From NCBI GenBank assembly GCA_048213135.1, contig PS015010.1, forward strand, positions 744,001-808,000: a DNA stretch of 64,000 nt, in the 5' to 3' direction. The notes under the pieces are model-generated. The model saw nothing but the letters and a program-made list of their open reading frames with translations, was not told where the DNA came from and made no database searches. The translations under genes were made by a program, and so were the position numbers. The stretch comes from Reclinomonas americana ATCC 50394 (lineage: Eukaryota). This document shows, piece by piece, positions 1 to 64,000 of this stretch. How positions within the stretch are numbered: the stretch's first letter is position 1; each line of letters opens with the position of its first letter.

Positions 1-488
1 ATCTTGTATTTACCTATTGAGGTACAGTTACTGTTGGCCACGTTGGAAAAGATCAACTGATCATTACAGTTGGGCTTGTAAGAACCGCTGCCATGAGATA
101 CCATCGAAGTGAATTCAATGGAATCCTTCTTCAGGTTGTAAACGAAAAAGCGTCTTTTACCCGATGGAATAGACATGTCCACCATAAAGCAATATTCTTC
201 GTTGAAATTATTGGCGATCACGAATTGTTCCGCTTCATTTACTTTTTGTTTCAGACGAAGGGCCGCGGCTTTCAGGCGGGTGTTGATCTGCATGAAAGAT
301 GTATCCCTTTCCACGATGCTGTCCTTGATGAGGCATACATTCGCAGGTTCTCTTGATGACACGGTATTGCCAGCGCTTTCTTTAGCGAGATAATCATTCG
401 GCTGTTGTTGCTGAAAAGGTGCACTGGTGGCAGTAAGGCATGCACCTGTAACGATGAGGGAGAAAATTCCTGCAAGAACCAACTTCAT
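1..488 (-). CDS. Murein L,D-transpeptidase catalytic domain family protein (YkuD_2-like), runs off the left edge of the window
   Basis: Not in the ORF track. Hand translation from ATG at 488: MKLVLAGIFSLIVTGACL...YCFMVDMSIPSGKRRFFVYNLKKDSIEFTSMVSHGSG...FSNVANSNCTSIGKYK. The DMSxxSGxxRFFV, VSHGSG and FSNxxxSxCTSxG blocks are typical of this Bacteroidota family. Confidence 0.8.
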   Translation of the reverse strand, partial: MKLVLAGIFSLIVTGACLTATSAPFQQQQPNDYLAKESAGNTVSSREPANVCLIKDSIVERDTSFMQINTRLKAAALRLKQKVNEAEQFVIANNFNEEYCFMVDMSIPSGKRRFFVYNLKKDSIEFTSMVSHGSGSYKPNCNDQLIFSNVANSNCTSIGKYK

Positions 489-641
489 AGTTTGACCCGG
501 TTTTTAAGGTTAACGCAGTCAGCATTAAAAAATTGGATTCAGTCAGTTGGCAGCCGCTGGGGCGGAGTTCCTGATGACACTATAAAGATAGAGATTTTGC
601 AGAAATGCAAGGGGCAGCTATCCACATTTAGGAAAGATTAA

Positions 642-692
642 CAAAAAAAGCAGCCTGCCCCGGCGGATGGAGAACCACCAAAGGGCAGGCTG
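642..692 (-). terminator. Probable intrinsic terminator downstream of the 713-2890 gene
   Basis: CAGCCTGCCC/GGGCAGGCTG 10-bp stem with a long loop, followed by a U-tract on the minus strand. Confidence 0.5.
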
Positions 693-712
693 AGTAATAT
701 TTGGGGCTGGAC

Positions 713-2890
713 TTACCGGGATACGTAATCGCCTTCTTTCTTCACCGGCGGACCGTATAATTTGGCCACCAGCAGGGCGATATTTTTATAAGGAGGAACA
801 TATTCCTGGAAATAGTCGTAGGCTAACTTATTGTTTTTTAATTGTTTATCCAGCTCCTGCCACATCGTGCTCCAGTCCAGGTCCTTCTGGTTGAGCAGCC
901 TGTCGTTGATGATACGCAGGATGGGGTCATTTACCGCCGCAGAGCCAATCTGCTTGGTGGAAATGGCTTGTGCGGTACTGCTTCTTTCCAGCACATCGAA
1001 AATCTCTTTATAGCCGCCGCAGGACCCCAGGAAGATAAGCCGGGTATCGGGTGTCACCCATTTGATGCTGGACGGCAGGTGATAACTGTGCCCGCGGTGG
1101 ATCAGGATATGAGGTTTTATGCCCTGCTGGCCCAGGTATGCCATCATGGCCTGCTGCGCCTTATCATCCAGGCCGGCATCGTTGCTCAGGGGCAGGTTGG
1201 CGTAAATGGTAATGGGGAACAGTTTTTTCGATTTGATGGTTACCCAGTTCTCATTCTTTTCTATTGTCCACTGCGAAGCGTCGCTGAAGGCCGACATATA
1301 ACTGCTATACGCCGCTTTACCATCATCATCGCCATAAAAAAGTACCACTTCGGTTATGCTGCTGCCATCGCTGTTGCGGAGTTGTTTATGCGGAACGGTA
1401 TAGTATACCTGCAAAGCGGGGGGCAGCCCGGCGGCATTGTTGGCCTGGTTGCTCTTCACCGCCTGGAAAACCTGGGTAAGCAGGCTGTACACTTTTTGTC
1501 CTTCGCGGCTGGGGATGGCTTTGCACCGGTCATAATTACTTTTCAGTTCGGCCGACACCTGCATGGCCAGTGTATTGTCTTTGATCAAGCCCGGAAAGGT
1601 TTCCGCCACATTAATGGTTTCTTCCAGTCCCGCATCCTGTCTTTCCAAACCGGTCATAAAACGTTTGATGATGGCGGTGCCTGTTTCGGGCGACATCTGT
1701 TTCATGAAAGGAGATAAGGTATTGTATCGTGCCGCCAGGGAAATGAACTTGCGGTAACGGTCGTAACTCACCAGGCGGAAGAGGGAGTCGGAAGGTATCT
1801 TTTCAAAATTGCCCATCAGCTTTTTATAAGTGTAGAGATAGCTGCTGGTGTACAGTTCTGTTTCACCACCGATGATGATATAATACAGGTCCTGCGGGCG
1901 CATATCTTCCAGTACAAAGTACCTGGCTTTTTCGCTGCCCTCATTGTGCAGGCTGTTGATCACATCGGTAAAGAATTGTATAGCGTATTTATTCACGTAA
2001 TCGCGGAGTGCTTTGCGGTAAGCAGGATTTTCGCCCCGCTGAGCTGCGGCCTGGCCGGCCATCTGCGCATCCACCATCAGCTTGAAATACTGGCTGGGTA
2101 CGGCGCGGGCCTTGTCCACTTCTTCCAGGCTGATACGGTGTGCGGCAATCTGTTCGGCAAAAGGAAGATAATTGGTCACGTTCTTTTCCGGCGCTATGCG
2201 CAGCAGTGTTTGCACAAGCGGGGAGGAGTGGGTGCGTATGGCCTGCAGTAATTGCTCATCCCTGGTCATGTTCACAAAGGCGATGAATTTTTCCGGCTGC
2301 AGGTTGGCACTGATGAACAACAATGAGTCGCGTAAAGAATAACCGGGATTGGTGCTGAGGAAGTCCATGATCTTCTCTGGCGACTGCTCATATTTTTTGA
2401 GTGTGGCCATATCCTGCAACGATCCTGCTTTGGAATAATCTTTAAATACAGCAGCCATAAAAGCGGCGCGGTTGGGGTCGAGTTTTTTCATCACTTCCCC
2501 GGTAGGCTTCTGTGTGCGGAACAGTTGCCAGAGTTCGAGAAAACTGTTGCGGGTGTCGCGGATGATGATAGGATCGAAACCGGGAGCTTTCATGGCGTCT
2601 TCCATATTGCCGAGGAGGTACTGCTGGGCATTCAGTGCAAGCACTTTTTGACGGGAGTCGAGCTGATCGTCGGCCCTGATCACGGCCTGCAGGCTGTCCA
2701 TTTCATCATTGGCAAAATGGGTGAGGAGTGCTTTGGCTGTCACGTCAAGCGAAGACCGGTTAACGGTTTTACTGAAACTTTTCTGTAAACGGTTTACTTT
2801 GCGCAGGGCTTGCCTGGCATTGTCCTGCGCCTGCAGGGATAGGGTCAGCAACAGGGCAATGGGCAAAATCAAAAACTGGCGTATGGACAT
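713..2890 (-). CDS. Secreted hypothetical protein (725 aa) with a possible C-terminal His/Cys (clan CD-like) peptidase domain
   Basis: Signal peptide ending LQAQ. C-terminal motifs ILIHRGHSY and LIFLGSCGG. Confidence 0.8.
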   Translation of the reverse strand: MSIRQFLILPIALLLTLSLQAQDNARQALRKVNRLQKSFSKTVNRSSLDVTAKALLTHFANDEMDSLQAVIRADDQLDSRQKVLALNAQQYLLGNMEDAMKAPGFDPIIIRDTRNSFLELWQLFRTQKPTGEVMKKLDPNRAAFMAAVFKDYSKAGSLQDMATLKKYEQSPEKIMDFLSTNPGYSLRDSLLFISANLQPEKFIAFVNMTRDEQLLQAIRTHSSPLVQTLLRIAPEKNVTNYLPFAEQIAAHRISLEEVDKARAVPSQYFKLMVDAQMAGQAAAQRGENPAYRKALRDYVNKYAIQFFTDVINSLHNEGSEKARYFVLEDMRPQDLYYIIIGGETELYTSSYLYTYKKLMGNFEKIPSDSLFRLVSYDRYRKFISLAARYNTLSPFMKQMSPETGTAIIKRFMTGLERQDAGLEETINVAETFPGLIKDNTLAMQVSAELKSNYDRCKAIPSREGQKVYSLLTQVFQAVKSNQANNAAGLPPALQVYYTVPHKQLRNSDGSSITEVVLFYGDDDGKAAYSSYMSAFSDASQWTIEKNENWVTIKSKKLFPITIYANLPLSNDAGLDDKAQQAMMAYLGQQGIKPHILIHRGHSYHLPSSIKWVTPDTRLIFLGSCGGYKEIFDVLERSSTAQAISTKQIGSAAVNDPILRIINDRLLNQKDLDWSTMWQELDKQLKNNKLAYDYFQEYVPPYKNIALLVAKLYGPPVKKEGDYVSR

Positions 2891-2913
2891 GTTATAGGTT
2901 TTCCCTCTTTAGT

Positions 2914-2928
2914 TCCAAGTTCGTGCCA
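2914..2928 (-). promoter_or_regulatory. Possible sigma54 -24/-12 promoter
   Basis: Minus strand reads TGGCACGAACTTGGA just upstream of ATG 2890. The -24 box TGGCACG is perfect and the -12 box is imperfect. Confidence 0.4.
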
Positions 2929-2974
2929 TGCGTTCCGGGACGCATTTTTTCGGGTCCGGCAATAAAAAACGGTG

Positions 2975-3907
2975 TCAGTTGGGAATAATTTTCCCCAAGG
3001 CGTCCGTAATCTTCTTATACGTGTCGTCATCACTCACGGATTCGGGACGGAATTTCTTACCAATCACTTTTTCATACAGTTCAATATAACGAGCCGATAT
3101 AGTCTCTACCCATTCATCACTCATAGCGGGAACGGTTTGGCCTTCCTTGCCCATGAAGTTATTCTCTATCAGCCATTCCCTTACGAATTCTTTGCTTAAC
3201 TGTTTCTGGCGTTCGCCTTTTTGCTGGCGGTCGTCGAAACCGGTGGCGTAAAAGTAGCGGGAAGAATCGGGTGTATGGATCTCGTCCATAAGAATGATCT
3301 CGTCGCCTATCTTACCAAATTCATACTTGGTATCTACCAAAATAAGTCCCTGTTTGGCAGCTATTTCCTTGCCCCGGGCGAACAGTTGTAAGGCATAACG
3401 GCAGAGCTGTTCCCATTCCGCCTGCGTGGCTATACCGCGGCTGATGATCTCGGCAGGGCTAATATCCTCATCATGTCCTTCGGCAGCCTTGGTGCTGGGG
3501 GTGATAATGGGTGAGGGGAAGTAATCATTTTCTTTCATGCCTTCGGGCATGAAGGCACCGCAAAGGGTACGCTCACCCGAAGCGTAAGTACGCCAGGCAT
3601 GACCGGTAAGATTGCCCCTTACCACCATTTCAATCTTAAAAGGTTCGCATCGTTTACCAATGCTCACGTTAGGGGCGGGCACATCAAGCAACCAGTTGGG
3701 ACAGATGTCTCTGGTGGCGTCGAGCATGTAGGCAGCGATCTGGTTGAGAACCTGTCCTTTAAAGGGTATGGGACGAGGCAGAATGACATCAAAAGCGGAG
3801 ATCCGGTCACTCGCCACCATCACTAAAAAATTGTTGTAAATTGAATAAACATCTCTTACTTTGCCCTTATAAAATGAGGTCTGGTGGGGGAATTGAAATA
3901 CTGCCAT
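2975..3907 (-). CDS. purC: Phosphoribosylaminoimidazole-succinocarboxamide (SAICAR) synthase
   Basis: [36 protein letters not shown] and LSKEFVREW motifs. Confidence 0.97.
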
Positions 3908-4047
3908 AACGCTAAAGTAACATCAACGGCTGTAATTCCCTGCAAATGAGACTTACAAGATTTCAACAACTGGTAATAAAATAAACTTTTCAGGTAGAAT
4001 AAGTATGCTTATTTTGCCCCTAATTAACCTAACCAAAATAACGCGAT

Positions 4048-6786
4048 ATGAGAAAAATTGCATGCTATTTTTTACCATTCCTGCTGGCCAACCTGTTAAC
4101 GATTGCGGCCGTTGCACAGAATGTAAATATAAGCGGTAATGTAAGGAACAGCGTCACTAAAGAGAACTCAGGAGCTGTTTCTGTAACTGTAAAGGGGGCG
4201 GAAACCGGCACTTTTACAGATGATAAGGGAAATTTCAAATTATCCGTGAAATCCTTACCCGTAACATTATTAATCTCTTCTGTTGGATATGAACTCCAGG
4301 AAGTAACCGTTTCATCTGCCGGTTTTACCCAGGTGGAATTCAAACCCAGTTCTTCACTGGGACAGGAAGTAGTGGTATCGGCCAGCAGGGTTCCGCAGAA
4401 AATACTGGAATCGCCCGTTTCAGTTGAAAGGGTGAACGCAGCGGCCATCCGCAATGCTCCTTCCGCTAACTTCTACGATGTGGTAACCAGCCTGAAAGGT
4501 GTGGACGTAACCACTTCTTCACTCACTTTTAAAACACCTACCACCCGCGGTTTCAACTCCAGCGGTAATACCCGTTTTAATCAACTGGTAGACGGTATGG
4601 ACAATATGGCCCCCGGCCTCAACTTCTCCGTTGGCGCTATCATTGGCCTCAGCGAACTGGATGTGGACAATATGGAACTGCTGTCAGGTGCTTCTTCAGC
4701 CCTGTACGGTCCCGGTGGTATGAACGGTACCCTGCTTATGACCAGCAAAAACCCTTTCAAATACCAGGGTCTTTCTTTCCTGGTGAAAGAAGGTGTTATG
4801 CATACTGATAAAAGGCAGCGCCCGGCTTCAGCTTACCACAACTGGAACCTGAGGTGGGGTAAGAAAGTGAACGAACGTTTCGCTTTCAAGATCAACGCCG
4901 AACTGATCCAGGCCAAAGACTGGATGGGTTTTGACTACCGCAACTACAACAGGGCCGCTACCGGTGGCAATGTAAAAGCAGGCGACAGGGCAAGCGACCC
5001 AAACTACGATGGTATCAACGTGTATGGTGATGAAACCACTACCGATATCCGTGCTTCTGTACTGAACGCCATCGGCGCAACCGCCGCACCGTTCCTTAAG
5101 AACTTTATCGATACCCTGAATGGCGGCCGTCCCATCAACGTTTCCCGTACCGGTTATACCGAAAAAGAAGTGACCAATCCCAATACTGTAAACTTTAAAC
5201 TGGGCGGCTCACTTCATTATAAACTGACTGAACATACCGAAGCTACCGTGGCTGCTTACTGGGGAACCGGTAACACCATTTATACCGGCAGCGAAAGGTA
5301 TTCACTGAAGGACTTTAAAATGGGCCAGTACAAAGTTGAACTGAATAACCGCTACTGGATGCTGAGGGGTTACACCACGCAGGAAAATGCCGGTGAATCT
5401 TACAACACAACTGTAGCCACCCGCCTGTTCAACGAAAGCTGGAAACCCAGCGGTGGCGCTACAGGCTGGTTCTCTACCTACGCACAAACTTACCTGGGTG
5501 CACGCCTGAACGGTTTGACCGATGCCGCTGCACACGCCGCTGCACGTGCTACTTCCGATGTTGGCCGTCCGCTGGCAACCAGTGCCCAGTTCAAAAAATC
5601 ATACGATTCACTGCGTGTGGTGCCTATCTCCAAAGGTGGCGCCCTGCTGGTGGACAAATCTGACCTGTATGCCCTGGAAGGCAGCTACAACATGAGCCAC
5701 CTTACCGGCAAATGGGTTGACATCCTTGTGGGTGGTAACTACAAACAATATGTACTGAATTCTGAAGGTACCCTGTTCTCTGATTCAACCGGACCGATCA
5801 AGATCGCTGAGTTTGGCGGTTACGTTCAGGCCAGCCGTAAAATCATCGACCGTTTAACACTGACTGTTTCCGGCCGTTACGACAAGAACGAGAACTTCAA
5901 AGGCCGTTTCACACCAAGGGCAACCGCGGTTGTGAAAATTGCTGAGAACAATAACGTACGCCTGTCTTACCAAACAGCTTACCGCTTCCCGTCTAACCAG
6001 CAGCAGTTCATCAACCTGGCTATCGGCAGTAACGTACGCCTGATTGGTGGTGATCCTTCTTTCAGGAGTTACTTCAACTTCGATGGTAACAAGATTTACG
6101 ATTTTGAATCACTGCGCAAAGGCAATATGGTACAGGTTACACCTGTTGACCTGAAACCCGAGTCACTGTCTTCTTTCGAAGCCGGTTACAAAGGTCTGCT
6201 GATGGGTGGCAAGCTGCTGATCGACCTGTATGGTTACTGGGGTCAGTACCAGGACTTCCTGGGAAGGCAGGTTACCGTACAATCGCTGACCGGTGCGCCT
6301 ATCGCCCTGTCTGATACACTGAACGGCTATCGTTATTCTATCCCGGTTAACTCCAATGATAAAGTGAAAACTTACGGTTTCGGTATTGGCTTCGATTACC
6401 GCCTGCCGCTGAACTTCACCATTGGTGCTAACATGGCATCAGATGTGCTGAAAGATGTACCTGATAATTTTGTGGCCTATTTCAATGCACCTAAATATAA
6501 GATCAACGCCAACATTGGTAACAGTGGTTTCGGCCCCGGCAAACGCATCGGTTTTAACGTAGCGTACAGGTGGCAGCAACACCTCTACTACCAGGGAGAC
6601 TTCGCTTCCGGTAACCTGCCCGACATTCACACACTGGATGCACAGGTTAGCCTGAAACTGCCGAAGACCAAATCTATCCTGAAAGTAGGCGCTCAAAACC
6701 TGCTGAACCAATACTACTACAACGCTGTGGGTAACTCACAGGTTGGTGGTCTGTATTATGTAAGCTTTGGTTATAACCTGTATTAA
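4048..6786 (+). CDS. TonB-dependent receptor (CarboxypepD_reg-like N-terminal domain, plug, barrel)
   Basis: Signal peptide, EVVVSASR, plug motifs (RGF, LVDG, GASSALYG) and C-terminal YYVSFGYNLY strand. Confidence 0.93.
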   Translation: MRKIACYFLPFLLANLLTIAAVAQNVNISGNVRNSVTKENSGAVSVTVKGAETGTFTDDKGNFKLSVKSLPVTLLISSVGYELQEVTVSSAGFTQVEFKPSSSLGQEVVVSASRVPQKILESPVSVERVNAAAIRNAPSANFYDVVTSLKGVDVTTSSLTFKTPTTRGFNSSGNTRFNQLVDGMDNMAPGLNFSVGAIIGLSELDVDNMELLSGASSALYGPGGMNGTLLMTSKNPFKYQGLSFLVKEGVMHTDKRQRPASAYHNWNLRWGKKVNERFAFKINAELIQAKDWMGFDYRNYNRAATGGNVKAGDRASDPNYDGINVYGDETTTDIRASVLNAIGATAAPFLKNFIDTLNGGRPINVSRTGYTEKEVTNPNTVNFKLGGSLHYKLTEHTEATVAAYWGTGNTIYTGSERYSLKDFKMGQYKVELNNRYWMLRGYTTQENAGESYNTTVATRLFNESWKPSGGATGWFSTYAQTYLGARLNGLTDAAAHAAARATSDVGRPLATSAQFKKSYDSLRVVPISKGGALLVDKSDLYALEGSYNMSHLTGKWVDILVGGNYKQYVLNSEGTLFSDSTGPIKIAEFGGYVQASRKIIDRLTLTVSGRYDKNENFKGRFTPRATAVVKIAENNNVRLSYQTAYRFPSNQQQFINLAIGSNVRLIGGDPSFRSYFNFDGNKIYDFESLRKGNMVQVTPVDLKPESLSSFEAGYKGLLMGGKLLIDLYGYWGQYQDFLGRQVTVQSLTGAPIALSDTLNGYRYSIPVNSNDKVKTYGFGIGFDYRLPLNFTIGANMASDVLKDVPDNFVAYFNAPKYKINANIGNSGFGPGKRIGFNVAYRWQQHLYYQGDFASGNLPDIHTLDAQVSLKLPKTKSILKVGAQNLLNQYYYNAVGNSQVGGLYYVSFGYNLY

Positions 6787-6831
6787 TCGGCCAGAAACGA
6801 ATCACACTTAACCTTATTAAACATCTTGTAT

Positions 6832-8058
6832 ATGAAATATATCAGTAACAGAGTAAAGACCGGCTTACTGGCAGCAGTATCTGCCATGACGATCTTGTCT
6901 TCCTGTAATAAAGACCTGGAGCAGTTCCCTGCTACCACGCCAACAGATCCTACCGGCCAGGCCCTCGGTGAAAAGCTTGCCGCTACGCCAACAGACAGCC
7001 TGTACTACAGGTTGATCGTAAAAGCGGGTATGACGGCCACACTCAATACCAGGAGCACCTACTATACCATGTTTGTTCCGGATAATGCGGCTATGCGTCC
7101 GTTCCTTACGGCAGCTTCTGGTGGCGCAGTTCCGCTGGGATCTCCTGATGCAGCATACTCTGCCTTCATCACCAATAACTTCCCTGCCACTTCCGCTGCT
7201 GGTGTGGTGAGTTATTATACCTGCCCGCAGGTGATCACTTCTGCCAATATCCCTGCCAGTTTCCCTAACTTTCAATACCCAAGCATACTGAACCCGGCTC
7301 CCGCACTGAGTGCGCTGCTGCGTTTGAGCGTTTTTCCTTCTACAGCAAATGGCGCCTGGTTAAACAACTTCCCGATTACCAGCGTGAACAGCAGTGCGGC
7401 TAATGGTGTGATCCACCACATTGCTGCCGTAAATGCACCGCCAAGCCAGTACCTGTGGGACAGGATCAATACCGATGTAACACCCGGCACAGGCCTTACT
7501 TACCTGAAAGCCGCCATCATTCGTGCCGACAGTGGTACCGGTACTCCCGGAACCCTGCAGAGTGCATTGCTGAACATCGGCGCTAACCTCACCGTATTTG
7601 CACCAACTGACGCTGTAATGCAGGGAACCCTCACAGCCCTCATCACACAGGCGCTTATTGCACAGGGTGTGCCTCCTGCAACTGCCGCTGCACAGGCAGC
7701 AGTACTGGCCAGTACACCTGCTGTATTCAGCAACCCGCTGCTGTATGGCACCCTTACCGCAACTACCGTAAAAGGTATTGTGGTATACCATCTGCTCGGA
7801 ACCCGTGCCTTTACCAATAACTTCTTTACCACCCAGGCCAACGTGCCTACGCTGCTTAACGGCGGCGTACCTGCTCACCCGGGTGTGGGACTGAAAGCAA
7901 CCTTTACTGCCGGTCAGGTATCTGCTGCTACAGTTAAGGGCCTGATGAATGCCTCGGCATCCAACGTGATCCTGAACCCGCTGCCCAATGGTTCCAGCGA
8001 CCAGCTTTACCTGAATGGTGTGCTGCACAAAATTGACCAGATGCTGATTCCTCAATAA
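6832..8058 (+). CDS. Fasciclin (FAS1) domain lipoprotein
   Basis: Lipobox LSSC. Two FAS1 motif sets: YTMFVPDNAA...NGVIHHI and LTVFAPTDA...NGVLHKIDQML. Likely ATG at 6832. Confidence 0.88.
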   Translation: MKYISNRVKTGLLAAVSAMTILSSCNKDLEQFPATTPTDPTGQALGEKLAATPTDSLYYRLIVKAGMTATLNTRSTYYTMFVPDNAAMRPFLTAASGGAVPLGSPDAAYSAFITNNFPATSAAGVVSYYTCPQVITSANIPASFPNFQYPSILNPAPALSALLRLSVFPSTANGAWLNNFPITSVNSSAANGVIHHIAAVNAPPSQYLWDRINTDVTPGTGLTYLKAAIIRADSGTGTPGTLQSALLNIGANLTVFAPTDAVMQGTLTALITQALIAQGVPPATAAAQAAVLASTPAVFSNPLLYGTLTATTVKGIVVYHLLGTRAFTNNFFTTQANVPTLLNGGVPAHPGVGLKATFTAGQVSAATVKGLMNASASNVILNPLPNGSSDQLYLNGVLHKIDQMLIPQ

Positions 8059-8077
8059 GGAGATAGATACTTTTTTT

Positions 8078-8113
8078 GAAGAGCCGTTCTGTAAAGGACG
8101 GCTCTTCTTTTTT
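8078..8113 (+). terminator. Intrinsic terminator of the TBDR-fasciclin operon
   Basis: GAAGAGCCGT...ACGGCTCTTC stem followed by TTTTTT. Confidence 0.85.
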
Positions 8114-8146
8114 GGGATGGGGGATGCCGGTACCAGATACGGGATA

Positions 8147-8461
8147 GCAGGATTGGAGCAAACGATAACGGAGTTAGTGCAATCAGCTATGGGGGTAGTG
8201 CATGCGTTCGTGGAATTCGTGCAAATGCTTATGGGGTTAGTGCAGATGCCTATGGGAGTAGTGCAAACTGCTATGGGACTAGTACAATCGTGAATGGAGA
8301 TCGTGCAAACAGTTATGGGACTCGTACAGTCGTTAATGGGATTTGTGCAAATGTCTATGGGAATAGTACAAACACTTATGGGAGTAGTGCAATCCTCAAT
8401 GGGGTTAATTCAATCATTAATGGGAGTTGCGCAAACACCTATGGAACTTCCGATGCCGCCG
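8147..8461. repeat. Degenerate 21-bp tandem repeat array (about 14-15 units)
   Basis: Units start exactly every 21 nt (8168, 8189, 8210, 8231 ... 8441). Consensus is roughly ATGGGRNTAGTGCAAWCNNNT, with no indels. Confidence 0.9.
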
Positions 8462-8743
8462 CCTGGTCTCCCGACCAGCGGCAAATGGCCATACATCTTC
8501 GCTGGCAGAAATTTGCGGCAGGTACTATATTTACACCCACCTATGGGACTCCTCTGTGTCCTCCTTACCTCCGTGCATCTCTGTGAAAACCCCTCCGCGT
8601 ATCTCTGTGAAAACCCCTCTGCGCATCCCTGTGAAAAAATCTTATGAGAGGTTTGCAATCGTTGATGCCGCCTGGTCTCCCGACCAGCGGCAAATGGCCG
8701 TACATCTTCGCTGGCAGAAATTTGCCGCCAGGTCTTATATTTA
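8458..8743 (+). repeat. Pair of about 76-bp direct repeats (8458-8533 and 8667-8743), each beginning with a REP-like hairpin
   Basis: GCCGCCTGGTCTCCCGACCAGCGGCAAATGGCCRTACATCTTCGCTGGCAGAAATTTGC...TATATTTA occurs twice, 209 bp apart. Confidence 0.9.
8568..8639 (+). repeat. Three 24-bp CTCTGTG-type tandem repeats
   Basis: CCTCYGYGYATCYCTGTGAAAA x3. An inverted two-unit copy lies at 10679-10725. Confidence 0.85.
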
Positions 8744-8751
8744 TCACCGCA

Positions 8752-9495
8752 ATGAAAAATATACTCTTCTTCCTCTTTTGCCTGTGTATGGTCACAGCCT
8801 GTGGAACGAAACATAAGTATAACTGGTCTGAGTATACTAAACTGTCTTTTATGGCTGACAGTGCCCCGCCTCCGCCTTACCGGGGACTGGAAGCAAATCT
8901 GTTTCCGCCCATATCCCAGTCGGACGCGGATATCGAATTACGGTTCTATGGCAATTTTCAGCCCAACAAGAGAAGTATGGTTTGTGTACGGTACTATCCC
9001 GACACTGTTTTTTTTGAAAGGATCACCGGTAGGCTCAACTCTAAACATGCTGCATTGCCTGAAAACAGCAGAGACAGCCTGGCATATGCTAACGACGGGA
9101 ATTATTATGACTGGACAACAGAACTGCTCAATCCGGGGATGGAACCTTCTGTATTCATTGACAGTTTCATCAAAAAAAGATTACTAAACCCGCCCACTTT
9201 TGAAGAACTGAAAGCTGTTATACTGAAAAGCCGTAAAGATGTTATCGGCGAAGATACCGCCCACCCCAGGATAAAGTACAGCATATCAAATATTCCGCAT
9301 ACCGTTTTTCACTATGAAGTGAAGATAGGCAACAGGTACATGGCCCGGGATCTTTATACGATCAGGTATGAAGACGACCCATTGACGATCTTTAACTATG
9401 TATCGTATGGTCCGTATGTATCCTATATCAACCTTATTTTCACCCCGCCCCGTGTCATTGCAATCCGGGAATTGAAGAACGACCGGGTACCCTGA
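8752..9495 (+). CDS. Hypothetical lipoprotein
   Basis: MKNILFFLFCLCMVTAC lipoprotein signal. The upstream in-frame extension from 8644 is repeat sequence. Confidence 0.75.
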   Translation: MKNILFFLFCLCMVTACGTKHKYNWSEYTKLSFMADSAPPPPYRGLEANLFPPISQSDADIELRFYGNFQPNKRSMVCVRYYPDTVFFERITGRLNSKHAALPENSRDSLAYANDGNYYDWTTELLNPGMEPSVFIDSFIKKRLLNPPTFEELKAVILKSRKDVIGEDTAHPRIKYSISNIPHTVFHYEVKIGNRYMARDLYTIRYEDDPLTIFNYVSYGPYVSYINLIFTPPRVIAIRELKNDRVP

Positions 9496-9502
9496 TGGGT
9501 TA

Positions 9503-9940
9503 TCATTGCAGCTGCATATGCAGTATAGGATAAGGCTTACCCGTCCCATCAAGTTCAGAACGGGATACTGTGCCAAACCCGAAATGTTCATAAAAACCAA
9601 CCGCATCTTCGTTTTGCTCATTCACATCAACCCCTGTAATACCCAGCTTGTCAATAGCATAACGAACCAGCAATTTGCCAATACCTTTACCTCTTACACC
9701 AGGATGAAGGAACAGCATCTCCAGGTTGTCATCCGAAACACCCATAAAACCGAGAATGCGGTCATCTTCTTTTGCAACGGTGAGCTGCACCTGGCCGAAC
9801 AGGTTGTTTTCGTGTATAAGCGTTTTGAAGAAAAGGATGTCATCCTCTTTCAGAAAATGATGAGTAGCACGAACAGAAGCTTCCCATATGGTTAATAACG
9901 TGGGATGGTCTTGTTCTGTGGCTGTAGAAAGTGAATACAT
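9503..9940 (-). CDS. GNAT family N-acetyltransferase (YjaB-like)
   Basis: WEASVRATHHFL, RGKGIG acetyl-CoA motif, VDVNEQNEDAVGFYEHFGF and GKPYPILHM. Confidence 0.93.
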   Translation of the reverse strand: MYSLSTATEQDHPTLLTIWEASVRATHHFLKEDDILFFKTLIHENNLFGQVQLTVAKEDDRILGFMGVSDDNLEMLFLHPGVRGKGIGKLLVRYAIDKLGITGVDVNEQNEDAVGFYEHFGFGTVSRSELDGTGKPYPILHMQLQ

Positions 9941-9955
9941 GTTCTAAATGAGAAG

Positions 9956-10630
9956 TTATCGTTCACGCGGTACAAAAGTAACAGGCTGCAGGAAATAAGG
10001 CTGCGGACCTGTCAAAACGCTGTCTTTTTTAAGCAGGAATGCTGTGGAAGAACCGTTCCATTCCGATTTTGGGCTAAGGCCCCATTCCGGCGGTATACCC
10101 AGGCGGATGGTGTAGTGCCCCGCCTGTGTTGCGGGTATAGTCAAATTTTGATTGAAAACACGGGAAAGTGTTTTGAGATATATTTCTGCTTTGTTTCTTT
10201 TGTAAGCAACTTTTTCATCGCCTTTGTTACCATCGCCAAACGGGTAAACACCGGTGCCGGGCACCCGCAGGCCCAATGCCATGCTGTAGGTAATGTTCTC
10301 CCCGTTTTTATTGAGGATGGTTACGCTGATGCTGTCTAATGTGCGGGGCGTAAATAGAACCGTATCTACGATTTTAAATGTGGCAATGTTAGCCGTACTG
10401 AAAAAGATAGTGTCCTTCTTAGCTCTCCACCTGCCATAATTGATATAGGAAGAAGATTCGCAGCCCTGCTCCCAGAAATAGTTGCCGTTGCTGTACAGCA
10501 GAACCGAAGCGGAGCACAGTCCGCCACTCATGCTGGCATGATAGTAAGTGTATGCGGGTTTTGCTGGCTTTTGCGCCGGGCTTTGATTATGGGCAATAAA
10601 AAGTAACAGCAACAGGAAACACGGTTTCAT
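9956..10630 (-). CDS. Secreted hypothetical protein
   Basis: 224-aa ORF with an N-terminal signal peptide, co-oriented with the GNAT gene. Confidence 0.7.
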   Translation of the reverse strand: MKPCFLLLLLFIAHNQSPAQKPAKPAYTYYHASMSGGLCSASVLLYSNGNYFWEQGCESSSYINYGRWRAKKDTIFFSTANIATFKIVDTVLFTPRTLDSISVTILNKNGENITYSMALGLRVPGTGVYPFGDGNKGDEKVAYKRNKAEIYLKTLSRVFNQNLTIPATQAGHYTIRLGIPPEWGLSPKSEWNGSSTAFLLKKDSVLTGPQPYFLQPVTFVPRER

Positions 10631-10678
10631 GATTGAAAACTAGGTCATTTTGCAGACATTTTGTTGACGAGGGGAAGG

Positions 10679-10725
10679 TTTTTCACAGGGATGCGCAGAG
10701 GGTTTTCACAGAGATGCACAGAGGG
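10679..10725 (-). repeat. CTCTGTG-type repeat, inverted copy of 8591-8638
   Basis: Reverse complement reads CCCTCTGTGCATCTCTGTGAAAACCCTCTGCGCATCCCTGTGAAAAA. Confidence 0.85.
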
Positions 10726-10863
10726 AAGTATAACGAAAAAATAGGTAATGCTGTTGCGGGAACTACGCAGGGAAGAAATACTCAGCAGATATATTTTCGG
10801 ATTGCAAACTTTACTAAAACCATCATGGTGCCATTCCAACTTAATTATCAGACTGCCCAAAGT

Positions 10864-10946
10864 AAAAGGGGAGGCATACGGATGAAAGTTCCGAGACAGA
10901 TTAAAGCGCCAGTTTTAATAGAGTTTGCAGTGACCTTCCTTTTTTT
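10864..10946 (+). ncRNA. Putative C4/CI-like antisense RNA or attenuator
   Basis: Closing stem 10864-10876 with 10931-10943 followed by a U-tract, and an inner CGGA..GAAA..TCCG hairpin. Segments are complementary to 10803-10820, 10950-10961 and 10966-10977. Confidence 0.55.
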
Positions 10947-10964
10947 CATTTTAATCTGTCTATT

Positions 10965-11255
10965 ATGCAAATCTCTAATTGTCAAAAGAATGCCCGGGGT
11001 AATCGTGCCACCGGTATTGATGAAAACCGGTATATAACCATTAAGAAAAAAGCCATCTGGCTTACTGCTGAAGAGGAGGAGTTTATACAATTTGTAAAAT
11101 TCCACGGCATTGAGCAACTGGCCCAATCCTTACGCATGATCCACGACCTGGCGCTGTACCACACCGACACGCCTTTTGACGCGGAAGAAAAAACGGCGCT
11201 GTTTGATTTGAAGGTATTGTGGGAAGGGTTGGAGAGGATGGAGTGTGAAACATAA
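10965..11255 (+). CDS. Small hypothetical protein (96 aa)
   Basis: ATG in AT-rich context and a helical-looking C-terminal half. It follows the structured leader. Confidence 0.6.
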   Translation: MQISNCQKNARGNRATGIDENRYITIKKKAIWLTAEEEEFIQFVKFHGIEQLAQSLRMIHDLALYHTDTPFDAEEKTALFDLKVLWEGLERMECET

Positions 11256-11283
11256 GTAATTGAACGATTGAATAGAGGTATCT

Positions 11284-11922
11284 ATGCAAAATAGTGAGGC
11301 GGAGCCATGGGGGTGGGCAGATTTTGAAGATGACAATATCCTGCGAACAGGTAAGCCAATTCTGATCGGTATTACTGAGTTCACTAAACTACTGGCGCCT
11401 TGCTTGTTGGCAGGTAGTGCCCAATCAAGAAAAAGTTATGTAGACCAATTGCTGGCCGCCCATGAATGGAACATATATTATTCCGACAGGCATTCCGGCA
11501 AAAGAGTGATGGGAGAGGCCGGTTCAATTGATTATCCGCATGAATTAAAAACAGCCATTGCGCTTGCCCGGCATGGTTATGATGTGCTGTTTGCCCCCAA
11601 ATGTATGTTCAAACGATCTGAAAAGAAATTCGACATTTTCATTGCTAAAGAACACATTTTGCTAAAGGCCGATCTTAAATATATCTCCAGTAAAAATCCG
11701 GATACCATTGCCAATAGGGTAAGGGGTGGTTCTTTCCAGGCGTCGAGGGTTGTTGTGGAAATAACTTCAGATATTAATAAGAAAGACCTGATCTCCGGGT
11801 TAAGAAGCGCTGCATTCAGAAATGACCAGTTACGGGAAGTATGGCTTTTTTACAAAGGGAAACTGTATATCCTTCCTGCAAGTCTTATAAAGAGTAAACG
11901 TGTTTCCAGTGCTATAAAATAA
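11284..11922 (+). CDS. Putative CdiA-CT/MuF-toxin-like PD-(D/E)xK nuclease (possible tRNase)
   Basis: HELKTAIALARHGYDVLF...KKFDIFI...ADLKYISSKNPDTIANRV...QASRVVVEI...EVWLFYKGKL matches the E...D...DxK pattern of CdiA C-terminal tRNase-type domains. Confidence 0.6.
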   Translation: MQNSEAEPWGWADFEDDNILRTGKPILIGITEFTKLLAPCLLAGSAQSRKSYVDQLLAAHEWNIYYSDRHSGKRVMGEAGSIDYPHELKTAIALARHGYDVLFAPKCMFKRSEKKFDIFIAKEHILLKADLKYISSKNPDTIANRVRGGSFQASRVVVEITSDINKKDLISGLRSAAFRNDQLREVWLFYKGKLYILPASLIKSKRVSSAIK

Positions 11923-11990
11923 AAAGGGCTTTCAGTGAAGCCCTTTTAAAGTTTTTGTCATTGGGGAACCGAATGGTTCAAGCCGCTGAT
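11921..11990 (-). ncRNA. Candidate small RNA (about 70 nt) convergent on the nuclease gene
   Basis: Perfect -7 box TATCTTTG on the minus strand (12002-11995), then a GAACC-ATTC-GGTTC hairpin followed by CCCA, then the terminator. There is no ORF in between. Confidence 0.4.
11922..11947. terminator. Bidirectional intrinsic terminator
   Basis: AAAAGGGCTT TCAGTG AAGCCCTTTT with A/T tracts on both sides. Confidence 0.85.
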
Positions 11991-12076
11991 GTCACAAAGA
12001 TAAGAATGAATTTAATACTATGTTCTTTTACACAAGATTATTTTCAATCGTTAACGTTTGTTAATAAGATTTGTTT

Positions 12077-13987
12077 CTACAACACAATATCTCCAATCTT
12101 CGTCGCCAGTGTACCCACATCATCAACAGTATGATTGGTACGGTTCGACATAATGGCGATGGAGAGGCCATTGTCGCGGTACACACGCAACTCGGCACGG
12201 GCGCCATTGAAACTGCCGTTGTGTTCTGCTACACGGCGACCACCAATGTCGCGGACTTCCCAGGCAATACCATTAGGCTGGTCAGATTTTACACGGTTCC
12301 ACAACACATTGTCGCGGGCAGCGGGTTTTACAATTTGTCCATTAAGTACCTTCCAGCCAAACATGGCCAGGTCTACAGCGCTCAGTTCTATGCCACCGCC
12401 AAACACTTTCCAGCTGTTGTTGCCGTAAGAGCTGCTGGAGTTATCGTCGTTATAAGGTTTGGCTCTTTCGTAGTCATAAGGTATGGAAGCAGTGGTAAAT
12501 TGTACCCGAAGTGTGCCCAGTCCGTATGGATCGGCTAACTCTGATTTTACGAGTTGTGAAGAGGTGCGGCCGGTCACTTTCTCCAGTACCGCGGCCAGGT
12601 AAGTATGCGCATGTGTGGAGTAGTTGCGATTGGTGCCAATGGTACAGCCGGGCAGCAGGTCGGCACTCCATATCTGCGTAAGGGCGTCAATGGCTTTGTT
12701 GTACTGCATCGTGGCAGGCTCCGGGCCATCGTAGTGCTTGATACAACCGAGATGAGCATACAACTGCGCTACAGTTTGGGTGTGCTTGGCAGGAATGGTC
12801 ACCACGCTGCCGTCAGACTTAGTTACATTGGTAAGATAATTTTTGATGGGATTATTTAGGTTCAGGCTTACAGATGTGCCGTTGCGCAATTTGCCTTCGT
12901 CCTGCAGTTTTACGGCGAGGGTGCCGCTGAACAGTTTGGACACGGAGGCGGACAAGTAGATGGTCTCTCCATGCGCCACCTTATTATCTTCCTTATCGGC
13001 AAAGCCAAAACCACGGCGGTAGATCATTTCTCCGTTGCTTACAATAGCCACGGAAATGCCGGGCAGGTTGTTGTCATTCTTGTACTTGGTAATAAGGTTA
13101 TCGAGTTCATCTTTCTTATTGTAATTGAAAATGGTACTGTTGTTGTCGATCCAGATACCACCATAGCGCATACCATCAGGTGTGGAATAACATTCAAAAT
13201 CAATGATGCGGTAACCCCGATCGCGGTACTCCCTCCAGAGGTTGGCATATTCCACTTCTGTACGGCCAGTGCGTACCTGGTAAGCAATGCCGGAACGTTT
13301 TTCACATACGAAAGCGTAACGCTGGCCACCATCTGTATACGAATCAAAATTGGTAACAACATAACCCTTACCAGTAAGGTCATCAAGTTTGGCCTGGTAA
13401 TCGTCGCGGTCAAGGCCGTGTACTTCTTTCCAGTCGGCGTTGTTGTGGTTTTTAACCCATATCGCTGCATAACGTATGCCGCTGCCGGTGGCGTACATTT
13501 CCAGGTCAATCATTTTACGGCCCTCACCTTTTTGTTCGGTAATGTAGGCCTCGTATTGGGCCTTGGTCATGTCGCGTTTGGATGACCAGCTGTAGCCTTC
13601 GGTATTTTTTATCCAGATGCCACCATAGCGCATGCTGTTGCCCACGCGGTAGCATTCGATGTCAACGGGGCGGTAACCCTTGGTCTTGAAATCTTCCCAT
13701 TTGTCGTGGTAAGCATCGCTGGTCATGTTGCGGTATTCGGCCCAGGCCCGGCCACTGCTGTTCTTTTCCCATACCATGGAAAAACGGGTGCCGCCCGATG
13801 TTTCGTACGCATCCAGGTCGATCATGATGTAATCCTTTTTATATTGCTCGAACTTGTCATGAAACGCGTCGTCGGTAAGGTCGCGGTACGACAGCCAGCC
13901 GATGTTTTTAGCAAAGCTGGGCTCGCCTGCATACGTCGTACTGACGAATACGGCGAAGAGTAATGTTGTTACAATTCTGTAAAGCAT
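12077..13987 (-). CDS. Serine hydrolase (beta-lactamase-like fold) with five N-terminal polyglycine-hydrolase-like (BTRD1) repeats
   Basis: Five repeats of about 50 aa (W...T...Y...GY...D..Y...RYxxIW). C-terminal SVSK (SxxK), YST and HNG motifs. Signal peptide. Confidence 0.85.
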   Translation of the reverse strand: MLYRIVTTLLFAVFVSTTYAGEPSFAKNIGWLSYRDLTDDAFHDKFEQYKKDYIMIDLDAYETSGGTRFSMVWEKNSSGRAWAEYRNMTSDAYHDKWEDFKTKGYRPVDIECYRVGNSMRYGGIWIKNTEGYSWSSKRDMTKAQYEAYITEQKGEGRKMIDLEMYATGSGIRYAAIWVKNHNNADWKEVHGLDRDDYQAKLDDLTGKGYVVTNFDSYTDGGQRYAFVCEKRSGIAYQVRTGRTEVEYANLWREYRDRGYRIIDFECYSTPDGMRYGGIWIDNNSTIFNYNKKDELDNLITKYKNDNNLPGISVAIVSNGEMIYRRGFGFADKEDNKVAHGETIYLSASVSKLFSGTLAVKLQDEGKLRNGTSVSLNLNNPIKNYLTNVTKSDGSVVTIPAKHTQTVAQLYAHLGCIKHYDGPEPATMQYNKAIDALTQIWSADLLPGCTIGTNRNYSTHAHTYLAAVLEKVTGRTSSQLVKSELADPYGLGTLRVQFTTASIPYDYERAKPYNDDNSSSSYGNNSWKVFGGGIELSAVDLAMFGWKVLNGQIVKPAARDNVLWNRVKSDQPNGIAWEVRDIGGRRVAEHNGSFNGARAELRVYRDNGLSIAIMSNRTNHTVDDVGTLATKIGDIVL

Positions 13988-14075
13988 ATCAAATTATTTT
14001 AAGGGTTGACGAATAATGTGAGCGCTAAAGTAGATATTAGAAAAAAACTGTGCAATAGCCAGAAGCGGGTATGGC

Positions 14076-15377
14076 TTACAGGTTGTATTTACGGAGTAAC
14101 TTCTCAAAGTTTTTTGACCTGATGAAATTCTGTTTCTTTTTGTTCACCTGTATCGATTCTAAAAAACCCAGATTCACCAGGGCCTTTATATCTGCTCTTG
14201 CTGTGAAGTTGGAAACGGTGAACCGCGACTCTATTTCCTTAATGTTCAGTACCCTTTCCGGGTCGTCGTACAATATCTTGAGTACCTGTGCCATCCTGTC
14301 ATTAACCAGTGGAATAGTTAAAAAGCGTGCGGACTGAAATACTTCTTTTTGTTTCCTGTTGATATATGTTCTCAGCGCTTCAAATGCCTTCTCCATGGTT
14401 TTGATATGGTAGGTTATGAAGTAACTCAGGTCATTCTCATCTGTTTCTGTGTATAAGTAGGCTTTCTCATATTGTCCTTTTGTATCCTGTATGATCCTTG
14501 AAATAGACAGGTATTCCGTTAGCCAGTATCCTTTTTTAAGCATGTACCAGTAAAACAAGGCTCTTGCTGTTCTCCCATTGCCGTCGGTGAAAGGATGTAT
14601 CCATCCGATCATAAAGTGAACGATGCAACCCTTGACTATCGGATGAATGAAGTTCTCCGTATCTGTGTTGCAAAATGTACAAAGGTCTTTCATTAGTGCT
14701 GATAATTCTGCAGCCGGGGGAGGTGTATGCGCAATTTCGCTGATACTGTGATCTACTACGTAAACCTCATCATCCGCATTCCTGAACCGGCCTTCGTCCT
14801 CATCATCATTCAGTGTTTTGCTGGTCATCAGTTGATGTACATGCAATATACTTTCCGGGGTTATGGCTTCATTCTTTTGCTGAACAATGTGCTTCATCGT
14901 GATGAAGTTGTTCAATATCATTTGTTCCGACCTGTTCTTTGGCTTTTGTTCTTTCTGGATCATTTCTTTCGCCTTTTTCCTCGTGGTATTGGCACCTTCT
15001 ATCTGGCTGCTGGAAATGGCTTCTTCCATAAGCGAACTGATCACGAATTTAGTTTTATCCGTTTCCGCAATACCAATATTGCTGCTGAGATTTCCCCCGA
15101 TGTGCAGGTCAAACTGGTGCAGCGCACGCAACATAAAATCGGTTATAACATAATGAAAATTGTATTTTCCAAAGCGAATGTTACTGGCCTTTATCCACCG
15201 GTAGTGCTTAACTGCATTCCAGACTTCTTCGGGGTTGTATTTGCCTGATTTGTATTTGATCTTATCCCAGTATAAATAGTTATCCTGGATATCCTTCATG
15301 ATACCTTCCGACTCCAATTTTACCATAAATGGTATGATGTCGCTTTCTTTTCTATATAGAGGAGCTTCTTCCAGCAT
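14076..15377 (-). CDS. Fic family protein with N-terminal inhibitory motif and probable C-terminal winged HTH
   Basis: HPFTDGNGRTAR catalytic motif, SSQIEG (S/T)xxxE(G/N) motif and a C-terminal VSNFTARADIKALVNLG helix. Confidence 0.92.
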   Translation of the reverse strand: MLEEAPLYRKESDIIPFMVKLESEGIMKDIQDNYLYWDKIKYKSGKYNPEEVWNAVKHYRWIKASNIRFGKYNFHYVITDFMLRALHQFDLHIGGNLSSNIGIAETDKTKFVISSLMEEAISSSQIEGANTTRKKAKEMIQKEQKPKNRSEQMILNNFITMKHIVQQKNEAITPESILHVHQLMTSKTLNDDEDEGRFRNADDEVYVVDHSISEIAHTPPPAAELSALMKDLCTFCNTDTENFIHPIVKGCIVHFMIGWIHPFTDGNGRTARALFYWYMLKKGYWLTEYLSISRIIQDTKGQYEKAYLYTETDENDLSYFITYHIKTMEKAFEALRTYINRKQKEVFQSARFLTIPLVNDRMAQVLKILYDDPERVLNIKEIESRFTVSNFTARADIKALVNLGFLESIQVNKKKQNFIRSKNFEKLLRKYNL

Positions 15378-15405
15378 TTACCTGAACTTTATCCAAAATT
15401 AGTAA

Positions 15406-15438
15406 AAATTGCGAGATTATCGAATAATCTCGCAATTT
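15406..15438. promoter_or_regulatory. Perfect 15-bp inverted repeat upstream of the Fic gene (operator or terminator)
   Basis: AAATTGCGAGATTAT-CGA-ATAATCTCGCAATTT. Confidence 0.6.
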
Positions 15439-15511
15439 CAATAGATTTCCATCGTTGGCTTTAAAATATAACTGTGAGATAATCAATAAGTAATGTAAAA
15501 AATGGCTAAAA

Positions 15512-16165
15512 CTATAATTCCATCAGGCGCCCTTCTACGATGGCTACTACTTTTTCCCCGCGCTTGGGGCGAATGGAAGCGGAACCTGTAAAACGACTGA
15601 AGGCAGGCAGTACCGCATGCGTCTTTGAAAAATAGAAACAGGGGAAATGAAGACTTTGCCTGCTGCCCCCGCTGATGCTGATGCCGGGGTGAATGTGACC
15701 GCTGAAAGCATAACTGTCTTCAGTGTGCTCGGTGTCTGCTATATCATGCGTAAAAATGAAATTACCGATGCTGTGCTGTTCATCAATAACGGTAATGCCC
15801 GCTTCGTTGTACCAGTCACCGGCGAGGATATCGTGGTTGCCACGGACAAGTTGTATAGGCAGACTGGAAAAATCATTGCGCCAGCGCAGAAAAAAATCGT
15901 GCTCCTTATTGGAATGACTATGAAACATATCGCCGATAACGATCAGCTGCTGCGGACTGAATTGTTGGATAAGCGTGAAGAGCCGCTGCATGTCTTCCTT
16001 AAATACGGCCTGTGGCACATTGATCCCTGATTTACGGAAGTGCCCTGTCTTGCCCAGGTGCAGATCCGACAGTATCAGCGCCTTTTCCTCTTCCCAGAAT
16101 ATACACCTGTCGGGTGAGAGCAGGAAATGCTGGTTGAAAATAGTATGGGGAATGGTAGGCGTCAT
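15512..16165 (-). CDS. pdeM: Ligase-associated DNA damage response endonuclease (metallophosphoesterase)
   Basis: SDLHLGK, GDMFH, RGNHD, SGHIHP and LPAFSRFTG motifs, directly downstream of the Lhr helicase. Start placed at 16165 because the longer ORF begins inside a REP. A -7 box TAACTTTG lies at 16179-16172. Confidence 0.9.
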   Translation of the reverse strand: MTPTIPHTIFNQHFLLSPDRCIFWEEEKALILSDLHLGKTGHFRKSGINVPQAVFKEDMQRLFTLIQQFSPQQLIVIGDMFHSHSNKEHDFFLRWRNDFSSLPIQLVRGNHDILAGDWYNEAGITVIDEQHSIGNFIFTHDIADTEHTEDSYAFSGHIHPGISISGGSRQSLHFPCFYFSKTHAVLPAFSRFTGSASIRPKRGEKVVAIVEGRLMEL

Positions 16166-16187
16166 CAATAACAAAGTTACCGGATCC

Positions 16188-16256
16188 AATGTGATAATAT
16201 GCGGATGTGCGAATTTGATGATGAACGCCATCGCCTGGTCTCCCGACCAGCGATAC
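16188..16256 (+). repeat. 8-mer tract plus 34-bp REP-like hairpin
   Basis: AATGTGAT AATATGCG GATGTGCG AATTTGAT, then GAACGCCATCGCCTGGTCTCCCGACCAGCGATAC (16223-16256). Confidence 0.85.
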
Positions 16257-16260
16257 AAGA

Positions 16261-18762
16261 TTACTTCTTCTCCAAATCCAACTGCATTCTTTTGATCCTG
16301 TCCTCCAGCCGTTCGGAAGAGAGGTTATTCCGGCTGAGGCCATCGGCAATGATGGGGAAGGAGAGGGGCGTCAATTGTTGTGGGAAACGAATGACAATGT
16401 TGTTACCACTAATGCGATCGAAAGCTTCGCGGAGGCGGGCCTCTTCCATTTGTTGTTCCAGCACTTCGCGGTAGGCTTGCCTTAATAATATGTTGTTGGG
16501 CTCGTATTCGCTGAACACACGGAAAAGAAGTCCCGCGCTGCTTTGCAGGTGCCTCGATTTGATCTGCTCACCCGGCATGCCCTGGAAAATGAGTCCGCCA
16601 ATAACGGCAATGTCGCGGAATTTGCGGCGGGCCATTTCGGTATTGTTGAGGCTTTGTTGTATATCAAGCAAAAGGTTGTCGGTAGTGAACAATTCCCGGG
16701 CGTTGGTATCGTCTACAGGAATGGGTTGATTACTCAGCAATTCAAAACCATAATCATTCATGGCAATGGAAAAACTGATAGGGGTGATGCGGCTGATGCG
16801 ATGCGCTACAATAGCGCTCATGGCTTCGTGTACCTGCCTTCCTTCAAAAGGATATACCAGCAGGTGAAAGCCATCCTTGCTTTCCACCTGTTCTATCAAC
16901 AGCTCATCATCTTTAGGAATATGCGACAGTTCTTTCTGTAATTCGAACAACGCATGCAGGGCTTTGATCTCGGTTTCTTTTTCGTCGAGGAGGGCGCTGT
17001 TGAAAGTTTGTCGCAGTACGTGTCCCAGGTTGGCGGTCAGGCTCATTCTTCCGCCCATCCAACTGGGGACGATGGATTTTTTAGAGCTGGATTTCTTCAC
17101 CAGTACCGACATATCCTTTATCATCACCAGCTCCAGGTTGCGGCCTGCCAGCGTAAACACGTCGCCGGGATCGAGGCGGGATATGAAGTATTCTTCTATC
17201 ACACCTATATAACCACCGCTCATGAATTTTACTTTCAGCATGGATTCACTAACGATGGTGCCGATGTGTAAACGATGCCGCATAGCGATACGGCGGTTTT
17301 TAATTCGGTAGATACCATCTTCTCCGATCTCCACTTTTTTGTATTCATCATATTCCCGCAGCGCTTTTCCACCAGCGGTAAGGAAGAGTAGTACCTGCTG
17401 CCATTCTTCTTCTGTAATGGCAGAGAAGCAATAGGTATGACTGATCTCTTCAAAGATGATCGCAGGATCAAAGCCATCAGACACGGCAAGGGTGCACAGG
17501 TATTGCAGCAATACATCAAAGCAAAGCAGCATCGGTTCACGGCTTTCGATCACTTCTTCCCGAATAGCCGTTTTTAACGCGGCGGCTTCCACCAGTTCAA
17601 GCGAATGCGTTGGCAGGAAAAAGATACGGCTGCTGGCATCGGGCTGGTGACCACTGCGGCCGGCGCGTTGCAGGAAGCGGGCCACGCCCTTAGGCGATCC
17701 TACCTGTATAACGGCATCAACCGGGCGGAAATCGACACCCAGGTCGAGACTGGCGGTGCACACAACAGCCTTTAATCTTCCTGTATGCAGGTTTTCTTCC
17801 ACCCATAACCGCAGGTCCTGTTCAATACTGCCATGGTGCAGGGCAATGGCGCCTGCCAGGTCGGGGGAGAGATTGAGCAGGGTTTGGTACCAGCGTTCAC
17901 TCATACCTCGTGTATTAATGAAGATGAGCGTGGTTTTGTATTTTTCGATGATGGGCAAAACGCGGTGCGCCAGCTTGAGACCAAGATGTCCCGCCCAGGG
18001 AAACTTTTCTATTTCTTCCGGGATGATGGATTCAATGATGATCTTCTTATTCAGTTTGGCCTTTACGATGACACCGTCCTTTTCATGCTTGTTCCTGTTC
18101 AACCTCAACGGGGCCAGTAACACATCCCGCGCCTGATCCAGGTTACCGATGGTGGCGGAGATACCCCATATGGATAAAGCCAACGCATCATCCTGCAGCC
18201 GCCTGAGCCCGAGTATGCGGGAAATGGCCAGTTCCACCTGTACACCTCTTTTACTGCCCAGCAGTTCATGCCATTCGTCGATGGCGATGATGCGCAGGGT
18301 TTTCAATACATCAGCATAACCTTTTGATGCCAGCAGCAGGTGCAGGCTTTCGGGGGTAATGATGAGGACTTCAGGCACCTGGCGTTTTTGTTTCTGCCGC
18401 TCGGCCATGGTAGTGTCGCCATTGCGGATACCCACTCTCCATTGCATGCCCAGTTCTTCAATCACAGCTTCCATGGCCCTGCCTATGTCTTTGGCCAGGG
18501 CCCGCAGGGGTGTTACCCAAATAAGTTGCAGACCATTATTTTTTTTGAATTGGTATTTCTCGGGGTGTTCATTGATGAAATGAATGACAGCGCCAAGGAA
18601 TACAGAAAAAGTTTTACCGCAACCGGTAGGGGCATTCACGAGGCCGCTTTCGCCATTGATGATGTGCTGCCAGCTTTGTTCCTGGAACAGGAAGGGATGA
18701 TGGCCTTTTTGGGCAAGCCAGTGATGGATGGTATTATAGCCGGGGGTGGACTTTAGCTTCAA
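16261..18762 (-). CDS. Ligase-associated DNA damage response DEXH-box helicase (Lhr-core)
   Basis: APTGCGKT, TPLRAL, DEWHE, SAT, HHGS, LDLGVD and QRAGRSGH motifs. TTG start. Confidence 0.93.
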   Translation of the reverse strand: MKLKSTPGYNTIHHWLAQKGHHPFLFQEQSWQHIINGESGLVNAPTGCGKTFSVFLGAVIHFINEHPEKYQFKKNNGLQLIWVTPLRALAKDIGRAMEAVIEELGMQWRVGIRNGDTTMAERQKQKRQVPEVLIITPESLHLLLASKGYADVLKTLRIIAIDEWHELLGSKRGVQVELAISRILGLRRLQDDALALSIWGISATIGNLDQARDVLLAPLRLNRNKHEKDGVIVKAKLNKKIIIESIIPEEIEKFPWAGHLGLKLAHRVLPIIEKYKTTLIFINTRGMSERWYQTLLNLSPDLAGAIALHHGSIEQDLRLWVEENLHTGRLKAVVCTASLDLGVDFRPVDAVIQVGSPKGVARFLQRAGRSGHQPDASSRIFFLPTHSLELVEAAALKTAIREEVIESREPMLLCFDVLLQYLCTLAVSDGFDPAIIFEEISHTYCFSAITEEEWQQVLLFLTAGGKALREYDEYKKVEIGEDGIYRIKNRRIAMRHRLHIGTIVSESMLKVKFMSGGYIGVIEEYFISRLDPGDVFTLAGRNLELVMIKDMSVLVKKSSSKKSIVPSWMGGRMSLTANLGHVLRQTFNSALLDEKETEIKALHALFELQKELSHIPKDDELLIEQVESKDGFHLLVYPFEGRQVHEAMSAIVAHRISRITPISFSIAMNDYGFELLSNQPIPVDDTNARELFTTDNLLLDIQQSLNNTEMARRKFRDIAVIGGLIFQGMPGEQIKSRHLQSSAGLLFRVFSEYEPNNILLRQAYREVLEQQMEEARLREAFDRISGNNIVIRFPQQLTPLSFPIIADGLSRNNLSSERLEDRIKRMQLDLEKK

Positions 18763-18769
18763 GACGTGT

Positions 18770-18854
18770 AATTACGAATGACAAATTACGAATTACGGAT
18801 GCGTCTGCCAAAGGAGACTTGTACCGCTGGTCGGGAGACCAGGCGGTGGCGTTC
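18770..18854 (-). repeat. REP-like hairpin (18821-18854), linker and TTCGTAA heptamer tract
   Basis: Minus strand reads GAACGCCACCGCCTGGTCTCCCGACCAGCGGTAC AAGTCTCCTTTGGCAGACGCATCC GTAATTCGTAATTTGTCATTCGTAATT. Confidence 0.85.
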
Positions 18855-18920
18855 AAAGAAAGAACAGGCTGTTTCCTGCAGCCGGGTCTTACTTGCTACT
18901 TGATACTTTATACCTGCGAC

Positions 18921-20018
18921 TCAGACATTGAACCTGAAATGCATCACATCGCCATCCTGCACCAGGTATTCTTTACCTTCTATGCGCAGTTTACCGTTTT
19001 CGCGGCAGGCGGCTTCTGATTTGTAGGTGATGAAATCGTTGTAAGCGATTACTTCGGCTTTGATGAAACCTTTCTCAAAATCGGTATGAATAACACTGGC
19101 AGCCTGGGGAGCTTTCCAGCCTTTGCCGATCGTCCAGGCCCTTACTTCCTGCACACCGGCAGTGAAGTAGGTATTCAGGTTAAGGAGTTTATAAGTAGAA
19201 TGTATAAGACGGTCCAGCGCGGGTTCGGTCATTTTATATTCTTCCATGAACATGGCCTTGTCATCCGGGTCTTCAAATTCGGCGATCTGCGCTTCAATAG
19301 CGTTGGTCATCACAATCACTTCATTGCCTTCGTTCTTTACGGCTTCAATAAGTGCCGCGGAAAACTTGTTGCCGGTATGCATGCTGGCCTCATCTACGTT
19401 GGCTACGTACAGAATATGTTTATCACTGAGCAGGAAGAGGTCGGCAATGGCTACTTTTTCCTCTTTGGTCAGTCCGAGGGAAATGATATTCTTACCCTGG
19501 TTCAGGTGATCCTTACAACGCAGCAGTACTTCCAGTTCGGCTTTCATTTTGGGATCTGTTTTGGCCATTTTTTCCGTACGCTGAATTTTCTTTTCTACGC
19601 TTTCCAGGTCTTTCAGCTGCAGTTCGGTTTCAATGATCTCTTTATCACCAACAGGGTTGATGGGGCCTTCTTCGCGGAGGATATTCTCATCTTCAAAACA
19701 ACGGATCACATGAATGATGGCATCCACTTCACGGATATTGGCCAGGAACTTATTACCCAGTCCTTCACCTTTACTGGCGCCGCGTACAAGGCCGGCAATG
19801 TCCACGATCTCGATCTGGGTAGGAACGATACGTTCGGGGTTCACCAGTTCCGACAGGGCATTCAACCGTTGATCGGGCACGTTGACCAGTCCTACGTTGG
19901 GTTCAATGGTACAGAACCGGTAATTGCTGGCCTGTGCCTTGGCGCTGTTGCTCACGGCGTTGAATAATGTTGATTTTCCTACGTTTGGAAGTCCTACGAT
20001 GCCTGCTTGTAAAGCCAT
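18921..20018 (-). CDS. ychF: Redox-regulated ribosome-binding ATPase YchF
   Basis: [37 protein letters not shown] and [11 protein letters not shown] motifs. Confidence 0.97.
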
Positions 20019-20040
20019 GGATGATGTGTTTTTTCGGGCG

Positions 20041-20048
20041 CAAAGGTA
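20041..20048 (-). promoter_or_regulatory. Bacteroidota -7 promoter box for ychF
   Basis: TACCTTTG (TAnnTTTG) 22 nt upstream of the ATG. Confidence 0.65.
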
Positions 20049-20061
20049 CGTTTGAAATTCG

Positions 20062-20446
20062 ACAATTGGCTAATTTGATAATTCGATAATTTGTAATGTG
20101 TAAATGTGCGAATATGCGGATGAACGCCATCGCATGGTCACCCGACCAGCGATGCAAGTCATCTTACGGATGTGCAGATGAGAGGATGTGTGCATATGCG
20201 GATGTGCGGATGGGGAGAATGTGCAAATATGCAGATGAGTGGATGAGGAGATTTGAAGATGGACGCCGTTGCGTGGTCTCCCGGCCAGTGATATTTACTC
20301 TCTTTGGTGAAGAACGCCATCGCCTTGTCTCCTGACCAGCAATATTTACTCTCTTTGGTGAAGAACGCCATCGCCTGGTCTCCCGACCAGCGATACAGGC
20401 TCCCTTTGTGAAGGCATTCGTAATTAGTAATTCGTAATTAATAATT
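20062..20446 (+). repeat. Composite repeat cluster: 8-mer tracts, four REP-like hairpins (20122, 20261, 20312, 20363) and a heptamer tract
   Basis: The last three REPs repeat with a 51-bp period and an identical linker ATATTTACTCTCTTTGGTGAA. The cluster ends in GGCATTCGTAATTAGTAATTCGTAATT. Confidence 0.9.
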
Positions 20447-20487
20447 ATTGCTTTATCTTAACCTCACAAACCAACACTTATAAAACC

Positions 20488-21888
20488 ATGGCATTAAGCA
20501 GGATATGGAGCGCTTTTATCATCGTGGCGGTACTGGCGGCCCTGTATGCCTGTCTTGCCCGTCCAGATGGGAAGACCATTTTCAACCGCATGGTAACCGG
20601 CAAGGCGGGAGACACATCTTATACCGTACAATACGACAGCGGTACGGTACCGCAGACACTCACTACGGTATTGGGTGATAAGGACAGTTATAAAAAAGGG
20701 GAGCAGCGTGTTGTTCGCCAGGCCGATGGCAAAGTTGTGCAGTTCAGGGAGCAGGGGGCAGACGGTATCATCGAAACCTGTAAAACAGCGGTAAATCTAT
20801 GTATCGGTCTCATTGGAATTATGGCCCTGTTCATGGGTTTTATGTCCATCGCCGAAAGAGCGGGTGGTATACGGGTATTATCGAGGATCATCGGGCCTTT
20901 CTTTTCCAAAATATTTCCCGACCTGCCCAAGGGACACCCTGCTATGGGACATATGATGATGAATTTTTCCGCTAACCTTTTAGGGCTTGACAATGCCGCA
21001 ACACCTTTCGGCATCAAGGCTATGGAAAGCCTGCAGGAGATCAACCCCGACAAAAGCCGGGCTTCCAATTCACAGATCATGTTCCTTTGCCTGCATGCTT
21101 CTGGTTTAACGCTGATACCGGTTGCCATCATCGCTTTGCGGGCTTCTACCAAAGCTGCCAATCCTACAGATATTTTTATCCCGTGTATGATCGCCACTTT
21201 TGTGGCTACCATGGCGGCCATGTTTATCGTTTCCTTCAAACAGAAGATCAATATTTTCAAACCGGTGATCATGGCCTGGGTGCTGGGTATATCGGCAGTG
21301 ATCGCATTGCTGGTGCTGTATATTAAATCGCTGGATACGGCGGAGGTACAGTCCTTTTCGGGGCTGCTCAGCAACGGGCTTATCCTGCTCATCCTTTTAC
21401 TGATCGTATTAGGCGGATTGTATAAACGTATCGATATTTTCGACGCGTTTATCGACGGTGCCAAAGGAGGTTTTGAAACGGCGGTGCGCATCATCCCTTA
21501 CCTGGTAGGCATGCTCGTAGCCATCAGCCTGCTGCGCAACAGCGGAGTGTTCGATCTGCTGATTGATGGTATGAAAACTCTTTTTGCCGCTATGGGAGCC
21601 GATACGCGTTTTGTTGATGGTTTACCTACCGCTATCATTAAACCCTTCAGTGGCGGCGGTGCCCGGGGGATGATGGTGGACACTATGAAAACATTCGGGG
21701 CCGATTCTTTTGCCGGCAGATTGAGTTGTGTGCTCCAAGGTTCGTCTGACACTACCTTCTACGTAATTGCCGTTTATTTCGGCGCGGTATCGGTAAAGAA
21801 CACCCGCTACGCGGTGGGTGCCATGCTGCTGGCCGACCTGGTAGGCATCATTACATCGATATTGTTGTGTTACCTGTTCTTCGGGTAG
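20488..21888 (+). CDS. Fused SpmA/SpmB-like nucleoside-recognition (Gate) domain membrane protein
   Basis: SANLLGLDNAATPFGIKAM, FIDGAKGGF and SSDTTFYVIAVYFG motifs. Confidence 0.9.
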   Translation: MALSRIWSAFIIVAVLAALYACLARPDGKTIFNRMVTGKAGDTSYTVQYDSGTVPQTLTTVLGDKDSYKKGEQRVVRQADGKVVQFREQGADGIIETCKTAVNLCIGLIGIMALFMGFMSIAERAGGIRVLSRIIGPFFSKIFPDLPKGHPAMGHMMMNFSANLLGLDNAATPFGIKAMESLQEINPDKSRASNSQIMFLCLHASGLTLIPVAIIALRASTKAANPTDIFIPCMIATFVATMAAMFIVSFKQKINIFKPVIMAWVLGISAVIALLVLYIKSLDTAEVQSFSGLLSNGLILLILLLIVLGGLYKRIDIFDAFIDGAKGGFETAVRIIPYLVGMLVAISLLRNSGVFDLLIDGMKTLFAAMGADTRFVDGLPTAIIKPFSGGGARGMMVDTMKTFGADSFAGRLSCVLQGSSDTTFYVIAVYFGAVSVKNTRYAVGAMLLADLVGIITSILLCYLFFG

Positions 21889-21913
21889 TATTTAATATTC
21901 CTTTATTTCATTA

Positions 21914-21937
21914 AGATCCCTCACTTTGTTCGGGACA
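21914..21937 (-). repeat. Dispersed TGTCCYGARCNNAGYGARGGATCT-type half repeat
   Basis: Reverse complement TGTCCCGAACAAAGTGAGGGATCT resembles 39631-39654, 39744-39767 and 56853-56876. Confidence 0.6.
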
Positions 21938-21938
21938 T

Positions 21939-21967
21939 AAAAAAGGACTGCTCAGAGGCAGTCCTTT
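21939..21967. terminator. Terminator between convergent genes
   Basis: AAAGGACTGC TCAGAG GCAGTCCTTT. Confidence 0.8.
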
Positions 21968-21988
21968 GTATTTGGAAACAGAGATAGT

Positions 21989-22771
21989 CTATCGGTTAAG
22001 GAAGGAAGTGAGGTTACGTAACCTGGTTCCTGTGCCGGTGGTGGTACCTCTTGCATACACCGTGTACACCCTTTCTGTAGAAGGGTTCCAGGTGAGAATG
22101 CTGGAGATGACCGTTGTAGAGCCGGGTTTCCTTAATTGCAGGGTATCGTTCCTTCTCAGCAGGGGCAGTTCCACCCAATCGGAAGCAAACTTGAAGCGGG
22201 TGCCGGGCATTACCACGGTGTTCAGCGCTTTGGAGAATACTTCCAGCGTGTCGGTGCCTGCGCTCAGGTTCACAAACCGCATTTTGTAATAATTGGATTT
22301 GGCAGAAGTTATCGATTCCCCGAAAGGCAGCACAATAGGGCTGTACGGAGTAGGATTAGGGAAAGTATCTACCAGGTAAAGGGTGGTATAACTTCCTGCT
22401 GCCAGGTTGAGGTCTGACCGGTAAATGGTATCGCTGGGCAGACTGCCACCGGTACGGTTGATCACCATCTTCACGTTTACGCTCAGTCCGTACGGCACCG
22501 CTGCATAAGCGGCGGGTACAGGGAACATCGCGGTATAGCCGATGGGTACATTATTGATCTTGGCATTGTTAACGTATACGTCAACAGAAGGCCCGGCCGC
22601 AGGTGTCGCTGAAGAAGGTGTAAGCGAAGTGTAGGCATGCACGACTTTGATGAACGCCTTATCCGTAACGCCCGTCTCCTGGATGATCTCCCGCCTGTCT
22701 GACTTGTCACAGGATGACAGGCCAAGGATGGCTGCTGCGGAAAGTATGCTTATGGAAAATAATTGCTTCAT
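21989..22771 (-). CDS. DUF4397-like lipoprotein (PUL accessory)
   Basis: Lipobox LSSC, IKVVHA...VDVYVN and MRFVNLS motifs. Downstream of SusD. Confidence 0.75.
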   Translation of the reverse strand: MKQLFSISILSAAAILGLSSCDKSDRREIIQETGVTDKAFIKVVHAYTSLTPSSATPAAGPSVDVYVNNAKINNVPIGYTAMFPVPAAYAAVPYGLSVNVKMVINRTGGSLPSDTIYRSDLNLAAGSYTTLYLVDTFPNPTPYSPIVLPFGESITSAKSNYYKMRFVNLSAGTDTLEVFSKALNTVVMPGTRFKFASDWVELPLLRRNDTLQLRKPGSTTVISSILTWNPSTERVYTVYARGTTTGTGTRLRNLTSFLNR

Positions 22772-22792
22772 GTTGTTCTTTTTTGATAATGA

Positions 22793-24430
22793 TTAAGGTT
22801 CGGTAAACCATTGTTTTTTGGTATGGTAATCGAGATCCAGTGCACCCAGTTGCTGCAACGCGTCGGCATTGTACAATATTTCTGAATTGTACCTCGGCCT
22901 TACGCGGTAGATGAGTTTACCATTGTTATTGGCAAACAGGTCAGCTCCGCTGGGTGGCAGGAAATCGGTGTATACCTGGCGGGTGGTAGACGCTTCCACG
23001 TCTACATAATGATATCTTCTCATATCCGCCCATGTTTCCATGAAGCCGAAACCATACATGGCAATGTATTTCTGCAGCATGATGTGTGTCAGGTTCAGGT
23101 TAGCTGCAGTTGGCACTACCAGCGGGTTCAGCATATAGTTATCGCGGATGGTGGTAGTGAGTACATTGGGAGCAGGTACCGAAGCGCTGTAATCATTCAT
23201 CAGCATATCAAAGTTGAGGCGGATGCCGTCTTTGTAGGCATTGAGTGCATTGGTTTTGTCGCCCTTCCTGTAATAGGCTTCCGCTTTCAGGAACTGCATT
23301 TCGCTGGCAGTAACTATCGGCCAGGGCATGGCATCTTTAAATACATAGCGTGCTGCTGAGTTGCTGCCAGTGGTACTGGAACCTGTACCACCCCAGAAAT
23401 TCTGCGGCAGATCGTTGGTGGATAAACCATCATTCAAACCCTTGGCAGGCCTGATGCCTTTGAAGGTACCATTGGCATTTTCGCGGATGATGTACCAGGC
23501 ACGAGGATCGACAATACCGGTTGGTATGCCGGTGTTGAGCCCCGACATCAGGTCAGCGATAAAACGGCTCTGGCGGAAGCTGCCGATATTACCCCTGAAC
23601 GGACCGTAGTAACTGTCGGTAGAAGTTCCCAGGCCCTGCCAGAGAAGATTCACGTTATCAGAATTGGAGTTAACGGAAAGATTGGCATAGTAAATAACTG
23701 AATCGGGCTGGTAGTCTGATTTGTTGGTAGTACGGTGGAAGATACGGGCCATGGTGGCATAAGTAAACTTCTTCCATTTTTCCACATCGCCTTTACAGGT
23801 AATGTAGGCAGCGCCCTTTTCCAGGTTGGTGGCGCTTACACTGTCACCGGTTTTGCTCAGGTATTCTATAGCAAGACGGCAGCACCTTTTGGCCTCATCG
23901 TAGGCGTCTTTCTGTGTATCATAATCAAATACCAGCAGGGTAGGATCGAAAGCATCTTTTACGATCACTTCACCATGCATATCGGTAATACCCAGCCAAC
24001 CAAGTGCACGGATGGCGTAAGCAACACCTACATAATCCCATTTCTTTTGTTCGCTGCCCCATTCAATGATGCGGTTCAGGTTTTGTCCCTGTCCATAATA
24101 ATGAGAGGCCCATTGCGCACCGCCGATATCGGCCGCAGCCGCGGTACTGTTGGTGGTGGTCTGGCCCATCATATCATACTGGTTGGCGGCAGTATTGGTT
24201 ACCCAGAACTGTATATAGCGGCCTACATACTGTCCATCATTCTGGGGACCGTAGTTGGTACCATTGGCAGTATAACTTACCGCCATGTTGGAGATCACAT
24301 TGGGCAGCAACGTTTCAATGGGCTGCTTTACCAATGCGTTCGGGTTGGCATAGGCATCGTCGATCTTCTTGCTGCAGGAAGCCAGCGCAAAAAGAGAAAG
24401 TGCCGGTATGATTAAATATTTCTTTTTCAT
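22793..24430 (-). CDS. SusD/RagB family lipoprotein
   Basis: Lipobox LASC, EMQFLKAEA and IMLQKYIAMYG...ETWADMRR. Follows SusC. Confidence 0.92.
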   Translation of the reverse strand: MKKKYLIIPALSLFALASCSKKIDDAYANPNALVKQPIETLLPNVISNMAVSYTANGTNYGPQNDGQYVGRYIQFWVTNTAANQYDMMGQTTTNSTAAAADIGGAQWASHYYGQGQNLNRIIEWGSEQKKWDYVGVAYAIRALGWLGITDMHGEVIVKDAFDPTLLVFDYDTQKDAYDEAKRCCRLAIEYLSKTGDSVSATNLEKGAAYITCKGDVEKWKKFTYATMARIFHRTTNKSDYQPDSVIYYANLSVNSNSDNVNLLWQGLGTSTDSYYGPFRGNIGSFRQSRFIADLMSGLNTGIPTGIVDPRAWYIIRENANGTFKGIRPAKGLNDGLSTNDLPQNFWGGTGSSTTGSNSAARYVFKDAMPWPIVTASEMQFLKAEAYYRKGDKTNALNAYKDGIRLNFDMLMNDYSASVPAPNVLTTTIRDNYMLNPLVVPTAANLNLTHIMLQKYIAMYGFGFMETWADMRRYHYVDVEASTTRQVYTDFLPPSGADLFANNNGKLIYRVRPRYNSEILYNADALQQLGALDLDYHTKKQWFTEP

Positions 24431-24451
24431 TGTATGAATATTTTATGCAGT

Positions 24452-27400
24452 TTAGAATGAAGCCCTGATACCAAAGTTAAGACTGAGCTGTGCCGGTAAA
24501 GTACCATAGTCGAAACCAAAAGTACCTACACCGCGTGTGCCGGCAGTGTTGGCATTAACGGCAGGGTCAGCTCCGGAATAATTGGTGAACAGCAGTACAT
24601 CGTTGGCTGTGAAGAAAGCACCAATGCTTTTCAAACCTTTGATCCTGCGTATGGCTTTGGCAGGGAAGGTGTAGCTCAGTGTAATATCCCTCAGCCTGAA
24701 CCAGTTCACATCCTTTTCAATAAATTCTTCTTCAGGCAGCAGCCTGTAGTAGTTATCATTATAATAAGGAATGATACTGATGGTATTTACTGTGGGGTTG
24801 GCTGTGTTTTCCAGGCCATCCTGTAATACGCCCTGTACTACGCGGGGTACCATCCTGTCGGCAGTCATTTTACTCCTGCCAATGGTAGTCAGGTACTGCT
24901 CGTTACCATTGAAGATATCACCGCCCATTTTCAGGTCCCAGAGGAAACTGAGTTTCCAGTTCTTGTAATTGATGGTATTGCTCCAGCCAATAGTGAAATC
25001 AGGGTTCCTGTCGCCGCGGATCCTTTGGTTGGCGTCGATTACTGGCAGACCTGTTGTTGGGTTCACCAGGATATCGCCTTTGGTGTTGCGGGCATAACCA
25101 TAACCGGAGATGGAAGTCGTAGTACCGTTCAGCACGATACCGCCTGCTGCTGTACCGAATACGTTACCATCTGCAAGGTAGTAGAGGGTAACATTCTTTG
25201 GCATTTTCACCACTTTGTTCCACATCCTGTTGAAGTTGATGCGGGAATTCCAGGTGAGGTTCTTCTTTTTAATGATGGTCGCATCCAGTGCAATCTCCAC
25301 GCCCTGGTTGCGGGTACCGCCTGCATTCTGCGAGTTCAGTACAAAACCGGTGGCATAGCTCAAACGGAAGTTCTCAATGATCTGGTTATCGGTAAGTGTA
25401 TTGTAATAAGTACCCTCAATATTCAACCTGCTTTTCAGGAAACGCATTTCCGTACCCACTTCAAATGTGTTCTGTTTTTCCGGCAGCAGTTCGGGGTTGT
25501 TATTAGTGAATCCATAAGAATAACCACCACCACTGGAGAGGTTATTGGTAAAGATGGATTGTGTTGAATAAGGAGAGTTCAACCTTGCCGTAGAGGCGAT
25601 TGAACCACGTACCTTCATGTAATTGAGTATGTTTCCTCTTTTAAGTACAGGAAGAAGATCGGTAAGGATCACACTCACACTTGCACCGGGATAGTTGAAC
25701 TTCCTGTTTTGTTTAGGCAGTGTGGACGCTTCTTCAAAACGATGGGTATAGTTCAGGAAGATCATGTTTTTCCAGTTAATGGCGATCTCACCGAAATAAG
25801 CAAACTGGCGGATGATGGATTGGTTGTACTCGCCAAACACGTTCCTCAGCAAACGCTGACGTGTACTGGCTTTGGTAGCATTGCTGTCATAAGCTGCAGG
25901 CAGGTTGTTGTACGTTTCGTTGGTCAGCGGGGCGCCGTTCTTCCACATCCTTCCGTTTACGATAGAGTCAACAATGCTGGTGCCGGATACCGCGTACATT
26001 TCTGTTTTGTAATCCTGCCACATGGTTCCCACCATCAAACGGGCGTTGAAGTTTTTGAAGAAAGTGCGTTTAGCCGTTGCTGTGATGGTATGGTTATAAC
26101 CTTCATACCTTCTCCAGAAATTATCCTGGATACCACCCTGTGCCGCTGAAACATAATAGGAGAGCGGGTGATAACGCAGGTAGCTTTCTGTTTTGTAAGT
26201 TTCATAGCCAAACCTTCCGCTGATGGTGATCCAGGAAGTAGGCATGATGTTTATACCCATTGACGTGTTGTAACGCAAGGTTTTCTCCCTGCTCTTGTTG
26301 TTGTTCACGTTAAACAGCGGGTTGTCGAAATCGAGGTTGTTGGCGTTGGCATTGAACAGGCCCACTTTGGTGGCATTGTCGCCCTGTGTGGCGGCAATAC
26401 TAACCGTTGACGGCCATGCCAGCAATCCCAGCATGAAACCACCGGCACTGCGAAGCACTTTGTTGTTCTCTGTATTGGTAAAGCCAATAGCGGGAGATAT
26501 TTCGAGGAACTTCCCAAATTTGGTGGTGTTCGATAATTTAACGGTGAACCTGCTGTAGTTGTTGTTCGGGATCACACCGTCCTGGTCAAAGTAAGAAGCA
26601 GATGCCCTGAAGATGGATTTCTTAAAACCGAAGTCCACACCCAGGTTATGGGTCTGTGCAAAACCGGTCTTAAAGAACAGGTCTTTATTATTGTATTTTA
26701 CTACGTTCGGGTCATAAGCAGGGCCGAAATAACGGAACACACTGCCATTATCACCGTTCGTACCTGTAGTATAGCCGTCGAATATTTCAGGGAAACGGGT
26801 TACTTTCTGTATCCTGAAACTGTTGTCGTATTGTATACCCAGTTTATTGGTTTTGGCCTTGCGTGTAGTGATGATGATGGCGCCGGAGCTGGCCTGGCTG
26901 CCGTAAAGGGCAGTGGCTTCCGGTCCTTTCAATACGGTATAGCTTTCAATATCATTCGGGTTGATATCCGAAATACGGTTGTTGTAATCGGAGTTGCGGT
27001 TGGCGGTATTGGTGAGGCCTGCGCCGCGTTCCACCATGCCAACGCCCGAGCCGCCATTGGAGTTCTCGTCGAGGGTTTGGTTATCCACGATAACGCCATC
27101 GATCACAAACAGGGGCTGGTTACTCAAAGAAAGCGAGTTAAAGCCGCGAAGTACGATGCTGGAGGATGCGCCCGGGTTGCCCGAGGTAGAGGTGACGGTA
27201 GCACCGGCAACACGTCCCTGCAGACTGTTCAGGAAGTTATCGCGTTGTGTTTCCTGTACTTCCTTACCGTCTACTTTCTGAACGGAATAACCCAGTTCCC
27301 GCGGATTACGCTTGATGTCCATGGCGGTTACCACCACTTCATCCAGTTTGCCGTCGGAGGATAACAGTTTTACCGATACCGCAGCATTCTCTTTCACTTT

Positions 27401-27646
27401 TACCTGCTGGGTAATGTAGTTGATGGAAGATACCACCAGTACATCGCCTTTGGCGGCGGTGATGGTGAAGTTACCGTTGGCATCTGTTTTAGTGCCGGTG
27501 TTCTTGCCCCGCACGACCACCGAAGCCCCTTCTACGGGCGCCCCGTTCTCCCCGGTGATCTTACCGGAAACGGTGGTTTGTGCACTGGCAGCGAACGGCA
27601 GCAATAAGAACAACAATACCGTTAGGTGAGTTGCAAGTCTTCTCAT
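24452..27646 (-). CDS. SusC/RagA family TonB-linked outer membrane protein
   Basis: LDEVVVTA, LQGRVAG, PLFVIDG, DINPNDIES.TVLKGPEATALYGS, and C-terminal F. Confidence 0.96.
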   Translation of the reverse strand: MRRLATHLTVLLFLLLPFAASAQTTVSGKITGENGAPVEGASVVVRGKNTGTKTDANGNFTITAAKGDVLVVSSINYITQQVKVKENAAVSVKLLSSDGKLDEVVVTAMDIKRNPRELGYSVQKVDGKEVQETQRDNFLNSLQGRVAGATVTSTSGNPGASSSIVLRGFNSLSLSNQPLFVIDGVIVDNQTLDENSNGGSGVGMVERGAGLTNTANRNSDYNNRISDINPNDIESYTVLKGPEATALYGSQASSGAIIITTRKAKTNKLGIQYDNSFRIQKVTRFPEIFDGYTTGTNGDNGSVFRYFGPAYDPNVVKYNNKDLFFKTGFAQTHNLGVDFGFKKSIFRASASYFDQDGVIPNNNYSRFTVKLSNTTKFGKFLEISPAIGFTNTENNKVLRSAGGFMLGLLAWPSTVSIAATQGDNATKVGLFNANANNLDFDNPLFNVNNNKSREKTLRYNTSMGINIMPTSWITISGRFGYETYKTESYLRYHPLSYYVSAAQGGIQDNFWRRYEGYNHTITATAKRTFFKNFNARLMVGTMWQDYKTEMYAVSGTSIVDSIVNGRMWKNGAPLTNETYNNLPAAYDSNATKASTRQRLLRNVFGEYNQSIIRQFAYFGEIAINWKNMIFLNYTHRFEEASTLPKQNRKFNYPGASVSVILTDLLPVLKRGNILNYMKVRGSIASTARLNSPYSTQSIFTNNLSSGGGYSYGFTNNNPELLPEKQNTFEVGTEMRFLKSRLNIEGTYYNTLTDNQIIENFRLSYATGFVLNSQNAGGTRNQGVEIALDATIIKKKNLTWNSRINFNRMWNKVVKMPKNVTLYYLADGNVFGTAAGGIVLNGTTTSISGYGYARNTKGDILVNPTTGLPVIDANQRIRGDRNPDFTIGWSNTINYKNWKLSFLWDLKMGGDIFNGNEQYLTTIGRSKMTADRMVPRVVQGVLQDGLENTANPTVNTISIIPYYNDNYYRLLPEEEFIEKDVNWFRLRDITLSYTFPAKAIRRIKGLKSIGAFFTANDVLLFTNYSGADPAVNANTAGTRGVGTFGFDYGTLPAQLSLNFGIRASF

Positions 27647-27723
27647 GTGATGTGTTTTAAAAGATTTAAGTTTTGGTTCTACGGGTGGTTTTTTACAGGA
27701 ATCTTAATATGTTGGTCAGTTCT

Positions 27724-28473
27724 CTACAGTACGGTAATGCCGGCTTCTATATAAGGTGCCAGCAGCGGATCGCCGGGATCCAGTTCGGTGATCAGTACAT
27801 CAATGTCCTGTATGCCGCATACATGAATGGGCTGCAGGGTATTGATCTTTTCCGAGATCGTCAGGCACACTACTTTCTGCGACGCGGCGATCATGGTCTG
27901 CTTTAATTGTACTACGTCCCAGTCGCTGTCGGTAATACCCTGTTCCATATTCAGCGCGTTGATACCCAAAAAACACAGGTCGGGTTTCAGGCTGCGGATA
28001 CGGGAAAGGGCGTCGGCACCAACGGTGATCTTTGAATTCTTCGACAGTTTATCACCGATCACGATCACGTCGATATTGGGATGATGCATATACTCTACGA
28101 TGGCCGGAATACTCCCCGAAATAAATGTTGCACTGAGCGAACTGGGCAGGGCCCGGGCCAGCTCAATGATGGTGGTACCGCCGCCGGTAAGCACAAACAT
28201 GCCGTCGTGAATCAGTTCTGTGGCTTTCTGCGCAATCGAACTCTTACTGTCCTGGGCGTAAACTTTATTGGATGGGTATCTTATCCTGTCGAATGAGGGC
28301 GATAAAGCACCTCCGTGTACTTTAATGAGTTTGCCGGTTTCCGACAGTTCCTGCAGGTCGCGGCGGATGGTGTCTTCCGATACATTGATGTCACTGCTGA
28401 GCGTGGCAGATAATACCTTATTGTGCAGGTTTACCTGGTGTATAATATAAGCCTGGCGTTCTTTTTTCAGCAT
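27724..28473 (-). CDS. DeoR/GlpR family transcriptional regulator
   Basis: VSEDTIRRDLQEL...KVHGGA HTH followed by a DeoR sensor domain. Likely start MLKKERQ at 28473. Confidence 0.93.
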   Translation of the reverse strand: MLKKERQAYIIHQVNLHNKVLSATLSSDINVSEDTIRRDLQELSETGKLIKVHGGALSPSFDRIRYPSNKVYAQDSKSSIAQKATELIHDGMFVLTGGGTTIIELARALPSSLSATFISGSIPAIVEYMHHPNIDVIVIGDKLSKNSKITVGADALSRIRSLKPDLCFLGINALNMEQGITDSDWDVVQLKQTMIAASQKVVCLTISEKINTLQPIHVCGIQDIDVLITELDPGDPLLAPYIEAGITVL

Positions 28474-28511
28474 AGCAGCAAGTAAGAAAGACGCCAAACT
28501 ACATAAAAGTC

Positions 28512-28569
28512 TGCAAAAACCCGCAAAAAAGACCTGTATTTATTGCACATAGTGTGCAAAAAGCCGCAA
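28512..28569. promoter_or_regulatory. Putative DeoR operator array
   Basis: TGCAAAAASCCGCAA direct repeats at 28512 and 28555, plus the palindrome TTGCACA-TAG-TGTGCAA at 28543-28559. Confidence 0.55.
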
Positions 28570-28654
28570 GATTAATTAGGAATTCCTAATTACGAATGAT
28601 GAAACAGGCTTACCGGCAGGCAGTCGCCCTGTCGGCTGTTATCCATCGTCTTCT

Positions 28655-30037
28655 TTACTTTTTACTTTTGATTTTTGGTTTCGAAGGAGCTTTACTCTTT
28701 TTTACAGGCTTAACCAGGTTGTTCCTGTCGGCGAACTTTTTCTTCGCTTTTTCATTCCCGCTGATAATGGCACTGGTTGTGGTGGAACCGTCGTTAAAGG
28801 TCTTCTGGTTCTCGGTATCTTCCTCTTCCTGCTGGATATAATAATCGCCGAAGAGATTGGCGAGTACCCGGGCATGGTAGATGGACCGGGTAAAACGGTT
28901 ACCGATGAGGATGATGGTGGCGGAGTCCTGCACCAGCCGGGTAAAGTTGGCATTGCTGCCGTGCCACCAGCCATTGTGATAAATGATCTTTTTGCCGGTT
29001 GGAAAGAGGTACATGCGCCAGCCCAGCCCGTAATTCTTCATGCCCGGCTTTTCGTTGCTGTAAGGGGCGTAGGCCTGCGCCAGTGTTTCAGGACTGAACA
29101 TGGGCGTACTGCTGAGCGCCCGGTCCCAGGTGAGGAGGTCGCGGGGTGTGGTATAGATATTTTTATCGCCGTACACCGCGTCAAGGAAGTTGAAATCCAT
29201 GAGGGTGCCCCGCCAATCGTAGCTGGGCGGCACCCTGGCGGTGTCGGACATGCGGAATACAAACGTATGTTTCATGCCCAGCGGGGTGAAGATCTGCTGT
29301 TGCATGAAGTCGGGGTAGGACAGGCCGCTGATCTTTTCAATGAGCAGGGCCAGCAAAGCATAGTTGCTGTTGCAGTAAGAGAAATGAACACCGGGTGTGC
29401 CAATGTTCTCCATCTCCGCTTTACGATTAATCAAAAAGTCGAGCACATCCTGGTTGCTCACCACCTGTTTTTTATCCCAGTTCATTCTTTCGAGGAAATG
29501 GGTATAGTTAGGTAATCCGCTGCGGTGGTTCAATAGTGTACGTACCGTAACGCCGGGATAATTGAACTGCGGGAAGAATTTGCTGAACTCATCATCAATA
29601 TTCACTTTGCCTTCCTGCGCCAGTTTAAGCACGGCCATGGCCGTAAAGGTTTTGGATACCGAAGCGATGTGCATGGAAGTTGTATCGGTAATGGTGTCGG
29701 TGCCGGGCTGGTGACCAGTGCCATTATAAGCTTCAAAAACGATGTTGCCGTTTCTGGCGACGATCATGCCGCCGTTGAAATTTTTGGCTTTGAGCACCGT
29801 GTCATACCAGGCCTGGCACGCATCGTGCAGGCGCAGTACCTCTGCGGCCGGCAGGGGTGCCGGGGTGGGTATATGTACCGGCTCACCCGGAGCAGGGGTG
29901 CGGGCAGCTTCTTTTTCCTTAGGCGTACTGCTGTTGCAGGCAGACAGGCTGACCAGCAGCAGCGCCCAATAGCAGCAATGCCGATGAACGGATTGTGACA
30001 CAACAGTGCTGAACAGGGATCTTAAAGCTGGTACCAT
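28655..30037 (-). CDS. Serine hydrolase, beta-lactamase class C/PBP-like lipoprotein
   Basis: SVSK, LLNHRSGL, YCN and HNG motifs, with a lipobox LSAC. Confidence 0.88.
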   Translation of the reverse strand: MVPALRSLFSTVVSQSVHRHCCYWALLLVSLSACNSSTPKEKEAARTPAPGEPVHIPTPAPLPAAEVLRLHDACQAWYDTVLKAKNFNGGMIVARNGNIVFEAYNGTGHQPGTDTITDTTSMHIASVSKTFTAMAVLKLAQEGKVNIDDEFSKFFPQFNYPGVTVRTLLNHRSGLPNYTHFLERMNWDKKQVVSNQDVLDFLINRKAEMENIGTPGVHFSYCNSNYALLALLIEKISGLSYPDFMQQQIFTPLGMKHTFVFRMSDTARVPPSYDWRGTLMDFNFLDAVYGDKNIYTTPRDLLTWDRALSSTPMFSPETLAQAYAPYSNEKPGMKNYGLGWRMYLFPTGKKIIYHNGWWHGSNANFTRLVQDSATIILIGNRFTRSIYHARVLANLFGDYYIQQEEEDTENQKTFNDGSTTTSAIISGNEKAKKKFADRNNLVKPVKKSKAPSKPKIKSKK

Positions 30038-30070
30038 AAACAACAAAATCTGATTACAACCGATATGAGA

Positions 30071-30078
30071 TATATTTG
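30071..30078 (+). promoter_or_regulatory. -7 promoter box for serA
   Basis: TATATTTG. Confidence 0.6.
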
Positions 30079-30101
30079 CGCAAAATACGGTGTAAATCAG
30101 C

Positions 30102-31340
30102 ATGGCAGAAAAAAAAATAACCAGCTATCCCAAGGACAGGATCAATATTCTTTTTTTAGAGAATATAAGTGATGTGGCAGTGAGGCATTTCCAGTCGTCG
30201 GGTTACGCGAATGTGAAAAAAATAAGCGGGGCGCTGAGTGAACAGGAATTGATCGCTGCCATTAAAGATGTACACCTGCTGGGTATCCGCAGTAAGACGA
30301 TGATCACCAAAAAAGTGCTGGAAGCGGCAACCAAACTGCAGGCCATCGGTTGTTTCTGTATTGGTGTGAACCAGGTGGACCTGGAAGCCGCCACACAAAA
30401 AGGTGTGGTGGTGTTCAATGCGCCGTACAGCAATACCCGCAGCGTAGCCGAACTGGTGATTGGCGCTTCCATCATGCTCATCCGTCGTATTGTTGATAAG
30501 AACAAAGCGGCACACGATGGTATATGGCTGAAAGAAGCCAGCGGCAGTTACGAACTGCGGGGTAAAACACTGGGTATTGTGGGTTATGGAAATATCGGCA
30601 GCCAGGTAAGTGTGCTCGCTGAAGGACTTGGGATGAAAGTCATTTTTTACGACACCGAAACCAAGCTGCCGCTTGGCAATGCGGAAGACCGCAAATCGCT
30701 GAAAGAATTGCTGGGCCATGCCGATATTGTTACGCTGCATGTACCTGAACTTGCCAGTACCAAAAACCTCATCAACAAAAACAACCTCAAATATTTTAAG
30801 AAGGGTGCCATCCTCATCAACTACGCGAGGGGAGAAGTGGTGGACCTGGATGCGCTGCGTAAGGCTTTGATTGAAGGACATATCGGCGGCGCTGCTGTGG
30901 ATGTGTTTCCCGTTGAGCCTGAAAAGAACGGCGACCGTTTCAGCACACCTTTGCAGGACTTAAGCAATGTATTGCTGACACCGCATATCGGCGGCAGTAC
31001 GCAGGAAGCGCAGCACAATATAGGCGACGATGTAAGCGCCAAACTCTTCAACTATCTTGAAAAAGGTATCAGCACCGGCTCTCATACCGTGCCGGCACTG
31101 AGCCTGCCGCCGCAGGAAGGCACGCACCGCATACTGCACATCCATAAGAACGTGCCCGGCGTACTGTCGGAGATCAATACGCAACTGAGCAAGAATAAGA
31201 TCAACATTTTGGGGCAGTACCTCAAAACCAATGACAGCATTGGTTACGTGGTACTCGACGTAGACAAACACCTCAGTAAAAATGCCGTGGAATTACTGAA
31301 GAAGGTAAAGGCGACGATCAAGGTGCGGATGTTGTATTGA
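30102..31340 (+). CDS. serA: D-3-phosphoglycerate dehydrogenase
   Basis: GCFCIG, NAPYSNTRSVAEL, GYGNIG and TPHIGGST motifs, and a C-terminal ACT domain (HKNVPGVL). Confidence 0.96.
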   Translation: MAEKKITSYPKDRINILFLENISDVAVRHFQSSGYANVKKISGALSEQELIAAIKDVHLLGIRSKTMITKKVLEAATKLQAIGCFCIGVNQVDLEAATQKGVVVFNAPYSNTRSVAELVIGASIMLIRRIVDKNKAAHDGIWLKEASGSYELRGKTLGIVGYGNIGSQVSVLAEGLGMKVIFYDTETKLPLGNAEDRKSLKELLGHADIVTLHVPELASTKNLINKNNLKYFKKGAILINYARGEVVDLDALRKALIEGHIGGAAVDVFPVEPEKNGDRFSTPLQDLSNVLLTPHIGGSTQEAQHNIGDDVSAKLFNYLEKGISTGSHTVPALSLPPQEGTHRILHIHKNVPGVLSEINTQLSKNKINILGQYLKTNDSIGYVVLDVDKHLSKNAVELLKKVKATIKVRMLY

Positions 31341-31365
31341 TACCGGGATATGTTCTTACAAGCAT

Positions 31366-31818
31366 TTACTCGCAAACTACTACTTCAACCTGCTTTTGGC
31401 AATCCAGCCGGACCCGGTTCTCGATATAGGTAAATATGTCGTCTATATTGCTGCGACTAAGGCTAAATGCAGTCATCACCGTTGGTCTCCATTTTTTTGC
31501 TAAAACTTTGGCCTGAGGATCATTTTCAATCATGGCCGCCGGGTTCCTGATGAACCGGTACAACCACTCCCGTGAATATCTTTTAGTAGCGCCCGCCAGC
31601 GCCGGACCTGTAAAATCTTTGGTGAGTTTATGACAGGAAGCGCAGCAATTCCTGAACAGTTGTTTTCCTCTTGCGATCCGCAACCACACGGGTACTGTAT
31701 CTGTTACCTGGCTGCCGGGAAGGATTGGTGTTTTGTTTAGAACCGTATTTTCTTCGCTGGCAGCGGATAAGGAGAATAGCGCCAGGATAAGTATTGCCGG
31801 AAAAAGAAGGGGCCTCAT
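31366..31818 (-). CDS. c-type cytochrome
   Basis: CASCH heme motif, GPAL, a distal Met and a signal peptide. A -7 box TAAATTTG lies at 31884-31877. Confidence 0.85.
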   Translation of the reverse strand: MRPLLFPAILILALFSLSAASEENTVLNKTPILPGSQVTDTVPVWLRIARGKQLFRNCCASCHKLTKDFTGPALAGATKRYSREWLYRFIRNPAAMIENDPQAKVLAKKWRPTVMTAFSLSRSNIDDIFTYIENRVRLDCQKQVEVVVCE

Positions 31819-31976
31819 AAAATGGCTTGGAAATTGACCTGTATAAACAACAGGATAAGCACTCACTTTCTGTTCGCAAATTTACGAAGCCAAACTGCTG
31901 ACAGAATTAAAAATATTTCCGAAATTTTCAATTATTTTTGAAAATATTGGTATCTTTGTAACTCAAAAGGTTAATT

Positions 31977-33242
31977 ATGAAACTCATTATAATCGGCGGA
32001 GGATTCGGTGGGCTGAGGCTGGCCAGGAAACTCAATAATAAACCCGGTTTTGACATCACGCTGATCGACCGTTTTAACTTTCACCAGTTTCAGCCGCTTT
32101 TTTACCAGGTGGCGACCGCAGGGTTGGATGCCAGTAATATTTCCTTCCCGCTGCGTAAGGTCTTTCACAAATCGAAGAATGTACGGTTCAGGATGGCGGA
32201 AGTAGAAAGCATTGATACTTCAGCGAAGAAAGTAGTGACCAGTATCGGCGATTTTGAATATGATGCGCTGGTGATCGCTACCGGGGCCGACACCAACTTC
32301 TTTGGCAATAAAAACCTTATGGATCATGCCCTGCCTATGAAGAGTACAGTAGAAGCCTTATCGCTCCGTTTCCGGCTGCTTAAGAATTTTGAGGATGCGG
32401 AAAATGTGACCGACCCCGCCGAACTGGAAAGACTGATGAATGTAGTAGTGGTGGGCGGCGGCCCCACAGGTGTGGAACTGAGCGGCGCCATTGCGGATAT
32501 GAAACGTTTTGTGCTGCCTAAAGACTATCCTGAACTGGATTTCAAAAAAATGAAAATCTACCTGCTGGAGGGCACCGGCAAAACGCTGGGCGCTATGAGT
32601 GAAAAATCCAGCGAACAATCCAGGGCCTACCTGGAACGGTTAGGCGTTACCGTTATGACCAACACACTGATGCAGGATTATGATGGTAAAACGGTGGTTT
32701 TGAAAGATGGTAACACCATTTCCGCAGCTACGGTGATATGGGCCGCTGGTATTAAGGGCAACGTTCCTGAAGGTATTGACCCCGCGCTGGTGGCCAGGGG
32801 CAATCGGATAAGGGTAGACCGCCAGTGCCGGGTGCAGGGCTTTACCGACCTGTACGCTATTGGTGATGTGGCGTATATGGAAGAGCCCGCTTATCCCAAC
32901 GGGCATCCGCAGGTAGCTCCCGCGGCTATGCAGCAGGCCGATATGCTGGCACAGAATCTCCGCCGTATTGAAATGAAAAGCGGGGACGATCACTTACTGG
33001 ATTTTGTTTACATTGATAAGGGCAGTATGGCCACGGTGGGGCGCAACCTCGCTGTGGTCGACATGCCCAAACCCAAACTGCACCTGGGCGGTATCCTCGC
33101 CTGGATGATCTGGATGTCGCTGCACCTGATGCTGATACTGGGTGTGAAGAACCGCTTCTTCGTATTCTGCAACTGGCTGTACAACTACTTTACAAGAGAT
33201 CAGAACCTGAGGTTGATATTTGAGCGGAAAGAGGTGAAGTAA
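31977..33242 (+). CDS. ndh: Type II NADH dehydrogenase
   Basis: GGGFGG, FQPLFYQVAT, GGGPTGVELSG, WAAG and DKGSMATVG motifs. A -7 box TATCTTTG lies at 31951. Confidence 0.93.
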   Translation: MKLIIIGGGFGGLRLARKLNNKPGFDITLIDRFNFHQFQPLFYQVATAGLDASNISFPLRKVFHKSKNVRFRMAEVESIDTSAKKVVTSIGDFEYDALVIATGADTNFFGNKNLMDHALPMKSTVEALSLRFRLLKNFEDAENVTDPAELERLMNVVVVGGGPTGVELSGAIADMKRFVLPKDYPELDFKKMKIYLLEGTGKTLGAMSEKSSEQSRAYLERLGVTVMTNTLMQDYDGKTVVLKDGNTISAATVIWAAGIKGNVPEGIDPALVARGNRIRVDRQCRVQGFTDLYAIGDVAYMEEPAYPNGHPQVAPAAMQQADMLAQNLRRIEMKSGDDHLLDFVYIDKGSMATVGRNLAVVDMPKPKLHLGGILAWMIWMSLHLMLILGVKNRFFVFCNWLYNYFTRDQNLRLIFERKEVK

Positions 33243-33420
33243 TTACGAATTATCAATTACGAATGCCTTCAGTAAAGAGAGTAAGTATCGCTGGTCAGGA
33301 GACCATGCGATCGCGTTCATCAGTATCGCCGGTCAGGAGACCATACGATGGCGTTCATCAGTATCGCTGGTCAGGAGGCCATGCGATGGCGTTCATCTTC
33401 AAATCTTCTCATCCGCACAT
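33241..33420 (-). repeat. Composite repeat: 8-mer tract, three REP-like hairpins (38-bp period), linker and heptamer tract
   Basis: GTATCGCYGGTCAGGAGRCCATRCGATSGCGTTC at 33285, 33323 and 33361, flanked by AATTACGAAT and ATCTTCAAATCTTCTCATCCGCACAT. Confidence 0.9.
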
Positions 33421-33936
33421 TCACTTCTTCCATTCTTTCAACAATCGTTTCGCCCTTGCTTTAAACGCCGGTGTCTGGTGGGGTAGCTGGTCTTCAATAA
33501 TCAGTTTCAGTTCGGGGATGATCTCGGGATATTTCCGGCAGAGTTTGCCCAGTATGGTGAGGGAATGCGCTTTAACGGCAACGGCTTCAGTAGGTGAGGC
33601 CACATAATTGATGCAGAGGTCCATCATTTCGCCTTCATAGTCTTCGGGAATGCCGATGCCCTCCATCATCCTGATGGTATTCCTTTTAACGGCCATGTGA
33701 ATACCCGGTTTGAAGAGGTTGTCGATGAGTTGCCGCCAGTAACGGCTGATGAATTCCGGGTGAGCGATAACGCAATAGCTCAGCGGCCATGCGGACCTTT
33801 GCACCACTCGGTATTCATCTGTAAGGAACAGGTGCAGGAGTTCATCGAAACGCGACTGGTCGCTGCCAATCCACGCAACGATGTATTCGCACTGGGCTTT
33901 GGAATGTTCTTTCAGTATTTCTTCACGGAGGTTCAC
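33421..33936 (-). CDS. Conserved hypothetical helical-repeat (HEAT/ARM-like) protein
   Basis: 171-aa ORF with GTG start, all-helical pattern (QRSAWPL, VKRNTIR, YPEIIPEL). Confidence 0.75.
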   Translation of the reverse strand: MNLREEILKEHSKAQCEYIVAWIGSDQSRFDELLHLFLTDEYRVVQRSAWPLSYCVIAHPEFISRYWRQLIDNLFKPGIHMAVKRNTIRMMEGIGIPEDYEGEMMDLCINYVASPTEAVAVKAHSLTILGKLCRKYPEIIPELKLIIEDQLPHQTPAFKARAKRLLKEWKK

Positions 33937-33971
33937 GGGCTATCCAACTTTTTACACGAATTTAGCGGATT

Positions 33972-34988
33972 ATGGAAAATACCTGGCGGGCTTTTCAGAT
34001 ACCGGATGATGATTATACCGTGCAACCCATTGGCAGCGGGCTGATCAACCATACCTGGAAGATCAGCGGTCAGCAGAACAGTTTTATCTGTCAGCGTATC
34101 AATACCGCCATCTTCAAAGACCCGGAAGCTATCGCCCATAATATACGTGTGATGGGCGATTTTTTTGAGCAATACAATCCCCGTTATTGTTTTACGCAGC
34201 CGGTGCCCTTGCGCACAGGAGGAGACCTGCTGTATAGTGCGGAAGGCGTTTTCAGGATGTTCCCTTTTATTGAAGGATCTTATACCATTGATACGGTTCA
34301 GTTTGTTGAAGAAGCCCGTGAAGCTGCTTACCAGTTTGGTTTTTTTGCACAGCAACTCAGCGACCTTGACGCGGATGAATTGAAAATAACGCTTCCCGAT
34401 TTTCATAACCTCGATCTCCGTTACCGGCAATTTGAAGAGGCACTGCAGCAGGGCGACCCGCAACGTATTGCCGCTTCGCAAGTATGGATTGATAAACTGC
34501 AGTCGCTGAAATATATCCGCGATCGTTATCTTACTATCCTGTCCGACCCGGAATTTAAACTGCGGCCAACACACCACGATACCAAAATCAGCAACGTATT
34601 ATTCGACAAGGAAGGCAAGGGGCTTTGCGTGATTGACCTGGACACGGTAATGCCGGGATATTTTATCAGCGACCTGGGTGATATGATGAGGACCTACCTC
34701 AGCCCGGTGAGCGAGGAGGAGGCCGATTATTCGAAGATCAGCATTCGTACGGATGTACACGATGCCGTGCTGGCAGGCTACCTGCGCCATATGGAAAAAG
34801 TCCTTACAGCAAAAGAAAAGGCTGCTATACCTTATGCCGGGCAGTTTATGATCTATATGCAGGCATTGCGTTTCTTAACCGATCACCTGAACAGTGACAG
34901 GTATTACGGGGCGAAGTATGAGGGGCATAATCTGGTGAGGGCAGGGAACCAGATCACTTTGTTAGAATTATTGATTACGAATTTCTAA
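33972..34988 (+). CDS. Aminoglycoside-phosphotransferase-fold kinase (N-acetylhexosamine 1-kinase-like)
   Basis: GSGLINHT, QRINT, HHDTKISNVLFD, IDLDTVMPG and ALRFLTDHLNSDRYY motifs. Confidence 0.85.
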   Translation: MENTWRAFQIPDDDYTVQPIGSGLINHTWKISGQQNSFICQRINTAIFKDPEAIAHNIRVMGDFFEQYNPRYCFTQPVPLRTGGDLLYSAEGVFRMFPFIEGSYTIDTVQFVEEAREAAYQFGFFAQQLSDLDADELKITLPDFHNLDLRYRQFEEALQQGDPQRIAASQVWIDKLQSLKYIRDRYLTILSDPEFKLRPTHHDTKISNVLFDKEGKGLCVIDLDTVMPGYFISDLGDMMRTYLSPVSEEEADYSKISIRTDVHDAVLAGYLRHMEKVLTAKEKAAIPYAGQFMIYMQALRFLTDHLNSDRYYGAKYEGHNLVRAGNQITLLELLITNF

Positions 34989-35072
34989 CCGCAAAGAAAG
35001 AAGTACGCAAAGGTTACGCAAAGGCTAAATTTGCATATCCGCACATTCACAAATCATCAAATCTTCAAATCA
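34989..35072. repeat. CGCAAAG tract and 8-mer tract between convergent stops
   Basis: CGCAAAG x3 (34990-35023), then ATTTGCAT ATCCGCAC ATTCACAA ATCATCAA ATCTTCAA. Confidence 0.75.
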
Positions 35073-36872
35073 TCACATCGTTCTCTCCCCGGTAACAGGT
35101 TCTGCTTTTTCCTGGTGGAGGTCAAAAATAATGATCTCATTCTCTCCTTTTTTTAACCAGGAAGCCGGGCAGTATAAACGCTGCTGTGGCCCTATGTTCC
35201 AGTACCTGCCCAGGTTGTGGCCGTTGATGTATAAGATGCCTTTGCTGTATCGGCTCATATCAAAATAAGTATCGCCGGTTTGACTGAGTGAAAATTGTCC
35301 TTTAAAGAATTGTCCTTTACGTGTATCAATGCCCCTGTCGGGTTGTGCGGCTTTGGTAACAAATGCCGGGTCCATCGGCAGTAAAAATGTCTCCCAGTTC
35401 ATCAGTGTCATGCCATTCAGGGTAACCCTGTCTGTTATGCCTTTCCTGTCAATCATGTATTGGGCAAAGTTGATGTGCCCCATGCCTTCTACAAGAATAT
35501 CCAGCTGGGGATTGGCGGTATTGGTTTTGGGCAGTTGTACCGTCCATTGCCCGCCGTCACGCCATACAGTGTCTATGAACTGTCCATCGAGGAACACGAG
35601 TGCGTAATCGTGAGGTTCCGTAATGGTCAGTTTCCCGCTTTTGTGACCGATGAGCTGGGTGCGGTACAGGATAAGTCCCTGGTTCTGCCCGTAAGCCTCC
35701 ATGGGTTTGGGTTGCGGCGACAATACCGGTGCCGGCAGCCTGTTCCATATGCTGGTCATGTATTTCATGGAAATGGAAGGGATGCTGATCGCCGCTACCG
35801 ATGCCGGTACAGCGGGTACTGTATAATCCACGGCTTCTTTGATCAAGCGGCGGAGCATATAATATTTAGCAGTAGCATTACCCTGCTCATCGATGGGGGC
35901 ATCGTAATCATAACTGGTCAGGTCGGGCTGGTATTGTACCGGAGAGAAAGCATTGGCGCCTGCGGTAAATCCAAAGTTGGTACCCCCGTGTATCACATAA
36001 AAGTTAAAAGACTTTTTATTGGCCAGCAGGTAGGCAACTTCTTTTTTAAGATCATTGGTATCAGGTCTTGCCCATTTTTCGCCCCAGTGGGTGAGCCAGC
36101 CGGGGTAGGTCTCGCTGCTGAAAGCCGGCGCATCGGGATCGCTTTTCTTCGCCTGTTCAAAATCATTATCACCGGAACCGCTGTCGAGGCCCACGGCTGT
36201 GCCTTTGAGGTGACCGGCCTCCAGCATATACGCGGTAGCGCCATCGGCGGTGTAGAAAGGTACTTTGATGCCGTTGCTGATCCAGAGCTGCCGCAAGGCT
36301 TCCAGGTATTTTTTATCGTTGCCATAACTGCCGTATTCATTTTCCACCTGCACCATCAGTATAGGCCCGCCATTAACGCATTGCAGCGGTTTTACAACGG
36401 CAGCTAAACTGCGTATATACCTTTCCGTTGCTTTCATGTACCGTTCATCGAGGCAGCGGATTTTAATATCCGGATATTTCAGCAGGTAGGTGGGTAATCC
36501 GCCAAAGTCCCATTCAGCGCATACATATGGACCCGGTCGCAGCAGCACCCACATTTTTTCTTCCTGGCATATTTTGATAAAGGCGGCGATGTCCCGGTTT
36601 TCAGAACTGTAATCAAATTTGCCTTCCACAGTCTCGTGATAGTTCCAGAAAATGTAGGCGGCAATGGTATTACAACCCATAGCTTTGACCATTTGTATGC
36701 GGTGACGCCAGTATTCACGTGGTATACGGGCCGGGTGTATTTCCCCGCTGATGATCTGGAATGGCGTTCCATCCAGCAGAAAATCGTTCTTTGATAATTC
36801 AAAGCGATGTACCTGCGCCTGTGATAACCAGCAGGTAAAGAGAAAGGTCAGCGTAAGGAGTATTTTTTTCAT
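35073..36872 (-). CDS. Beta-galactosidase, glycoside hydrolase family 35
   Basis: SGEIHPARIP, LRPGPYVCAEWDFGGLP, QVENEYG, ETYPGW, HGGTNFG and TSYDYDAP motifs. Confidence 0.95.
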   Translation of the reverse strand: MKKILLTLTFLFTCWLSQAQVHRFELSKNDFLLDGTPFQIISGEIHPARIPREYWRHRIQMVKAMGCNTIAAYIFWNYHETVEGKFDYSSENRDIAAFIKICQEEKMWVLLRPGPYVCAEWDFGGLPTYLLKYPDIKIRCLDERYMKATERYIRSLAAVVKPLQCVNGGPILMVQVENEYGSYGNDKKYLEALRQLWISNGIKVPFYTADGATAYMLEAGHLKGTAVGLDSGSGDNDFEQAKKSDPDAPAFSSETYPGWLTHWGEKWARPDTNDLKKEVAYLLANKKSFNFYVIHGGTNFGFTAGANAFSPVQYQPDLTSYDYDAPIDEQGNATAKYYMLRRLIKEAVDYTVPAVPASVAAISIPSISMKYMTSIWNRLPAPVLSPQPKPMEAYGQNQGLILYRTQLIGHKSGKLTITEPHDYALVFLDGQFIDTVWRDGGQWTVQLPKTNTANPQLDILVEGMGHINFAQYMIDRKGITDRVTLNGMTLMNWETFLLPMDPAFVTKAAQPDRGIDTRKGQFFKGQFSLSQTGDTYFDMSRYSKGILYINGHNLGRYWNIGPQQRLYCPASWLKKGENEIIIFDLHQEKAEPVTGERTM

Positions 36873-36876
36873 GTGT

Positions 36877-38871
36877 TTATTTATGGGTAAGTACGTCATA
36901 AAGACTTTTAATTTTCACCTGTGGCACTTCCGCTGAATTGCTGTACCGGTTGAGCCGGAATGTTTTTACTTCTCCTGCTTTGAGAGAAAAATAATTATCG
37001 CTGATGGTAAAGCTGCCATTGTCTTTGTAGAGGTACACGTAGGCGGCATCCTGGTCGCTTACAATGCTGAAATTTCCGTCGCCGGTGTATTTCAATGTGA
37101 ACGTTGGTTTTTTAAGCTGCCATTGCATGGGTATGATGCTGTCTTTCACAGGCAGGCGGTCATCGCGGTAAGCCTCCTTTACGGCATACCAGGCGGCCTT
37201 GGGAGCCCTGCTGTAATCGGTAATGCTCCAACTGGTTACGGGCCAGCAGTCGTTCAGCTGCCACAGCAGGGTACCCATATTGCGGGGCGCTTTGCTGCGG
37301 TGTACGGCAATGCTGTTCTTAAGGATATAATATTGCAGGCATTGGGTAAGGTAAATATAATCCGCTAAGGGCAACTGTTTCAGCCGGCTGCTGTCTATAA
37401 AATAACGGTTAAGGTAGTGGTTCAGTTTTTTGAATCCGTCATTTGCTTTCTGATGCGATGTAATGGAAGGAGAGTAGAGGTAGCGTTCTTTTTCAGGCGT
37501 ATACCCGTTAACGGTAGTTACGTTAGGCATGGCCTGCATACCATATTCGCTTACGAAACGGCCTGTCTTCTGTTCAAATATTTCCCAGTCGGCCAGTCCC
37601 CACCAAACACCCCAGTAGTGACTGTCGCCTTCATTATAACTGCGGGGGTTACCCCAGCCGAACTGAGGCGAGGTAGACACATAAGGACGATTGCCATCAA
37701 ACTCATCCACCCATTTGGGCAGACTGTCGCGGAACAGGCGGGTGTAGTCGTTCCACACTTTGGCTGAATCGGCACCATGCAGGTTGAACTGGCCCTGCCA
37801 CCCCCAGTGGTGCCAGGCTTCGTCAATCTCGTTATTGCCGCACCAGAGCACGATACAGGGATGATCTTTCAACCGGTTGACCTGGTACCTGACTTCCTCT
37901 TTTACATTTTTAAAAAATGCTTCATCACCGGGATACATACCGCCGGCAAACATAAAGTCCTGCCACACCATAATACCCATCTTATCGCATTGATCATAGA
38001 AAGCATCATCTTCATAAATACCGCCGCCCCATACGCGGAGCATATTCATGTTGGCATCCTTGGCACTTTTAACGATCCGGTAATAGTCCATTGGCCCGAC
38101 ACGCGGTAAAAAAACATCGGAAGGGATATAATTAGCACCCTTGATATAAACAGGATTCCCGTCTTTTTCAAAATAAAAAGATGTACCTGCTGTATCTTTT
38201 TGTTGTACGAGTTTTACATTCCAGGAGGGTAACTTGTTGGTTGTAGGCATGATCCTCACACCTGTCCAGCCTTGCAGCTGTATTTTTTTCCAGATACCGC
38301 ATCCCACGAATAACGGGCCCCAATCCCAGCCAAACTGGAACTGTGCTTTGCGGGCATATACCCGGTTATTGTCGGGCAATACCAGTGGCAGCCTGCTTTT
38401 GGCGATGGAGTCAACCGTATTCAGTGCGGAGTGGAAACGGATAATAAGTTTGTTGTTTTTCTTTACAATGTCTTTCACAAATACAATCCAGTTACGGAAC
38501 ATATTGTCGGCTTTCAATATCGATTTCCCGTTAAGCGATACATCGGCATAAGTGTCCAGCCCGTCAAAAACCAGCCGGATATTTTGCTCTGCCAGCAGGG
38601 CATCGTTCGCCTGGAAGGTCAGTTGGTATTCCCAGTCGCAGCGATCGATCCACGCCAGCTTTTTTTCATTGTCTGCATAGAAAGGATCCGGGATCAGTTT
38701 ATTATTGAGCAGGTCGGTATGGACAGACCCGGGCACTGTGGCAGGGTACCATTTCGCGGTACCGGCTTTTCTGAACTGCCAGCCTTTGCTGAGGTCCAGC
38801 GTAGTGGTCTGTGCCGCAACGGGAAAAAAGATGAACAGGAAAAAAAATGATATAACTGTAGGTTTCCTCAT
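36877..38871 (-). CDS. Beta-mannosidase, glycoside hydrolase family 2 (compact form)
   Basis: ARKAQFQFGWDWGP, NMLRVWGGG, WQDFMF, WCGNNE, SEYG and WQLNDCWP motifs. Confidence 0.92.
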   Translation of the reverse strand: MRKPTVISFFFLFIFFPVAAQTTTLDLSKGWQFRKAGTAKWYPATVPGSVHTDLLNNKLIPDPFYADNEKKLAWIDRCDWEYQLTFQANDALLAEQNIRLVFDGLDTYADVSLNGKSILKADNMFRNWIVFVKDIVKKNNKLIIRFHSALNTVDSIAKSRLPLVLPDNNRVYARKAQFQFGWDWGPLFVGCGIWKKIQLQGWTGVRIMPTTNKLPSWNVKLVQQKDTAGTSFYFEKDGNPVYIKGANYIPSDVFLPRVGPMDYYRIVKSAKDANMNMLRVWGGGIYEDDAFYDQCDKMGIMVWQDFMFAGGMYPGDEAFFKNVKEEVRYQVNRLKDHPCIVLWCGNNEIDEAWHHWGWQGQFNLHGADSAKVWNDYTRLFRDSLPKWVDEFDGNRPYVSTSPQFGWGNPRSYNEGDSHYWGVWWGLADWEIFEQKTGRFVSEYGMQAMPNVTTVNGYTPEKERYLYSPSITSHQKANDGFKKLNHYLNRYFIDSSRLKQLPLADYIYLTQCLQYYILKNSIAVHRSKAPRNMGTLLWQLNDCWPVTSWSITDYSRAPKAAWYAVKEAYRDDRLPVKDSIIPMQWQLKKPTFTLKYTGDGNFSIVSDQDAAYVYLYKDNGSFTISDNYFSLKAGEVKTFRLNRYSNSAEVPQVKIKSLYDVLTHK

Positions 38872-38872
38872 A

Positions 38873-39598
38873 TCAGATCGATTGCAGGGTAGCGATGATG
38901 CTGCGCACTTCTTCCTCATCCAGCGCAACGCTTTTCATTTTCTCCTGCATGGCCTCATTCTGGTAACTCATGGAACTATCGATGTTGGTCCTGGCGGAAG
39001 TATGAAACTCAACGGCGCCGGTCTGTTGGGCTAGGGCGGCGATATTATCGGCCCGCACACCACTGCCCGGCATAATGATGAGCCTGTCCCCGGCTTTCTG
39101 CATCAGTTCTGCAATCAGCGGGGCACCTTCCATCGCGTTGGGTCGCTGGCCGCTGGTCAGTATTCTTTCACAACCTATGCTGATGATATCTTCCAATGCC
39201 CGGAACGGATCGGCTGCTCTGTCAAAAGCCCGGTGAAAGGTAACACCCATCGGGTAAGCGAGTTCCACGAGGCGGGCGCAGCGTTCTTTATCCACGGTCC
39301 CGCCTGCATGCAGCATACCGATCACCACACCATCACAACCCAACTGTTTGCAAACCTCCACATCAGACTGCATCGTCCGCCATTCATCTGTTGTATACAG
39401 GAAGTCGCCGCCACGTGGCCTGATGATGGGATACAACTCCCCGTCAAATATTTTCCTGGCAGATTGAATGAAACCATAGGATGGCGTGGTACCACCTTCC
39501 CCGGGATTGTCGCACAACTCAATACGGTGTGCGCCCAAAGCCTGTGCCTGGCGGCAACTTTCCAATGTAAAACCGATAAGCTCTAATTTAAAATCCAC
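38873..39598 (-). CDS. cutC: CutC family protein
   Basis: RIELC, GGTTPS, IRPRGGDF, TFHRAFD and RILTSG motifs. GTG start. Confidence 0.95.
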   Translation of the reverse strand: MDFKLELIGFTLESCRQAQALGAHRIELCDNPGEGGTTPSYGFIQSARKIFDGELYPIIRPRGGDFLYTTDEWRTMQSDVEVCKQLGCDGVVIGMLHAGGTVDKERCARLVELAYPMGVTFHRAFDRAADPFRALEDIISIGCERILTSGQRPNAMEGAPLIAELMQKAGDRLIIMPGSGVRADNIAALAQQTGAVEFHTSARTNIDSSMSYQNEAMQEKMKSVALDEEEVRSIIATLQSI

Positions 39599-39604
39599 GG
39601 TGAT

Positions 39605-39821
39605 GATTACTAATTACTAATTATGAATTTTATCCTGAACGGAGTGAAGGATCTCATTCGCTGCGAAGACTTTATTATCATTAACTACCAGCCTGGCTTC
39701 CGGGTATCATTCGCTGGTCAGAGACCAGGCGAGGAGCCAATCATGTCCTGAGCGCAGCGAAGGATCTTCATACTCATATCTTCACATTCGCATATCCACA
39801 CATCCGCACATTCTCTCATTC
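39605..39821. repeat. Intra-operon spacer containing four repeat families
   Basis: Heptamer tract 39605-39629, GGATCT-type half repeats at 39631 and 39744, a REP core at 39711-39732 and an 8-mer tract at 39764-39821. Confidence 0.75.
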
Positions 39822-40835
39822 TCAAATCAAATATTTCGCTTCATACATCTTACTCTCGGTGCCTGTTTTTACACTGTAACTAAATCCTTTTTGTATCGCG
39901 TAAGCGCCGAACTGTCCTTTTTTGTTGAGGGCGAGAAAACCCACCTGCAGTGTTTTTGCTTTAACAGGATCGCGTTTTACAATACGCTGAACGGCTTTCT
40001 TACAGGCCATTTCCGGGCTCAGGCCCTGGCGCATAAGTTCCACTACCAGGTGAGTGCCGCAGATGCGGATCACTTCTTCGCCCAATCCGCTGCTGGTGGC
40101 GGCGCCTACTTCATTATCTACAAACAGCCCCGCGCCAATGATGGGCGAATCACCCACGCGGCCATGCAGTTTGAAAGCCATACCGCTGGTGGTTACCGCG
40201 CCGGAAAGATCGCTGTTGCTGTCCATGGCGAGTATGCCCATTGTATCGTGGTTGGGACTGCCATCATCAAAAAAAGACGGCGCAAAAGGGCCATTGCTTT
40301 TTTTACTTTCAATATTGATCACGGGTTTGTATTCACTTTTCTTCAGCCATTCCGCATAGGCTTTTTTCGCGTCAGGAGACAATTCCCCGCTTTCGAGAGG
40401 GAACCCATTCTCCACGGCAAACTGTTGTGCGCCGGCGCCTACGAGTATCACATGCGGGGTTTTCTCCATCACTTTACGGGCAACGGCCACCGGGTGCTTG
40501 ATGCGTTCTATACCGGCCACGGCGCCAATATTGGCCTTCTCATCCATAATGCAGGCGTCGAGCGTTACAATGCCATCACGATCGGGATAGCCATCAAGTC
40601 CCACGCAGCAGCTGGGCTGGTTCTCGATATAAATGCCCGCGGCTTCAATGGCATCAATAGCCTTGCCTTTGGCTGATAATATTTTCCAGCCTTCTTCATT
40701 CATCGTCCTGCCATCCCAGGTGCTGATCATAATGGGGCGGTTACCGCCTTCCCAGTTGGCCGACATCGCTTTGCCTGCAGCCAGCAGGGGAGCGGTCATG
40801 GCTGAAAGCCGGAGGAATTTTCTTCTGTTGAGCAT
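39822..40835 (-). CDS. N(4)-(beta-N-acetylglucosaminyl)-L-asparaginase (glycosylasparaginase)
   Basis: Tat signal RRKFL, PDRDG.VTLDACIM, HDTMG autocleavage site and GRVGDSPIIGAG. Confidence 0.93.
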   Translation of the reverse strand: MLNRRKFLRLSAMTAPLLAAGKAMSANWEGGNRPIMISTWDGRTMNEEGWKILSAKGKAIDAIEAAGIYIENQPSCCVGLDGYPDRDGIVTLDACIMDEKANIGAVAGIERIKHPVAVARKVMEKTPHVILVGAGAQQFAVENGFPLESGELSPDAKKAYAEWLKKSEYKPVINIESKKSNGPFAPSFFDDGSPNHDTMGILAMDSNSDLSGAVTTSGMAFKLHGRVGDSPIIGAGLFVDNEVGAATSSGLGEEVIRICGTHLVVELMRQGLSPEMACKKAVQRIVKRDPVKAKTLQVGFLALNKKGQFGAYAIQKGFSYSVKTGTESKMYEAKYLI

Positions 40836-40928
40836 GGGTTGTTTTTTGATTACCAGCGGTATATCCCTGTTCAGCTGCAGTGGCGTCGCACTCTTGTACA
40901 GCGGTACCCGGCCGGCCGGTTATTATGA

Positions 40929-42314
<1,386 letters not shown>

Positions 42315-42335
42315 TTATAGCAATCGTTGAATGGT

Positions 42336-42641
42336 TTACTTATGAATGGACAGCTTTCGTATCATATCCGCGCTGATGTCTTCGGCATATACACCATAAG
42401 CGCTGGTGAGTGTGCCTTTGATGCCGCCGTCTTTTGATTCCACGGCATACACTATGTCCTGGTCGTCGGGATTGGTATCGCCCTCAAAGCGGTATACTTC
42501 GGTGATCTCGAACTCGTCGGGGTTCAGGCAGGCTCCCGTTGCACTGCAGGCCAGCTTGTCGAAGGCGATATTAAAATCAAGGGTGTAACCTTTTTGTTTT
42601 AAGCCATTAAGAGCGGCTACAACGGTCTCATAATTTTCCAT
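42336..42641 (-). CDS. Conserved small Bacteroidota protein of unknown function
   Basis: GYTLDF...YRFEGDTNPDD..IVYAV...KG.L..AYG pattern. Confidence 0.8.
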   Translation of the reverse strand: MENYETVVAALNGLKQKGYTLDFNIAFDKLACSATGACLNPDEFEITEVYRFEGDTNPDDQDIVYAVESKDGGIKGTLTSAYGVYAEDISADMIRKLSIHK

Positions 42642-42839
42642 ACCCGGTATTTTGGATGAAGTTAATAAACAATTGATAACAGACGGCTGGCGGGCGCCAA
42701 TTCCTTCTGTAATAACCCCTGATTAGTAATAAATAATAATTTGTTGGTAAATTGCAGGATTAACAATGGCCGGTAACCTATTGCCGGTCAGCAGGAAAAC
42801 GGCAGGGAGAGCCCTCCGTTGTATTATTAAATCAGCTAT

Positions 42840-44903
42840 ATGAGCAAAAACAAAAAGCCCGGTAAGAAGATAACACAGACGGCTGTGTTAAAAGGAAAAC
42901 TGGACATATCAAGAAGCGGCATGGGATTCGTGATCGTGGAGGGGCTTGAACAGGATATTATTGTTCGTCCGAATGACTTCAACCGTGCCTTTAACGGGGA
43001 CATGGTAAGGGTGGAAGTACCTAAAAACCAGCCCCGGGGCAAAAGGACCGAAGGGGTAATCGTAGATGTTATTGAAAGAAAACAAACCGAATTTGTAGGC
43101 AGCCTCCAGGCGGGGAAAGGATTCGCCTTTTTTATACCCGCTTCTGAAAAACCCATCCCTGATTTTTACATCACACCCGATAAAATGAATGGCGCCGTGG
43201 GCGGCGACAGGGTAGTGGTTAAATTACTGCGCTGGGACAAAGGCGATAAAAAACCACAGGGCGAAGTGGTGGCTGTATTAAAAGCAGAAGACGCCAATGA
43301 TATGGCCATGAAGGAAACCCTGGTGGAAGCCGGTTTTCCGCTGGCATTTGGAGATGATGTGATGGAAGCGGCTGAAAGGCTGTCGCCTGCCATCACCCGC
43401 GAAGAACTCAAAAAAAGAAAGGATTGCCGCGACATCCTCACGTTCACCATCGATCCCATCGATGCCAAAGATTTCGATGACGCTATTTCCATCCGCAATC
43501 TCGATAATGGCAATTACGAGATCGGTGTACATATCGCCGATGTGAGTCATTTTGTTACACCCGGCTCCATACTGGATAAGTCAGCCTACGAACGGGCCAC
43601 CAGCGTGTACCTGCCCGACAGGGTAAACCCTATGCTGCCGGAAAAAATATCCAATGAGCTGTGTTCCCTTCGCCCGCACGAAGACAAGTATACTTTTTCC
43701 GTGATCTTCCAGATCAACAACAGGGCCGAGATCAAACACAGCTGGATTGGACGTACCGTCATACACAGTAATCACCGCTTCACTTATGAAGAAGTGCAGG
43801 ACATCATTGAAAAGAAAGATGGCCTTCATCATAAAGCCATCCTTTTACTGAACGACCTGGCGCAACAGTTCAGGAAACAGCGTTTTAAAGCAGGTGCCAT
43901 CAATTTCTCTTCACAGGAAGTACGTTTCCAGCTGGATGAGAAGGGCAAACCCATTGGGATTATTGTAAAGGAAAGCAAGGAAGCGCACAAACTCATTGAA
44001 GAGTTCATGCTGCTGGCCAACCGTACTGTAGCGGCCTATGTATCCAAAATAAAGATCAACAAAGAACCGATACCATTCCCTTACCGCATACACGACACGC
44101 CGGATGATGAAAAGCTGAAACCCTTTGTGGCCTTTGCCAAAAAGTTCGGTTACCAGTTTGACATGCATGATGAAATAGCTGTGGCTAAATCGTTCAACAA
44201 ACTGCTGAAAGATGTGGAAGGCAAACCAGAACAGCATGTGCTGGAACAACTGGGTATCCGCACCATGGCCAAAGCCATCTACACTTCCGAAAATATCGGG
44301 CACTATGGTTTGGGTTTTGAACATTACTGCCACTTTACATCGCCCATCCGCCGCTACCCCGATGTGATGGTGCACCGCATCGTTCAGGAGTGTATTGACA
44401 AGAACATCAGGCCCGATAAAAAGATGGAGGACAAGTGCCGCCATTGCAGTGAAAGAGAAAGGAAAGCGATGGAAGCCGAACGGTCGGGCAATAAATACAA
44501 ACAGGTGGAATTTATGCAGAACTACCTGGGTGAGGTGTTTGACGGGATCATCAGTGGTGTGGCCTCTTTTGGTTTCTTCGTGGAAACGGTACAATATAAA
44601 TGCGAGGGCATGGTTACCGTTCGCGACCTGGCGGAATATGATGACTATCGCCTGGACGAGGCCGATTATGCCCTGGTGGGATTGCATACCAAACATAAGT
44701 TTCGTATGGGCGACGCCGTTAGGATACGCATAGTAGCCGCTAATCTTGAAAAACGACAACTGGATTATGAATGGGTTCCTTCCAAACAGGCACCCGCAGG
44801 CAATAAACCAAGGCCGAAAGTTGTTACCAGCAAAGAAAGGAAACGGGATAAAGGTAAACTGCCTGCTTCCGGTAAAGCCAAACCCGTTAAAAAGAAAAAA
44901 TAA
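42840..44903 (+). CDS. rnr: Ribonuclease R
   Basis: Cold-shock domains, TIDPIDAKDFDDA, HIADVSH, HFTSPIRRYPD, an S1 domain and a basic tail. Confidence 0.95.
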   Translation: MSKNKKPGKKITQTAVLKGKLDISRSGMGFVIVEGLEQDIIVRPNDFNRAFNGDMVRVEVPKNQPRGKRTEGVIVDVIERKQTEFVGSLQAGKGFAFFIPASEKPIPDFYITPDKMNGAVGGDRVVVKLLRWDKGDKKPQGEVVAVLKAEDANDMAMKETLVEAGFPLAFGDDVMEAAERLSPAITREELKKRKDCRDILTFTIDPIDAKDFDDAISIRNLDNGNYEIGVHIADVSHFVTPGSILDKSAYERATSVYLPDRVNPMLPEKISNELCSLRPHEDKYTFSVIFQINNRAEIKHSWIGRTVIHSNHRFTYEEVQDIIEKKDGLHHKAILLLNDLAQQFRKQRFKAGAINFSSQEVRFQLDEKGKPIGIIVKESKEAHKLIEEFMLLANRTVAAYVSKIKINKEPIPFPYRIHDTPDDEKLKPFVAFAKKFGYQFDMHDEIAVAKSFNKLLKDVEGKPEQHVLEQLGIRTMAKAIYTSENIGHYGLGFEHYCHFTSPIRRYPDVMVHRIVQECIDKNIRPDKKMEDKCRHCSERERKAMEAERSGNKYKQVEFMQNYLGEVFDGIISGVASFGFFVETVQYKCEGMVTVRDLAEYDDYRLDEADYALVGLHTKHKFRMGDAVRIRIVAANLEKRQLDYEWVPSKQAPAGNKPRPKVVTSKERKRDKGKLPASGKAKPVKKKK

Positions 44904-44945
44904 TATTACTCAATACCACTAATTATATTCATTATAAAGGGCAAC

Positions 44946-45911
44946 ATGCAGTCATTCAGGGATTTTTCAAAACAGTTCGAAGAAAGGTTCAACACCCGTC
45001 ATTTTCCTTCACATACAGCCAGCCTGTACGATCCTGCGCAGTATATACTGGCGCTGGGAGGCAAAAGGGTGCGGCCGGTATGTGTGCTTATGGGCAATGA
45101 ATTGTTCGGCGATATTAATCCCGATGCCTGGGAAGTGGGCACAGCTATAGAGTTGTTTCATAACTTCAGCCTCATACATGATGACATTATGGATAAGGCC
45201 CCGCTGCGCCGTGGCATGGAGACCGTTCATACCCGTTACGGTGAATCTACCGCGCTGCTTGCCGGAGATGTGATGCTGGTGGTGGCTTACGATTACCTGA
45301 ATAAGATCAGGCCCGACTACCTTCCCAAAGTGATCAGTGTATTCAACAACACGGCCAAAGAAGTATGTGAAGGGCAGCAGATCGATATGGATTTTGAGAA
45401 AACAGAGGTTGTAAGTACCGAGGACTATGTGCGGATGATCACATTGAAAACATCCGTATTGCTGGCAGCCAGCCTGCAGTTGGGTGCTATACTCGGTGGA
45501 GCGGGAGAGGGCAACCAGCAACATCTCTACGAGTTTGGTAAAAACCTGGGCATCGCCTTCCAGGTGCAGGACGACTATCTTGATGCATTTGGCGACCCGG
45601 AAAAATTCGGCAAACAGGTGGGGGGCGACATCCTCTCTAATAAGAAGACCTTTCTCATGATCCATGCCCTGGAAACAGCAACCACAGCGCAACAGGCCGA
45701 ACTGAAGCAACTGATGCAAACCAACCCGGCTGATAAAGTGGAAAAGGTATTGCAGATTTTCCGCGACTGCAGGGTAGACGCCTGGGCAAGGGAACTGAAA
45801 GAAAAATACCTGCAGACCGCCCTGCAGCACCTCGAAGATATTGCAGTCCTATCTGCACGCAAGCAGCCCTTAAAAGAACTGGCAGGATACCTCATTCAGC
45901 GGGATCATTAA
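44946..45911 (+). CDS. Polyprenyl diphosphate synthase (IspA/GGPPS-like)
   Basis: GGKRVRP, LIHDDIMD..LRRG and FQVQDDYLD motifs. Confidence 0.93.
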   Translation: MQSFRDFSKQFEERFNTRHFPSHTASLYDPAQYILALGGKRVRPVCVLMGNELFGDINPDAWEVGTAIELFHNFSLIHDDIMDKAPLRRGMETVHTRYGESTALLAGDVMLVVAYDYLNKIRPDYLPKVISVFNNTAKEVCEGQQIDMDFEKTEVVSTEDYVRMITLKTSVLLAASLQLGAILGGAGEGNQQHLYEFGKNLGIAFQVQDDYLDAFGDPEKFGKQVGGDILSNKKTFLMIHALETATTAQQAELKQLMQTNPADKVEKVLQIFRDCRVDAWARELKEKYLQTALQHLEDIAVLSARKQPLKELAGYLIQRDH

Positions 45912-45916
45912 TGGGA

Positions 45917-46072
45917 TTACAAACTGATCGTCCGTTGCAGGTTAAGCTGCGCCAGGAAACGCTGATCATGTGATACAACGATAAGTGTACCCTGGTAGTC
46001 GTTTACCGCTGCCGTCAATATTTCCATATTCTGAATATCTAAATTGTTGGTAGGCTCATCCAGTATGATCAT
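45917..46072 (-). pseudogene. C-terminal remnant of an ABC-F ATPase
   Basis: Hand translation MIILDEPTNNLDIQNMEILTAAVNDYQGTLIVVSHDQRFLAQLNLQRTISL* contains Walker B, D-loop and H-loop but no Walker A or signature motif. Confidence 0.8.
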
Positions 46073-46201
46073 GCCGGTTTTTTTCGTTGTGTTGCATCGC
46101 TCCCGGCGAAGCCTTTTCCGTATAAACCGATATTTTGTAATTCGTAATTCACAATTATCCTGCCTTTTGCTTAATTTCCCAGTTGTTAAACCAAAACCAA
46201 C

Positions 46202-47977
46202 ATGTCCAATTCTTTATTCCGCACAAAGAAAATTGAGAATATTGTAGCTGAAGGAAGCGATGATCCGCATGGAGGGGGTGGCCTCAAAAGGGTGCTCAGC
46301 ATGCGTGACCTTACTTTCTTCGGCATCGCGGCCATCCTCGGCGCCGGGAGCTTCAGCAGCCTGGGCGGGGCCGTATTCAACGGAGGCCCGGGCGTAGTAA
46401 TCCTCTTCATCATTACCGCCATAGCCTGTGCCTTTACCGCGTTCTGTTATTCCGAATTCGCCAGTCGTATACCCGTTGCCGGTAGTGCCTACACCTATGC
46501 TTATGCCAGCTTTGGTGAATTATTCGCGTGGATCATTGGTTGGGCGCTGATCATGGAATATTCTATTGGCAATATTTACGTGGCGTACAGCTGGAGTGAC
46601 TATTTCACCTCCTTCCTGGATAAACTGGGTGAATCCATGCATGTGAACCTGCACATCCCTGAATACCTTTCTACCAGTTATATGGAAGCCAAAGATGCCA
46701 TTGCCGATGGCAGCACGAACCCTTCCGTTCTGGCCGCGTGGAATGGAGCGCCCATGATCGGGGGACTGCGTATCATTCTCGATCTGCCTGCTATCATCAT
46801 CAACCTGCTCATTACTTATCTTGTATACCGGGGCATTAAGGAAAGCCGCAACTTCAGTAACCTGATGGTTATACTCAAATTGGCCGTAGTGGGACTGATC
46901 ATACTTGTAGGCGGTTACCTGGTTTTCTCCAACGGGCTTACCTTTAATTGGACACCCGCCAATGATGAAGGCGTACATTCCTTTATGCCCAACGGATTCG
47001 GGGGTGTGATGGCAGCGGTGAGTGGTGTGTTCTTCGCCTATATCGGTTTCGACGCGGTGAGTGTACTCGCCGAAGAAAGTAAGAACCCGCAACGCGATCT
47101 GCCCCGTGGCATGATCCTTTCACTGGTAGTTTGTACAACCATATACATATTGTTGACACTTGTACTCACCGGTGCTGTACATTATAAGAACTTTGATGGC
47201 GTAGGCGATCCGCTGGCATTTATTTTTGAGAAGCAGAACCTGAACGTTGGCTGGATGCAGTTCCTGGTATCCATTTGTGCCGTAATTGCCATGACAAGCG
47301 TATTGCTGGTATTCCAGATGGGACAGCCCCGCATATGGATGAGCATGAGCCGCGATGGCCTGCTGCCACCCGTATTCCAGAAAATACACCCGAAATTCAA
47401 GACCCCGTCATTTTCAACTATCATTACCGGTTTGGTAGTAGGTGTGCCTATCCTGTTCACCGATAAAACTTTTGTACTCGACTTTACCAGCATCGCCACA
47501 TTGTTTGCTTTTGTGCTGGTGTGCGGAGGTGTATTGCTGATACCCCGGCAGGAAAAACAACCAGGCCGTTTCAATATGCCTTATATCAATGGCCAGTTCA
47601 TTTTCCCCGTCATCGTAGTAGGGGCCATTATCCTTGCTTCCAGCCTTTCAAAATCCTATTTTGCCAATCTCTTCCATTTTGATTTCAGCAACAATGCTGA
47701 TTATACAGCCGGCAAGATCAGTTTTATGGATGCCGCCACACCGCAGATATCGCTGATCGTTTTCTGGTGCAGCGCCATCCTGCTGGCGGTTATGGCATTC
47801 ATTAAAAAATATTCGCTGATACCGCTGATGGGACTCATCACTTGTATGTACCTGCTTACCGGTATGACCAAGAGCAACTGGGCCTGGTTCCTGGGATGGC
47901 TGCTTATTGGCCTCGTGATCTATTTTATTTACGGATATAAAAAGAGCAGGCTGGCACAGCAATCCGCGGCTGCTTAA
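46202..47977 (+). CDS. APC family amino acid permease
   Basis: YSEFASRIPVAGSAYTY, FFAYIGFDAVS..AEESKNPQRDLP and MSRDGLLP motifs. Confidence 0.94.
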   Translation: MSNSLFRTKKIENIVAEGSDDPHGGGGLKRVLSMRDLTFFGIAAILGAGSFSSLGGAVFNGGPGVVILFIITAIACAFTAFCYSEFASRIPVAGSAYTYAYASFGELFAWIIGWALIMEYSIGNIYVAYSWSDYFTSFLDKLGESMHVNLHIPEYLSTSYMEAKDAIADGSTNPSVLAAWNGAPMIGGLRIILDLPAIIINLLITYLVYRGIKESRNFSNLMVILKLAVVGLIILVGGYLVFSNGLTFNWTPANDEGVHSFMPNGFGGVMAAVSGVFFAYIGFDAVSVLAEESKNPQRDLPRGMILSLVVCTTIYILLTLVLTGAVHYKNFDGVGDPLAFIFEKQNLNVGWMQFLVSICAVIAMTSVLLVFQMGQPRIWMSMSRDGLLPPVFQKIHPKFKTPSFSTIITGLVVGVPILFTDKTFVLDFTSIATLFAFVLVCGGVLLIPRQEKQPGRFNMPYINGQFIFPVIVVGAIILASSLSKSYFANLFHFDFSNNADYTAGKISFMDAATPQISLIVFWCSAILLAVMAFIKKYSLIPLMGLITCMYLLTGMTKSNWAWFLGWLLIGLVIYFIYGYKKSRLAQQSAAA

Positions 47978-48001
47978 CGAACTGACTTTACCAACTATTA
48001 G

Positions 48002-48028
48002 ACCCCCGGCATGCCGGGGGTTTGTTTT
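48002..48028 (+). terminator. Intrinsic terminator
   Basis: ACCCCCGGC AT GCCGGGGGT followed by TTGTTTT. Confidence 0.8.
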
Positions 48029-48140
48029 AACCCCTAAGAGCGGAGGACGCAGAGATAACGCAATGGGTTTTCCTGTGTAATTCTGTGTGAATTACCGTTT
48101 AAGTATATTTGCAGCGGAAAACTGAAAGACAAAGAATTAT

Positions 48141-49163
48141 ATGAAATACGAAATAGGCGACAGGATACTGGTGTTGCTGACCAATGAAGAAGGCCGCGTG
48201 GTGGAGGTCATGAATGAAAAAATGGTGATGATCGAGGTGAAAGGTGTAAAATTTCCCGCTTACCTCGACCAGATCGACTTCCCTTACTTTAAACAATTCA
48301 CGGAACAGCGTAAGCAGCAGCAACAGGCGAAGAAGAAAGTGTATATCGATAATGTACAGAAAGAAGGTGTCCGGCCAAAGGAGCGGACAGGTAAGGGCGT
48401 ATCGCTTTCTTTCCTGCCGGTATTCAGTAAAGACATCTTTGACGATGAGGTGGTGGAGAAATTCAAATTGCACCTGGTAAATGAAAATACAGAAGCCTAC
48501 ACATTTACCTATGACCTGATCATCGGCGGTGAGAGCCAGTTCCAACTGAAGAATACCATTGAAGCCCAGTCAGACTTTTACCTGCACGACGTGGATTTTG
48601 AGGAACTGAGCGATAATCCCCGTTTTGATTTTGAGTTTAGCCAGAAAGAACCGGGCAAACGCAAAGCCCCTTTCCTGGAGTCTTCTCTCCGGTTGAAAGG
48701 GAAGCAGATCTTTAAAAAGATAGAAGAACTGCAGTTAAAAAATGAACCGCGTTTCGCTTACGGTCTTTTTGAAGATTACCCTGATAAAGTGGAGGAAGAA
48801 AAAGTGGATCTCAGCAAACTGGGTAATGCAGGTTTCAGGGTATACGACGCGTCAAGAGTAAGGGAACATATGGAACCCGCCCGTTCGGTAGTGGACCTGC
48901 ATGTTGAAAAACTGACCGACCGCTGGGAGCAACTCAGCAATTTCGACATCCTTACTTTACAACTCAAAACCTTCGAAAAATTTTATGACCTGGCGGTAGC
49001 CCACCGGCTGCCGGTACTCACCATCATTCACGGGGTGGGAGAGGGCAAGCTCCGCGACGAGATACATGAGCTGCTTCGGTATAAGAAAGAGGTAAAATCA
49101 TTTGTGAACCAGTACCATCACCTGTATGGTTACGGGGCTACGGAGATCTATTTTAATTCCTGA
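48141..49163 (+). CDS. Smr/MutS2-domain protein (DUF2027-like N-terminal part)
   Basis: C-terminal VDLH...IIHGVGEGKLR...YGYGAT Smr domain. A -7 box TATATTTG lies at 48104. Confidence 0.88.
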   Translation: MKYEIGDRILVLLTNEEGRVVEVMNEKMVMIEVKGVKFPAYLDQIDFPYFKQFTEQRKQQQQAKKKVYIDNVQKEGVRPKERTGKGVSLSFLPVFSKDIFDDEVVEKFKLHLVNENTEAYTFTYDLIIGGESQFQLKNTIEAQSDFYLHDVDFEELSDNPRFDFEFSQKEPGKRKAPFLESSLRLKGKQIFKKIEELQLKNEPRFAYGLFEDYPDKVEEEKVDLSKLGNAGFRVYDASRVREHMEPARSVVDLHVEKLTDRWEQLSNFDILTLQLKTFEKFYDLAVAHRLPVLTIIHGVGEGKLRDEIHELLRYKKEVKSFVNQYHHLYGYGATEIYFNS

Positions 49164-49190
49164 ATCGGGTAATTCCTGGTGCTTCTGGGA

Positions 49191-50171
49191 TCAATGTTTA
49201 TGTCTTCTTTTTTTGATCATGCCTCCCTTGGTATCTTTAACGCTGCTCATCACCACAAAAGCATTGGGATCGATACGTTTTAATTCGGTGTTGAGTTTGT
49301 TCAGCTCCAGGCGGGTGATCACAGTATAGATAATGTCGATGTCGCGTGTTTCGCCGGTCTTGCCATAACCGCTTTTCCCTTCATACAAAGTAACCCCCCG
49401 GCCCATTACATGAATGATCATTTCGCGGATCTCTTCACTGTGTGATGAAATGATGGTAACCGCCGTATATTCTTCAATACCCTCAATGATGAAGTCCAGT
49501 GTTTTGGAGGCCGCCAGGTAAGTGATCATGGAATAAAGCGCCGCTTCAATGGAGAGGAAATAGGCCGCGGTGGAAAAGATGATAATATTGATAACGATGA
49601 TGATGTCGCCCAGCGTGGTACCCAGTTTGCGGCTCAGGAAAATGGCAAGTACTTCAGTGCCATCAATAACAGCGCCTCCGCGAACTGCCAGCCCGATACC
49701 CGCGCCCAGGAAGAAGCCCCCGAAAACAGCGACCAGTAGCTTGTCATGCGTTACTTCGGGGAAATGAACGGTGGCCACGCAAATGGCTAAACCAGTAATG
49801 GCCAGTGCCGTTTTTATGGCAAATTCTTTACTCATGATCACATACCCCAGGAAAACGAAGGGGATATTGATAATGAGCAGGAGTACATAAAGTGGCAAGC
49901 CGGTGATCTCGGCAGTAAGCAGGGAGATGCCTGTGGCCCCGCCATCAATAAAATTACTCGGCAGTAAAAAACTCTCCAATCCAAACGCGGCAGATGCGAT
50001 CCCGGTGATCAACAGTACGATATCTTTCAACTGGCGGGCAACTACTATTTTCAGTTCCCTGAATCCTTTGGCCAGTTCAAAATCAGAATAAAATTCTTTC
50101 TGTCCGGGTAATTTTTTCTTTTCCTTAAAAATGATGCGTCTGACTAAGCGCGATAATATCGGTTTCATCAT
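49191..50171 (-). CDS. YitT family membrane protein
   Basis: FIDGGATG, INIPF, DGTEVLA, GRGVT and IDPNAF motifs. Confidence 0.92.
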   Translation of the reverse strand: MMKPILSRLVRRIIFKEKKKLPGQKEFYSDFELAKGFRELKIVVARQLKDIVLLITGIASAAFGLESFLLPSNFIDGGATGISLLTAEITGLPLYVLLLIINIPFVFLGYVIMSKEFAIKTALAITGLAICVATVHFPEVTHDKLLVAVFGGFFLGAGIGLAVRGGAVIDGTEVLAIFLSRKLGTTLGDIIIVINIIIFSTAAYFLSIEAALYSMITYLAASKTLDFIIEGIEEYTAVTIISSHSEEIREMIIHVMGRGVTLYEGKSGYGKTGETRDIDIIYTVITRLELNKLNTELKRIDPNAFVVMSSVKDTKGGMIKKRRHKH

Positions 50172-50247
50172 ACTATTTAAAGATACGGAAAGAATTACGG
50201 ATTACGGATTGGCATACATCGTAATATCGTGGAATTGAAATGTGCTC

Positions 50248-50859
50248 TTACCTGAAACGGGCAGATACGGTATAGCAAACTTTGTCATTGATGCGGTGAA
50301 GTATCTCTCCATTGATTTTATACAGCCTGCGTGCCTGGCGGCCCGTAACCAGGCGCCCGTCTTTATCAAAAGTCTGTTTCTGGTTGAAATAGGTAAGGAT
50401 ATAATACTGTTTGTACGTAAAAGGTGCATTCAGCGCGACAGGGCGCATGGAAATAAAAGTGAGCGATTGTTTTTTCTCATCGATATAGTAATCGAAATTG
50501 TTGACCCAGGTACAGCGTATGGAACGCATCAGTTTGGCCAGCGCCAGTACCTCGTTTACGTCAAGATCGTAGCGGGCAAGTGTAGGTCCCAGGTTAGGGT
50601 CGTCCAGGTCATATTCATAGATGTACGTCAGCGTATCTGTAATGATCTCGAAAGAGAGTGTCTTGAATTTCTTGTTGGTGAAGGCAATGGCGAATTCCCT
50701 TTTCTTATGCAGTTCCTTGTACGACTGTTCTATCTGGTCCAGTGTTTTCTCGTTCTCGTAATAAAAACGGGAGGAAATATTTTTTGGTGAGCAGGAGGCC
50801 AGCGCCAGCCATGCCAGTCCGCTGAATAAAGCGATATGAAAATAGTTTCTTTTAATCAT
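50248..50859 (-). CDS. Hypothetical lipoprotein
   Basis: MIKRNYFHIALFSGLAWLALASC lipobox. The start overlaps the upstream stop. Confidence 0.75.
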   Translation of the reverse strand: MIKRNYFHIALFSGLAWLALASCSPKNISSRFYYENEKTLDQIEQSYKELHKKREFAIAFTNKKFKTLSFEIITDTLTYIYEYDLDDPNLGPTLARYDLDVNEVLALAKLMRSIRCTWVNNFDYYIDEKKQSLTFISMRPVALNAPFTYKQYYILTYFNQKQTFDKDGRLVTGRQARRLYKINGEILHRINDKVCYTVSARFR

Positions 50860-51772
50860 TGTTCTCCTTCGTGCATACGGTAATACCAAATACGATCTTC
50901 TTAAAAAATGCGTCGGACACTTCAACCTGTGTACGGCCGCCATAATCCCAGTAAATGAGGAGGATGCCCGTTTCGGAACGGGTAATCTTTTCCAGTATCA
51001 GGAAATGGGTGGGGATGGCCACGCTGACCTCGTTGTGGTTTTTTTTGTGCAGGAGCCGGTTGTTGATATAAAGGGCAACGGTTCCCGTCGTTATTTTTTC
51101 ACTTACATAAGTATAGAGATCGTCAATGCTTGGGCGTATGATATCGGCGCCGCGGGCATGGACCTTGTAATTCAGCAGTTTCCGCACCATGCGGTTGAAC
51201 TTCGCATAGTTAACGGATGCCCAGAAAGTATCTTCGTCACCCGGGTCGTAGTTGTGGTTGAAAATATTGACGTACCCTTTAAATTCATCGGCCAGCGTAA
51301 GGTAAAACAGTTGTTCAGCGGGACGTATGTCGAGTATGCCTTTGTAGCGCAGCCTGCCCGCCGCTTTTTTTATTGACGCGGAAGGATTAAAGGATACCCT
51401 GCCCAGTTTGGCCTTACCCTCCTGGTACAGTTCTACCAGGAAACGGGCATAGCCCAGCGGATCATCATGCAGGAAAAGATAGGACAGGGCGCCATAGCCG
51501 CAGAAGTTGGTACCCCTGCCGGGATACATGCTCAGCGGGTTCTCTATGTTGGTGCGGACGTTGGCCAGGAATTTATCGGGTTTAACATTGGGCCAGGAAG
51601 TACTCTGTGTAAGCCCGGCGAACTGGTCAAGATAGACGAGGGCCTCCTGCTGCGTACTGGTATGCAGGGTAAAACCGCCAGGCAATAAGGAGCCTGCCTG
51701 TGTCCGGGCGGGGAGGAAATTGCAGACCGCCGACCAGAAAATAAAAAGCCTGAAAACAATAGCCAGTTTCAA
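50852..51772 (-). CDS. Secreted hypothetical protein, possible papain-fold cysteine peptidase
   Basis: Signal peptide. NFCGYGAL ... PTHFLIL ... IYWDYG gives a Cys-His-Asp order. Confidence 0.7.
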   Translation of the reverse strand: MKLAIVFRLFIFWSAVCNFLPARTQAGSLLPGGFTLHTSTQQEALVYLDQFAGLTQSTSWPNVKPDKFLANVRTNIENPLSMYPGRGTNFCGYGALSYLFLHDDPLGYARFLVELYQEGKAKLGRVSFNPSASIKKAAGRLRYKGILDIRPAEQLFYLTLADEFKGYVNIFNHNYDPGDEDTFWASVNYAKFNRMVRKLLNYKVHARGADIIRPSIDDLYTYVSEKITTGTVALYINNRLLHKKNHNEVSVAIPTHFLILEKITRSETGILLIYWDYGGRTQVEVSDAFFKKIVFGITVCTKENND

Positions 51773-52011
51773 AATACCTGATTTAACGATGAAGGTAATA
51801 AAAATGACGAATAGCCCGTAAATCCGTGAGAATAAGTGTGTTTGGAACTTTTTAACATTAGGTTAATTTATCCTCTTTTCACTGGCTATCAGCCACCGAT
51901 CCGGCAAAAACCCTACCAAAATAGTAGAGAAATTTTAAAATGACGCTTTTCAATGTTTAAACATTGTATATTTGCCGTATACAATTTATCTTTAACACTT
52001 ATTGTCCTGGT

Positions 52012-52467
52012 ATGGCAAAGAAAATGAAACCCCTTTACCGCTACCTGCTTATAGGCGGCGGCGTACTCTTCCTGGCGGGCGCTGTTACGGCCTGGTGGAT
52101 ACTGACCGATAAATTCGCGGATACCACCACGCGTAAACCGCACTTTACCGTACAGGCGCAGGACTTTATCAATGAATTCCAGAAAGACCTGAAAGCGGCC
52201 AATGCGAAGTATACCGAGAAGATCGTTGTTGTAAACGGTGTGGTATCGGAACTGGAATCGGCCGATACCACCATTAATGTGAAGATTGCCGATACAGCCA
52301 CAGGCTCCTACGCCATCTTCGCTTTCCAGGAACAGCACCTGGCGGAAGCCAAACAGTTGAAGGAAGGAGACCAGGTATCCATTAAGGGGTCTTGCAGCGG
52401 CGGAGCTTACAGTTCTATACTGGAGGCTTACTTTATCACCTTTAAGCGCTGCGCCCTGAACAAATAA
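52012..52467 (+). CDS. OB-fold (tRNA_anti-like) membrane-anchored protein
   Basis: N-terminal TM segment, ANAKYTEKIVVVNGVV and LKEGDQVSIKGSC. A -7 box lies at 51967. Confidence 0.8.
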   Translation: MAKKMKPLYRYLLIGGGVLFLAGAVTAWWILTDKFADTTTRKPHFTVQAQDFINEFQKDLKAANAKYTEKIVVVNGVVSELESADTTINVKIADTATGSYAIFAFQEQHLAEAKQLKEGDQVSIKGSCSGGAYSSILEAYFITFKRCALNK

Positions 52468-52501
52468 TTCCATCGTCATCAATCAAACAAAATCAACAAT
52501 A

Positions 52502-53044
52502 ATGAAAAAAGCATCTTTATTCCTGGCACTGGCCTTTGCATCCGGCGCCATATTCGCCCAAAAGAAAACAACCACTTCCGGTACCATCGCTTTCGACGCT
52601 ACCACCAGCCTCGACCAGTTCCCTAAAGCGGAGAACAAAACAGCTGTGGCCGCACTTGACACTAAGAAAGGCACAGTAGCTTTCGAAGCCATCATCAAGA
52701 ATTTCGCTTTTTCCAATCCCAAGATACAGGAGCATTTCAACGGGGAAGGCTGGATGAATTCAGAAAAATTTCCTACGGCTACTTTCAAGGGCAATATCAC
52801 CAACCTGTCGGCTGTTGACTTTAAAAAAGATGGTACTTACACTGCCGATGTTGCAGGTGACCTCACCATCCATGGTGTAACCAAACCGGTTAAAACAACC
52901 GCTACCATTACTGTTGCAGGTAAAAGCATCAGCACCAAATCTGATTTTTCCATTAAACTGGAAGATTACAATGTAAGCGGACCCGCTATTGGCGCTGGTA
53001 AAGTGGCCAAAGAACCTAAGATATCTGTAAGTGCAGCTTTCTAA
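52502..53044 (+). CDS. YceI family protein
   Basis: Signal peptide, QEHFN...SEKFPTATFKG and GDLTIHGVTK motifs. Confidence 0.9.
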   Translation: MKKASLFLALAFASGAIFAQKKTTTSGTIAFDATTSLDQFPKAENKTAVAALDTKKGTVAFEAIIKNFAFSNPKIQEHFNGEGWMNSEKFPTATFKGNITNLSAVDFKKDGTYTADVAGDLTIHGVTKPVKTTATITVAGKSISTKSDFSIKLEDYNVSGPAIGAGKVAKEPKISVSAAF

Positions 53045-53062
53045 GCCGCTCCAGGATACAAT

Positions 53063-53100
53063 AAATAAAAAACGCCCCTTTACCTGGGGCGTTTTTATTT
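53063..53100. terminator. Bidirectional terminator
   Basis: AAAAACGCCCC...GGGGCGTTTTT. Confidence 0.85.
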
Positions 53101-53142
53101 AAAAAGTAAAAATTTAAAAGAAGCTAAGTAGCTGATGCACTT

Positions 53143-53913
53143 TTATCCGGGTGTGAATATCCTGCTGAGCAGTTCATACAGTTCAGGGTGTTTTTGCCGG
53201 AGCAGGTCGGGGCGCTCAAAAAAATATTCGCCTGCAACGGCCAGGAATTCGGCCTGGTTGGTAGCGCCGTAAGGGTTGATGTCAGACTGATCATCAACGA
53301 TCTCCTTTATCTGCCGGTGCATCATATTTACCCATGGCAAAACATAGGCTGACTGCAGGAATACTTCCGGAATGCCGTCGGTAGCGCCGTCGGATTTATC
53401 CACCAGGTGAATGAATTCGTGTATGGCGGTGTTGTTTTTGTCTGTTTTATTCGAAAATCCTTCCCGCAACGCATGACGGCTAAGTATCATCTGGTTCTGC
53501 ATGGCGCCTTCACCCACCATACCCAGGATAATCCTTTCGTTATTGCCTCCCTGTTCAAATTCGTGGTTGAAGGAATCCGGGTAAACCAGTACTTCATTCA
53601 GGTTGCGGTATTCCCAGCCCGGGAAAGCGAAAATGGGGATAATAGCGCTGGCGGCTACAAATACCCGGTCTTCATCGGTCACTTCCGTCCGGATACCGGT
53701 AACGCGTACCCGCTCCAGGAAGCGGCTCATCCGGTTTTCAAATTCAATTTTCTTTCCTGCATCCAGTCTTTGATAGAACAATACGTTGTCTTCCAGTATA
53801 CGCCTGTATTCCGGCTGGAACCCCTGCGTGGGAAGCGGCATTTTTTTTCTCCGGGAACGGCTGAGCCACAGCAGCATGGCAATAAGCAGTATGGGAAAGA
53901 TGATGTAGGCCAT
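53143..53913 (-). CDS. Zinc-dependent peptidase, M90/MtfA family
   Basis: HEFIH, DGATDG.P and YGATNQAEFLAV..EYFFERP motifs. Confidence 0.9.
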   Translation of the reverse strand: MAYIIFPILLIAMLLWLSRSRRKKMPLPTQGFQPEYRRILEDNVLFYQRLDAGKKIEFENRMSRFLERVRVTGIRTEVTDEDRVFVAASAIIPIFAFPGWEYRNLNEVLVYPDSFNHEFEQGGNNERIILGMVGEGAMQNQMILSRHALREGFSNKTDKNNTAIHEFIHLVDKSDGATDGIPEVFLQSAYVLPWVNMMHRQIKEIVDDQSDINPYGATNQAEFLAVAGEYFFERPDLLRQKHPELYELLSRIFTPG

Positions 53914-54002
53914 TCCGGCAAAAATACCCAATCCGGGGTATATGGCAGGCAGGAGAAAAAATGATTTTTGTGTAACCTGATTAACTCCTAAAAAGTACTT
54001 AC

Positions 54003-54482
54003 ATGAAAAAGACCAGAACCATTTTATCTGCATTACTCATTTCAGCAACCTTATTCAGCTGTGGCAAGGGTGGCGACGAGGCTATCACCGGCGGCGGCAA
54101 CATGACGGCCAAAGTAGACGGCTCCGGTTACAGTGCAACACTGGCGGTACAGGCCACCTTATCGGGCACTTCGCCAAAAGTATTATCTGTAGCGGGTACC
54201 GGCAGCTCGGGCCAGATCAATATTACGCTAAGCAACTATACCGGGCCGGCCACGTATGTCCTGGGCAGCGGCGTATTTGATAATATCGCCACTTTTACAC
54301 TTACCGCAAGCCCTTTTACCTCCTATTCGGCATCAGGAGTACTGGGGTCAGGTACAGTAAAGATCACATCCGACAGCGGTGGTTATGTGGAAGGAACATT
54401 CAGTTTTTCGGGAAAGAACAATGCAGGCGGTACCATTACCACCAAAGATATTACTGAAGGAAATTTTAAGATAAAACTCTGA
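54003..54482 (+). CDS. Hypothetical beta-rich lipoprotein (DUF6252-like)
   Basis: Lipobox LFSC, MTAKVDG and EGTFSF...ITEGNF. Confidence 0.75.
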   Translation: MKKTRTILSALLISATLFSCGKGGDEAITGGGNMTAKVDGSGYSATLAVQATLSGTSPKVLSVAGTGSSGQINITLSNYTGPATYVLGSGVFDNIATFTLTASPFTSYSASGVLGSGTVKITSDSGGYVEGTFSFSGKNNAGGTITTKDITEGNFKIKL

Positions 54483-54514
54483 CCCGTAACCGTTACCCTT
54501 AAACTAACTGCACC

Positions 54515-54539
54515 AGCCGGGATACGTCCCGGCTTTTTT
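54515..54539 (+). terminator. Intrinsic terminator
   Basis: AGCCGGGA TACG TCCCGGCT followed by TTTTT. Confidence 0.85.
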
Positions 54540-54544
54540 ATTGG

Positions 54545-56764
54545 CTAACGGATAAGAAGAACCGTTCCTTTTTCTGAAAAGGCGAACCCGTTTTTAATGT
54601 AAGTAAAACTCCATACGTATACACCCGCAGGCTGTTTCTGTCCCTGGTAAGTTCCGCGCCAGTTCACGTTGTTGCCCCGGCTTTCGAAGACAGGCTGCCC
54701 GTAACGGTTGAATACCCGGAAATGTATATTTTCCAGGGCAGGGTTAAATACCGGTCTGAATGCATCATTGAGTCCGTCGCCGTTAGGTGTAAAGGCTTTG
54801 GGTACGTATACATCTTCGCATCCCCCGCCGAGCGGCAGCCCGATTTTTGTACTGATGGTATCCGTCTTGCATCCATCCCGGTTGTATATGGAGATAAGAT
54901 AAGTGCCGATGGCCAGCCCGCTTACAGTTTCCCCGCTGTTGTGCCGTATCCCGCCAATTTCGAACTGGTAAGGACCTTCGATGCCTGTCGTCGTCACTTT
55001 CAATTTTGCAGGCTGATCGCAGGAGGGATCGGTTTTGACGATGCTGGTATTGCCGGGCGTTACAGGAAATGGTTTCACTTCCGCGGTCCTCTCCCAGATG
55101 CAATAATTCCGGCTGGCGATCTTTATGGGATAAATGCCCGGGGCGAGATTGCTGTAGACAAAATTGGGAGAATAACCTTCATGATTAAAATCAACAAGGA
55201 ATGGGGTAGCTGGACCGGTGATGGTGAGTGCTACTTCGCCATTGTTGTTGAGACAGAACTGGTCTTTGACTGCAATATCAATACTGGGCTCATCATCGAT
55301 AAACTTACGGATGGTAATCAGGGTATCCATTTTACAGGTCGACAAACCTTCCCGGTAGCTTACACTGGCAAGGAAAACGCCTGCATCAAGTCCTGTTGCC
55401 ACTAAACCGGTTTGCAAAACATTATTGATATAGAATGATACGTTGGCTGCATTCGTACCGGGTGCCAGGGTAACAGTGATCTTGCCTGTTTTACTGTCGC
55501 AGCCCGTTGGTGTGCCTTCTACCGTTTTTACAAAAGTGGGATTATTGATAAAGGGCAGGTGAATGGTGGTATCGAAGCGGCAGCCTCTTGCATCCCTTAC
55601 CGAAAGCCGCCAGAAACCGCCGACCAGTCCATCAAAAATACCGCTGGAGTTTACCCAGTAATCATTCATAACGTACACCAACGGTCCGTAACCGGAATTG
55701 GCGGTTACCGTAATAACACCCAAGGGTACACCCGGCGCTTTACAGCCCATAGGTCTTACAGACGTGATCTGGATATCGGATAGCCCGTGCAATAGATTGA
55801 CCAGGCTGTCCTTTCGGCAGCCCAGTGCGTTCTCTATCGTTATGGTATGCGAACCTTCGGGTACATTCCCGAAAATGCCGGTACTATTGGTAATAGTATT
55901 ATCGAGTGTATAGGTAAGTCCAGCTGCAGGAGAGAACGCGTTTACCGTGATGCTGCCATTCGTTTCATTCAGGCAGGGTGGTTGTAAATTGATCGAATTG
56001 AATTTTACACCGCTCACCGTGCCGTTATCGGTAATGCTGCCTGCATCACGAACAACATAAGGTACCTGACAGGATATGCCAAGCACGGTCTTATTTTCAA
56101 GATCCAGTTCCACCAGGTCGGTATTGCTGCCATTGGGAGAAAGACCGTAGTAACGGTTCTGTTCACAACCATCGGGAATGGACAACAGGCCGGTAAAAGC
56201 AAAAGCGCCGGTGTTCATGTAAACGGTGCTGGCAGCAGGATCGGAAAGATTGATCTCGCAGATGCGGTTGTTGAGGGTGGAGAGCAATAATTTGTCTTTG
56301 TAAAAAATAAGGTCCCCGCCTGCTGGCTGGTTAATGCGGCCCAATATGGCTTCTTCATCCGTATAAGGGTTATACCGGTAAAGTTCTGTAGAGTTATGAT
56401 CTACAGCGTACAGCACGCCATTCTTATCCGCGGTAAGGGAATTGAGTGCGGAGCTGCCGTCGGGCGTATTGATGGCGAAAAACTTGACCCTTTTGCAGGA
56501 GCCGGGCACACCTGGTTTAAAGCTGTAAATGGTATTGTTCTCACCCACCATGTACAGGGTGTCTTTATGCAATGCAATACTGAAAATACGTTCGCTGAAT
56601 TCCTGGTTACAATAGTACCCGGCATCGGTGAAAGCACAACTTCCCGGCGGGCCAAACATCTGGTGCAGGCTGGTCGTGGTATTGAAATAAACGGTTTGGG
56701 CATGTAAGTTTTGCCATAGTAACATAACAAAAATCACAAGCGCCACTGGTAAAGGACGACGCAT
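54545..56764 (-). CDS. T9SS type-B (CHU_C / gliding-motility) CTD protein with SprB-like repeats
   Basis: C-terminal VPKAFTPNGDGLND.F...FNRYG...GVYVW...KGTVLLIR, with internal C...G.I.V...GC repeats. Confidence 0.88.
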   Translation of the reverse strand: MRRPLPVALVIFVMLLWQNLHAQTVYFNTTTSLHQMFGPPGSCAFTDAGYYCNQEFSERIFSIALHKDTLYMVGENNTIYSFKPGVPGSCKRVKFFAINTPDGSSALNSLTADKNGVLYAVDHNSTELYRYNPYTDEEAILGRINQPAGGDLIFYKDKLLLSTLNNRICEINLSDPAASTVYMNTGAFAFTGLLSIPDGCEQNRYYGLSPNGSNTDLVELDLENKTVLGISCQVPYVVRDAGSITDNGTVSGVKFNSINLQPPCLNETNGSITVNAFSPAAGLTYTLDNTITNSTGIFGNVPEGSHTITIENALGCRKDSLVNLLHGLSDIQITSVRPMGCKAPGVPLGVITVTANSGYGPLVYVMNDYWVNSSGIFDGLVGGFWRLSVRDARGCRFDTTIHLPFINNPTFVKTVEGTPTGCDSKTGKITVTLAPGTNAANVSFYINNVLQTGLVATGLDAGVFLASVSYREGLSTCKMDTLITIRKFIDDEPSIDIAVKDQFCLNNNGEVALTITGPATPFLVDFNHEGYSPNFVYSNLAPGIYPIKIASRNYCIWERTAEVKPFPVTPGNTSIVKTDPSCDQPAKLKVTTTGIEGPYQFEIGGIRHNSGETVSGLAIGTYLISIYNRDGCKTDTISTKIGLPLGGGCEDVYVPKAFTPNGDGLNDAFRPVFNPALENIHFRVFNRYGQPVFESRGNNVNWRGTYQGQKQPAGVYVWSFTYIKNGFAFSEKGTVLLIR

Positions 56765-56850
56765 AGACAGGCAGAGTTGTCTTAAATATACACTTTATTG
56801 CTGATGTATGAAAATCACAAGCCGTCTGGTAGTGCTGCAATTTCATTTTT

Positions 56851-56918
56851 TGGTCATTCCAACGAAGGAGGAATCTCTTTCCAGTGGTGAGAGATACCTC
56901 GTTACCCCGGTATGACCA
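56851..56918. repeat. GTCATTCC...GGAATCT / AGATACC...ATGAC palindromic repeat element
   Basis: Imperfect inverted repeat TGGTCATTCCAACGAAGGAGGAATCTCT ... AGAGATACCTCGTTACCCCGGTATGACCA. Confidence 0.7.
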
Positions 56919-56975
56919 ATAAGGGGAATTCAAATTGGTGCATTACCGGCAACAATTCCATTGTTGTAACACAAC

Positions 56976-58709
56976 CTACCTGCTAACCTGCCCGCCTTTC
57001 CTGCTGTCCACACTAATGCTGTATTTGGAGTTGCCCTGTATGATCCAGCGCACAGTAACATAACCCAGCCCGGGAATATTTTTCACGGCAATGCTGGATG
57101 GATTGTTTTTTTGTTCGGTGCTGATATTGAGATCAGGATTATCTACGATCATACCTGCCAGCACTTTGGCGCCGGAGATGCTGATGTAATCGGGGCGTTC
57201 AATTTTATATTTCAGGTCCTGGCTGCTGTGCGTGGGCATCAGCCTGCTGTTGGAGATCACGGCAGTCACCTGTTTCAGGCCGTCACCAAGGTCTTTTTCC
57301 ATTACGGTGTCTACATTCAGTTTGGGTGTATGATAGCAATGGTAGATGGTGAAGGCCATATTGCGGTGGGCATCGCTTTCGAGCAGGAACCCGGGATGCG
57401 CCCTGCTGAAGTTTTTCTTAAAACCGCCGATCTCTATTTTACCGTACTGCGGATGATCGTACTCGTGCCAGTCAACGAAGGCGTCCTTAAACAGCAGGTA
57501 ACGGTCAAACTGGAAAGAACTGTTGTCCTGCGGATCGCGTGTGGCGTCCCTGTTGAACATGAGATAAGGTGTCCACAATTCATTGGAATACGTATATACA
57601 CCACGTCCGCCATAGAACCAGTCGAGTTCACCGCCATAAGCGGAGTAGAGGTCTTTGTACACTACCAGGTATTTATAACCGGGAATGAGTTCTTCTCCTT
57701 TTTTGGCGATCTGGTCATACACCTGAACGTCCTGCGCATTGTAAGTAACCAGGTCATTGGGATCGCCGGGGCCGCGGAGGATCATACCGCCGGCATTGTG
57801 GTAAGATTGCGCCGCGGCGATATTGGGATGCGCCATCACAAATTCCATTACAGCCCTGTTCTCAGGAAGCGAGAAGGGGTATTTATAAGCGCCGTTCTGT
57901 ATGTAGTTGGGCTGCCATCCCCAGCCCCAGTCGCGGTTAGGATCATATTGAAAAGTGTACCCGTCTTCGTTTACGAGACCGTCACCATCATTGTCTTTTC
58001 CTTCCTGCCCGAGTATTTCATAATCGCCTTTTTCGTCGGGGCCTACCTGTATCATACGCCTGCTGTCGGAAGGATCGACACGGTAACGGCCATTGGGATT
58101 CTTCCTGCGCATGATGAGAATTTCGTTGTCGCCGTCAAGATCATCGTAACCATCTTCATCGGTAAGACCGTCGCGGTCATTGTCTACCGGCAATACACCT
58201 GACCTGGGTGAGTGAGCGGTATTGGGGGCGTGGAAATAACTGTCGCGGCCATCTGGGTTGATGGTGGGAACGATATAGAATACTTTATCGGCCAGCAGTT
58301 CCTGTATGAATTTAGTATCGCCGAAAGATTCGGTGAGGTACCAGGCGGTATACAAGGCGAATTCGCTGCCCTGCACTTCATTGCTGTGTATGTTGCCGTC
58401 TATGTACATGCCCGGCTTCTTAGCGGCGTCGCCTTTTTTGAAATCGGTAATGGTGAGGCACCAGATATCGCGGCCGTTGTAGGACTTGCCTATGGACTCC
58501 AGTTTGGCGAGTTGCGGCCAGGCTGCGGCGATCTTTTTACAGATGTCGGTAATGCCGGCGTGGTCATTGTACCGGTTCCAGCTGATGGTTACTTTGGGGT
58601 TTACCGGTGAGCCGCTGGCTTTGAAGAACTGGCCCTGTGTTTGGGCATTGATATTACCTGCACAGAACAGGGCGAACGCGGTGCATATATTCTTTATACT
58701 AAGTTTCAT
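56976..58709 (-). CDS. M14 zinc carboxypeptidase with DxDxDG insert
   Basis: GNIHSNE (HxxE), NPDG, DPNRDW, SYHN and NELW motifs. Confidence 0.9.
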   Translation of the reverse strand: MKLSIKNICTAFALFCAGNINAQTQGQFFKASGSPVNPKVTISWNRYNDHAGITDICKKIAAAWPQLAKLESIGKSYNGRDIWCLTITDFKKGDAAKKPGMYIDGNIHSNEVQGSEFALYTAWYLTESFGDTKFIQELLADKVFYIVPTINPDGRDSYFHAPNTAHSPRSGVLPVDNDRDGLTDEDGYDDLDGDNEILIMRRKNPNGRYRVDPSDSRRMIQVGPDEKGDYEILGQEGKDNDGDGLVNEDGYTFQYDPNRDWGWGWQPNYIQNGAYKYPFSLPENRAVMEFVMAHPNIAAAQSYHNAGGMILRGPGDPNDLVTYNAQDVQVYDQIAKKGEELIPGYKYLVVYKDLYSAYGGELDWFYGGRGVYTYSNELWTPYLMFNRDATRDPQDNSSFQFDRYLLFKDAFVDWHEYDHPQYGKIEIGGFKKNFSRAHPGFLLESDAHRNMAFTIYHCYHTPKLNVDTVMEKDLGDGLKQVTAVISNSRLMPTHSSQDLKYKIERPDYISISGAKVLAGMIVDNPDLNISTEQKNNPSSIAVKNIPGLGYVTVRWIIQGNSKYSISVDSRKGGQVSR

Positions 58710-58720
58710 GATGCCGGGTA

Positions 58721-60361
58721 TTAAAGGTTGAGGTCGATGGTTTTACTGCCGGTGGTAGGACTGCCTGCTTCTACAGTCAGTTTGCCGGTGCCTTTGATGA
58801 GCCAGGTGAGCTGCTGCGTGGCATAACCTTCCAGCGAGTTGAGCACCTGTATGCGTTTGCCGCTGATGACCGACTGGCCCGAAGCCATACCCAGCTTAAC
58901 ATTGATCCTCTTCACAAAATTGTTCCTTTCGCCGAGTTTGGTATGTGAAGCCAGCGCGCCGCGGTTAATAACGTCAACGGTTATACGCGTAAGACCGCTG
59001 CCGGTTTTTTCAGTTTTGATGTTGATGATGTCCAGCTCCGGCTGGTAACCTGCCAGCTTTACCAGGAACTGGCTGTTCTTTTTCACCAGGTCAGACACCA
59101 GCTGGTAAGGCGGTGTAGTCATAACAAAAGGAGAGATGCCACCCACTTCTACTTTTTGCCCGGGAAAGCCTGGATGATTGATGGTTTTCCATTCCGTGAA
59201 ACTGCCGGTAATATTTTGCTGGCCGGCCCAGCGCAGGTAATTGGCTGAAGCGTCTTCCTGGGTAAATGCTTTTTCGCTGCGGGCGCTGTCGGGTTTGGTT
59301 TTGGGTACCCACCAGCCGGGTGTGCTGAAGCTGTAACGGCCATAGTGATAGTAGCCCCATGACAGCAGATCGCCACCGGCAACACTGGTCTTTGGAGCGT
59401 CTTTCAAACCGGTCACTTTATTATAGAGTTCAGATACGAACGCGTTCACCTTGGTATCGGGCTCCAGCCAGCCGGCGATAAGGCTTTGCGTTGCGGCGGC
59501 GGAATTGAAAGTGTAAGGTGTACTGAGGTTGTTATTGCTGCCGAATGATACCACAGCATATACATTGAAACGGTCGAACAGCACATCGAGGAGGGCCCTG
59601 CTTTCTTTTTCCGATACCGGGAATTCGCCTGCGCCCGGTGTGAAAGACGGATGTTTATAGCTGAGGTTTTTATTGAAAGCCACGCCGCCGTCGCCGTCTT
59701 CGTTAAAGCTGCCGTCGTTATCATTGTCGGCGCCTTCGGGCAGCAGGATGTATTTTCCTTTTTCACCTTTGCTGATATCAGCTTTTACAAGAATCCTCGG
59801 ATCATCGGGGTGGGTTTTATAATCGCCTACGGGGCTTTCGATCCGCATCCAGGTGATCTTACCATTGCCGTCAAGATCATCGGGTCCGTCCTCATTGGAT
59901 TGCCCGTCGCGGTCGTCATCGGTAACGGTACTGTTGCCGGTGCGTTCGTACTGCAGTTTGGCGAAGTACTGTTCCATAGCGTCGGGGCTCATATTGGGGA
60001 AAATGTAGAACGTGGTTTTGCCGAGCAGGGTTTTGATGCTGTCGGTACCGGAACCCTGCAGCAGGTTCTCTGCAAAGCCAATGGCGAGTTCGGTACCCAG
60101 TATATGGTTGCCTTCCACACCGCCTATAACAGCGATGGCGGGCTTGCTCTCGGTGTTGCCGCTGCCGATGGTCAGTTGCCAGATGGCTTTACCACCGCCG
60201 GTGACAGCAATAGATTTGAGCTGCGCCAGCTGCGGATAGGTCTTGGCAATATTTTTTAAACGGTTGGTTTGTGCCGTGAAATCGCTGTAGCCGCTTTGCG
60301 CCCTTGACAGAAGGGGTGAAAACAACAGCAGCGTGGCAAGTTTTGGTAACAGGTGCGCCAT
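58721..60361 (-). CDS. M14 carboxypeptidase homolog, probably catalytically degenerate
   Basis: Same architecture as the neighbour, but GGVEGNH, SFGS and TPGW replace the Zn and catalytic motifs. Confidence 0.85.
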   Translation of the reverse strand: MAHLLPKLATLLLFSPLLSRAQSGYSDFTAQTNRLKNIAKTYPQLAQLKSIAVTGGGKAIWQLTIGSGNTESKPAIAVIGGVEGNHILGTELAIGFAENLLQGSGTDSIKTLLGKTTFYIFPNMSPDAMEQYFAKLQYERTGNSTVTDDDRDGQSNEDGPDDLDGNGKITWMRIESPVGDYKTHPDDPRILVKADISKGEKGKYILLPEGADNDNDGSFNEDGDGGVAFNKNLSYKHPSFTPGAGEFPVSEKESRALLDVLFDRFNVYAVVSFGSNNNLSTPYTFNSAAATQSLIAGWLEPDTKVNAFVSELYNKVTGLKDAPKTSVAGGDLLSWGYYHYGRYSFSTPGWWVPKTKPDSARSEKAFTQEDASANYLRWAGQQNITGSFTEWKTINHPGFPGQKVEVGGISPFVMTTPPYQLVSDLVKKNSQFLVKLAGYQPELDIINIKTEKTGSGLTRITVDVINRGALASHTKLGERNNFVKRINVKLGMASGQSVISGKRIQVLNSLEGYATQQLTWLIKGTGKLTVEAGSPTTGSKTIDLNL

Positions 60362-60421
60362 GAACGAATGTTTGCACTAAGATATGTTTTCGGCGACAAC
60401 ATGCAATAGGAAGGTGGCAGA

Positions 60422-60675
60422 GAATGATGAATGGCGGGCAACGGAATGAAAGAATGAAGGAAGGAAGAATGAAGGAATGGGGTTATGTCCCATCGGGACA
60501 TCTGGTGGGTAACAGTATGACGAGTGTTCCACGCCGGTGAGGTTTTGCGTGAGGGATAGCAGCGAAAAGCCCGGACGCCGAGGTACGAGGGGAGGACTTG
60601 CAGCGAATAGCCCGGCCCGCAGGGACACGCCGTAATAAAAATGAAAAAATGAAAGAATGAAAAAATGAAGGAATG
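60422..60675. repeat. AATGAARG 8-mer tracts (60422-60479, 60638-60675) and a small hairpin at 60485-60501
   Basis: GAATGAAA GAATGAAG ... AATGAAAA AATGAAAG AATGAAAA AATGAAGG, and ATGTCCC ATC GGGACAT. Confidence 0.7.
60546..60631 (-). ncRNA. Flavo-1-like structured RNA or repeat
   Basis: GGCGTGTCCCTGCGGGCCGGGCTATTCGCTGCAAGTCCT...GGGCTTTTCGCTGCTATCCCTCACGCA, with a GCGTG/CACGC closing stem. The match to Flavo-1 is from memory of the motif and was not searched. Confidence 0.6.
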
Positions 60676-60736
60676 GTGAAAATAAATGCTTTCTTGAAGT
60701 AAGGGCATTCGTAATTTGTAATTCGTAATTAGTAAT

Positions 60737-60744
60737 TACCTTTG
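60737..60744 (+). promoter_or_regulatory. -7 promoter box for prfB, 4 nt before the ATG
   Basis: TACCTTTG CGGC ATG. Confidence 0.65.
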
Positions 60745-60748
60745 CGGC

Positions 60749-61838
60749 ATGACAACAGAACAAATTAAGGATATGAGAGACCGCGTTTTGGTCTTGAGGA
60801 GGTTTCTTTGACGTCGCTAACCGCGAAGCCAAGATAGCCAACGATAAACAATTGTCCCTTTCCCCGGGCTTCTGGGATGACAACACAAGGGCAACCGCCA
60901 TTCTCAAAGAAACCAAGGTTAATGAGTATTGGGTGAATATGTACCACAGCGTGGAAACCGCCGTGGAGGATTTCGCCGTGCTTTTTGATTTCTGGAAAGA
61001 AGGAGAGGCGACTGAAGAAGAAGTGAAAACGGCCCATACCGCGGCCATTACGGCTATTGAAGAGGCCGAGTTCAAAAGTACACTCAACAAACCCGAAGAC
61101 GAGATGGTGGCCGTGCTGCAGATCAACAGCGGCGCGGGTGGCACCGAAAGCCAGGACTGGGCCGAAATACTGGCCCGTATGTACCGTATGTATGGCGAAA
61201 AGCAGGGCTGGGATGTAAGCGAACTCGACTGGCAATGGGGCGACGGTGCCGGTATCAAAACCTGTACTTTCCAGTTTGACGGGCCTTTTGCCTACGGATT
61301 CCTGAAAGGGGAAAGCGGCGTGCACCGCCTGGTGCGGATATCGCCGTTTGACAGTAATGCCCGCCGTCATACCAGTTTCGCTTCTGTATATGTATACCCG
61401 CTGATCGACGACAGTATAGAAATTACCGTTAACCCCGCCGATGTTGAATGGGCCTTCTTCCGCAGTGGCGGCAGTGGTGGTCAGAACGTGAACAAAGTGG
61501 AAACGGCGGTAAGGCTTACACACAAACCCAGCGGCATCATCATTGAATGCCAGCAGGCCCGTACGCAGGGTGAGAACAGGGAGAAAGCCATGTCGATGCT
61601 CAAAAGCCGCCTGTACGAAGAGGAAATGCGCAAACGCCAGGAAGCCATTGACGCGACCAACAGCAACAAGAAAAAGATAGAGTGGGGCAGCCAGATCAGG
61701 AGTTATGTGTTCCATCCTTATAAAATGATCAAAGACCACCGCACCGACTATGAAGTGGGTAATGTGCAACCTGTTATGGACGGGGATTTGGAAGGTTTTA
61801 TTAAGGCCTACCTGATGAGTGAGAAAGAAGCGGAATAA
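60749..61838 (+). CDS. prfB: Peptide chain release factor 2, with a programmed +1 frameshift
   Basis: ORF1 [23 protein letters not shown], shift site CTT TGA C at 60806-60812, and SPF and GGQ motifs in the +1 frame. Confidence 0.97.
60797..60812 (+). other. RF2 frameshift cassette
   Basis: AGGAGG TTT CTT TGA C. Confidence 0.95.
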
Positions 61839-61877
61839 TTTGAAAATTTGATGATTTGGAGATTTGAAGATTGAGAT
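61837..61877 (+). repeat. RATTTGRA 8-mer tract after the prfB stop
   Basis: AATTTGAA AATTTGAT GATTTGGA GATTTGAA GATTGAGA. A complementary tract lies at 62297-62326. Confidence 0.8.
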
Positions 61878-61938
61878 GCGGGAATCCGCAAACAATGTGG
61901 CGCCCGGATAGGTAACTTCAGATCTCAATCATTCATTT

Positions 61939-62328
61939 ATGAGGAGTGGGACAAAAAACCTGGTAGTTGAACTTAGTTTTGCATTTGCGGTTAAGATCAT
62001 CAAATATGCAGAGGTATTGGAGCAGGGCCGCAGGTATGTTATTGCCAGGCAGGTATTAAAATCCGGAACAAGTATCGGTGCCAATGTGAGGGAAGCGCAG
62101 AATGCGGAGAGCAAGCCTGACTTTACGCATAAATTAAAAATTGCGGCAAAAGAGGCGGATGAAACAGAATATTGGTTGTTACTTTGCAAAAGATCTGAAG
62201 GGTACCCGGATTGCGATGACTTATTAAATGATTGCTGTTCTATTATAAAAGTGCTATCCAAAATTATTGCCACATCGAAATCGAACCCATTGGCAGATCA
62301 ACAAATTTCCAAATCTTCAAATCAATAA
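61939..62328 (+). CDS. Four-helix-bundle protein (TIGR02436 / 23S rRNA IVS protein / Avd-like)
   Basis: QVLKSGTSIGANVREAQNAESKPDFTHKLKIAAKEADETEYWL. Confidence 0.93.
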   Translation: MRSGTKNLVVELSFAFAVKIIKYAEVLEQGRRYVIARQVLKSGTSIGANVREAQNAESKPDFTHKLKIAAKEADETEYWLLLCKRSEGYPDCDDLLNDCCSIIKVLSKIIATSKSNPLADQQISKSSNQ

Positions 62329-62330
62329 TC

Positions 62331-63965
62331 ATGCAATACGGAGACTTTTATTACCCGATGCCAGTCAACGAACCTGTTCTTAATTATGCACCCGGCAGTG
62401 CAGAAAAAAAGCGCCTCAAAGAAGTGCTGAAAGAACTGAAATCGCAGCGTATCGATGTGCCCATGTATATCGGCAATGAAGAAGTGCGTACAGGTAATAC
62501 CGTTAGTATCCGTCCGCCGCATGAGCACAAACATATTCTCGGCCAGTTCCATGTCGGCGAAAGTAAACATGTGACCAAAGCCATCAACGCAGCCCTGAAG
62601 GCCAAAGACAAATGGGCCGCCATGAGCTGGGAGAACAGGGCCAACATCTTCCTGAAAGCGGCCGACCTCATTGCCGGTAAGTACCGTCCGTATATGAACG
62701 GTACCACCATGCTGGGTCAGAGTAAGAACGCTTACCAGGCTGAGATTGACAGTGCCTGCGAAATCATCGACTTCCTCCGCTTCAATGTGCATTTCCTGAG
62801 CGATATCTACCGCCAGCAGCCCATCAGCGGGCCGGGCATGTACAACCGCATGGAATACCGCCCGCTGGAAGGTTTTGTATTCGCCCTTACACCGTTCAAC
62901 TTTACCGCTATAGGCGGCAACCTGCCCACCAGCGCCGCCATGTGTGGCAATGTGGTGGTATGGAAATGCGCCAACACGCAGGTATTCAGCGCCCAGATGT
63001 TCATGCGCATACTGCGGGAAGCGGGATTGCCCGACGGGGTAATCAACCTTGTATTCGTGGATGGACCTACCATTGGTGAAGTGGTTTTCAATCATCCTGA
63101 TTTTGCAGGTATACACTTTACCGGCAGCACCGGCGTATTCAACCGCATGTGGGAAACCATCGGTAAAAATATGGGTATGTATAAAAGCTATCCCCGCATT
63201 GTTGGGGAGACCGGCGGTAAGGATTTTGTGATCGCTCATAAATCTGCCGACGTAGATGTGGTAGCGACCGCCCTGGCCCGTGGTGCTTTTGAATACCAGG
63301 GACAAAAATGTTCCGCTGCTTCCAGGGCCTATATTCCTTCCAATATAGCGGCAGAAGTGAAGAAGAAACTGGTGGAACAGGTAAAAACGATGAAGATGGG
63401 TACCGTGGAAGACTTCACCAATTTTGTGAATGCCGTGATCGATGAAAAAAGTTTCGATAAACTGGAAGGTTATATCCGCAACGCCCGCAAACGCGACAGC
63501 GGCGCTAAAATATGGGTAGGTGGTAAATGCGATAAAACCGAAGGCTACTTTATTGAGCCCACCATTATTGAAGCCACCGATCCTAAATACGTGACCATGT
63601 GTGAAGAACTCTTTGGGCCGGTACTGACTGTTTACATCTATGATGAAAATAAATATGAAGAAACCCTGAAACTGGTTGACAGCACTTCCGGCTACGCCCT
63701 CACCGGTGCCGTTATCGCCCGCGACCGTGCGGCGGTGGAGCTGGCCACCAACAGGCTGCGCAACAGTGCAGGCAACTTCTACATCAACGATAAGCCTACA
63801 GGCGCTGTAGTAGGTCAGCAGCCATTTGGCGGCGCCCGTGCAAGCGGTACCAACGATAAGGCCGGCTCGCAGCTGAACCTCTACCGCTGGTTAAGCGCAC
63901 GCACCATTAAGGAAACTTTTGTACCACCGGTGGATTACAGTTATCCGTTTATGCAGGAGAAATAA
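62331..63965 (+). CDS. pruA: L-glutamate gamma-semialdehyde (P5C) dehydrogenase
   Basis: NEPVLNYAPGS, PFNFTAIGGNL, FTGST, ETGGKDF, FEYQGQKCSA, EELFGP and QQPFGGARASGTNDK motifs. Confidence 0.96.
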   Translation: MQYGDFYYPMPVNEPVLNYAPGSAEKKRLKEVLKELKSQRIDVPMYIGNEEVRTGNTVSIRPPHEHKHILGQFHVGESKHVTKAINAALKAKDKWAAMSWENRANIFLKAADLIAGKYRPYMNGTTMLGQSKNAYQAEIDSACEIIDFLRFNVHFLSDIYRQQPISGPGMYNRMEYRPLEGFVFALTPFNFTAIGGNLPTSAAMCGNVVVWKCANTQVFSAQMFMRILREAGLPDGVINLVFVDGPTIGEVVFNHPDFAGIHFTGSTGVFNRMWETIGKNMGMYKSYPRIVGETGGKDFVIAHKSADVDVVATALARGAFEYQGQKCSAASRAYIPSNIAAEVKKKLVEQVKTMKMGTVEDFTNFVNAVIDEKSFDKLEGYIRNARKRDSGAKIWVGGKCDKTEGYFIEPTIIEATDPKYVTMCEELFGPVLTVYIYDENKYEETLKLVDSTSGYALTGAVIARDRAAVELATNRLRNSAGNFYINDKPTGAVVGQQPFGGARASGTNDKAGSQLNLYRWLSARTIKETFVPPVDYSYPFMQEK

Positions 63966-64000
63966 TTAAAAAATCAAAGGGAAAAATTAAAAAGGGAGAT

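Follow-up and report, generated by a model that had tools for sequence, protein, structure and literature searches.

An apparently conserved and uncatalogued 5' leader with competing helices in front of a small Bacteroidota ORF family

Upstream of a small open reading frame (ORF) in the 64,000-nucleotide stretch of DNA analysed here (the window) lie several segments that are complementary to one another and to the beginning of the ORF itself, raising the question of whether they form a regulatory RNA and, if so, of which kind. A first-pass annotation had read positions 10802-10980 as a Bacteroidota version of the antisense immunity RNAs of phages P1 (C4) and P4 (CI), silencing the small ORF together with a nuclease gene behind it. 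Judged by comparison with homologous loci, the leader in the window (approximately 10803-10977) belongs to a family of structured 5' leaders of ~190 nt, conserved in evolution and seemingly uncatalogued until now, which sits 5' of a conserved ~95-aa ORF family that is scattered across the Bacteroidota and multi-copy in Dyadobacter.

Pairings in the window and homologous leaders

A repeat finder recovered two complementarities in this leader, an 18-nt pairing of 10803-10820 with 10912-10929 (I1; 16 of 18 positions complementary) and a pairing of 10894-10905 with 10950-10961 (I2; 12 of 12), while 10919-10929 was also found to pair with 10966-10977 (11 bp, with U10972 bulged), which takes in the UG of the ATG at 10965-10967. 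All three had been noticed in the first-pass annotation and were present, as was its GAAA-capped hairpin, at 10879-10893. The closing stem, which it had drawn between 10864-10876 and 10931-10943, proved to be real but one base out of register, with two mismatches; the register taken from 63 homologous leaders is 10868-10874 with 10934-10940 (7 bp, two of them G·U), and this can be extended to 10864-10874 with 10934-10944 by using the U-tract. The features of the locus, in window positions, are:

10790..10797, + strand: putative Bacteroidota -7 promoter box, TATATTTT, a conserved box just 5' of a1 in the aligned leaders
10803..10820, + strand: a1, the 5' strand of the long helix P1, pairing with 10912-10929
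10825..11037, + strand: putative upstream ORF of 70 codons, spanning the whole RNA structure and running out of frame into the beginning of the small ORF
10826..10831, + strand: 5' strand of P2 (UGGUGC), pairing with 10906-10911 (GCGCCA) in the MFE fold
10864..10874, + strand: 5' strand of the closing stem, with its core at 10868-10874 (GGGGAGG)
10879..10893, + strand: hairpin P3, CGGA-UGAAAGU-UCCG, in which 10879-10882 pair with 10890-10893 around the loop UGAAAGU
10894..10905, + strand: b', exact complement of 10950-10961, in the window lineage only, overlapping the 5' strand of P4
10900..10919, + strand: hairpin P4, AUUAAA with UUUAAU around an 8-nt loop, from covariation and the fit to the covariance model
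10919..10929, + strand: a', the shared strand, partner of a1 or a2 and unpaired inside the closed domain
10934..10947, + strand: 3' strand of the closing stem (10934-10940) and then a U-tract, from covariation, with a U-rich tail in the alignment
10950..10961, + strand: complement of b', 4-15 nt 5' of the ATG, in the window lineage only
10965..11255, + strand: small ORF, 96 aa, whose first 13 bases (a2, 10966-10977) pair with a'
11284..11922, + strand: 212-aa nuclease-like protein with a PD-(D/E)xK-like pattern, 28 nt past the small ORF
11922..11947, either strand: two-way terminator hairpin from the terminator scan, ending the operon

When 10802-10980 was shuffled with its dinucleotides preserved, a perfect inverted repeat of at least 12 nt was seen in 1 of 300 shuffles, as was an 18-mer with at least 16 matches (1/300), and the stability of the fold was not exceptional relative to shuffles (z = -0.97 on the + strand and -0.03 on the - strand). 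As each repeat was equalled in 1 of 300 shuffles and the fold did not rise above them, the window alone could not settle the matter, and with such a single-sequence z score the support for the leader is comparative, not thermodynamic. A search of the window for further targets of a' gave 10 matches with at most 2 mismatches, against 17.2 expected by chance, and the U-tract after the closing stem (10934-10947) was not flagged by the terminator scan. The consensus of the Bacteroidota -7 promoter element is TAnnTTTG, and the box at 10790..10797 would put the 5' end of the transcript at or beside a1.

Scanning one genome per species with a sequence pattern yielded 74 loci with a relative of the small ORF, in Dyadobacter (several per genome), Fulvivirga, Reichenbachiella, Agaribacillus, Cyclobacteriaceae, Aquimarina, Leeuwenhoekiella and Flaviramulus, with a fragment in Pedobacter. 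By a strict motif search the leader core was present in 61 of the 74, twice in one of them (L024); among the 13 loci without it, L067 had a variant leader, L080 and L089 had leaders that were truncated or decayed, and L070 kept the ORF with a2 and had lost its own leader, the remainder being mostly partial matches to the ORF. Alignment of 62 leader copies with the window (alignment A3, 63 leaders) gave a common plan, which runs from a TAnnTTTG box through 3-5 nt to a1 (GCRAAC and variable bases), an A/U-rich stretch with a conserved ATG, GGAGAGG, CAUA, the hairpin CGGG-UGNAAGU-CCCG, GAGACC, a variable hairpin, a', GUGA, CCUCUCC and a U-rich tail, and after a spacer of ~30 nt ends in the AUG followed by a2. 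The loop of P3 is of GNRA type across the family (GAAA, GCAA, GUAA, GUGA, GAGA).

A covariance model of the closed domain (CM R1), built from homologous leaders as the first-pass annotation had proposed, found one copy in the window (75.9 bits) and 16 copies in five carrier genomes (6, 4, 2, 1 and 3), every one of them followed by a small-ORF homologue (16/16), and gave 0 matches, under stricter filters, in 150 further genomes sampled evenly across the phylum. No match was returned by a cmscan of 10300-11500 against all 4227 families of Rfam 15 (E <= 10), nor by a search of the whole window at gathering scores. The Infernal search against C4, c4-2 and c4-a1b1, with which the immunity RNA assignment was to be checked, likewise gave 0 matches over 10300-11500 at E <= 10, these families being presumably in the Rfam 15 library. 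A tRNA search of the window found none, four homologous loci compared with Rfam at E <= 1 gave no match in the leader (only tRNAs and one chance miRNA match), and no known aptamer class was matched in the Rfam scans of the window leader or of these four loci. The leader is no detectable member of any Rfam family, and in those parts of the literature that our search covered, 2026 preprints on noncoding discovery included, the motif was undescribed, though supplementary tables might list it.

In metagenome contigs the small ORF had a single weak match (locus L091, 30% identity), left out of the analysis, and a single-protein locus search of genome contigs with the nuclease-like protein gave nothing, so that there were no informative relatives from the window's own lineage. 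The X6 and X7 reads spanned the leader with 0-1 differences and held no natural variants.

Covariation, strand and coding potential

Compensatory changes preserve five helices across the 63 leaders, namely the closing stem, a1:a', a':a2, P3 and P4:

a1:a': 11 pairs, 93.2% paired, 6 with compensatory change
closing stem: 7 pairs, 99.5% paired, 4 with compensatory change
P3: 4 pairs, 100% paired, 2 with compensatory change
a':a2: 11 pairs, 97.1% paired, 7 with compensatory change
P4: 8 pairs, 82.7% paired (shuffles 74.1), 7 with compensatory change

The observed covariation scores and percentages paired were reached by 0 of 500 shuffles and the counts of pairs and pair types by 0-30 of 500, in a control that takes no account of sequence relatedness among the 63 leaders. 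Slid registers scored far lower (33-56% paired), and RNAalifold chose a':a2 unprompted. Duplex energies with the segment's own partner, compared with the partner from another copy, were -12.65 vs -8.17 kcal/mol for a1 with a', -9.34 vs -4.82 for the extension of P1, -14.92 vs -8.61 for a' with a2 and -13.44 vs -9.11 for the closing stem. Among other candidate pairings, covariation barely exceeded shuffles for CCAUUU (5' of the ATG) with AAAUGG in the ORF and for CCAUUU with AAAUGG 5' of the closing stem, and GGUCU with AGACC and the 5' half of P3 with UUCACC past the U-tract either had the same energy with their own partner as with another copy or lacked compensation.

The second antisense pairing behaved differently. 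In the window I2 is complementary at 12 of 12 positions with a duplex energy of -15.6 kcal/mol, which is beyond chance, but it is no family feature, its segments giving -3.56 with their own partner vs -3.08 with another copy across the homologous leaders. The layout claimed earlier, of two antisense segments with targets on both sides, thus stands for a', which pairs with both a1 and a2, and falls for b', which is unconserved. Covariation in homologous leaders, on which the first-pass annotation had made its case depend, was likewise found for the a segments and was lacking for the b' segment.

Repeats of this kind could also be read at the level of DNA, with a1, a' and a2 as sites for a DNA-binding protein or for recombination (a set of operators, or the inverted repeats of an invertible element). 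One motif of 11-18 bp does occur three times near the promoter, twice in direct and once in inverted orientation, and invertible promoters are common in Bacteroidota, yet such an explanation is scarcely credible: the non-Watson-Crick cells in the helices comprise 257 G·U against 31 A·C, unlike the expectation for DNA repeats, which indicates that the pairing is that of an RNA on the + strand. Further against DNA repeats, the closing stem, P3 and P4, which are unrelated to the repeat, covary as well, the P3 loop changes within the GNRA pattern, the inverted repeat does not take in the conserved promoter box, and no inversion joints were found in two DNA-type read runs. Very improbable, too, is a real gene beginning at ATG 10825 whose protein would account for the conservation. 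Its frame is open far oftener than the other two (mean stops 0.69 vs 3.29 and 2.16), extending to the ATG of the small ORF in 38 of the 55 leaders that have the upstream ATG at the same column (55 of 63), and some database gene calls take it as an N-terminal extension. Against this, the frame stops before the small ORF in the other 17 of 55, its core is read as WRGIRV or ERHTG according to lineage, its phase to the small ORF varies among copies (0, 1 or 2), and conservation tracks base pairs, not codons. Because the core frame and the phase vary, the upstream peptide is not conserved, though its translation may itself matter; the upstream ATG is ~23-30 nt from a1 and falls within P1 in 40 of the 63 folds.

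In the nine copies with U at the variable position of the P3 loop, the upstream frame was free of a stop made by that U or the ATG was absent (9/9), a relation that may be a clade effect only.

Competition for the shared strand and gating of the start codon

In the alignment, a1:a' (columns 23-34 with 156-166) crosses the closing stem (100-106 with 171-177), so that on topological grounds the two should exclude each other, and a1:a' and a':a2 compete for one strand, a'. The 3' strand of P4 is common to the P1 extension and, with the P4 loop, is taken by P1 and P2 in the alternative fold; P2 lengthens P1 to 23 bp in the window. Unconstrained folds of the segment from a1 to a' contained P1 with a median of 22 bp, and with at least 15 bp in 61 of the 63 leaders, a1 being replaced in both exceptions. 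Mean energies of the full leaders were -46.6 kcal/mol for the MFE fold, -45.1 with P1 forced, -43.1 with a':a2 forced and -38.9 with the closing stem forced, and the ON and OFF folds are within ~2 kcal/mol of each other on average, i.e. nearly balanced. Opposite a G of a', C is the usual base in a2 and U the usual one in a1, so the shorter a':a2 is the stronger per pair and a1:a' gains by its length.

We consider a two-state leader, acting in cis to gate small-ORF translation, to be the best explanation, with a probability of roughly 0.6 on the sequence comparisons made here. It builds on the observed helices, which covary and compete for one strand, on the assignment of the RNA to the + strand and on the finding that the leader is strictly coupled to the ORF, to which it adds a start site, an effect on translation and a trigger that we infer. 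Transcription would probably start at a1. In state A, a' would lie on a1 in a helix of ~22 bp (P1 and P2), leaving the start codon free and the ORF translatable, with the closing stem barred by the crossing P1. In state B, a1 would be released, the closing stem, P3 and P4 would form a compact three-way domain with a' single-stranded, and a' on a2 would bury the last two bases of the AUG together with the codons after it, blocking initiation. Translation start in Bacteroidota reportedly depends on mRNA accessibility rather than on Shine-Dalgarno pairing, of which the phylum makes little use, and with the AUG buried by a':a2, state B should for this reason block initiation. As candidate triggers, the small protein might bind the conserved three-way core and so regulate its own synthesis, ribosomes might translate the upstream ORF, which has its ATG within P1, or a ligand might be sensed. 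The nuclease-like gene that follows the small ORF in the window would come under the same control.

Counting against a cis switch, state A is the thermodynamic default when a1 is intact. The conserved unpaired GCAUA, GAGACC and GUGAC and the U-rich tail are unaccounted for by a plain competition of two helices.

Cassettes in genomic islands and likeness to known RNA systems

Homologues of the small ORF (40, mostly ~95 aa) were recovered, and its family, which has an invariant C-terminal pattern, comprises 126 clusters, every one short, out of 1.84 billion representatives; longer or fused forms were looked for in the family and not found. The small ORF matched nothing in Pfam, NCBIfam, PADLOC or PHROG, Foldseek against the PDB gave no match at E <= 0.001, and the ESM Atlas held only unnamed Bacteroidota clusters. 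A Pfam scan of 71 of the 126 representatives left 67 blank, the other 4 being a truncated GT2 chimera and sub-threshold noise. The AF2 model (pLDDT 69.9) shows three helices and an N-terminus that is disordered, and the protein is without a hydrophobic stretch (maximum Kyte-Doolittle 19-residue mean 0.41). The 212-aa nuclease-like protein has a Pfam match to CdiA_C at E 1.7e-4 and 22.1 bits, under the cut-off of 26.6, with the E, H, D and D.K residues invariant. Since no terminator-like site was found by the terminator scan between the two genes, they are probably co-transcribed, in the window only: the small ORF was found upstream in 0 of 16 loci with nuclease homologues (Chitinophagaceae). 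The nuclease is not part of the conserved family unit, and the earlier view of it as part of the silenced unit is not borne out.

Beyond the window, 27 alignments from three ortholog groups delimited the conserved block as a discrete and sharp cassette of ~450-530 bp, with flank similarity beyond it in 2 of 18 compared pairs, and in 20 of 20 Dyadobacter copies listed it ended in its own compact hairpin with a T-run. Neighbours vary in an island-like manner and include DUF1016/YhcG nucleases (3), DUF5655 (3), DUF2809 (4), Fic, nucleotidyltransferase, McrBC, AIPR and a relaxase-like gene. The cassettes occur in multiple copies, are patchily distributed and have in part decayed. The a-box sequences differ between paralogs of one genome and recur across species; the same a-box coexists, however, at two loci of one MAG (L030 and L034), so strict orthogonality does not hold. 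No relative of the small-ORF family was found in IMG/VR contigs, INPHARED phages or PLSDB plasmids.

As no C4-type family of Rfam 15 matched and no phage or plasmid in the collections searched carries the ORF, the leader is not a member of the C4/CI group to which the first-pass annotation had assigned it, though the layout resembles theirs. In P4 CI and P1 C4, as here, a compact stem-closed RNA lies in the leader of the controlled genes, an internal strand is complementary to sites upstream and downstream in the transcript (here a' with a1 and a2), and the downstream site governs, or here would govern, a small first ORF; the C4 RNAs of P1 and P7 have an a1b1/a2b2 layout. The phage RNAs lie in the immunity region of a phage or phage-plasmid, 5' of antirepressor or replication genes, and are processed by RNase P to a stable RNA of ~77-79 nt that acts in trans, whereas the leader described here sits in chromosomal islands of Bacteroidota, not in phages or plasmids. 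It also differs in that a single antisense segment is conserved, that the downstream target is the start codon itself, and that the upstream site is at the extreme 5' end, in a ~22-bp helix in cis. In P4 CI, seqA and seqC lie upstream and downstream, according to passages of PMC4825925.

Resemblance of layout leaves an antisense RNA of the C4/CI kind to be weighed, in which the closed domain would be released by termination at the U-tract and/or by processing, would act in trans on a1 and a2 of newly made transcripts of its own cassette and, once accumulated, would shut off the small ORF; if the small protein were harmful, such a cassette would work as a same-strand toxin-antitoxin or immunity module. 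We regard this as possible though doubtful. It would fit a', unpaired in the closed domain and beside a 7-bp stem and a U-rich tail, the greater strength of a':a2 over a1:a' with its C in place of U opposite G, the paralog-specific a-boxes shared across species, the resemblance of the multi-copy, patchy and partly decayed cassettes to selfish modules, and the locus that keeps its ORF with a2 after losing the leader (L070); a passage of PMC5499578 names CI and C4 among suggested (related) RNase P substrates. Set against these are the lack of a C4-type match in Rfam and of a phage, plasmid or viral-contig context, the unconserved second antisense segment, and a closing stem with an interior of ~65 nt that is unlike the compact terminators at the cassette ends and was unflagged by the scan. 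Moreover, a1:a' (~22 bp) in cis would beat pairing in trans unless the 5' part were cut off, L030 and L034 share their a-box in one MAG, and the small protein, with no hydrophobic stretch, is unlike type I toxins. An elaborated form, in which the whole ~450-530-bp cassette would be a same-strand RNA immunity module whose released domain silences, in trans, a1 and a2 of transcripts for a harmful protein by means of a paralog-specific a-box code, with the translated upstream ORF as sensor, making it a non-phage Bacteroidota counterpart of both C4/CI and type I systems, seems to us unlikely.

The preferred cis-acting switch has its own likenesses. Like translational riboswitches, the leader has one strand that can take either of two partners but not both, the start site being hidden by one of them; its structured core is conserved and contains unpaired bases that do not vary, and it is strictly coupled to one gene family (here 16/16). 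It differs from them in matching no aptamer class or Rfam family, in having its 5' end itself as anti-sequestor, and in that the regulated gene would be for a small uncharacterized protein present in several paralogous cassettes per genome. It can also be likened to hok/mok/sok and aapA1/IsoA1, in which the mRNA 5' end pairs over long range, alternative folds hide or expose the start site and loci are multi-copy and paralogous; mok overlaps hok, as the upstream ORF may overlap the small ORF here. Unlike the case of these type I toxin mRNAs, no antisense gene was identified, and the protein is not a small hydrophobic peptide: a type I toxin is a small hydrophobic membrane protein, whereas the small ORF is modelled as a soluble three-helix unit with a disordered N-terminus. 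For IsrK of Gifsy-1, passages of PMC4825925 describe one promoter that gives both a terminated, short leader RNA and an mRNA that reads through, the short form pairing with the long form and altering translation of a small first ORF. The IsrK short form activates, whereas the corresponding pairing in the leader would hide the AUG.

To our knowledge, few Bacteroidota regulatory RNAs are understood. The leader family is new to Rfam 15 and is tied to a small protein family without a known domain, and its compact cassette travels in genomic islands beside nucleases, Fic and restriction-type genes. It would provide a covariation-rich natural case of a start codon gated by competition among three boxes (a1, a' and a2), for which the many paralogs with differing box sequences are ready-made compensatory variants. 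Should the closed domain prove to act in trans, antisense immunity of the phage type would reach a new phylum and a new setting.

Metatranscriptome contigs from a relative that is ~95% identical (X17 and X18) covered only the repeat at 10675-10723, parts of the nuclease region and a stretch downstream.

A small-RNA-like gene convergent with the nuclease gene

Behind the 212-aa PD-(D/E)xK-like nuclease gene (11284..11922, + strand) lies a convergent small-RNA-like gene, organised in the following order on the - strand:

11915-12003, - strand: small-RNA-like gene
about 11995-12003, - strand: TAnnTTTG-type box
after the box, - strand: AUCRGCGG
after AUCRGCGG, - strand: hairpin of variable sequence
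after the hairpin, - strand: CCCAAYGACAAAGA, conserved
after CCCAAYGACAAAGA: two-way terminator common to the nuclease and small-RNA-like genes, its - strand U-tract being the better of the two

The same gene was found directly after 15 of 16 nuclease homologs from other loci (L001-L015), being absent only from L016, and was kept despite differing flanking genes among these loci. One covarying pair was observed (G-C to A-U in 2/16), with wobbles consistent with the - strand, and searching the gene against Rfam returned nothing at threshold. The RNA may serve the nuclease as an antitoxin-like or partner RNA.

Variant cassettes and an upstream box

Among loci with relatives of the small ORF, several cassettes (leader RNA plus ORF) depart from the usual arrangement. 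At L074, a1, the 5' strand of the leader, is of one box type and is joined to the a'/a2 of another, so that helix P1 (a1 with a') is lost, with 7 bp left. L070 has kept the ORF and a2 without the leader, L080 the closed domain without a1 and promoter, and at L024 a full cassette is preceded, some 400 nt away on its upstream side, by a complete leader without ORF (L024:2333-2528). These natural mutants are of use in distinguishing action in cis from action in trans.

Many Dyadobacter cassettes (L022, L047, L052, L055, L073, L075 and others) have an extra conserved box, ACCGTTAGTTCAT, in front of them, some 45 nt ahead of the putative -7 promoter box. It falls outside the modelled transcript and may represent either a site for a regulator or the edge of the cassette.

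Genomic setting and a neighbouring repeat

Two genes lie just downstream in the window:

12077-13987, - strand: protein of beta-lactamase fold carrying five BTRD1 (polyglycine-hydrolase-like) repeats
14076-15377, - strand: Fic/DOC protein with HTH domain

As cassettes in other genomes also adjoin Fic, nuclease and restriction-type genes, this neighbourhood suggests an island-like setting. At L026, three tRNA genes (4233-4580, - strand) about 1 kb downstream of a cassette may mark an island insertion site.

Near the window leader, tandem 23-nt units resembling AGGTTTTTCACAGGGATGCGCAG were seen at 10676-10721. The stretch 10675-10723 has high-depth matches in many unrelated contigs from metatranscriptome runs X17 and X18, so the tandem repeat is one that is dispersed in the lineage or community. 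Similar sequence also occurs at about 8530-8640 in the window.

Follow-up and report, generated by a model that had tools for sequence, protein, structure and literature searches.

A conserved small RNA gene convergent with a CdiA-CT-like nuclease toxin, a candidate RNA immunity factor

The locus lies in a 64,000-nt stretch of DNA (the window) and consists of two convergent genes. The first, on the plus strand (11284-11922), encodes a stand-alone protein of 212 amino acids. Its acidic N-terminus (~1-25) is disordered in the structure model, and is followed by a helical/beta N-terminal subdomain (~30-77) and a nuclease core (~78-212) that holds E87, D117, D130 and K132. E87, D117 and D130-x-K132 do not vary across 30 aligned toxin sequences, and correspond to the acidic and lysine residues expected of a PD-(D/E)xK nuclease. 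The first-pass annotation had recognized an E...D...DxK pattern of tRNase-type toxins in this ORF, and structural comparison agrees; all the sequence features that it lists are found at the positions given. A Foldseek search with a predicted model (pLDDT 86.3, pTM 0.81) returned a sole match at E <= 0.001, the CdiA-CT chain 4g6v_A (E 1.4e-4, probability 1.00, 117 columns, 25% identity, target-normalised TM 0.64); the runners-up, at E 0.02-0.06, are restriction enzymes and Hjc resolvases. The match to Pfam CdiA_C (PF18451), the family assigned to CdiA-CT(II) of strain 1026b in a table of PMC9990079, falls below the gathering threshold (22.1 bits, E 1.7e-4; cutoff 26.6). Precomputed matches to this family are present in 14 of 29 close homologues, and scores of 21-25 bits are obtained for the long relatives and for those of subfamily B. 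Nothing matched in NCBIfam, a PDB sequence-profile search gave chance-level matches (E 0.3-0.7), PADLOC matched neither the toxin nor the neighboring ORF 10965, and tblastn against cultured phages and plasmids gave zero matches. No hydrophobic, signal-peptide-like stretch is visible by eye in the N-terminus and the MuF head-morphogenesis domain is absent, as expected from the earlier description of an ORF with neither signal peptide nor delivery domain. The conserved residues and the modeled fold thus support a CdiA-CT/MuF-type PD-(D/E)xK toxin domain, similar to CdiA-CT(II) of Bp1026b, with predicted toxicity. The closest solved relative of the toxin cleaves the tRNA acceptor stem. By analogy with this CdiA-CT of strain 1026b, the window protein probably acts as a tRNase; tRNA cleavage is an activity known solely for the solved relative (PMC9086364).

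The second gene is a predicted small RNA of ~73-77 nt on the minus strand (11914..11990), delimited by a covariance model match and by promoter spacing. The model (R1) matches 11914-11991 with 77.0 bits (E about 1e-17). Judged from the promoter spacing, the RNA would start at the A of AUCAGCGG (11990) and end in its U-tail, at about 11914-11918. The -7 promoter box TATCTTTG, of the Bacteroidota TAnnTTTG type, occupies 11995..12002 of the minus strand, where the first-pass annotation had placed it. The TAnnTTTG motif is not above chance in the window (38 matches compared with 46.05 +/- 6.07 in shuffles), and the box rises above chance because it is conserved at a specific position rather than by its frequency. 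TAnnTTT[G/A] is found upstream of the small RNA in 37/37 distinct homologous loci, and in 28 of these it lies exactly 5 nt ahead of the U of a conserved UCG. Across the same 37 loci, a T is present at -13 in 34, an A at -12 in 31, a T at -9 in 36 and a purine at -1 in all.

The 5' domain of the RNA (11958..11989, minus strand), predicted from MFE folds and covariation, contains three helices. P1 (UCA/UGA) pairs 11989-11987 with 11960-11958 and is followed by a 2x2 internal loop (GC/AA); P2 (GG/CC) pairs 11984-11983 with 11964-11963; and P3, after the bulge that follows P2, is the previously noted hairpin GAACC-AUUC-GGUUC (11979-11966). This architecture recurred in the MFE folds of 18/18 sequences, and then of 37/37. 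The third pair of P1 is G:C in 34 sequences and A:U in three (the window, L016 and L051), a compensatory change. The AUG in the window RNA results from this C-to-U change; the resulting frame of 9 codons is missing from most loci and stem lengths differ by non-multiples of three, so that a coding function was rejected. P3 is variable, with 25 distinct stems among the loci and apical loops of 3 to 7 nt, many of them plain GNRA or UUCG tetraloops, which makes T-loop mimicry unlikely. An A-rich, single-stranded linker (11948..11957, minus strand; consensus CAAAGACUU, CAAAAACUUU in the window) forms part of a 21-nt core and leads into the terminator hairpin (11922..11947). The terminator is predicted on both strands, consistent with the bidirectional terminator first proposed, and is common to the toxin mRNA and the small RNA; all 10 of its pairs show double changes among the 37 sequences. 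The toxin stop codon TAA (11920-11922) falls partly within the U-tail of the small RNA (11921-11914). Toxin transcripts reading through this terminator would be fully complementary to the small RNA.

Several observations bear on which strand is transcribed. The 5' domain has 40 G-U pairs against 8 A-C combinations and the terminator 29 against 10, an excess that favors the minus strand. The minus strand has the richer terminator T-run in 26/37 loci and the poorer one in 4/37, with no difference in 7/37, and the folding energy of the 5' domain is uninformative in this respect (minus lower in 15/37). RNA-library contigs cover 11221-11975, 11993-12419 and 11723-12054, one of them bridging the promoter, and derive from one study and a ~95% identical relative; they are not counted as transcript evidence since contigs reveal no ends, strand or level. 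The RNA shows no resemblance to known classes: against Rfam (10500-12500, E up to 10) the best scores were 15-23 bits, far below the gathering scores of 38-115, and ARAGORN found no tRNA or tmRNA over 10000-13000. Nor does it appear to be a copy of a cellular RNA, as its 14-nt core motif (<=2 mismatches) is no commoner than a reversed control in five genomes. A very improbable alternative is that the structure is a DNA element, a recombination or cassette-boundary site of the integron attC type that moves the toxin gene. Its placement at the 3' end of a gene that is mobile and found in diverse surroundings, the GTTRRR on the plus strand beside an imperfect inverted repeat, and the ability to fold on both strands would all suit such a site. 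However, as attC sites are generally defined, the single core-like site is at odds with this assignment, the opposite arm being GCCGCCGA and not an inverse core. A promoter box at fixed position and a U-tailed terminator are alien to such sites, the G-U/A-C asymmetry speaks for a transcribed minus strand, and no conserved integrase or recombinase was found nearby. For these reasons an attC-like site was rejected.

The alignment used to count covariation had been fitted to the model, and its sequences are mutually related; across 37 distinct variant-A RNAs, 88.1% of cells are paired compared with 76.8% in shuffles (slid controls 40-54%), 17 of 21 pairs show double changes, and none of 500 shuffles reached any of the five covariation measures. 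Identity over the 21-nt core, P3 excluded, is 91% in 31/33 loci (the anchor motif was not matched in L066 and L067), and the best 75 codons of the toxin are 40% identical at position 3 and 73% at positions 1+2. The comparative data support the promoter-hairpin-terminator unit as a real, conserved and covarying small-RNA gene.

The same data weigh on the possibility that the RNA acts in a type I-like manner, pairing with the 3' end of the toxin mRNA and triggering its degradation or blocking expression, as RatA does for txpA. Such pairing could be confined to the common terminator or, upon read-through from the toxin gene, extend across all 75 nt; read-through is plausible given that plus-strand T-runs are often poor. 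The layout is that of some type I systems, with converging genes and a common terminator predicted on both strands. In the portion of PMC4147584 that deals with converging pairs, txpA/ratA overlap by ~75 nt and par RNA I/RNA II have a common terminator; the same source portion includes SymE/SymR and RalR/RalA, in which non-membrane nuclease toxins are under antisense RNA control. However, cis pairing requires no sequence conservation, yet the core is far better conserved than synonymous-like sites in the toxin gene. The covarying hairpin and its stable tetraloops also indicate a folded RNA, and the body of the RNA, which is conserved in both sequence and structure, lies beyond the toxin terminator. 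A second conserved pairing site near the toxin start was not found: in 28 loci, predicted trans pairing of the 5' part of the RNA with the toxin mRNA does not exceed that of shuffles (mean z -0.38), with scattered sites. In addition, the toxin is a soluble enzyme of 212 amino acids, not the small hydrophobic membrane peptide of classical type I systems. Antisense control is therefore considered unlikely, although it retains some weight.

The association of the RNA with the toxin is strict. A protein search identified 52 toxin loci, and the RNA is present next to the toxin in 51/51 of those with downstream sequence, 45 carrying variant A (17 from genomes, 28 from metagenomes) and six a longer variant B. 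The first-pass annotation had suggested that homologues be compared for a convergent box, hairpin and terminator with covariation, and the comparison came out positive. A further set of 151 family genomes, sampled independently, has RNA matches of at least 62 bits in exactly the four genomes with toxin matches (E <= 3e-39), where RNA and toxin abut. Each of five whole genomes holds one copy of the RNA, and each locus one model match. Weaker matches to the RNA model (28.7-32.1 bits) in nine toxin-less genomes were discarded: 9/10 are without the core motif, and the tenth (L027) lies inside a coding sequence of 299 amino acids with neither promoter nor terminator. The weak match at L036 is a plain terminator. 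One genome, G011, has a weak match of 19.5 bits to the toxin profile.

Strict co-occurrence and a tightly constrained core would also suit an obligate ribonucleoprotein, in which the RNA is a dedicated partner other than an inhibitor, i.e. a cofactor, guide, scaffold or sensor on which the nuclease depends, or which might, for example, switch it on during phage infection. This is improbable. At three distinct loci (L018, L026 and L061/62) a broken toxin gene is accompanied by an intact RNA, and the converse was not seen among the loci examined; an RNA that outlasts decayed toxin genes fits better with an antidote. The RNA also occupies the position of the immunity gene in polymorphic toxins, as outlined in the relevant part of PMC5576092, and a cell would hardly tolerate a cytoplasmic tRNase-like toxin that lacked any inhibitor.

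No protein fills the immunity role consistently. A small immunity ORF directly downstream, as is typical of polymorphic toxins, is not found here, the slot being filled by the small-RNA gene, and no conserved ORF follows the toxin at other loci, as the first-pass annotation had claimed for the window. Among the neighboring ORFs, no family is common to more than three closely related loci. ORF 10965, 29 nt upstream of the toxin gene, is a real, conserved small protein; it has no relative at the other 18 toxin loci, and its family is named in records of Dyadobacter, Reichenbachiella and Sinomicrobium, genera absent from the toxin matches. It is not a general partner, and sequence comparison supports a toxin without a conserved protein partner. 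These observations also speak against the suggestion that there is no functional small RNA, and that the hairpin and terminator simply end the toxin gene and the converging gene at 12077-13987, the box being a chance occurrence and ORF 10965 or another protein the antitoxin. The chance frequency of TAnnTTTG in the window, the conserved ORF immediately upstream and the contig that crosses the promoter agree with this suggestion. However, the unit is kept beside toxin homologues regardless of the neighboring gene and the position of the box is conserved in every distinct locus, so that an absence of RNA is scarcely credible.

The toxin domain is also found in phages. Subfamily B makes up the C-terminal part of a 552-aa head-morphogenesis (MuF-like) protein whose gene comes after those for the small terminase, large terminase and portal. 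At L074-L077, the MuF assignment is based on PHROGs phrog_7625 (E 1.5e-51) and on synteny, and Pfam's own models call no MuF domain in the 552-aa protein. Three to four of 10 long toxin homologues are also MuF-like. Variant-B RNA follows the phage MuF-like toxin proteins in the immunity-gene slot, and at the phage locus there is no downstream plus-strand ORF except two that overlap the RNA. The 1026b tRNase domain is named among MuF cargo in the part of PMC5576092 that describes it. Under the MuF model given there, a MuF-fused toxin would be a virion protein, and immunity at the mRNA level would therefore not stop the incoming protein; antisense control would silence the head protein and leave the injected toxin unopposed.

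The toxin is invariably followed by a conserved convergent RNA in the slot of an immunity gene, an arrangement suggestive of RNA-based neutralisation of a nuclease of the polymorphic-toxin kind. In general terms, it seems likely that the locus is a toxin with an RNA antitoxin. It would constitute a mobile two-gene cassette, in which a cytoplasmic PD-(D/E)xK nuclease is paired with a convergent, structured small RNA of ~75 nt that is transcribed from its own promoter and acts as antitoxin or immunity factor. The predicted fold comprises a conserved helix, an internal loop, a second helix and a variable hairpin, and then the A-rich single strand and the terminator. The unvarying helix-internal-loop-linker core could bind the toxin and plug its active site as a pseudo-substrate, an action resembling type III by mechanism and not by family. 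That neutralisation occurs by direct protein binding of this kind is a tentative proposal, close to an even call, in which both the binding and its effect are conjectural. The cassette could also become fused behind a phage MuF head protein, with the RNA gene in place of an immunity ORF. Somewhat more doubtful is the fullest version of this proposal, that the RNA is the first RNA immunity factor for a polymorphic toxin, a single-copy, acceptor-helix-like pseudo-substrate plugging a CdiA-CT/MuF-type tRNase, in a cassette that moves between the chromosome and a phage virion protein.

The more specific idea put forward in the first-pass annotation, a short helix ending in CCA that mimics the 3' end of tRNA, does not stand. 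In the CCCA after the hairpin, two of the C's are engaged by the conserved GG close to the RNA's 5' end, the A's lie in the conserved internal loop, and the trinucleotide itself is not conserved, several loci having CCUAA. Because the CC is paired within a longer helix, CCA is unconserved, and ~40 nt of RNA follow, mimicry of a tRNA 3' end is unsupported. A looser form of the decoy idea survives as conjecture by analogy, in which the helix end, with its flush 5' terminus and 3' single strand, would face the tRNase-like toxin.

The system falls under neither the type III nor the classical type I definition. It is like the type III systems ToxIN, CptIN and TenpIN in that a proposed endoribonuclease toxin would be neutralised by a protein-binding non-coding RNA. 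To our knowledge, every type III antitoxin described so far is an array of repeats that the toxin itself processes, unlike the RNA here. As described in the portion of PMC5086642 that covers ToxIN, CptIN and TenpIN, the antitoxin is a toxin-processed repeat array, upstream on the same strand and separated from the toxin by a terminator. In contrast, the present RNA is single-copy, downstream and convergent, with its own promoter, and the fold of the toxin is unrelated. Neither a tandem-repeat antitoxin nor an upstream, same-strand antitoxin sharing one promoter was found; 11200-12100 holds no tandem repeats, the sole array detected being at 10676-10725. Compared with CdiA-CT(II) 1026b/CdiI (PDB 4G6V), the window toxin has the same PD-(D/E)xK fold and the near-threshold Pfam match. 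It differs in lacking both the CdiA delivery region and a conserved immunity ORF, whether CdiI-like or other, in its extra N-terminal subdomain, and in the small RNA gene downstream. The likeness to MuF polymorphic toxins lies in subfamily B, which is C-terminal on a MuF-like protein in a phage packaging module; here too, the convergent small-RNA gene follows instead of an immunity ORF.

Published accounts of polymorphic toxins (CDI, Rhs, MuF and others) pair them with genes for immunity proteins, and we know of protein-acting RNA antitoxins solely as ToxI-like repeat arrays. A full-text literature search found no description of an RNA in the immunity role for a polymorphic toxin. If the RNA does neutralise a tRNase-fold toxin, the range of ways in which cells restrain nucleases would be wider. 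Such an RNA would open a new class of RNA antitoxin that binds protein and has no relation to ToxI-type repeats, and would be a compact, sequence-defined inhibitor of a PD-(D/E)xK RNase. It could also explain some 'orphan' toxin domains that have no immunity ORF, and lysogens may be shielded from injected toxin by RNA instead of protein. The module spans ~720 bp and is present in a cultured organism, the DSM strain of locus L011.

The element downstream of the toxin ORF (11284–11922, plus strand, 212 aa) contains a short hairpin, GAACC-AUUC-GGUUC, and a terminator hairpin at 11922–11947 that is called on both strands. A sequence match to a -7 box, TATCTTTG, lies on the minus strand at 12002–11995. 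The motif TAnnTTTG, which we take to be the -7 element of Bacteroidota, occurs in the window at chance frequency (38 matches versus 46.05 ± 6.07 in shuffles), so a lone match is meaningless until homologous loci are compared. When the 200 nt past each toxin stop codon were inspected at 18 loci taken from species-representative genomes, the layout of the window proved common to 17. On the minus strand, a TAnnTTT(G/A) box is followed ~5 nt on by (A/G)UCGGCGG, a variable hairpin, and CC(C/U)AACGAC with an A-rich stretch (consensus AAAGACUU); the 3' end is a G+C-rich hairpin and U-run terminating on the toxin stop codon. Single-sequence folding gives an identical architecture for 18/18 sequences, consisting of an outer helix P1 (UCG/CGA), a 2x2 internal loop (GC/AA), P2 (GG/CC), a bulge of 1–3 nt, the P3 hairpin of 4–7 bp, the linker and the terminator.

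Removal of identical copies leaves 37 distinct RNAs of the type found in the window (variant A). In the model-fitted alignment, which is biased towards the model and made up of mutually related sequences, paired cells amount to 88.1% compared with 76.8 ± 0.8% in shuffles, and both sides have changed in 17 of 21 pairs (103 cells versus 35.9 in shuffles). Of 500 shuffles, not one attains any of the five covariation measures, and sliding the partners by 1–3 columns lowers pairing to 40–54%. The 18-sequence set gives the same picture. At the third pair of P1, 34 of the 37 RNAs have G:C and three (the window, L016 and L051) have A:U; P3 takes the form of 25 distinct stems with loops that are often GNRA or UUCG tetraloops. 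The conserved convergent promoter–hairpin–terminator unit that the first-pass annotation had suggested looking for beside toxin homologues is borne out, both by the layout shared among 17 of 18 loci and by covariation across the 37 RNAs. One unusual RNA (L065:3555–3657, minus strand; 47 bits with the RNA model) adjoins an intact toxin gene and has a nested insertion of ~25 nt in P3 and a GAC repeat as linker.

By folding energy of the 5' domain the two strands are indistinguishable (minus lower in 15/37). The minus strand is nonetheless favoured as the transcribed one on three sequence features, namely the position of the box, an excess of G-U pairs over A-C mismatches, and the richness of the T-run. 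The box is found at all 37 loci, with 5-nt spacing in 28; T occupies -13 in 34, -9 in 36, -8 in 32 and -7 in 31, with A at -12 in 31, G or A at -6 in 33 and a purine at -1 in all 37. In the 5' domain there are 40 G-U pairs to 8 A-C mismatches, and in the terminator 29 to 10; of the T-runs that follow the terminator, the minus-strand one is the richer at 26 loci, the poorer at 4 and no different at 7. Metatranscriptome contigs from a ~95% identical relative (Logan, two runs of one study) cover 11221–11975, 11993–12419 and 11723–12054. This shows that the locus sequence is present in RNA libraries; the contigs reveal neither transcript, ends nor strand.

A covariance model built from the 18 sequences gave exactly one match at each of their loci and no other match within the 64-kb window. 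Thirty-four metagenome loci found through the protein yielded 28 further matches, one of them truncated beyond model position 44, where its contig stops, and another cut at its 5' end. The six lacking a variant-A match are L047, whose contig ends inside the gene, and L071–L075. The small-RNA unit is present at 51 of the 51 protein-found loci (of 52) that have downstream sequence, 45 with variant A and six with a longer type, variant B. As an independent test, the RNA model and the protein profile were run separately against 151 genomes from the family of locus L011. Four of these (G001, G103, G132 and G150) have strong RNA matches (62–78 bits), the toxin matches at E <= 3e-39 fall in those same genomes, and in each the two genes abut tail to tail. 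Five whole genomes each carry a single RNA copy. Another genome, G011, has a weak toxin-profile match (19.5 bits). Ten weak RNA matches (28.7–32.1 bits, nine other genomes) were rejected, nine because the core motif is missing and the tenth, L027, because it lies inside coding sequence; a weak match at L036 is a plain terminator.

The toxin family is small. A word-indexed search gave 29 relatives of ~210 aa, of which 14 carry a precomputed PF18451 match, and 56 matches at E <= 0.001 were found among 1.84 billion representatives; the records name Chitinophagaceae, Segetibacter, Sphingobacteriia, Puia, Terrimonas, Sediminibacterium and Ferruginibacter. E78, H86, E87, D117, D130, K132, Q152 and an SKNPDTIANR-like block are invariant in the first 30 sequences, and the SKNP block is not constant once a wider set is included. 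An AlphaFold2 model built from the homologue alignment is confident (pLDDT 86.3, pTM 0.81) apart from disordered residues 1–25. Its single Foldseek match at E <= 0.001 is 4G6V chain A, from a CdiA-CT/CdiI complex (E 1.4e-4, prob 1.00, 117 columns, 25% identity), followed by restriction enzymes and Holliday-junction resolvases at E 0.02–0.06. The earlier reading of a CdiA-CT-type nuclease motif is therefore right, and the fold agrees with it. Membership of PF18451, the family given for the 4G6V toxin in a review table (PMC9990079), does not follow by score, as the sole Pfam match, CdiA_C (PF18451), is sub-threshold (22.1 bits versus a cutoff of 26.6, E 1.7e-4). NCBIfam and PADLOC gave no match for the 212-aa protein.

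No protein partner emerged when all ORFs of 60 aa or more at 19 loci, in a stretch reaching 4.5 kb upstream and 4 kb downstream, were compared with one another. Toxin aside, no ORF family is common to more than three closely related loci (L002, L004 and L005), in agreement with the initial suggestion that the toxin has no immunity protein. ORF 10965 (10965–11255, plus strand), named at that stage as a possible alternative antitoxin, belongs to a conserved ~95-aa family with function unassigned (40 matches). Since it has no relative at the other 18 loci (best E 0.6) and its family is named in records of other genera (Dyadobacter, Reichenbachiella and Sinomicrobium), it is an unrelated neighbour with a distribution independent of the toxin's.

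The most divergent toxin subfamily (32–35% identity; L017 and L071–L077) is without variant A and carries variant B in the same convergent place, with a TATATCTTTG-type box, an RNA of ~107 nt and a terminator abutting the stop codon. The variant B consensus has four hairpins, from four distinct sequences, with both sides changed in 7 of 37 pairs. Its 5' domain repeats the variant-A architecture, at L017 even with the same GC/AA internal loop. The toxin domain is a stand-alone ORF at L017/L071 and L072. At L074–L077 it forms the C-terminus of a 552-aa protein, whose first ~340 residues match head-morphogenesis/minor-head PHROGs (phrog_7625, E 1.5e-51) and whose gene lies after those of the small terminase, the large terminase and the portal. 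The Pfam models detect no MuF domain in this protein. Among ten longer toxin homologues, the same head-protein type is clear in three and weak in a fourth. The 1026b tRNase domain is named among MuF cargo in PMC5576092. At L077 the only plus-strand ORFs past the toxin, of 52 and 35 aa, both overlap the RNA, and the genes that come after them lie on the opposite strand; the RNA gene therefore occupies the exact position of the immunity gene in a polymorphic-toxin cassette. The packaging/MuF module there is followed by a converging block (L077:5768–8968, minus strand) instead of capsid genes; this block encodes a 515-aa DNA-methyltransferase-like protein alongside several small ORFs.

Outside P3, the RNA (21 nt) has a mean identity of 91% (31/33 loci), compared with 61% amino-acid, 73% position 1+2 and 40% position 3 identity at the 75 best-conserved toxin codons of the same loci. 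Judged from these alignments, constraint on the RNA core exceeds what base pairing alone would need. At three distinct loci a broken toxin gene lies beside an intact RNA and promoter: L018 retains a C-terminal remnant, L026 (in genome G103) a C-terminal half with a stop and altered motif residues, and L061/L062 has a frameshift ahead of the last ~35 residues. Such loci may be relics in which only the antitoxin is left. The reverse, an intact toxin gene lacking the RNA, was not seen among the loci compared.

The arrangement fits a toxin with an RNA antidote. The main rival to direct binding is an antisense mechanism that would work via the shared terminator or via read-through transcripts, on the model of txpA/RatA or par (PMC4147584); no conserved site complementary to the RNA was found in the toxin mRNA. 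Direct binding of the small RNA to the toxin protein is favoured because that site is lacking, the internal-loop and single-stranded nucleotides are invariant, the variable P3 is scaffold-like, and in the phage case the toxin would come in as protein. The idea of a hairpin ending in CCA is not supported, as the CC is paired with GG, some loci have CCUAA and 40 nt lie downstream of the CCA. The predicted start is one nucleotide ahead of P1, leaving a helix end with a 3' single strand that loosely recalls an acceptor stem; the likeness to tRNA goes no further. Nor does the module have the genetic make-up of a type III system as characterized in PMC5086642, where the antitoxin consists of repeats, lies upstream on the same strand and is processed by the toxin. 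Rfam has no family corresponding to the small RNA, and full-text searches (listings, apart from the papers cited here) on RNA antitoxins of tRNase/polymorphic toxins, tRNA-mimic antitoxins and PF18451 gave no description of the arrangement. A toxin with an RNA antitoxin is known in kind, and this would be a variant form, with a substantial chance of being the first case of a polymorphic toxin whose immunity factor is an RNA.

Converging on the small-RNA gene is a 636-aa protein (12077–13987, minus strand) in which five BTRD1 polyglycine-hydrolase-like structural repeats (E 1.9e-57) are fused to a beta-lactamase-fold domain (E 7.5e-38). Beyond it lies a gene (14076–15377, minus strand) for a 433-aa member of the Fic/DOC family whose C-terminus carries an HTH. 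Two toxin-like genes therefore lie within 3 kb of each other, which may mark the region as an accessory or defence-type island. In run X11, 1560 different letters stand between 12006 and 12078 in a ~92–95% identical relative, and 243 letters take the place of 10773–11030. At the former site the shared block stops immediately beyond the -7 box, a hint that the cassette may have its right-hand limit here. At 10676–10725 there are 2.2 copies of a 23-nt unit, AGGGTTTTCACAGAGATGCACAG; several runs contribute short high-depth contigs that stack up at 10680–10715, and the same peptide words recur in ORF translations at ~8400–8820. The repeat looks like a dispersed REP-like element.

Follow-up and report, generated by a model that had tools for sequence, protein, structure and literature searches.

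The spacers of the window, i.e., the 64,000-nt stretch of DNA analysed here (contig PS015010.1, positions 744,001 to 808,000), carry short tandem tracts near the ends of genes, which raises the question of whether these tracts are oriented with respect to their neighbouring genes and where such an orientation comes from. An earlier note had proposed that one form follows stop codons, that the complementary form precedes start codons, and that the tracts are not random microsatellites. All of the cited tracts exist, exactly where they had been placed or a few bases off, and they are intergenic tandem arrays of period 7 or 8, of the heptamer or long simple-sequence-repeat type. Their polarity is non-random: the G-carrying strand points 5' to 3' away from the nearest gene. 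The proposed division between starts and stops masks a single mirror-symmetric rule, which applies to whichever gene end is nearest. Because the G-carrying strand runs away from genes, the order G-form, then C-form is read on both strands of every spacer.

Strand polarity in the window

The features of the window are as follows (coordinates, strand, description).

8170..8444, +, tandem array of 21-nt units occupying the left part of the fasciclin/hyp283 spacer, with the G-form on + (G 82, C 41)
8451..8485, +, copy of the hairpin repeat that has compensatory changes in its stem
8568..8637, -, array of three 24-nt units, C-form on +, complementary to 10676-10725 and 6 nt upstream of the ORF that starts at 8644
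10676..10725, +, array of 2.2 24-nt units, G-form on +; the start of the minus-strand gene that ends at 10630 is 45 nt away
16188..16223, +, 8-mer array (G 11, C 2) lying 22 nt upstream of where pdeM probably starts on the minus strand
16223..16257, +, hairpin repeat copy
18770..18797, +, 7-mer array of four AATTACG units, separated by 7 nt from the start of the Lhr helicase
18820..18854, -, copy of the hairpin repeat that has a compensatory change
18890..18913, -, a different 7-mer array (TACTTGA on +; C 5, G 2), separated by 7 nt from the stop of ychF
20056..20118, +, G-form 8-mer array at a distance of 37 nt from the start of ychF
20122..20156, +, hairpin repeat copy inside the 8-mer array
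20167..20262, +, 8-mer array of CGGATGTG type with 40 G and 7 C, in the interior of the spacer between ychF and spm
20261..20397, +, hairpin repeat in three copies with a period of 51 nt
20416..20447, -, 7-mer array in its ATTCGTA form on +, 40 nt upstream of the start of spm
28575..28600, +, short 7-mer tract, rule violator by nearest gene end
33243..33265, +, 7-mer tract beginning at the ndh stop codon
33284..33394, -, hairpin repeat in three copies with a period of 38 nt
33395..33420, -, 8-mer tract in C-form on +, directly next to the stop of the gene at 33421-33936 (minus strand)
34989..35025, +, 11-nt repeat of CGCAAAG type, directly after the kinase stop
35032..35072, -, 8-mer array in C-form on +, directly next to the stop of GH35
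39603..39626, +, 7-mer array, ATTACTA variant, 4 nt from the cutC start
39772..39821, -, 8-mer array in C-form on +, with 19 C and 2 G, directly next to the asparaginase stop
46135..46160, -, 7-mer tract standing alone, 41 nt upstream of the permease start
48073..48093, +, 10-nt repeat of CTGTGTG type, rule violator
50194..50210, +, lone 7-mer array ATTACGG x2.4, 22 nt from the YitT start
60422..60479, +, 8-mer array of GAATGAAA type, 60 nt from the M14 peptidase start
60637..60690, +, second array of GAATGAAA type, rule violator, G-form 49 nt before prfB, inside of the 7-mer array
60707..60737, -, 7-mer array in its ATTCGTA form on +, ending 12 nt upstream of the ATG of prfB at 60750; multi-copy in public metagenome runs
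61838..61880, +, left 8-mer arm, G-form, beginning in the prfB stop codon
61939..62328, +, four-helix-bundle gene (PF05635, 76.7 bits; TIGR02436, 92.8 bits)
62297..62326, -, right 8-mer arm, C-form, ending 4 nt before the pruA start and pairing with the left arm

For the balanced 7-mer, which has equal G and C, TTACGAA was taken as the G-carrying strand. According to the hand-curated gene map, 21 of 24 window tracts obey the rule (binomial p=2.8e-4), the 24 being spread over 14 spacers and those of one mosaic being non-independent; the violators are the tracts at 28575, 48073, and 60637. Period-7 or period-8 arrays were called by TRF at 18770, 18890, 20056, 20167, 20416, 35050, 39606, 39783, 50194, 60444, 60637, 60707, 61838, and 62302. 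The word TTCGTAATT occurs 10 times in the window versus 0.54 expected, a count reached in 0/100 shuffles, and all 10 copies are intergenic, while spacers make up 9.1% of the window (p=4e-11). As single words, GATTTGAW (9 vs. 6.2 expected, reached in 15/100 shuffles) and ATGTGCGR (8 vs. 4.8 expected, 12/100) show no overall enrichment in the window; both are tandem within spacers and concentrated there (6/9, p=4e-5, and 6/8, p=1e-5, respectively).

Several individual items in the earlier note are weaker. The tract at 34975, read as following the kinase stop, is a single unit within the last codons of the kinase ORF, and the GCAGAG after 47977 is a lone word about 65 nt from the stop it was said to follow. 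The tract assigned to 48141 has G>C on the sense strand, against the rule, and the one at 28581, assigned to the deoR start, lies 77 nt from that start but only 54 nt from the stop of the neighbour. As well, prfB starts at 60750 rather than 60740.

Relatives and unrelated metagenome loci

The same polarity was found in 80 loci of Chitinophagaceae relatives (1.28 Mb), whose units differ from those of the window and are species-specific. Among 146 intergenic arrays, 71 have period 7, 39 have period 8, and 14 have period 9. At most 60 nt from a start, G>C arrays number 8 versus 33 with C>G, while at most 60 nt from a stop the counts are 46 versus 5 (start vs. stop, Fisher p=2.8e-12). No spacer class departs from the rule: obeying and violating arrays number 25:3 in convergent and 25:5 in divergent spacers, and 14:5 on the start side and 17:4 on the stop side of tandem ones. 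Repeat-free DNA after stops has a skew of -0.045, opposite in sign to the arrays, and repeat-free DNA 1-30 nt before starts has C>G in 487 cases versus 197. Arrays end 4-9 nt upstream of the ychF start in at least 12/80 loci and begin 0-20 nt downstream of its stop in 11/80. In many left/right pairs the units are unrelated (L004, L007, L013, L025, L042), and many arrays are single; therefore, arrays need not be the arms of anything.

A further 80 unrelated metagenome loci (GC 0.25-0.67) carry the balanced 7-mer of the window, which obeys the rule in 51 of 65 arrays (starts 23:4, stops 28:10; p=4.5e-6). This unit shows no skew between G and C, and upstream of starts it is rich in T, not in A; an argument from leader composition does not account for its polarity. 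A four-helix-bundle gene lies beside the array in only two of the 80 loci. Genes in the relatives and metagenome loci were greedy ORF calls, and a recheck of arrays excluded as coding would add at most three (relatives) and two (metagenome) start-side violations.

Spacer mosaics and the hairpin repeat

The arrays in this lineage are the outer parts of spacer-filling mosaics, in which a 5' array and a 3' array flank an interior that may be empty or hold either 35-nt hairpin repeats or a four-helix-bundle gene. The hairpin repeat has 10 copies in the window, with compensatory changes at 2 of 10 stem pairs, and at most four occurrences in any single one of the 401 family genomes searched. The order 8-mer array, hairpin, linker, 7-mer array recurs at 20019-20487, 33243-33420, 18763-18920, and 39599-39821.

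REP/BIME mosaic elements and REPINs are reportedly comparable: like them, the window hairpin is short and imperfectly palindromic, its stem is conserved, it has many extragenic copies, and it is combined with further motifs whose order is fixed. Unlike these elements, which occur as inverted pairs, the window copies are tandem, with 38- and 51-nt periods. In Nostoc punctiforme, small dispersed repeats are said to lie inside heptamer arrays, and one window hairpin (20122-20156) likewise interrupts an 8-mer array.

The four-helix-bundle cassette between prfB and pruA

The four-helix-bundle gene at 61939-62328, the sole such gene in the window, has complementary 8-mer arms on both sides. The arm duplex has an energy of -33.5 kcal/mol (z=-5.9), matched by 0/200 shuffles, and the predicted fold closes the cassette through the arms in the MFE and centroid structures alike. 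This spacer holds the intact form; its arms are predicted to pair with each other over a stretch that begins at the prfB stop and ends 4 nt short of the start of pruA. In three relatives, the orthologous spacer measures 83, 173, and 247 nt and the four-helix-bundle gene is absent. Neither mobility nor a clean filled/empty difference was seen within the species: the site is filled in X3, X4, and X5, and the one joint skipping it has a shorter side of only 21 nt. The left arm lacks exactly one 8-nt unit in one strain.

Among the relatives, 12 of 13 genomes have four-helix-bundle genes, in 1-11 copies. Upstream arrays of these genes are G-form (16:1) and downstream arrays C-form (23:1), the reverse of host genes, and this is the sole gene class of reversed array polarity. 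Arrays stand on both sides at 15 of 27 four-helix-bundle loci (14 complementary), compared with 2 of 29 GxxExxY genes (Fisher p=9.5e-5). The suggestion that the tracts are arms of a gene-cassette insertion system is supported for this one class, and none of the 13 small or unassigned window ORFs is a GxxExxY or GIY-YIG gene. The suggestion of pairing arms applies to two of the eight window tract pairs tested; the other six are without complementarity (z -1.0 to +0.6).

ORF-bearing 23S rRNA intervening sequences, such as those of Leptospira and Coxiella, carry a four-helix-bundle ORF between complementary flanks that form a long stem, and the window likewise has a PF05635/TIGR02436 ORF enclosed by complementary pairing flanks. 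Unlike them, the window cassette lies between the protein genes prfB and pruA instead of in an rRNA gene, its arms are tandem 8-mers, and its excision by RNase III is hypothetical.

Relation to known heptamer repeats

According to the accessible sections of Rehm 2015 (PLoS One, PMC4692102), G-rich heptamers, GGGAATC in Xanthomonas and GGGGA(C/T)T in Nostoc PCC 7120, form intergenic tandem arrays that often overlap the stop codon and have no replication-strand preference, and both repeats were proposed to form G-quadruplexes. The polarity rule, which the window arrays follow, is already in print there; in those sections it is neither framed as mirror-symmetric nor tied to a cassette. Unlike those heptamers, the window units are AT-rich with isolated G, so that a quadruplex is impossible, periods of 8 (and 9) are common beside 7, the host belongs to Bacteroidota (Chitinophagaceae), and the arrays are joined with hairpin repeats and a four-helix-bundle gene. 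The rule is known in part for TAACTGA as well. In its accessible portion, MacGregor 2015 (Front Microbiol, PMC4679880) reported direct repeats of this unit in Beggiatoaceae, cyanobacteria, and five Bacteroidetes, with 'forward' arrays ending a few nt before start codons. Like TAACTGA, the AATTACG of the window has equal G and C. However, that account tracked a single unit across phyla and read it as a translational-regulator site, whereas the units described here change from species to species and obey the rule at starts and stops alike. What is new is that the rule is carried by AT-rich 7/8-mer units incapable of G-quadruplexes, that these arrays form mosaics with a 35-nt hairpin repeat, that complementary arms close a TIGR02436 four-helix-bundle gene at a site empty in three relatives, and that this gene class has the reversed polarity.

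Origin of the polar arrays

The reading we favour, with a probability of roughly 0.45 for the whole, is that the polar arrays are outer parts of mosaics mostly derived from armed four-helix-bundle units. Most other arrays would be gene-less, decayed, or single-armed derivatives of such units, presumably reshaped by slippage at one unit per step. Either orientation of the unit would place G-poor sequence ahead of any following start codon, and such sequence would lack AUG, GUG, and UUG, fold poorly, and fit the G-poor leaders of Bacteroidota, which may be why the G-first/C-last layout persists. The layout is present also between two stops, without a start to select it, probably because it is built into the unit. 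In RNA, paired arms would allow RNase III to remove the cassette from the host transcript.

Alternatively, the arrays might arise locally, by slippage anywhere in spacers, with only expression-compatible orientations surviving (G-poor before starts, C-poor after stops); there would be no cassette or mobile unit, and four-helix-bundle genes would merely tend towards repeat-rich spacers. We consider this unlikely, although the strain difference of exactly one unit, the species-specific units at identical gene ends (the ychF start and stop), the G-poor background before starts, and the many single arrays and non-complementary pairs are all in its favour. It is opposed by the stop-side polarity (46:5), which runs against background composition and is kept in convergent spacers (25:3) with no start codon near, by the polarity of a unit without G/C skew (51/65), and by complementary brackets at 15/27 four-helix-bundle genes versus 2/29 in the small multi-copy GxxExxY family. 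Selection on the stop side might act through Rho, which would be loaded by untranslated RNA rich in C and poor in G. Cyanobacteria, however, are not known to have Rho, and Nostoc follows the same rule in the accessible sections of Rehm 2015.

A quite improbable reading is that a single-strand nucleic-acid-binding protein tuning translation or mRNA stability uses the arrays as oriented multimeric binding sites, as with the S1, cold-shock, or CsrA-like proteins proposed for TAACTGA in the accessible portion of MacGregor 2015. The narrow positioning of arrays, 4-9 nt ahead of start codons or right at stop codons, would suit it, but the units vary from one species to the next, and even the two ends of a single spacer can carry different ones, so no single sequence-specific protein fits, and the mirror symmetry means an identical DNA orientation rule at starts and stops. 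That G-quadruplexes on the G-rich strand underlie placement and polarity is scarcely credible: the placement rule is as in Rehm 2015 (accessible sections), but window units (GATTTGAA, ATGTGCGG, AATTACG, GAATGAAA) and relatives' units (TAATGGA, AGTATAAG, GTTAATTA) have isolated G and no G runs, which contradicts such a basis for this lineage, and the rule holds in the relatives at p=2.8e-12. An apparent rule produced by chance or by the replication strand has just as little to commend it. The window sample is small and the earlier note assigned tracts by proximity, yet the polarity counts of the window (21/24, p=2.8e-4), the relatives (p=2.8e-12), and the metagenome loci (p=4.5e-6) contradict both, which also upholds the view that these are not random microsatellites. 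A leading/lagging preference is likewise absent in the accessible sections of Rehm 2015. Within the window, mosaics lie on the + strand at 16188, 20019, 60362, and 61838 and on the - strand at 18763, 33243, 34989, and 39599, while the cumulative GC skew rises from 0.06 to 0.51 along it with three small dips.

Host and repeat content of the window

The gene content of the window is that of Bacteroidota, including SusC/SusD, CHU_C and SprB domains, and its YchF is up to 92% identical to those of Ferruginibacter and other Chitinophagaceae MAGs. Every tract cited in the earlier note was found in the sequence, and most of them were called as period-7 or period-8 arrays by TRF. The word TTCGTAATT is present in 10 copies against 0.54 expected in the window, a number reached by none of 100 shuffles, and all 10 copies are intergenic, the intergenic share of the window being 9.1%. 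Single 8-mer words are not enriched over the window as a whole (9 vs. 6.2 expected and 8 vs. 4.8 expected); 6/9 and 6/8 of their copies are clustered in spacers, where they stand in tandem.

These elements recur in spacers in a common order, which consists of an 8-mer array (GATTTGAA / GATGTGCG type), a hairpin slot occupied by 1-3 copies of a 35-nt repeat, a short linker, and an ATTCGTA-type 7-mer array.

Spacers with the mosaic order
20019-20487, + strand, mosaic order, full
16188-16260, + strand, mosaic order, partial
33243-33420, - strand, mosaic order
18763-18920, - strand, mosaic order
39599-39821, - strand, mosaic order

The hairpin repeat resembles the REP / BIME / REPIN class in being a short imperfect palindrome with a conserved stem, which is present in 10 copies, all of them extragenic in spacers of the window. 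In that class, a cognate RAYT-type transposase is encoded in the genome. The 10-bp stem shows compensatory changes at 2 pairs, and the copy at 20122-20156 splits an 8-mer array. No Rfam family matched at the gathering threshold across the window. Window-type tandem forms and the hairpin were found in 0/80 ychF loci of other Chitinophagaceae, which carry scattered single words only, and the hairpin core is nearly missing from the 401 family genomes searched, with at most four copies per genome (four in G257, one each in G001 and G008); a search of five genomes gave one copy in G001 and one in G003. With G257 at only 65-75% DNA identity, the search gave no close genome. As well, GAAGGATCT / CGAAGGAGGAATCTC-type motifs occur in spacers at 39654-39665 / 39753-39764 and 56850-56930, one of which is an inverted pair that flanks a diverged copy of the hairpin between the cutC and asparaginase genes.

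Polarity of the arrays in the window

It had been claimed in the earlier note that one form of the tracts lies after stop codons and its complement before starts. This description holds, yet its two halves are a single mirror-symmetric rule, under which the strand carrying the G points 5'->3' away from the closest gene and each spacer reads from G-form to C-form (arrays with more G than C and more C than G, respectively) on either strand, no matter whether the neighboring gene end is a start or a stop. For the balanced 7-mer, which contains one G and one C, TTACGAA acts as the G-form. On a hand-curated gene map, 21/24 tracts obey the rule (p=2.8e-4), the violators being those at 28575, 48073 and 60637; these 24 tracts are not independent tests, because the internal order of a mosaic is fixed and fits the rule in either direction. 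Cumulative GC skew climbs from 0.06 to 0.51 across the window with three small dips, and mosaics nevertheless lie on both strands; their orientation is therefore independent of the replication strand. Chance and replication strand are excluded as the source of polarity in this lineage.

The layout is also kept by other repeats, namely a 21-nt G-form array (8170-8444) and two 24-nt arrays (8568-8637 and 10676-10725). The former comprises about 10-13 copies of a degenerate G-rich repeat, was scored at periods 42, 63 and 84 as well, and overlaps an ORF (8294-8647) without a credible family match. The 24-nt arrays are complementary to each other (-68 kcal/mol, z=-11.4) and bracket a 2-kb block of three genes, encoding hyp283, a GNAT acetyltransferase and hyp224, which could be a repeat-bounded gene block.

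Polarity in relatives and metagenome loci

Among the ychF loci of 80 Chitinophagaceae relatives, 124/146 intergenic arrays have a period of 7-9 (71 with period 7, 39 with period 8 and 14 with period 9). They lie at a median distance of 7 nt from stops, with 19/67 touching the stop codon (distance 0), and at a median of 20 nt from starts, where they cluster at 4-9 nt. Among arrays no more than 60 nt from a start, G exceeds C on the sense strand in 8 and C exceeds G in 33; for those no more than 60 nt from a stop, the counts are 46 and 5, respectively (Fisher p=2.8e-12). Genes in these loci are greedy ORF calls, and at most 3 further violations on the start side would come from arrays that had been left out as coding. 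The rule is followed in each class of spacer, with ratios of 25:3 in convergent, 25:5 in divergent, and 14:5 and 17:4 in tandem spacers. Repeat-free spacer DNA itself has more C than G immediately upstream of starts (487 vs. 197); after stops it is also slightly C>G (skew -0.045), and therefore the stop-side polarity is not background. At the ends of ychF, arrays with differing units occupy the same places in many genera (L001-L080, positions ~10001 and 11095), ending 4-9 nt upstream of the start in at least 12/80 loci and beginning 0-20 nt after the stop in 11/80.

The balanced 7-mer was examined in metagenome contigs carrying two units of the window 7-mer, which gave 80 loci with a GC content of 0.25-0.67, none of them an orthologue of the window. 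Among the 65 arrays that lie no more than 150 nt from the end of an ORF, TTCGTAA reads toward the gene in 51 (starts 23:4, stops 28:10; p=4.5e-6), and the excluded arrays would contribute at most 2 further violations; polarity thus extends to a unit that has no G/C skew. Stop-codon content was ruled out as the cause of polarity, since the 7-mer form found upstream of genes is stop-rich and the upstream GATTTGAA form is stop-free. In relatives, stop codons are present in 27 sense vs. 30 antisense of 44 start-proximal units, and in 39 sense vs. 23 antisense of 55 stop-proximal units.

In cyanobacteria, heptamer repeats have been recognized since about 1990, and to our knowledge no function has been accepted for them. 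Rehm 2015 (PMC4692102) reports that G-rich heptamers in Xanthomonas and Nostoc are placed by an identical rule, and discusses quadruplexes, the formation of which is a published account of heptamer polarity. In MacGregor 2015 (PMC4679880), TAACTGA heptamers are described that lie upstream of starts in forward orientation, together with one set, from a Bacteroidetes, that follows a stop in reverse. Similar to the heptamers of Rehm 2015, the present arrays are built from several tandem copies of a ~7-nt unit (by TRF, periods 7 and 8 in the window), are intergenic, lie within ~50 bp of ORF ends, often touching the stop codon, and have their G-rich strand sense after stops and antisense before starts. 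However, their units contain isolated G only, with no G runs for G-quadruplexes, so they are not placed in the quadruplex-forming subclass, and quadruplexes are excluded as the source of polarity for this lineage.

A four-helix-bundle gene between complementary arms

The ORF at 61939-62328, in the spacer between prfB and pruA, encodes a four-helix-bundle protein (PF05635, E=1.9e-21; TIGR02436, 92.8 bits with a cut-off of 24) and forms, with the arrays at its sides, one intact cassette. The left arm (61838-61880) is a G-form 8-mer array that starts within the prfB stop codon, and the right arm (62297-62326) is a C-form array that finishes 4 nt upstream of the pruA start. The predicted arm duplex has an energy of -33.5 kcal/mol (z=-5.9), with 0/200 shuffles as good, and in the fold of 61830-62340 the arms close the cassette in both the MFE and the centroid structure, the z-score of the whole sequence being only -1.2. 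Complementarity was found in 2/8 tract pairs tested in the window, which are the cassette arms and the 24-mer pair. The cassette resembles ORF-bearing 23S rRNA intervening sequences (IVSs) in having a PF05635/TIGR02436 ORF enclosed by a stem of complementary flanks, but it is located between prfB and pruA rather than in a 23S rRNA helix; no rRNA match was found in the window. IVSs are cut out of their transcript by RNase III. The adjacent prfB (60750-61838) has the classic +1 frameshift site, AGGAGG followed by TTT CTT TGA C (~60798-60812), and thereby keeps a Shine-Dalgarno-like element although leaders in this phylum are otherwise G-poor.

The four-helix-bundle family is present in 12/13 relatives, with 0-11 copies per genome, and GxxExxY (PF13366) genes are likewise multi-copy (0-11 per genome). 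At 30 four-helix-bundle loci, the G-form prevails in arrays upstream of the gene (16:1) and the C-form in those downstream of it (23:1), which is the reverse of host genes, and arrays stand on both sides in 15/30. For an inverted pair, the order of G-arm, gene and C-arm is true on either strand, which places the gene in the interior of the unit and implies no preferred direction. When fixed windows were used, both arrays were present at 15/27 four-helix-bundle loci, 14 of them complementary, vs. 2/29 GxxExxY loci (p=9.5e-5), and an array of period 6-9 lies near only 9/30 GxxExxY loci. RNA duplexes of 220-nt flanks, a noisy measure, reached -68 kcal/mol vs. -50 for mismatched flanks at four-helix-bundle loci and -55 vs. 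-44 kcal/mol at GxxExxY loci. No paper tying four-helix-bundle genes to heptamer arrays was found in the open-access literature. Units of the types CGCAAAGA, CACAAAGA and ACAGAGAA, which resemble the CGCAAAG repeat 3' of the kinase stop in the window (34989-35025), adjoin several GxxExxY genes in relatives (loci L131, L143, L144, L151 and L136), and may represent another type of cassette, with flanks of its own.

Filled and empty sites and strain variation

Filled and empty sites had been predicted for the arms. Between species such sites were found, since prfB and pruA are neighbors in three relatives as well, where the spacer (83, 173 and 247 nt) lacks a four-helix-bundle gene, but a within-species pair was not seen. 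Part of 58000-64000 is present in 20 public sequencing runs from 13 studies, and contigs of three DNA runs (X3, X4 and X5) and one RNA library (X19) were compared with 44001-64000. The prfB-pruA site is filled in all three DNA runs, and one X4 contig, otherwise near-identical, is shorter by exactly 8 nt in the left arm, a change of one unit. A joint in X3 (61871->62302) skips 430 nt and has 15 other letters between its sides; it was rejected as an empty allele because the shorter side is only 21 nt and X3 also has the filled form, and its sequence reads as that of a probable further locus with the same arms. In a single X19 contig (~95% alike, from a relative), about 205 nt before 62287 replaces the full cassette; as an assembled RNA-library contig, it cannot indicate transcription or RNA ends. 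Many contigs of all four runs match the 7-mer array at 60707-60737 only and then diverge, so this array is multi-copy. The CHU_C/M14 spacer also varies among strains at 56916, with loose ends in X3 and X4 (agreement 0.82-0.83).

Possible origin and significance of the arrays

That the polarity is the same in quadruplex-incapable units, even in a zero-skew unit, and across all types of spacer disposes of one explanation and leaves two testable ones, namely a layout built into a cassette and selection on RNA entering or leaving genes. The sole gene class with "inside" polarity is the four-helix-bundle gene of rRNA IVSs. From the polar arrays, the mosaics, the one intact cassette, the empty orthologous sites of other species and the one-unit change, we infer that the arrays may be arms or remnants of IVS-like units, further shaped by slippage. 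The G-first layout would persist since it puts G-poor, start-codon-free sequence before any next start on either strand, and it would be found between stops too because it is built into the unit. The main rival is a model in which arrays arise by local slippage and selection on RNA then acts as a filter; this model fits single arrays and unmatched pairs better than arms of IVS-like units do, but accounts less well for stop-side polarity, the unit with zero skew and the brackets around four-helix-bundle genes.

A broader form of the cassette reading, to which we would give somewhat under one chance in ten, is that heptamer/octamer arrays and the four-helix-bundle gene constitute a cross-phylum selfish cassette, which would reside between genes or in rRNA and be removed at the RNA level via its paired arms. 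Its arms would be laid not by slippage but by templated repeat addition to the 3' ends at a spacer break, with the Avd-like four-helix-bundle protein as a cofactor belonging to the element. Templated addition would directly account for two features, namely that it is always the same strand that leads 5'->3' away from the genes on both sides and that the period is fixed at 7-8.

Finally, the arrays are of value for annotation, as the true ends of genes can be located from them to within a few bases. The longest PdeM ORF (15512-16258) passes through an 8-mer array; its TIGR04123 match begins at residue 40, which makes the ATG near 16165 the probable start and puts the array upstream of it. Arrays can thus produce false N-terminal extensions in annotation.
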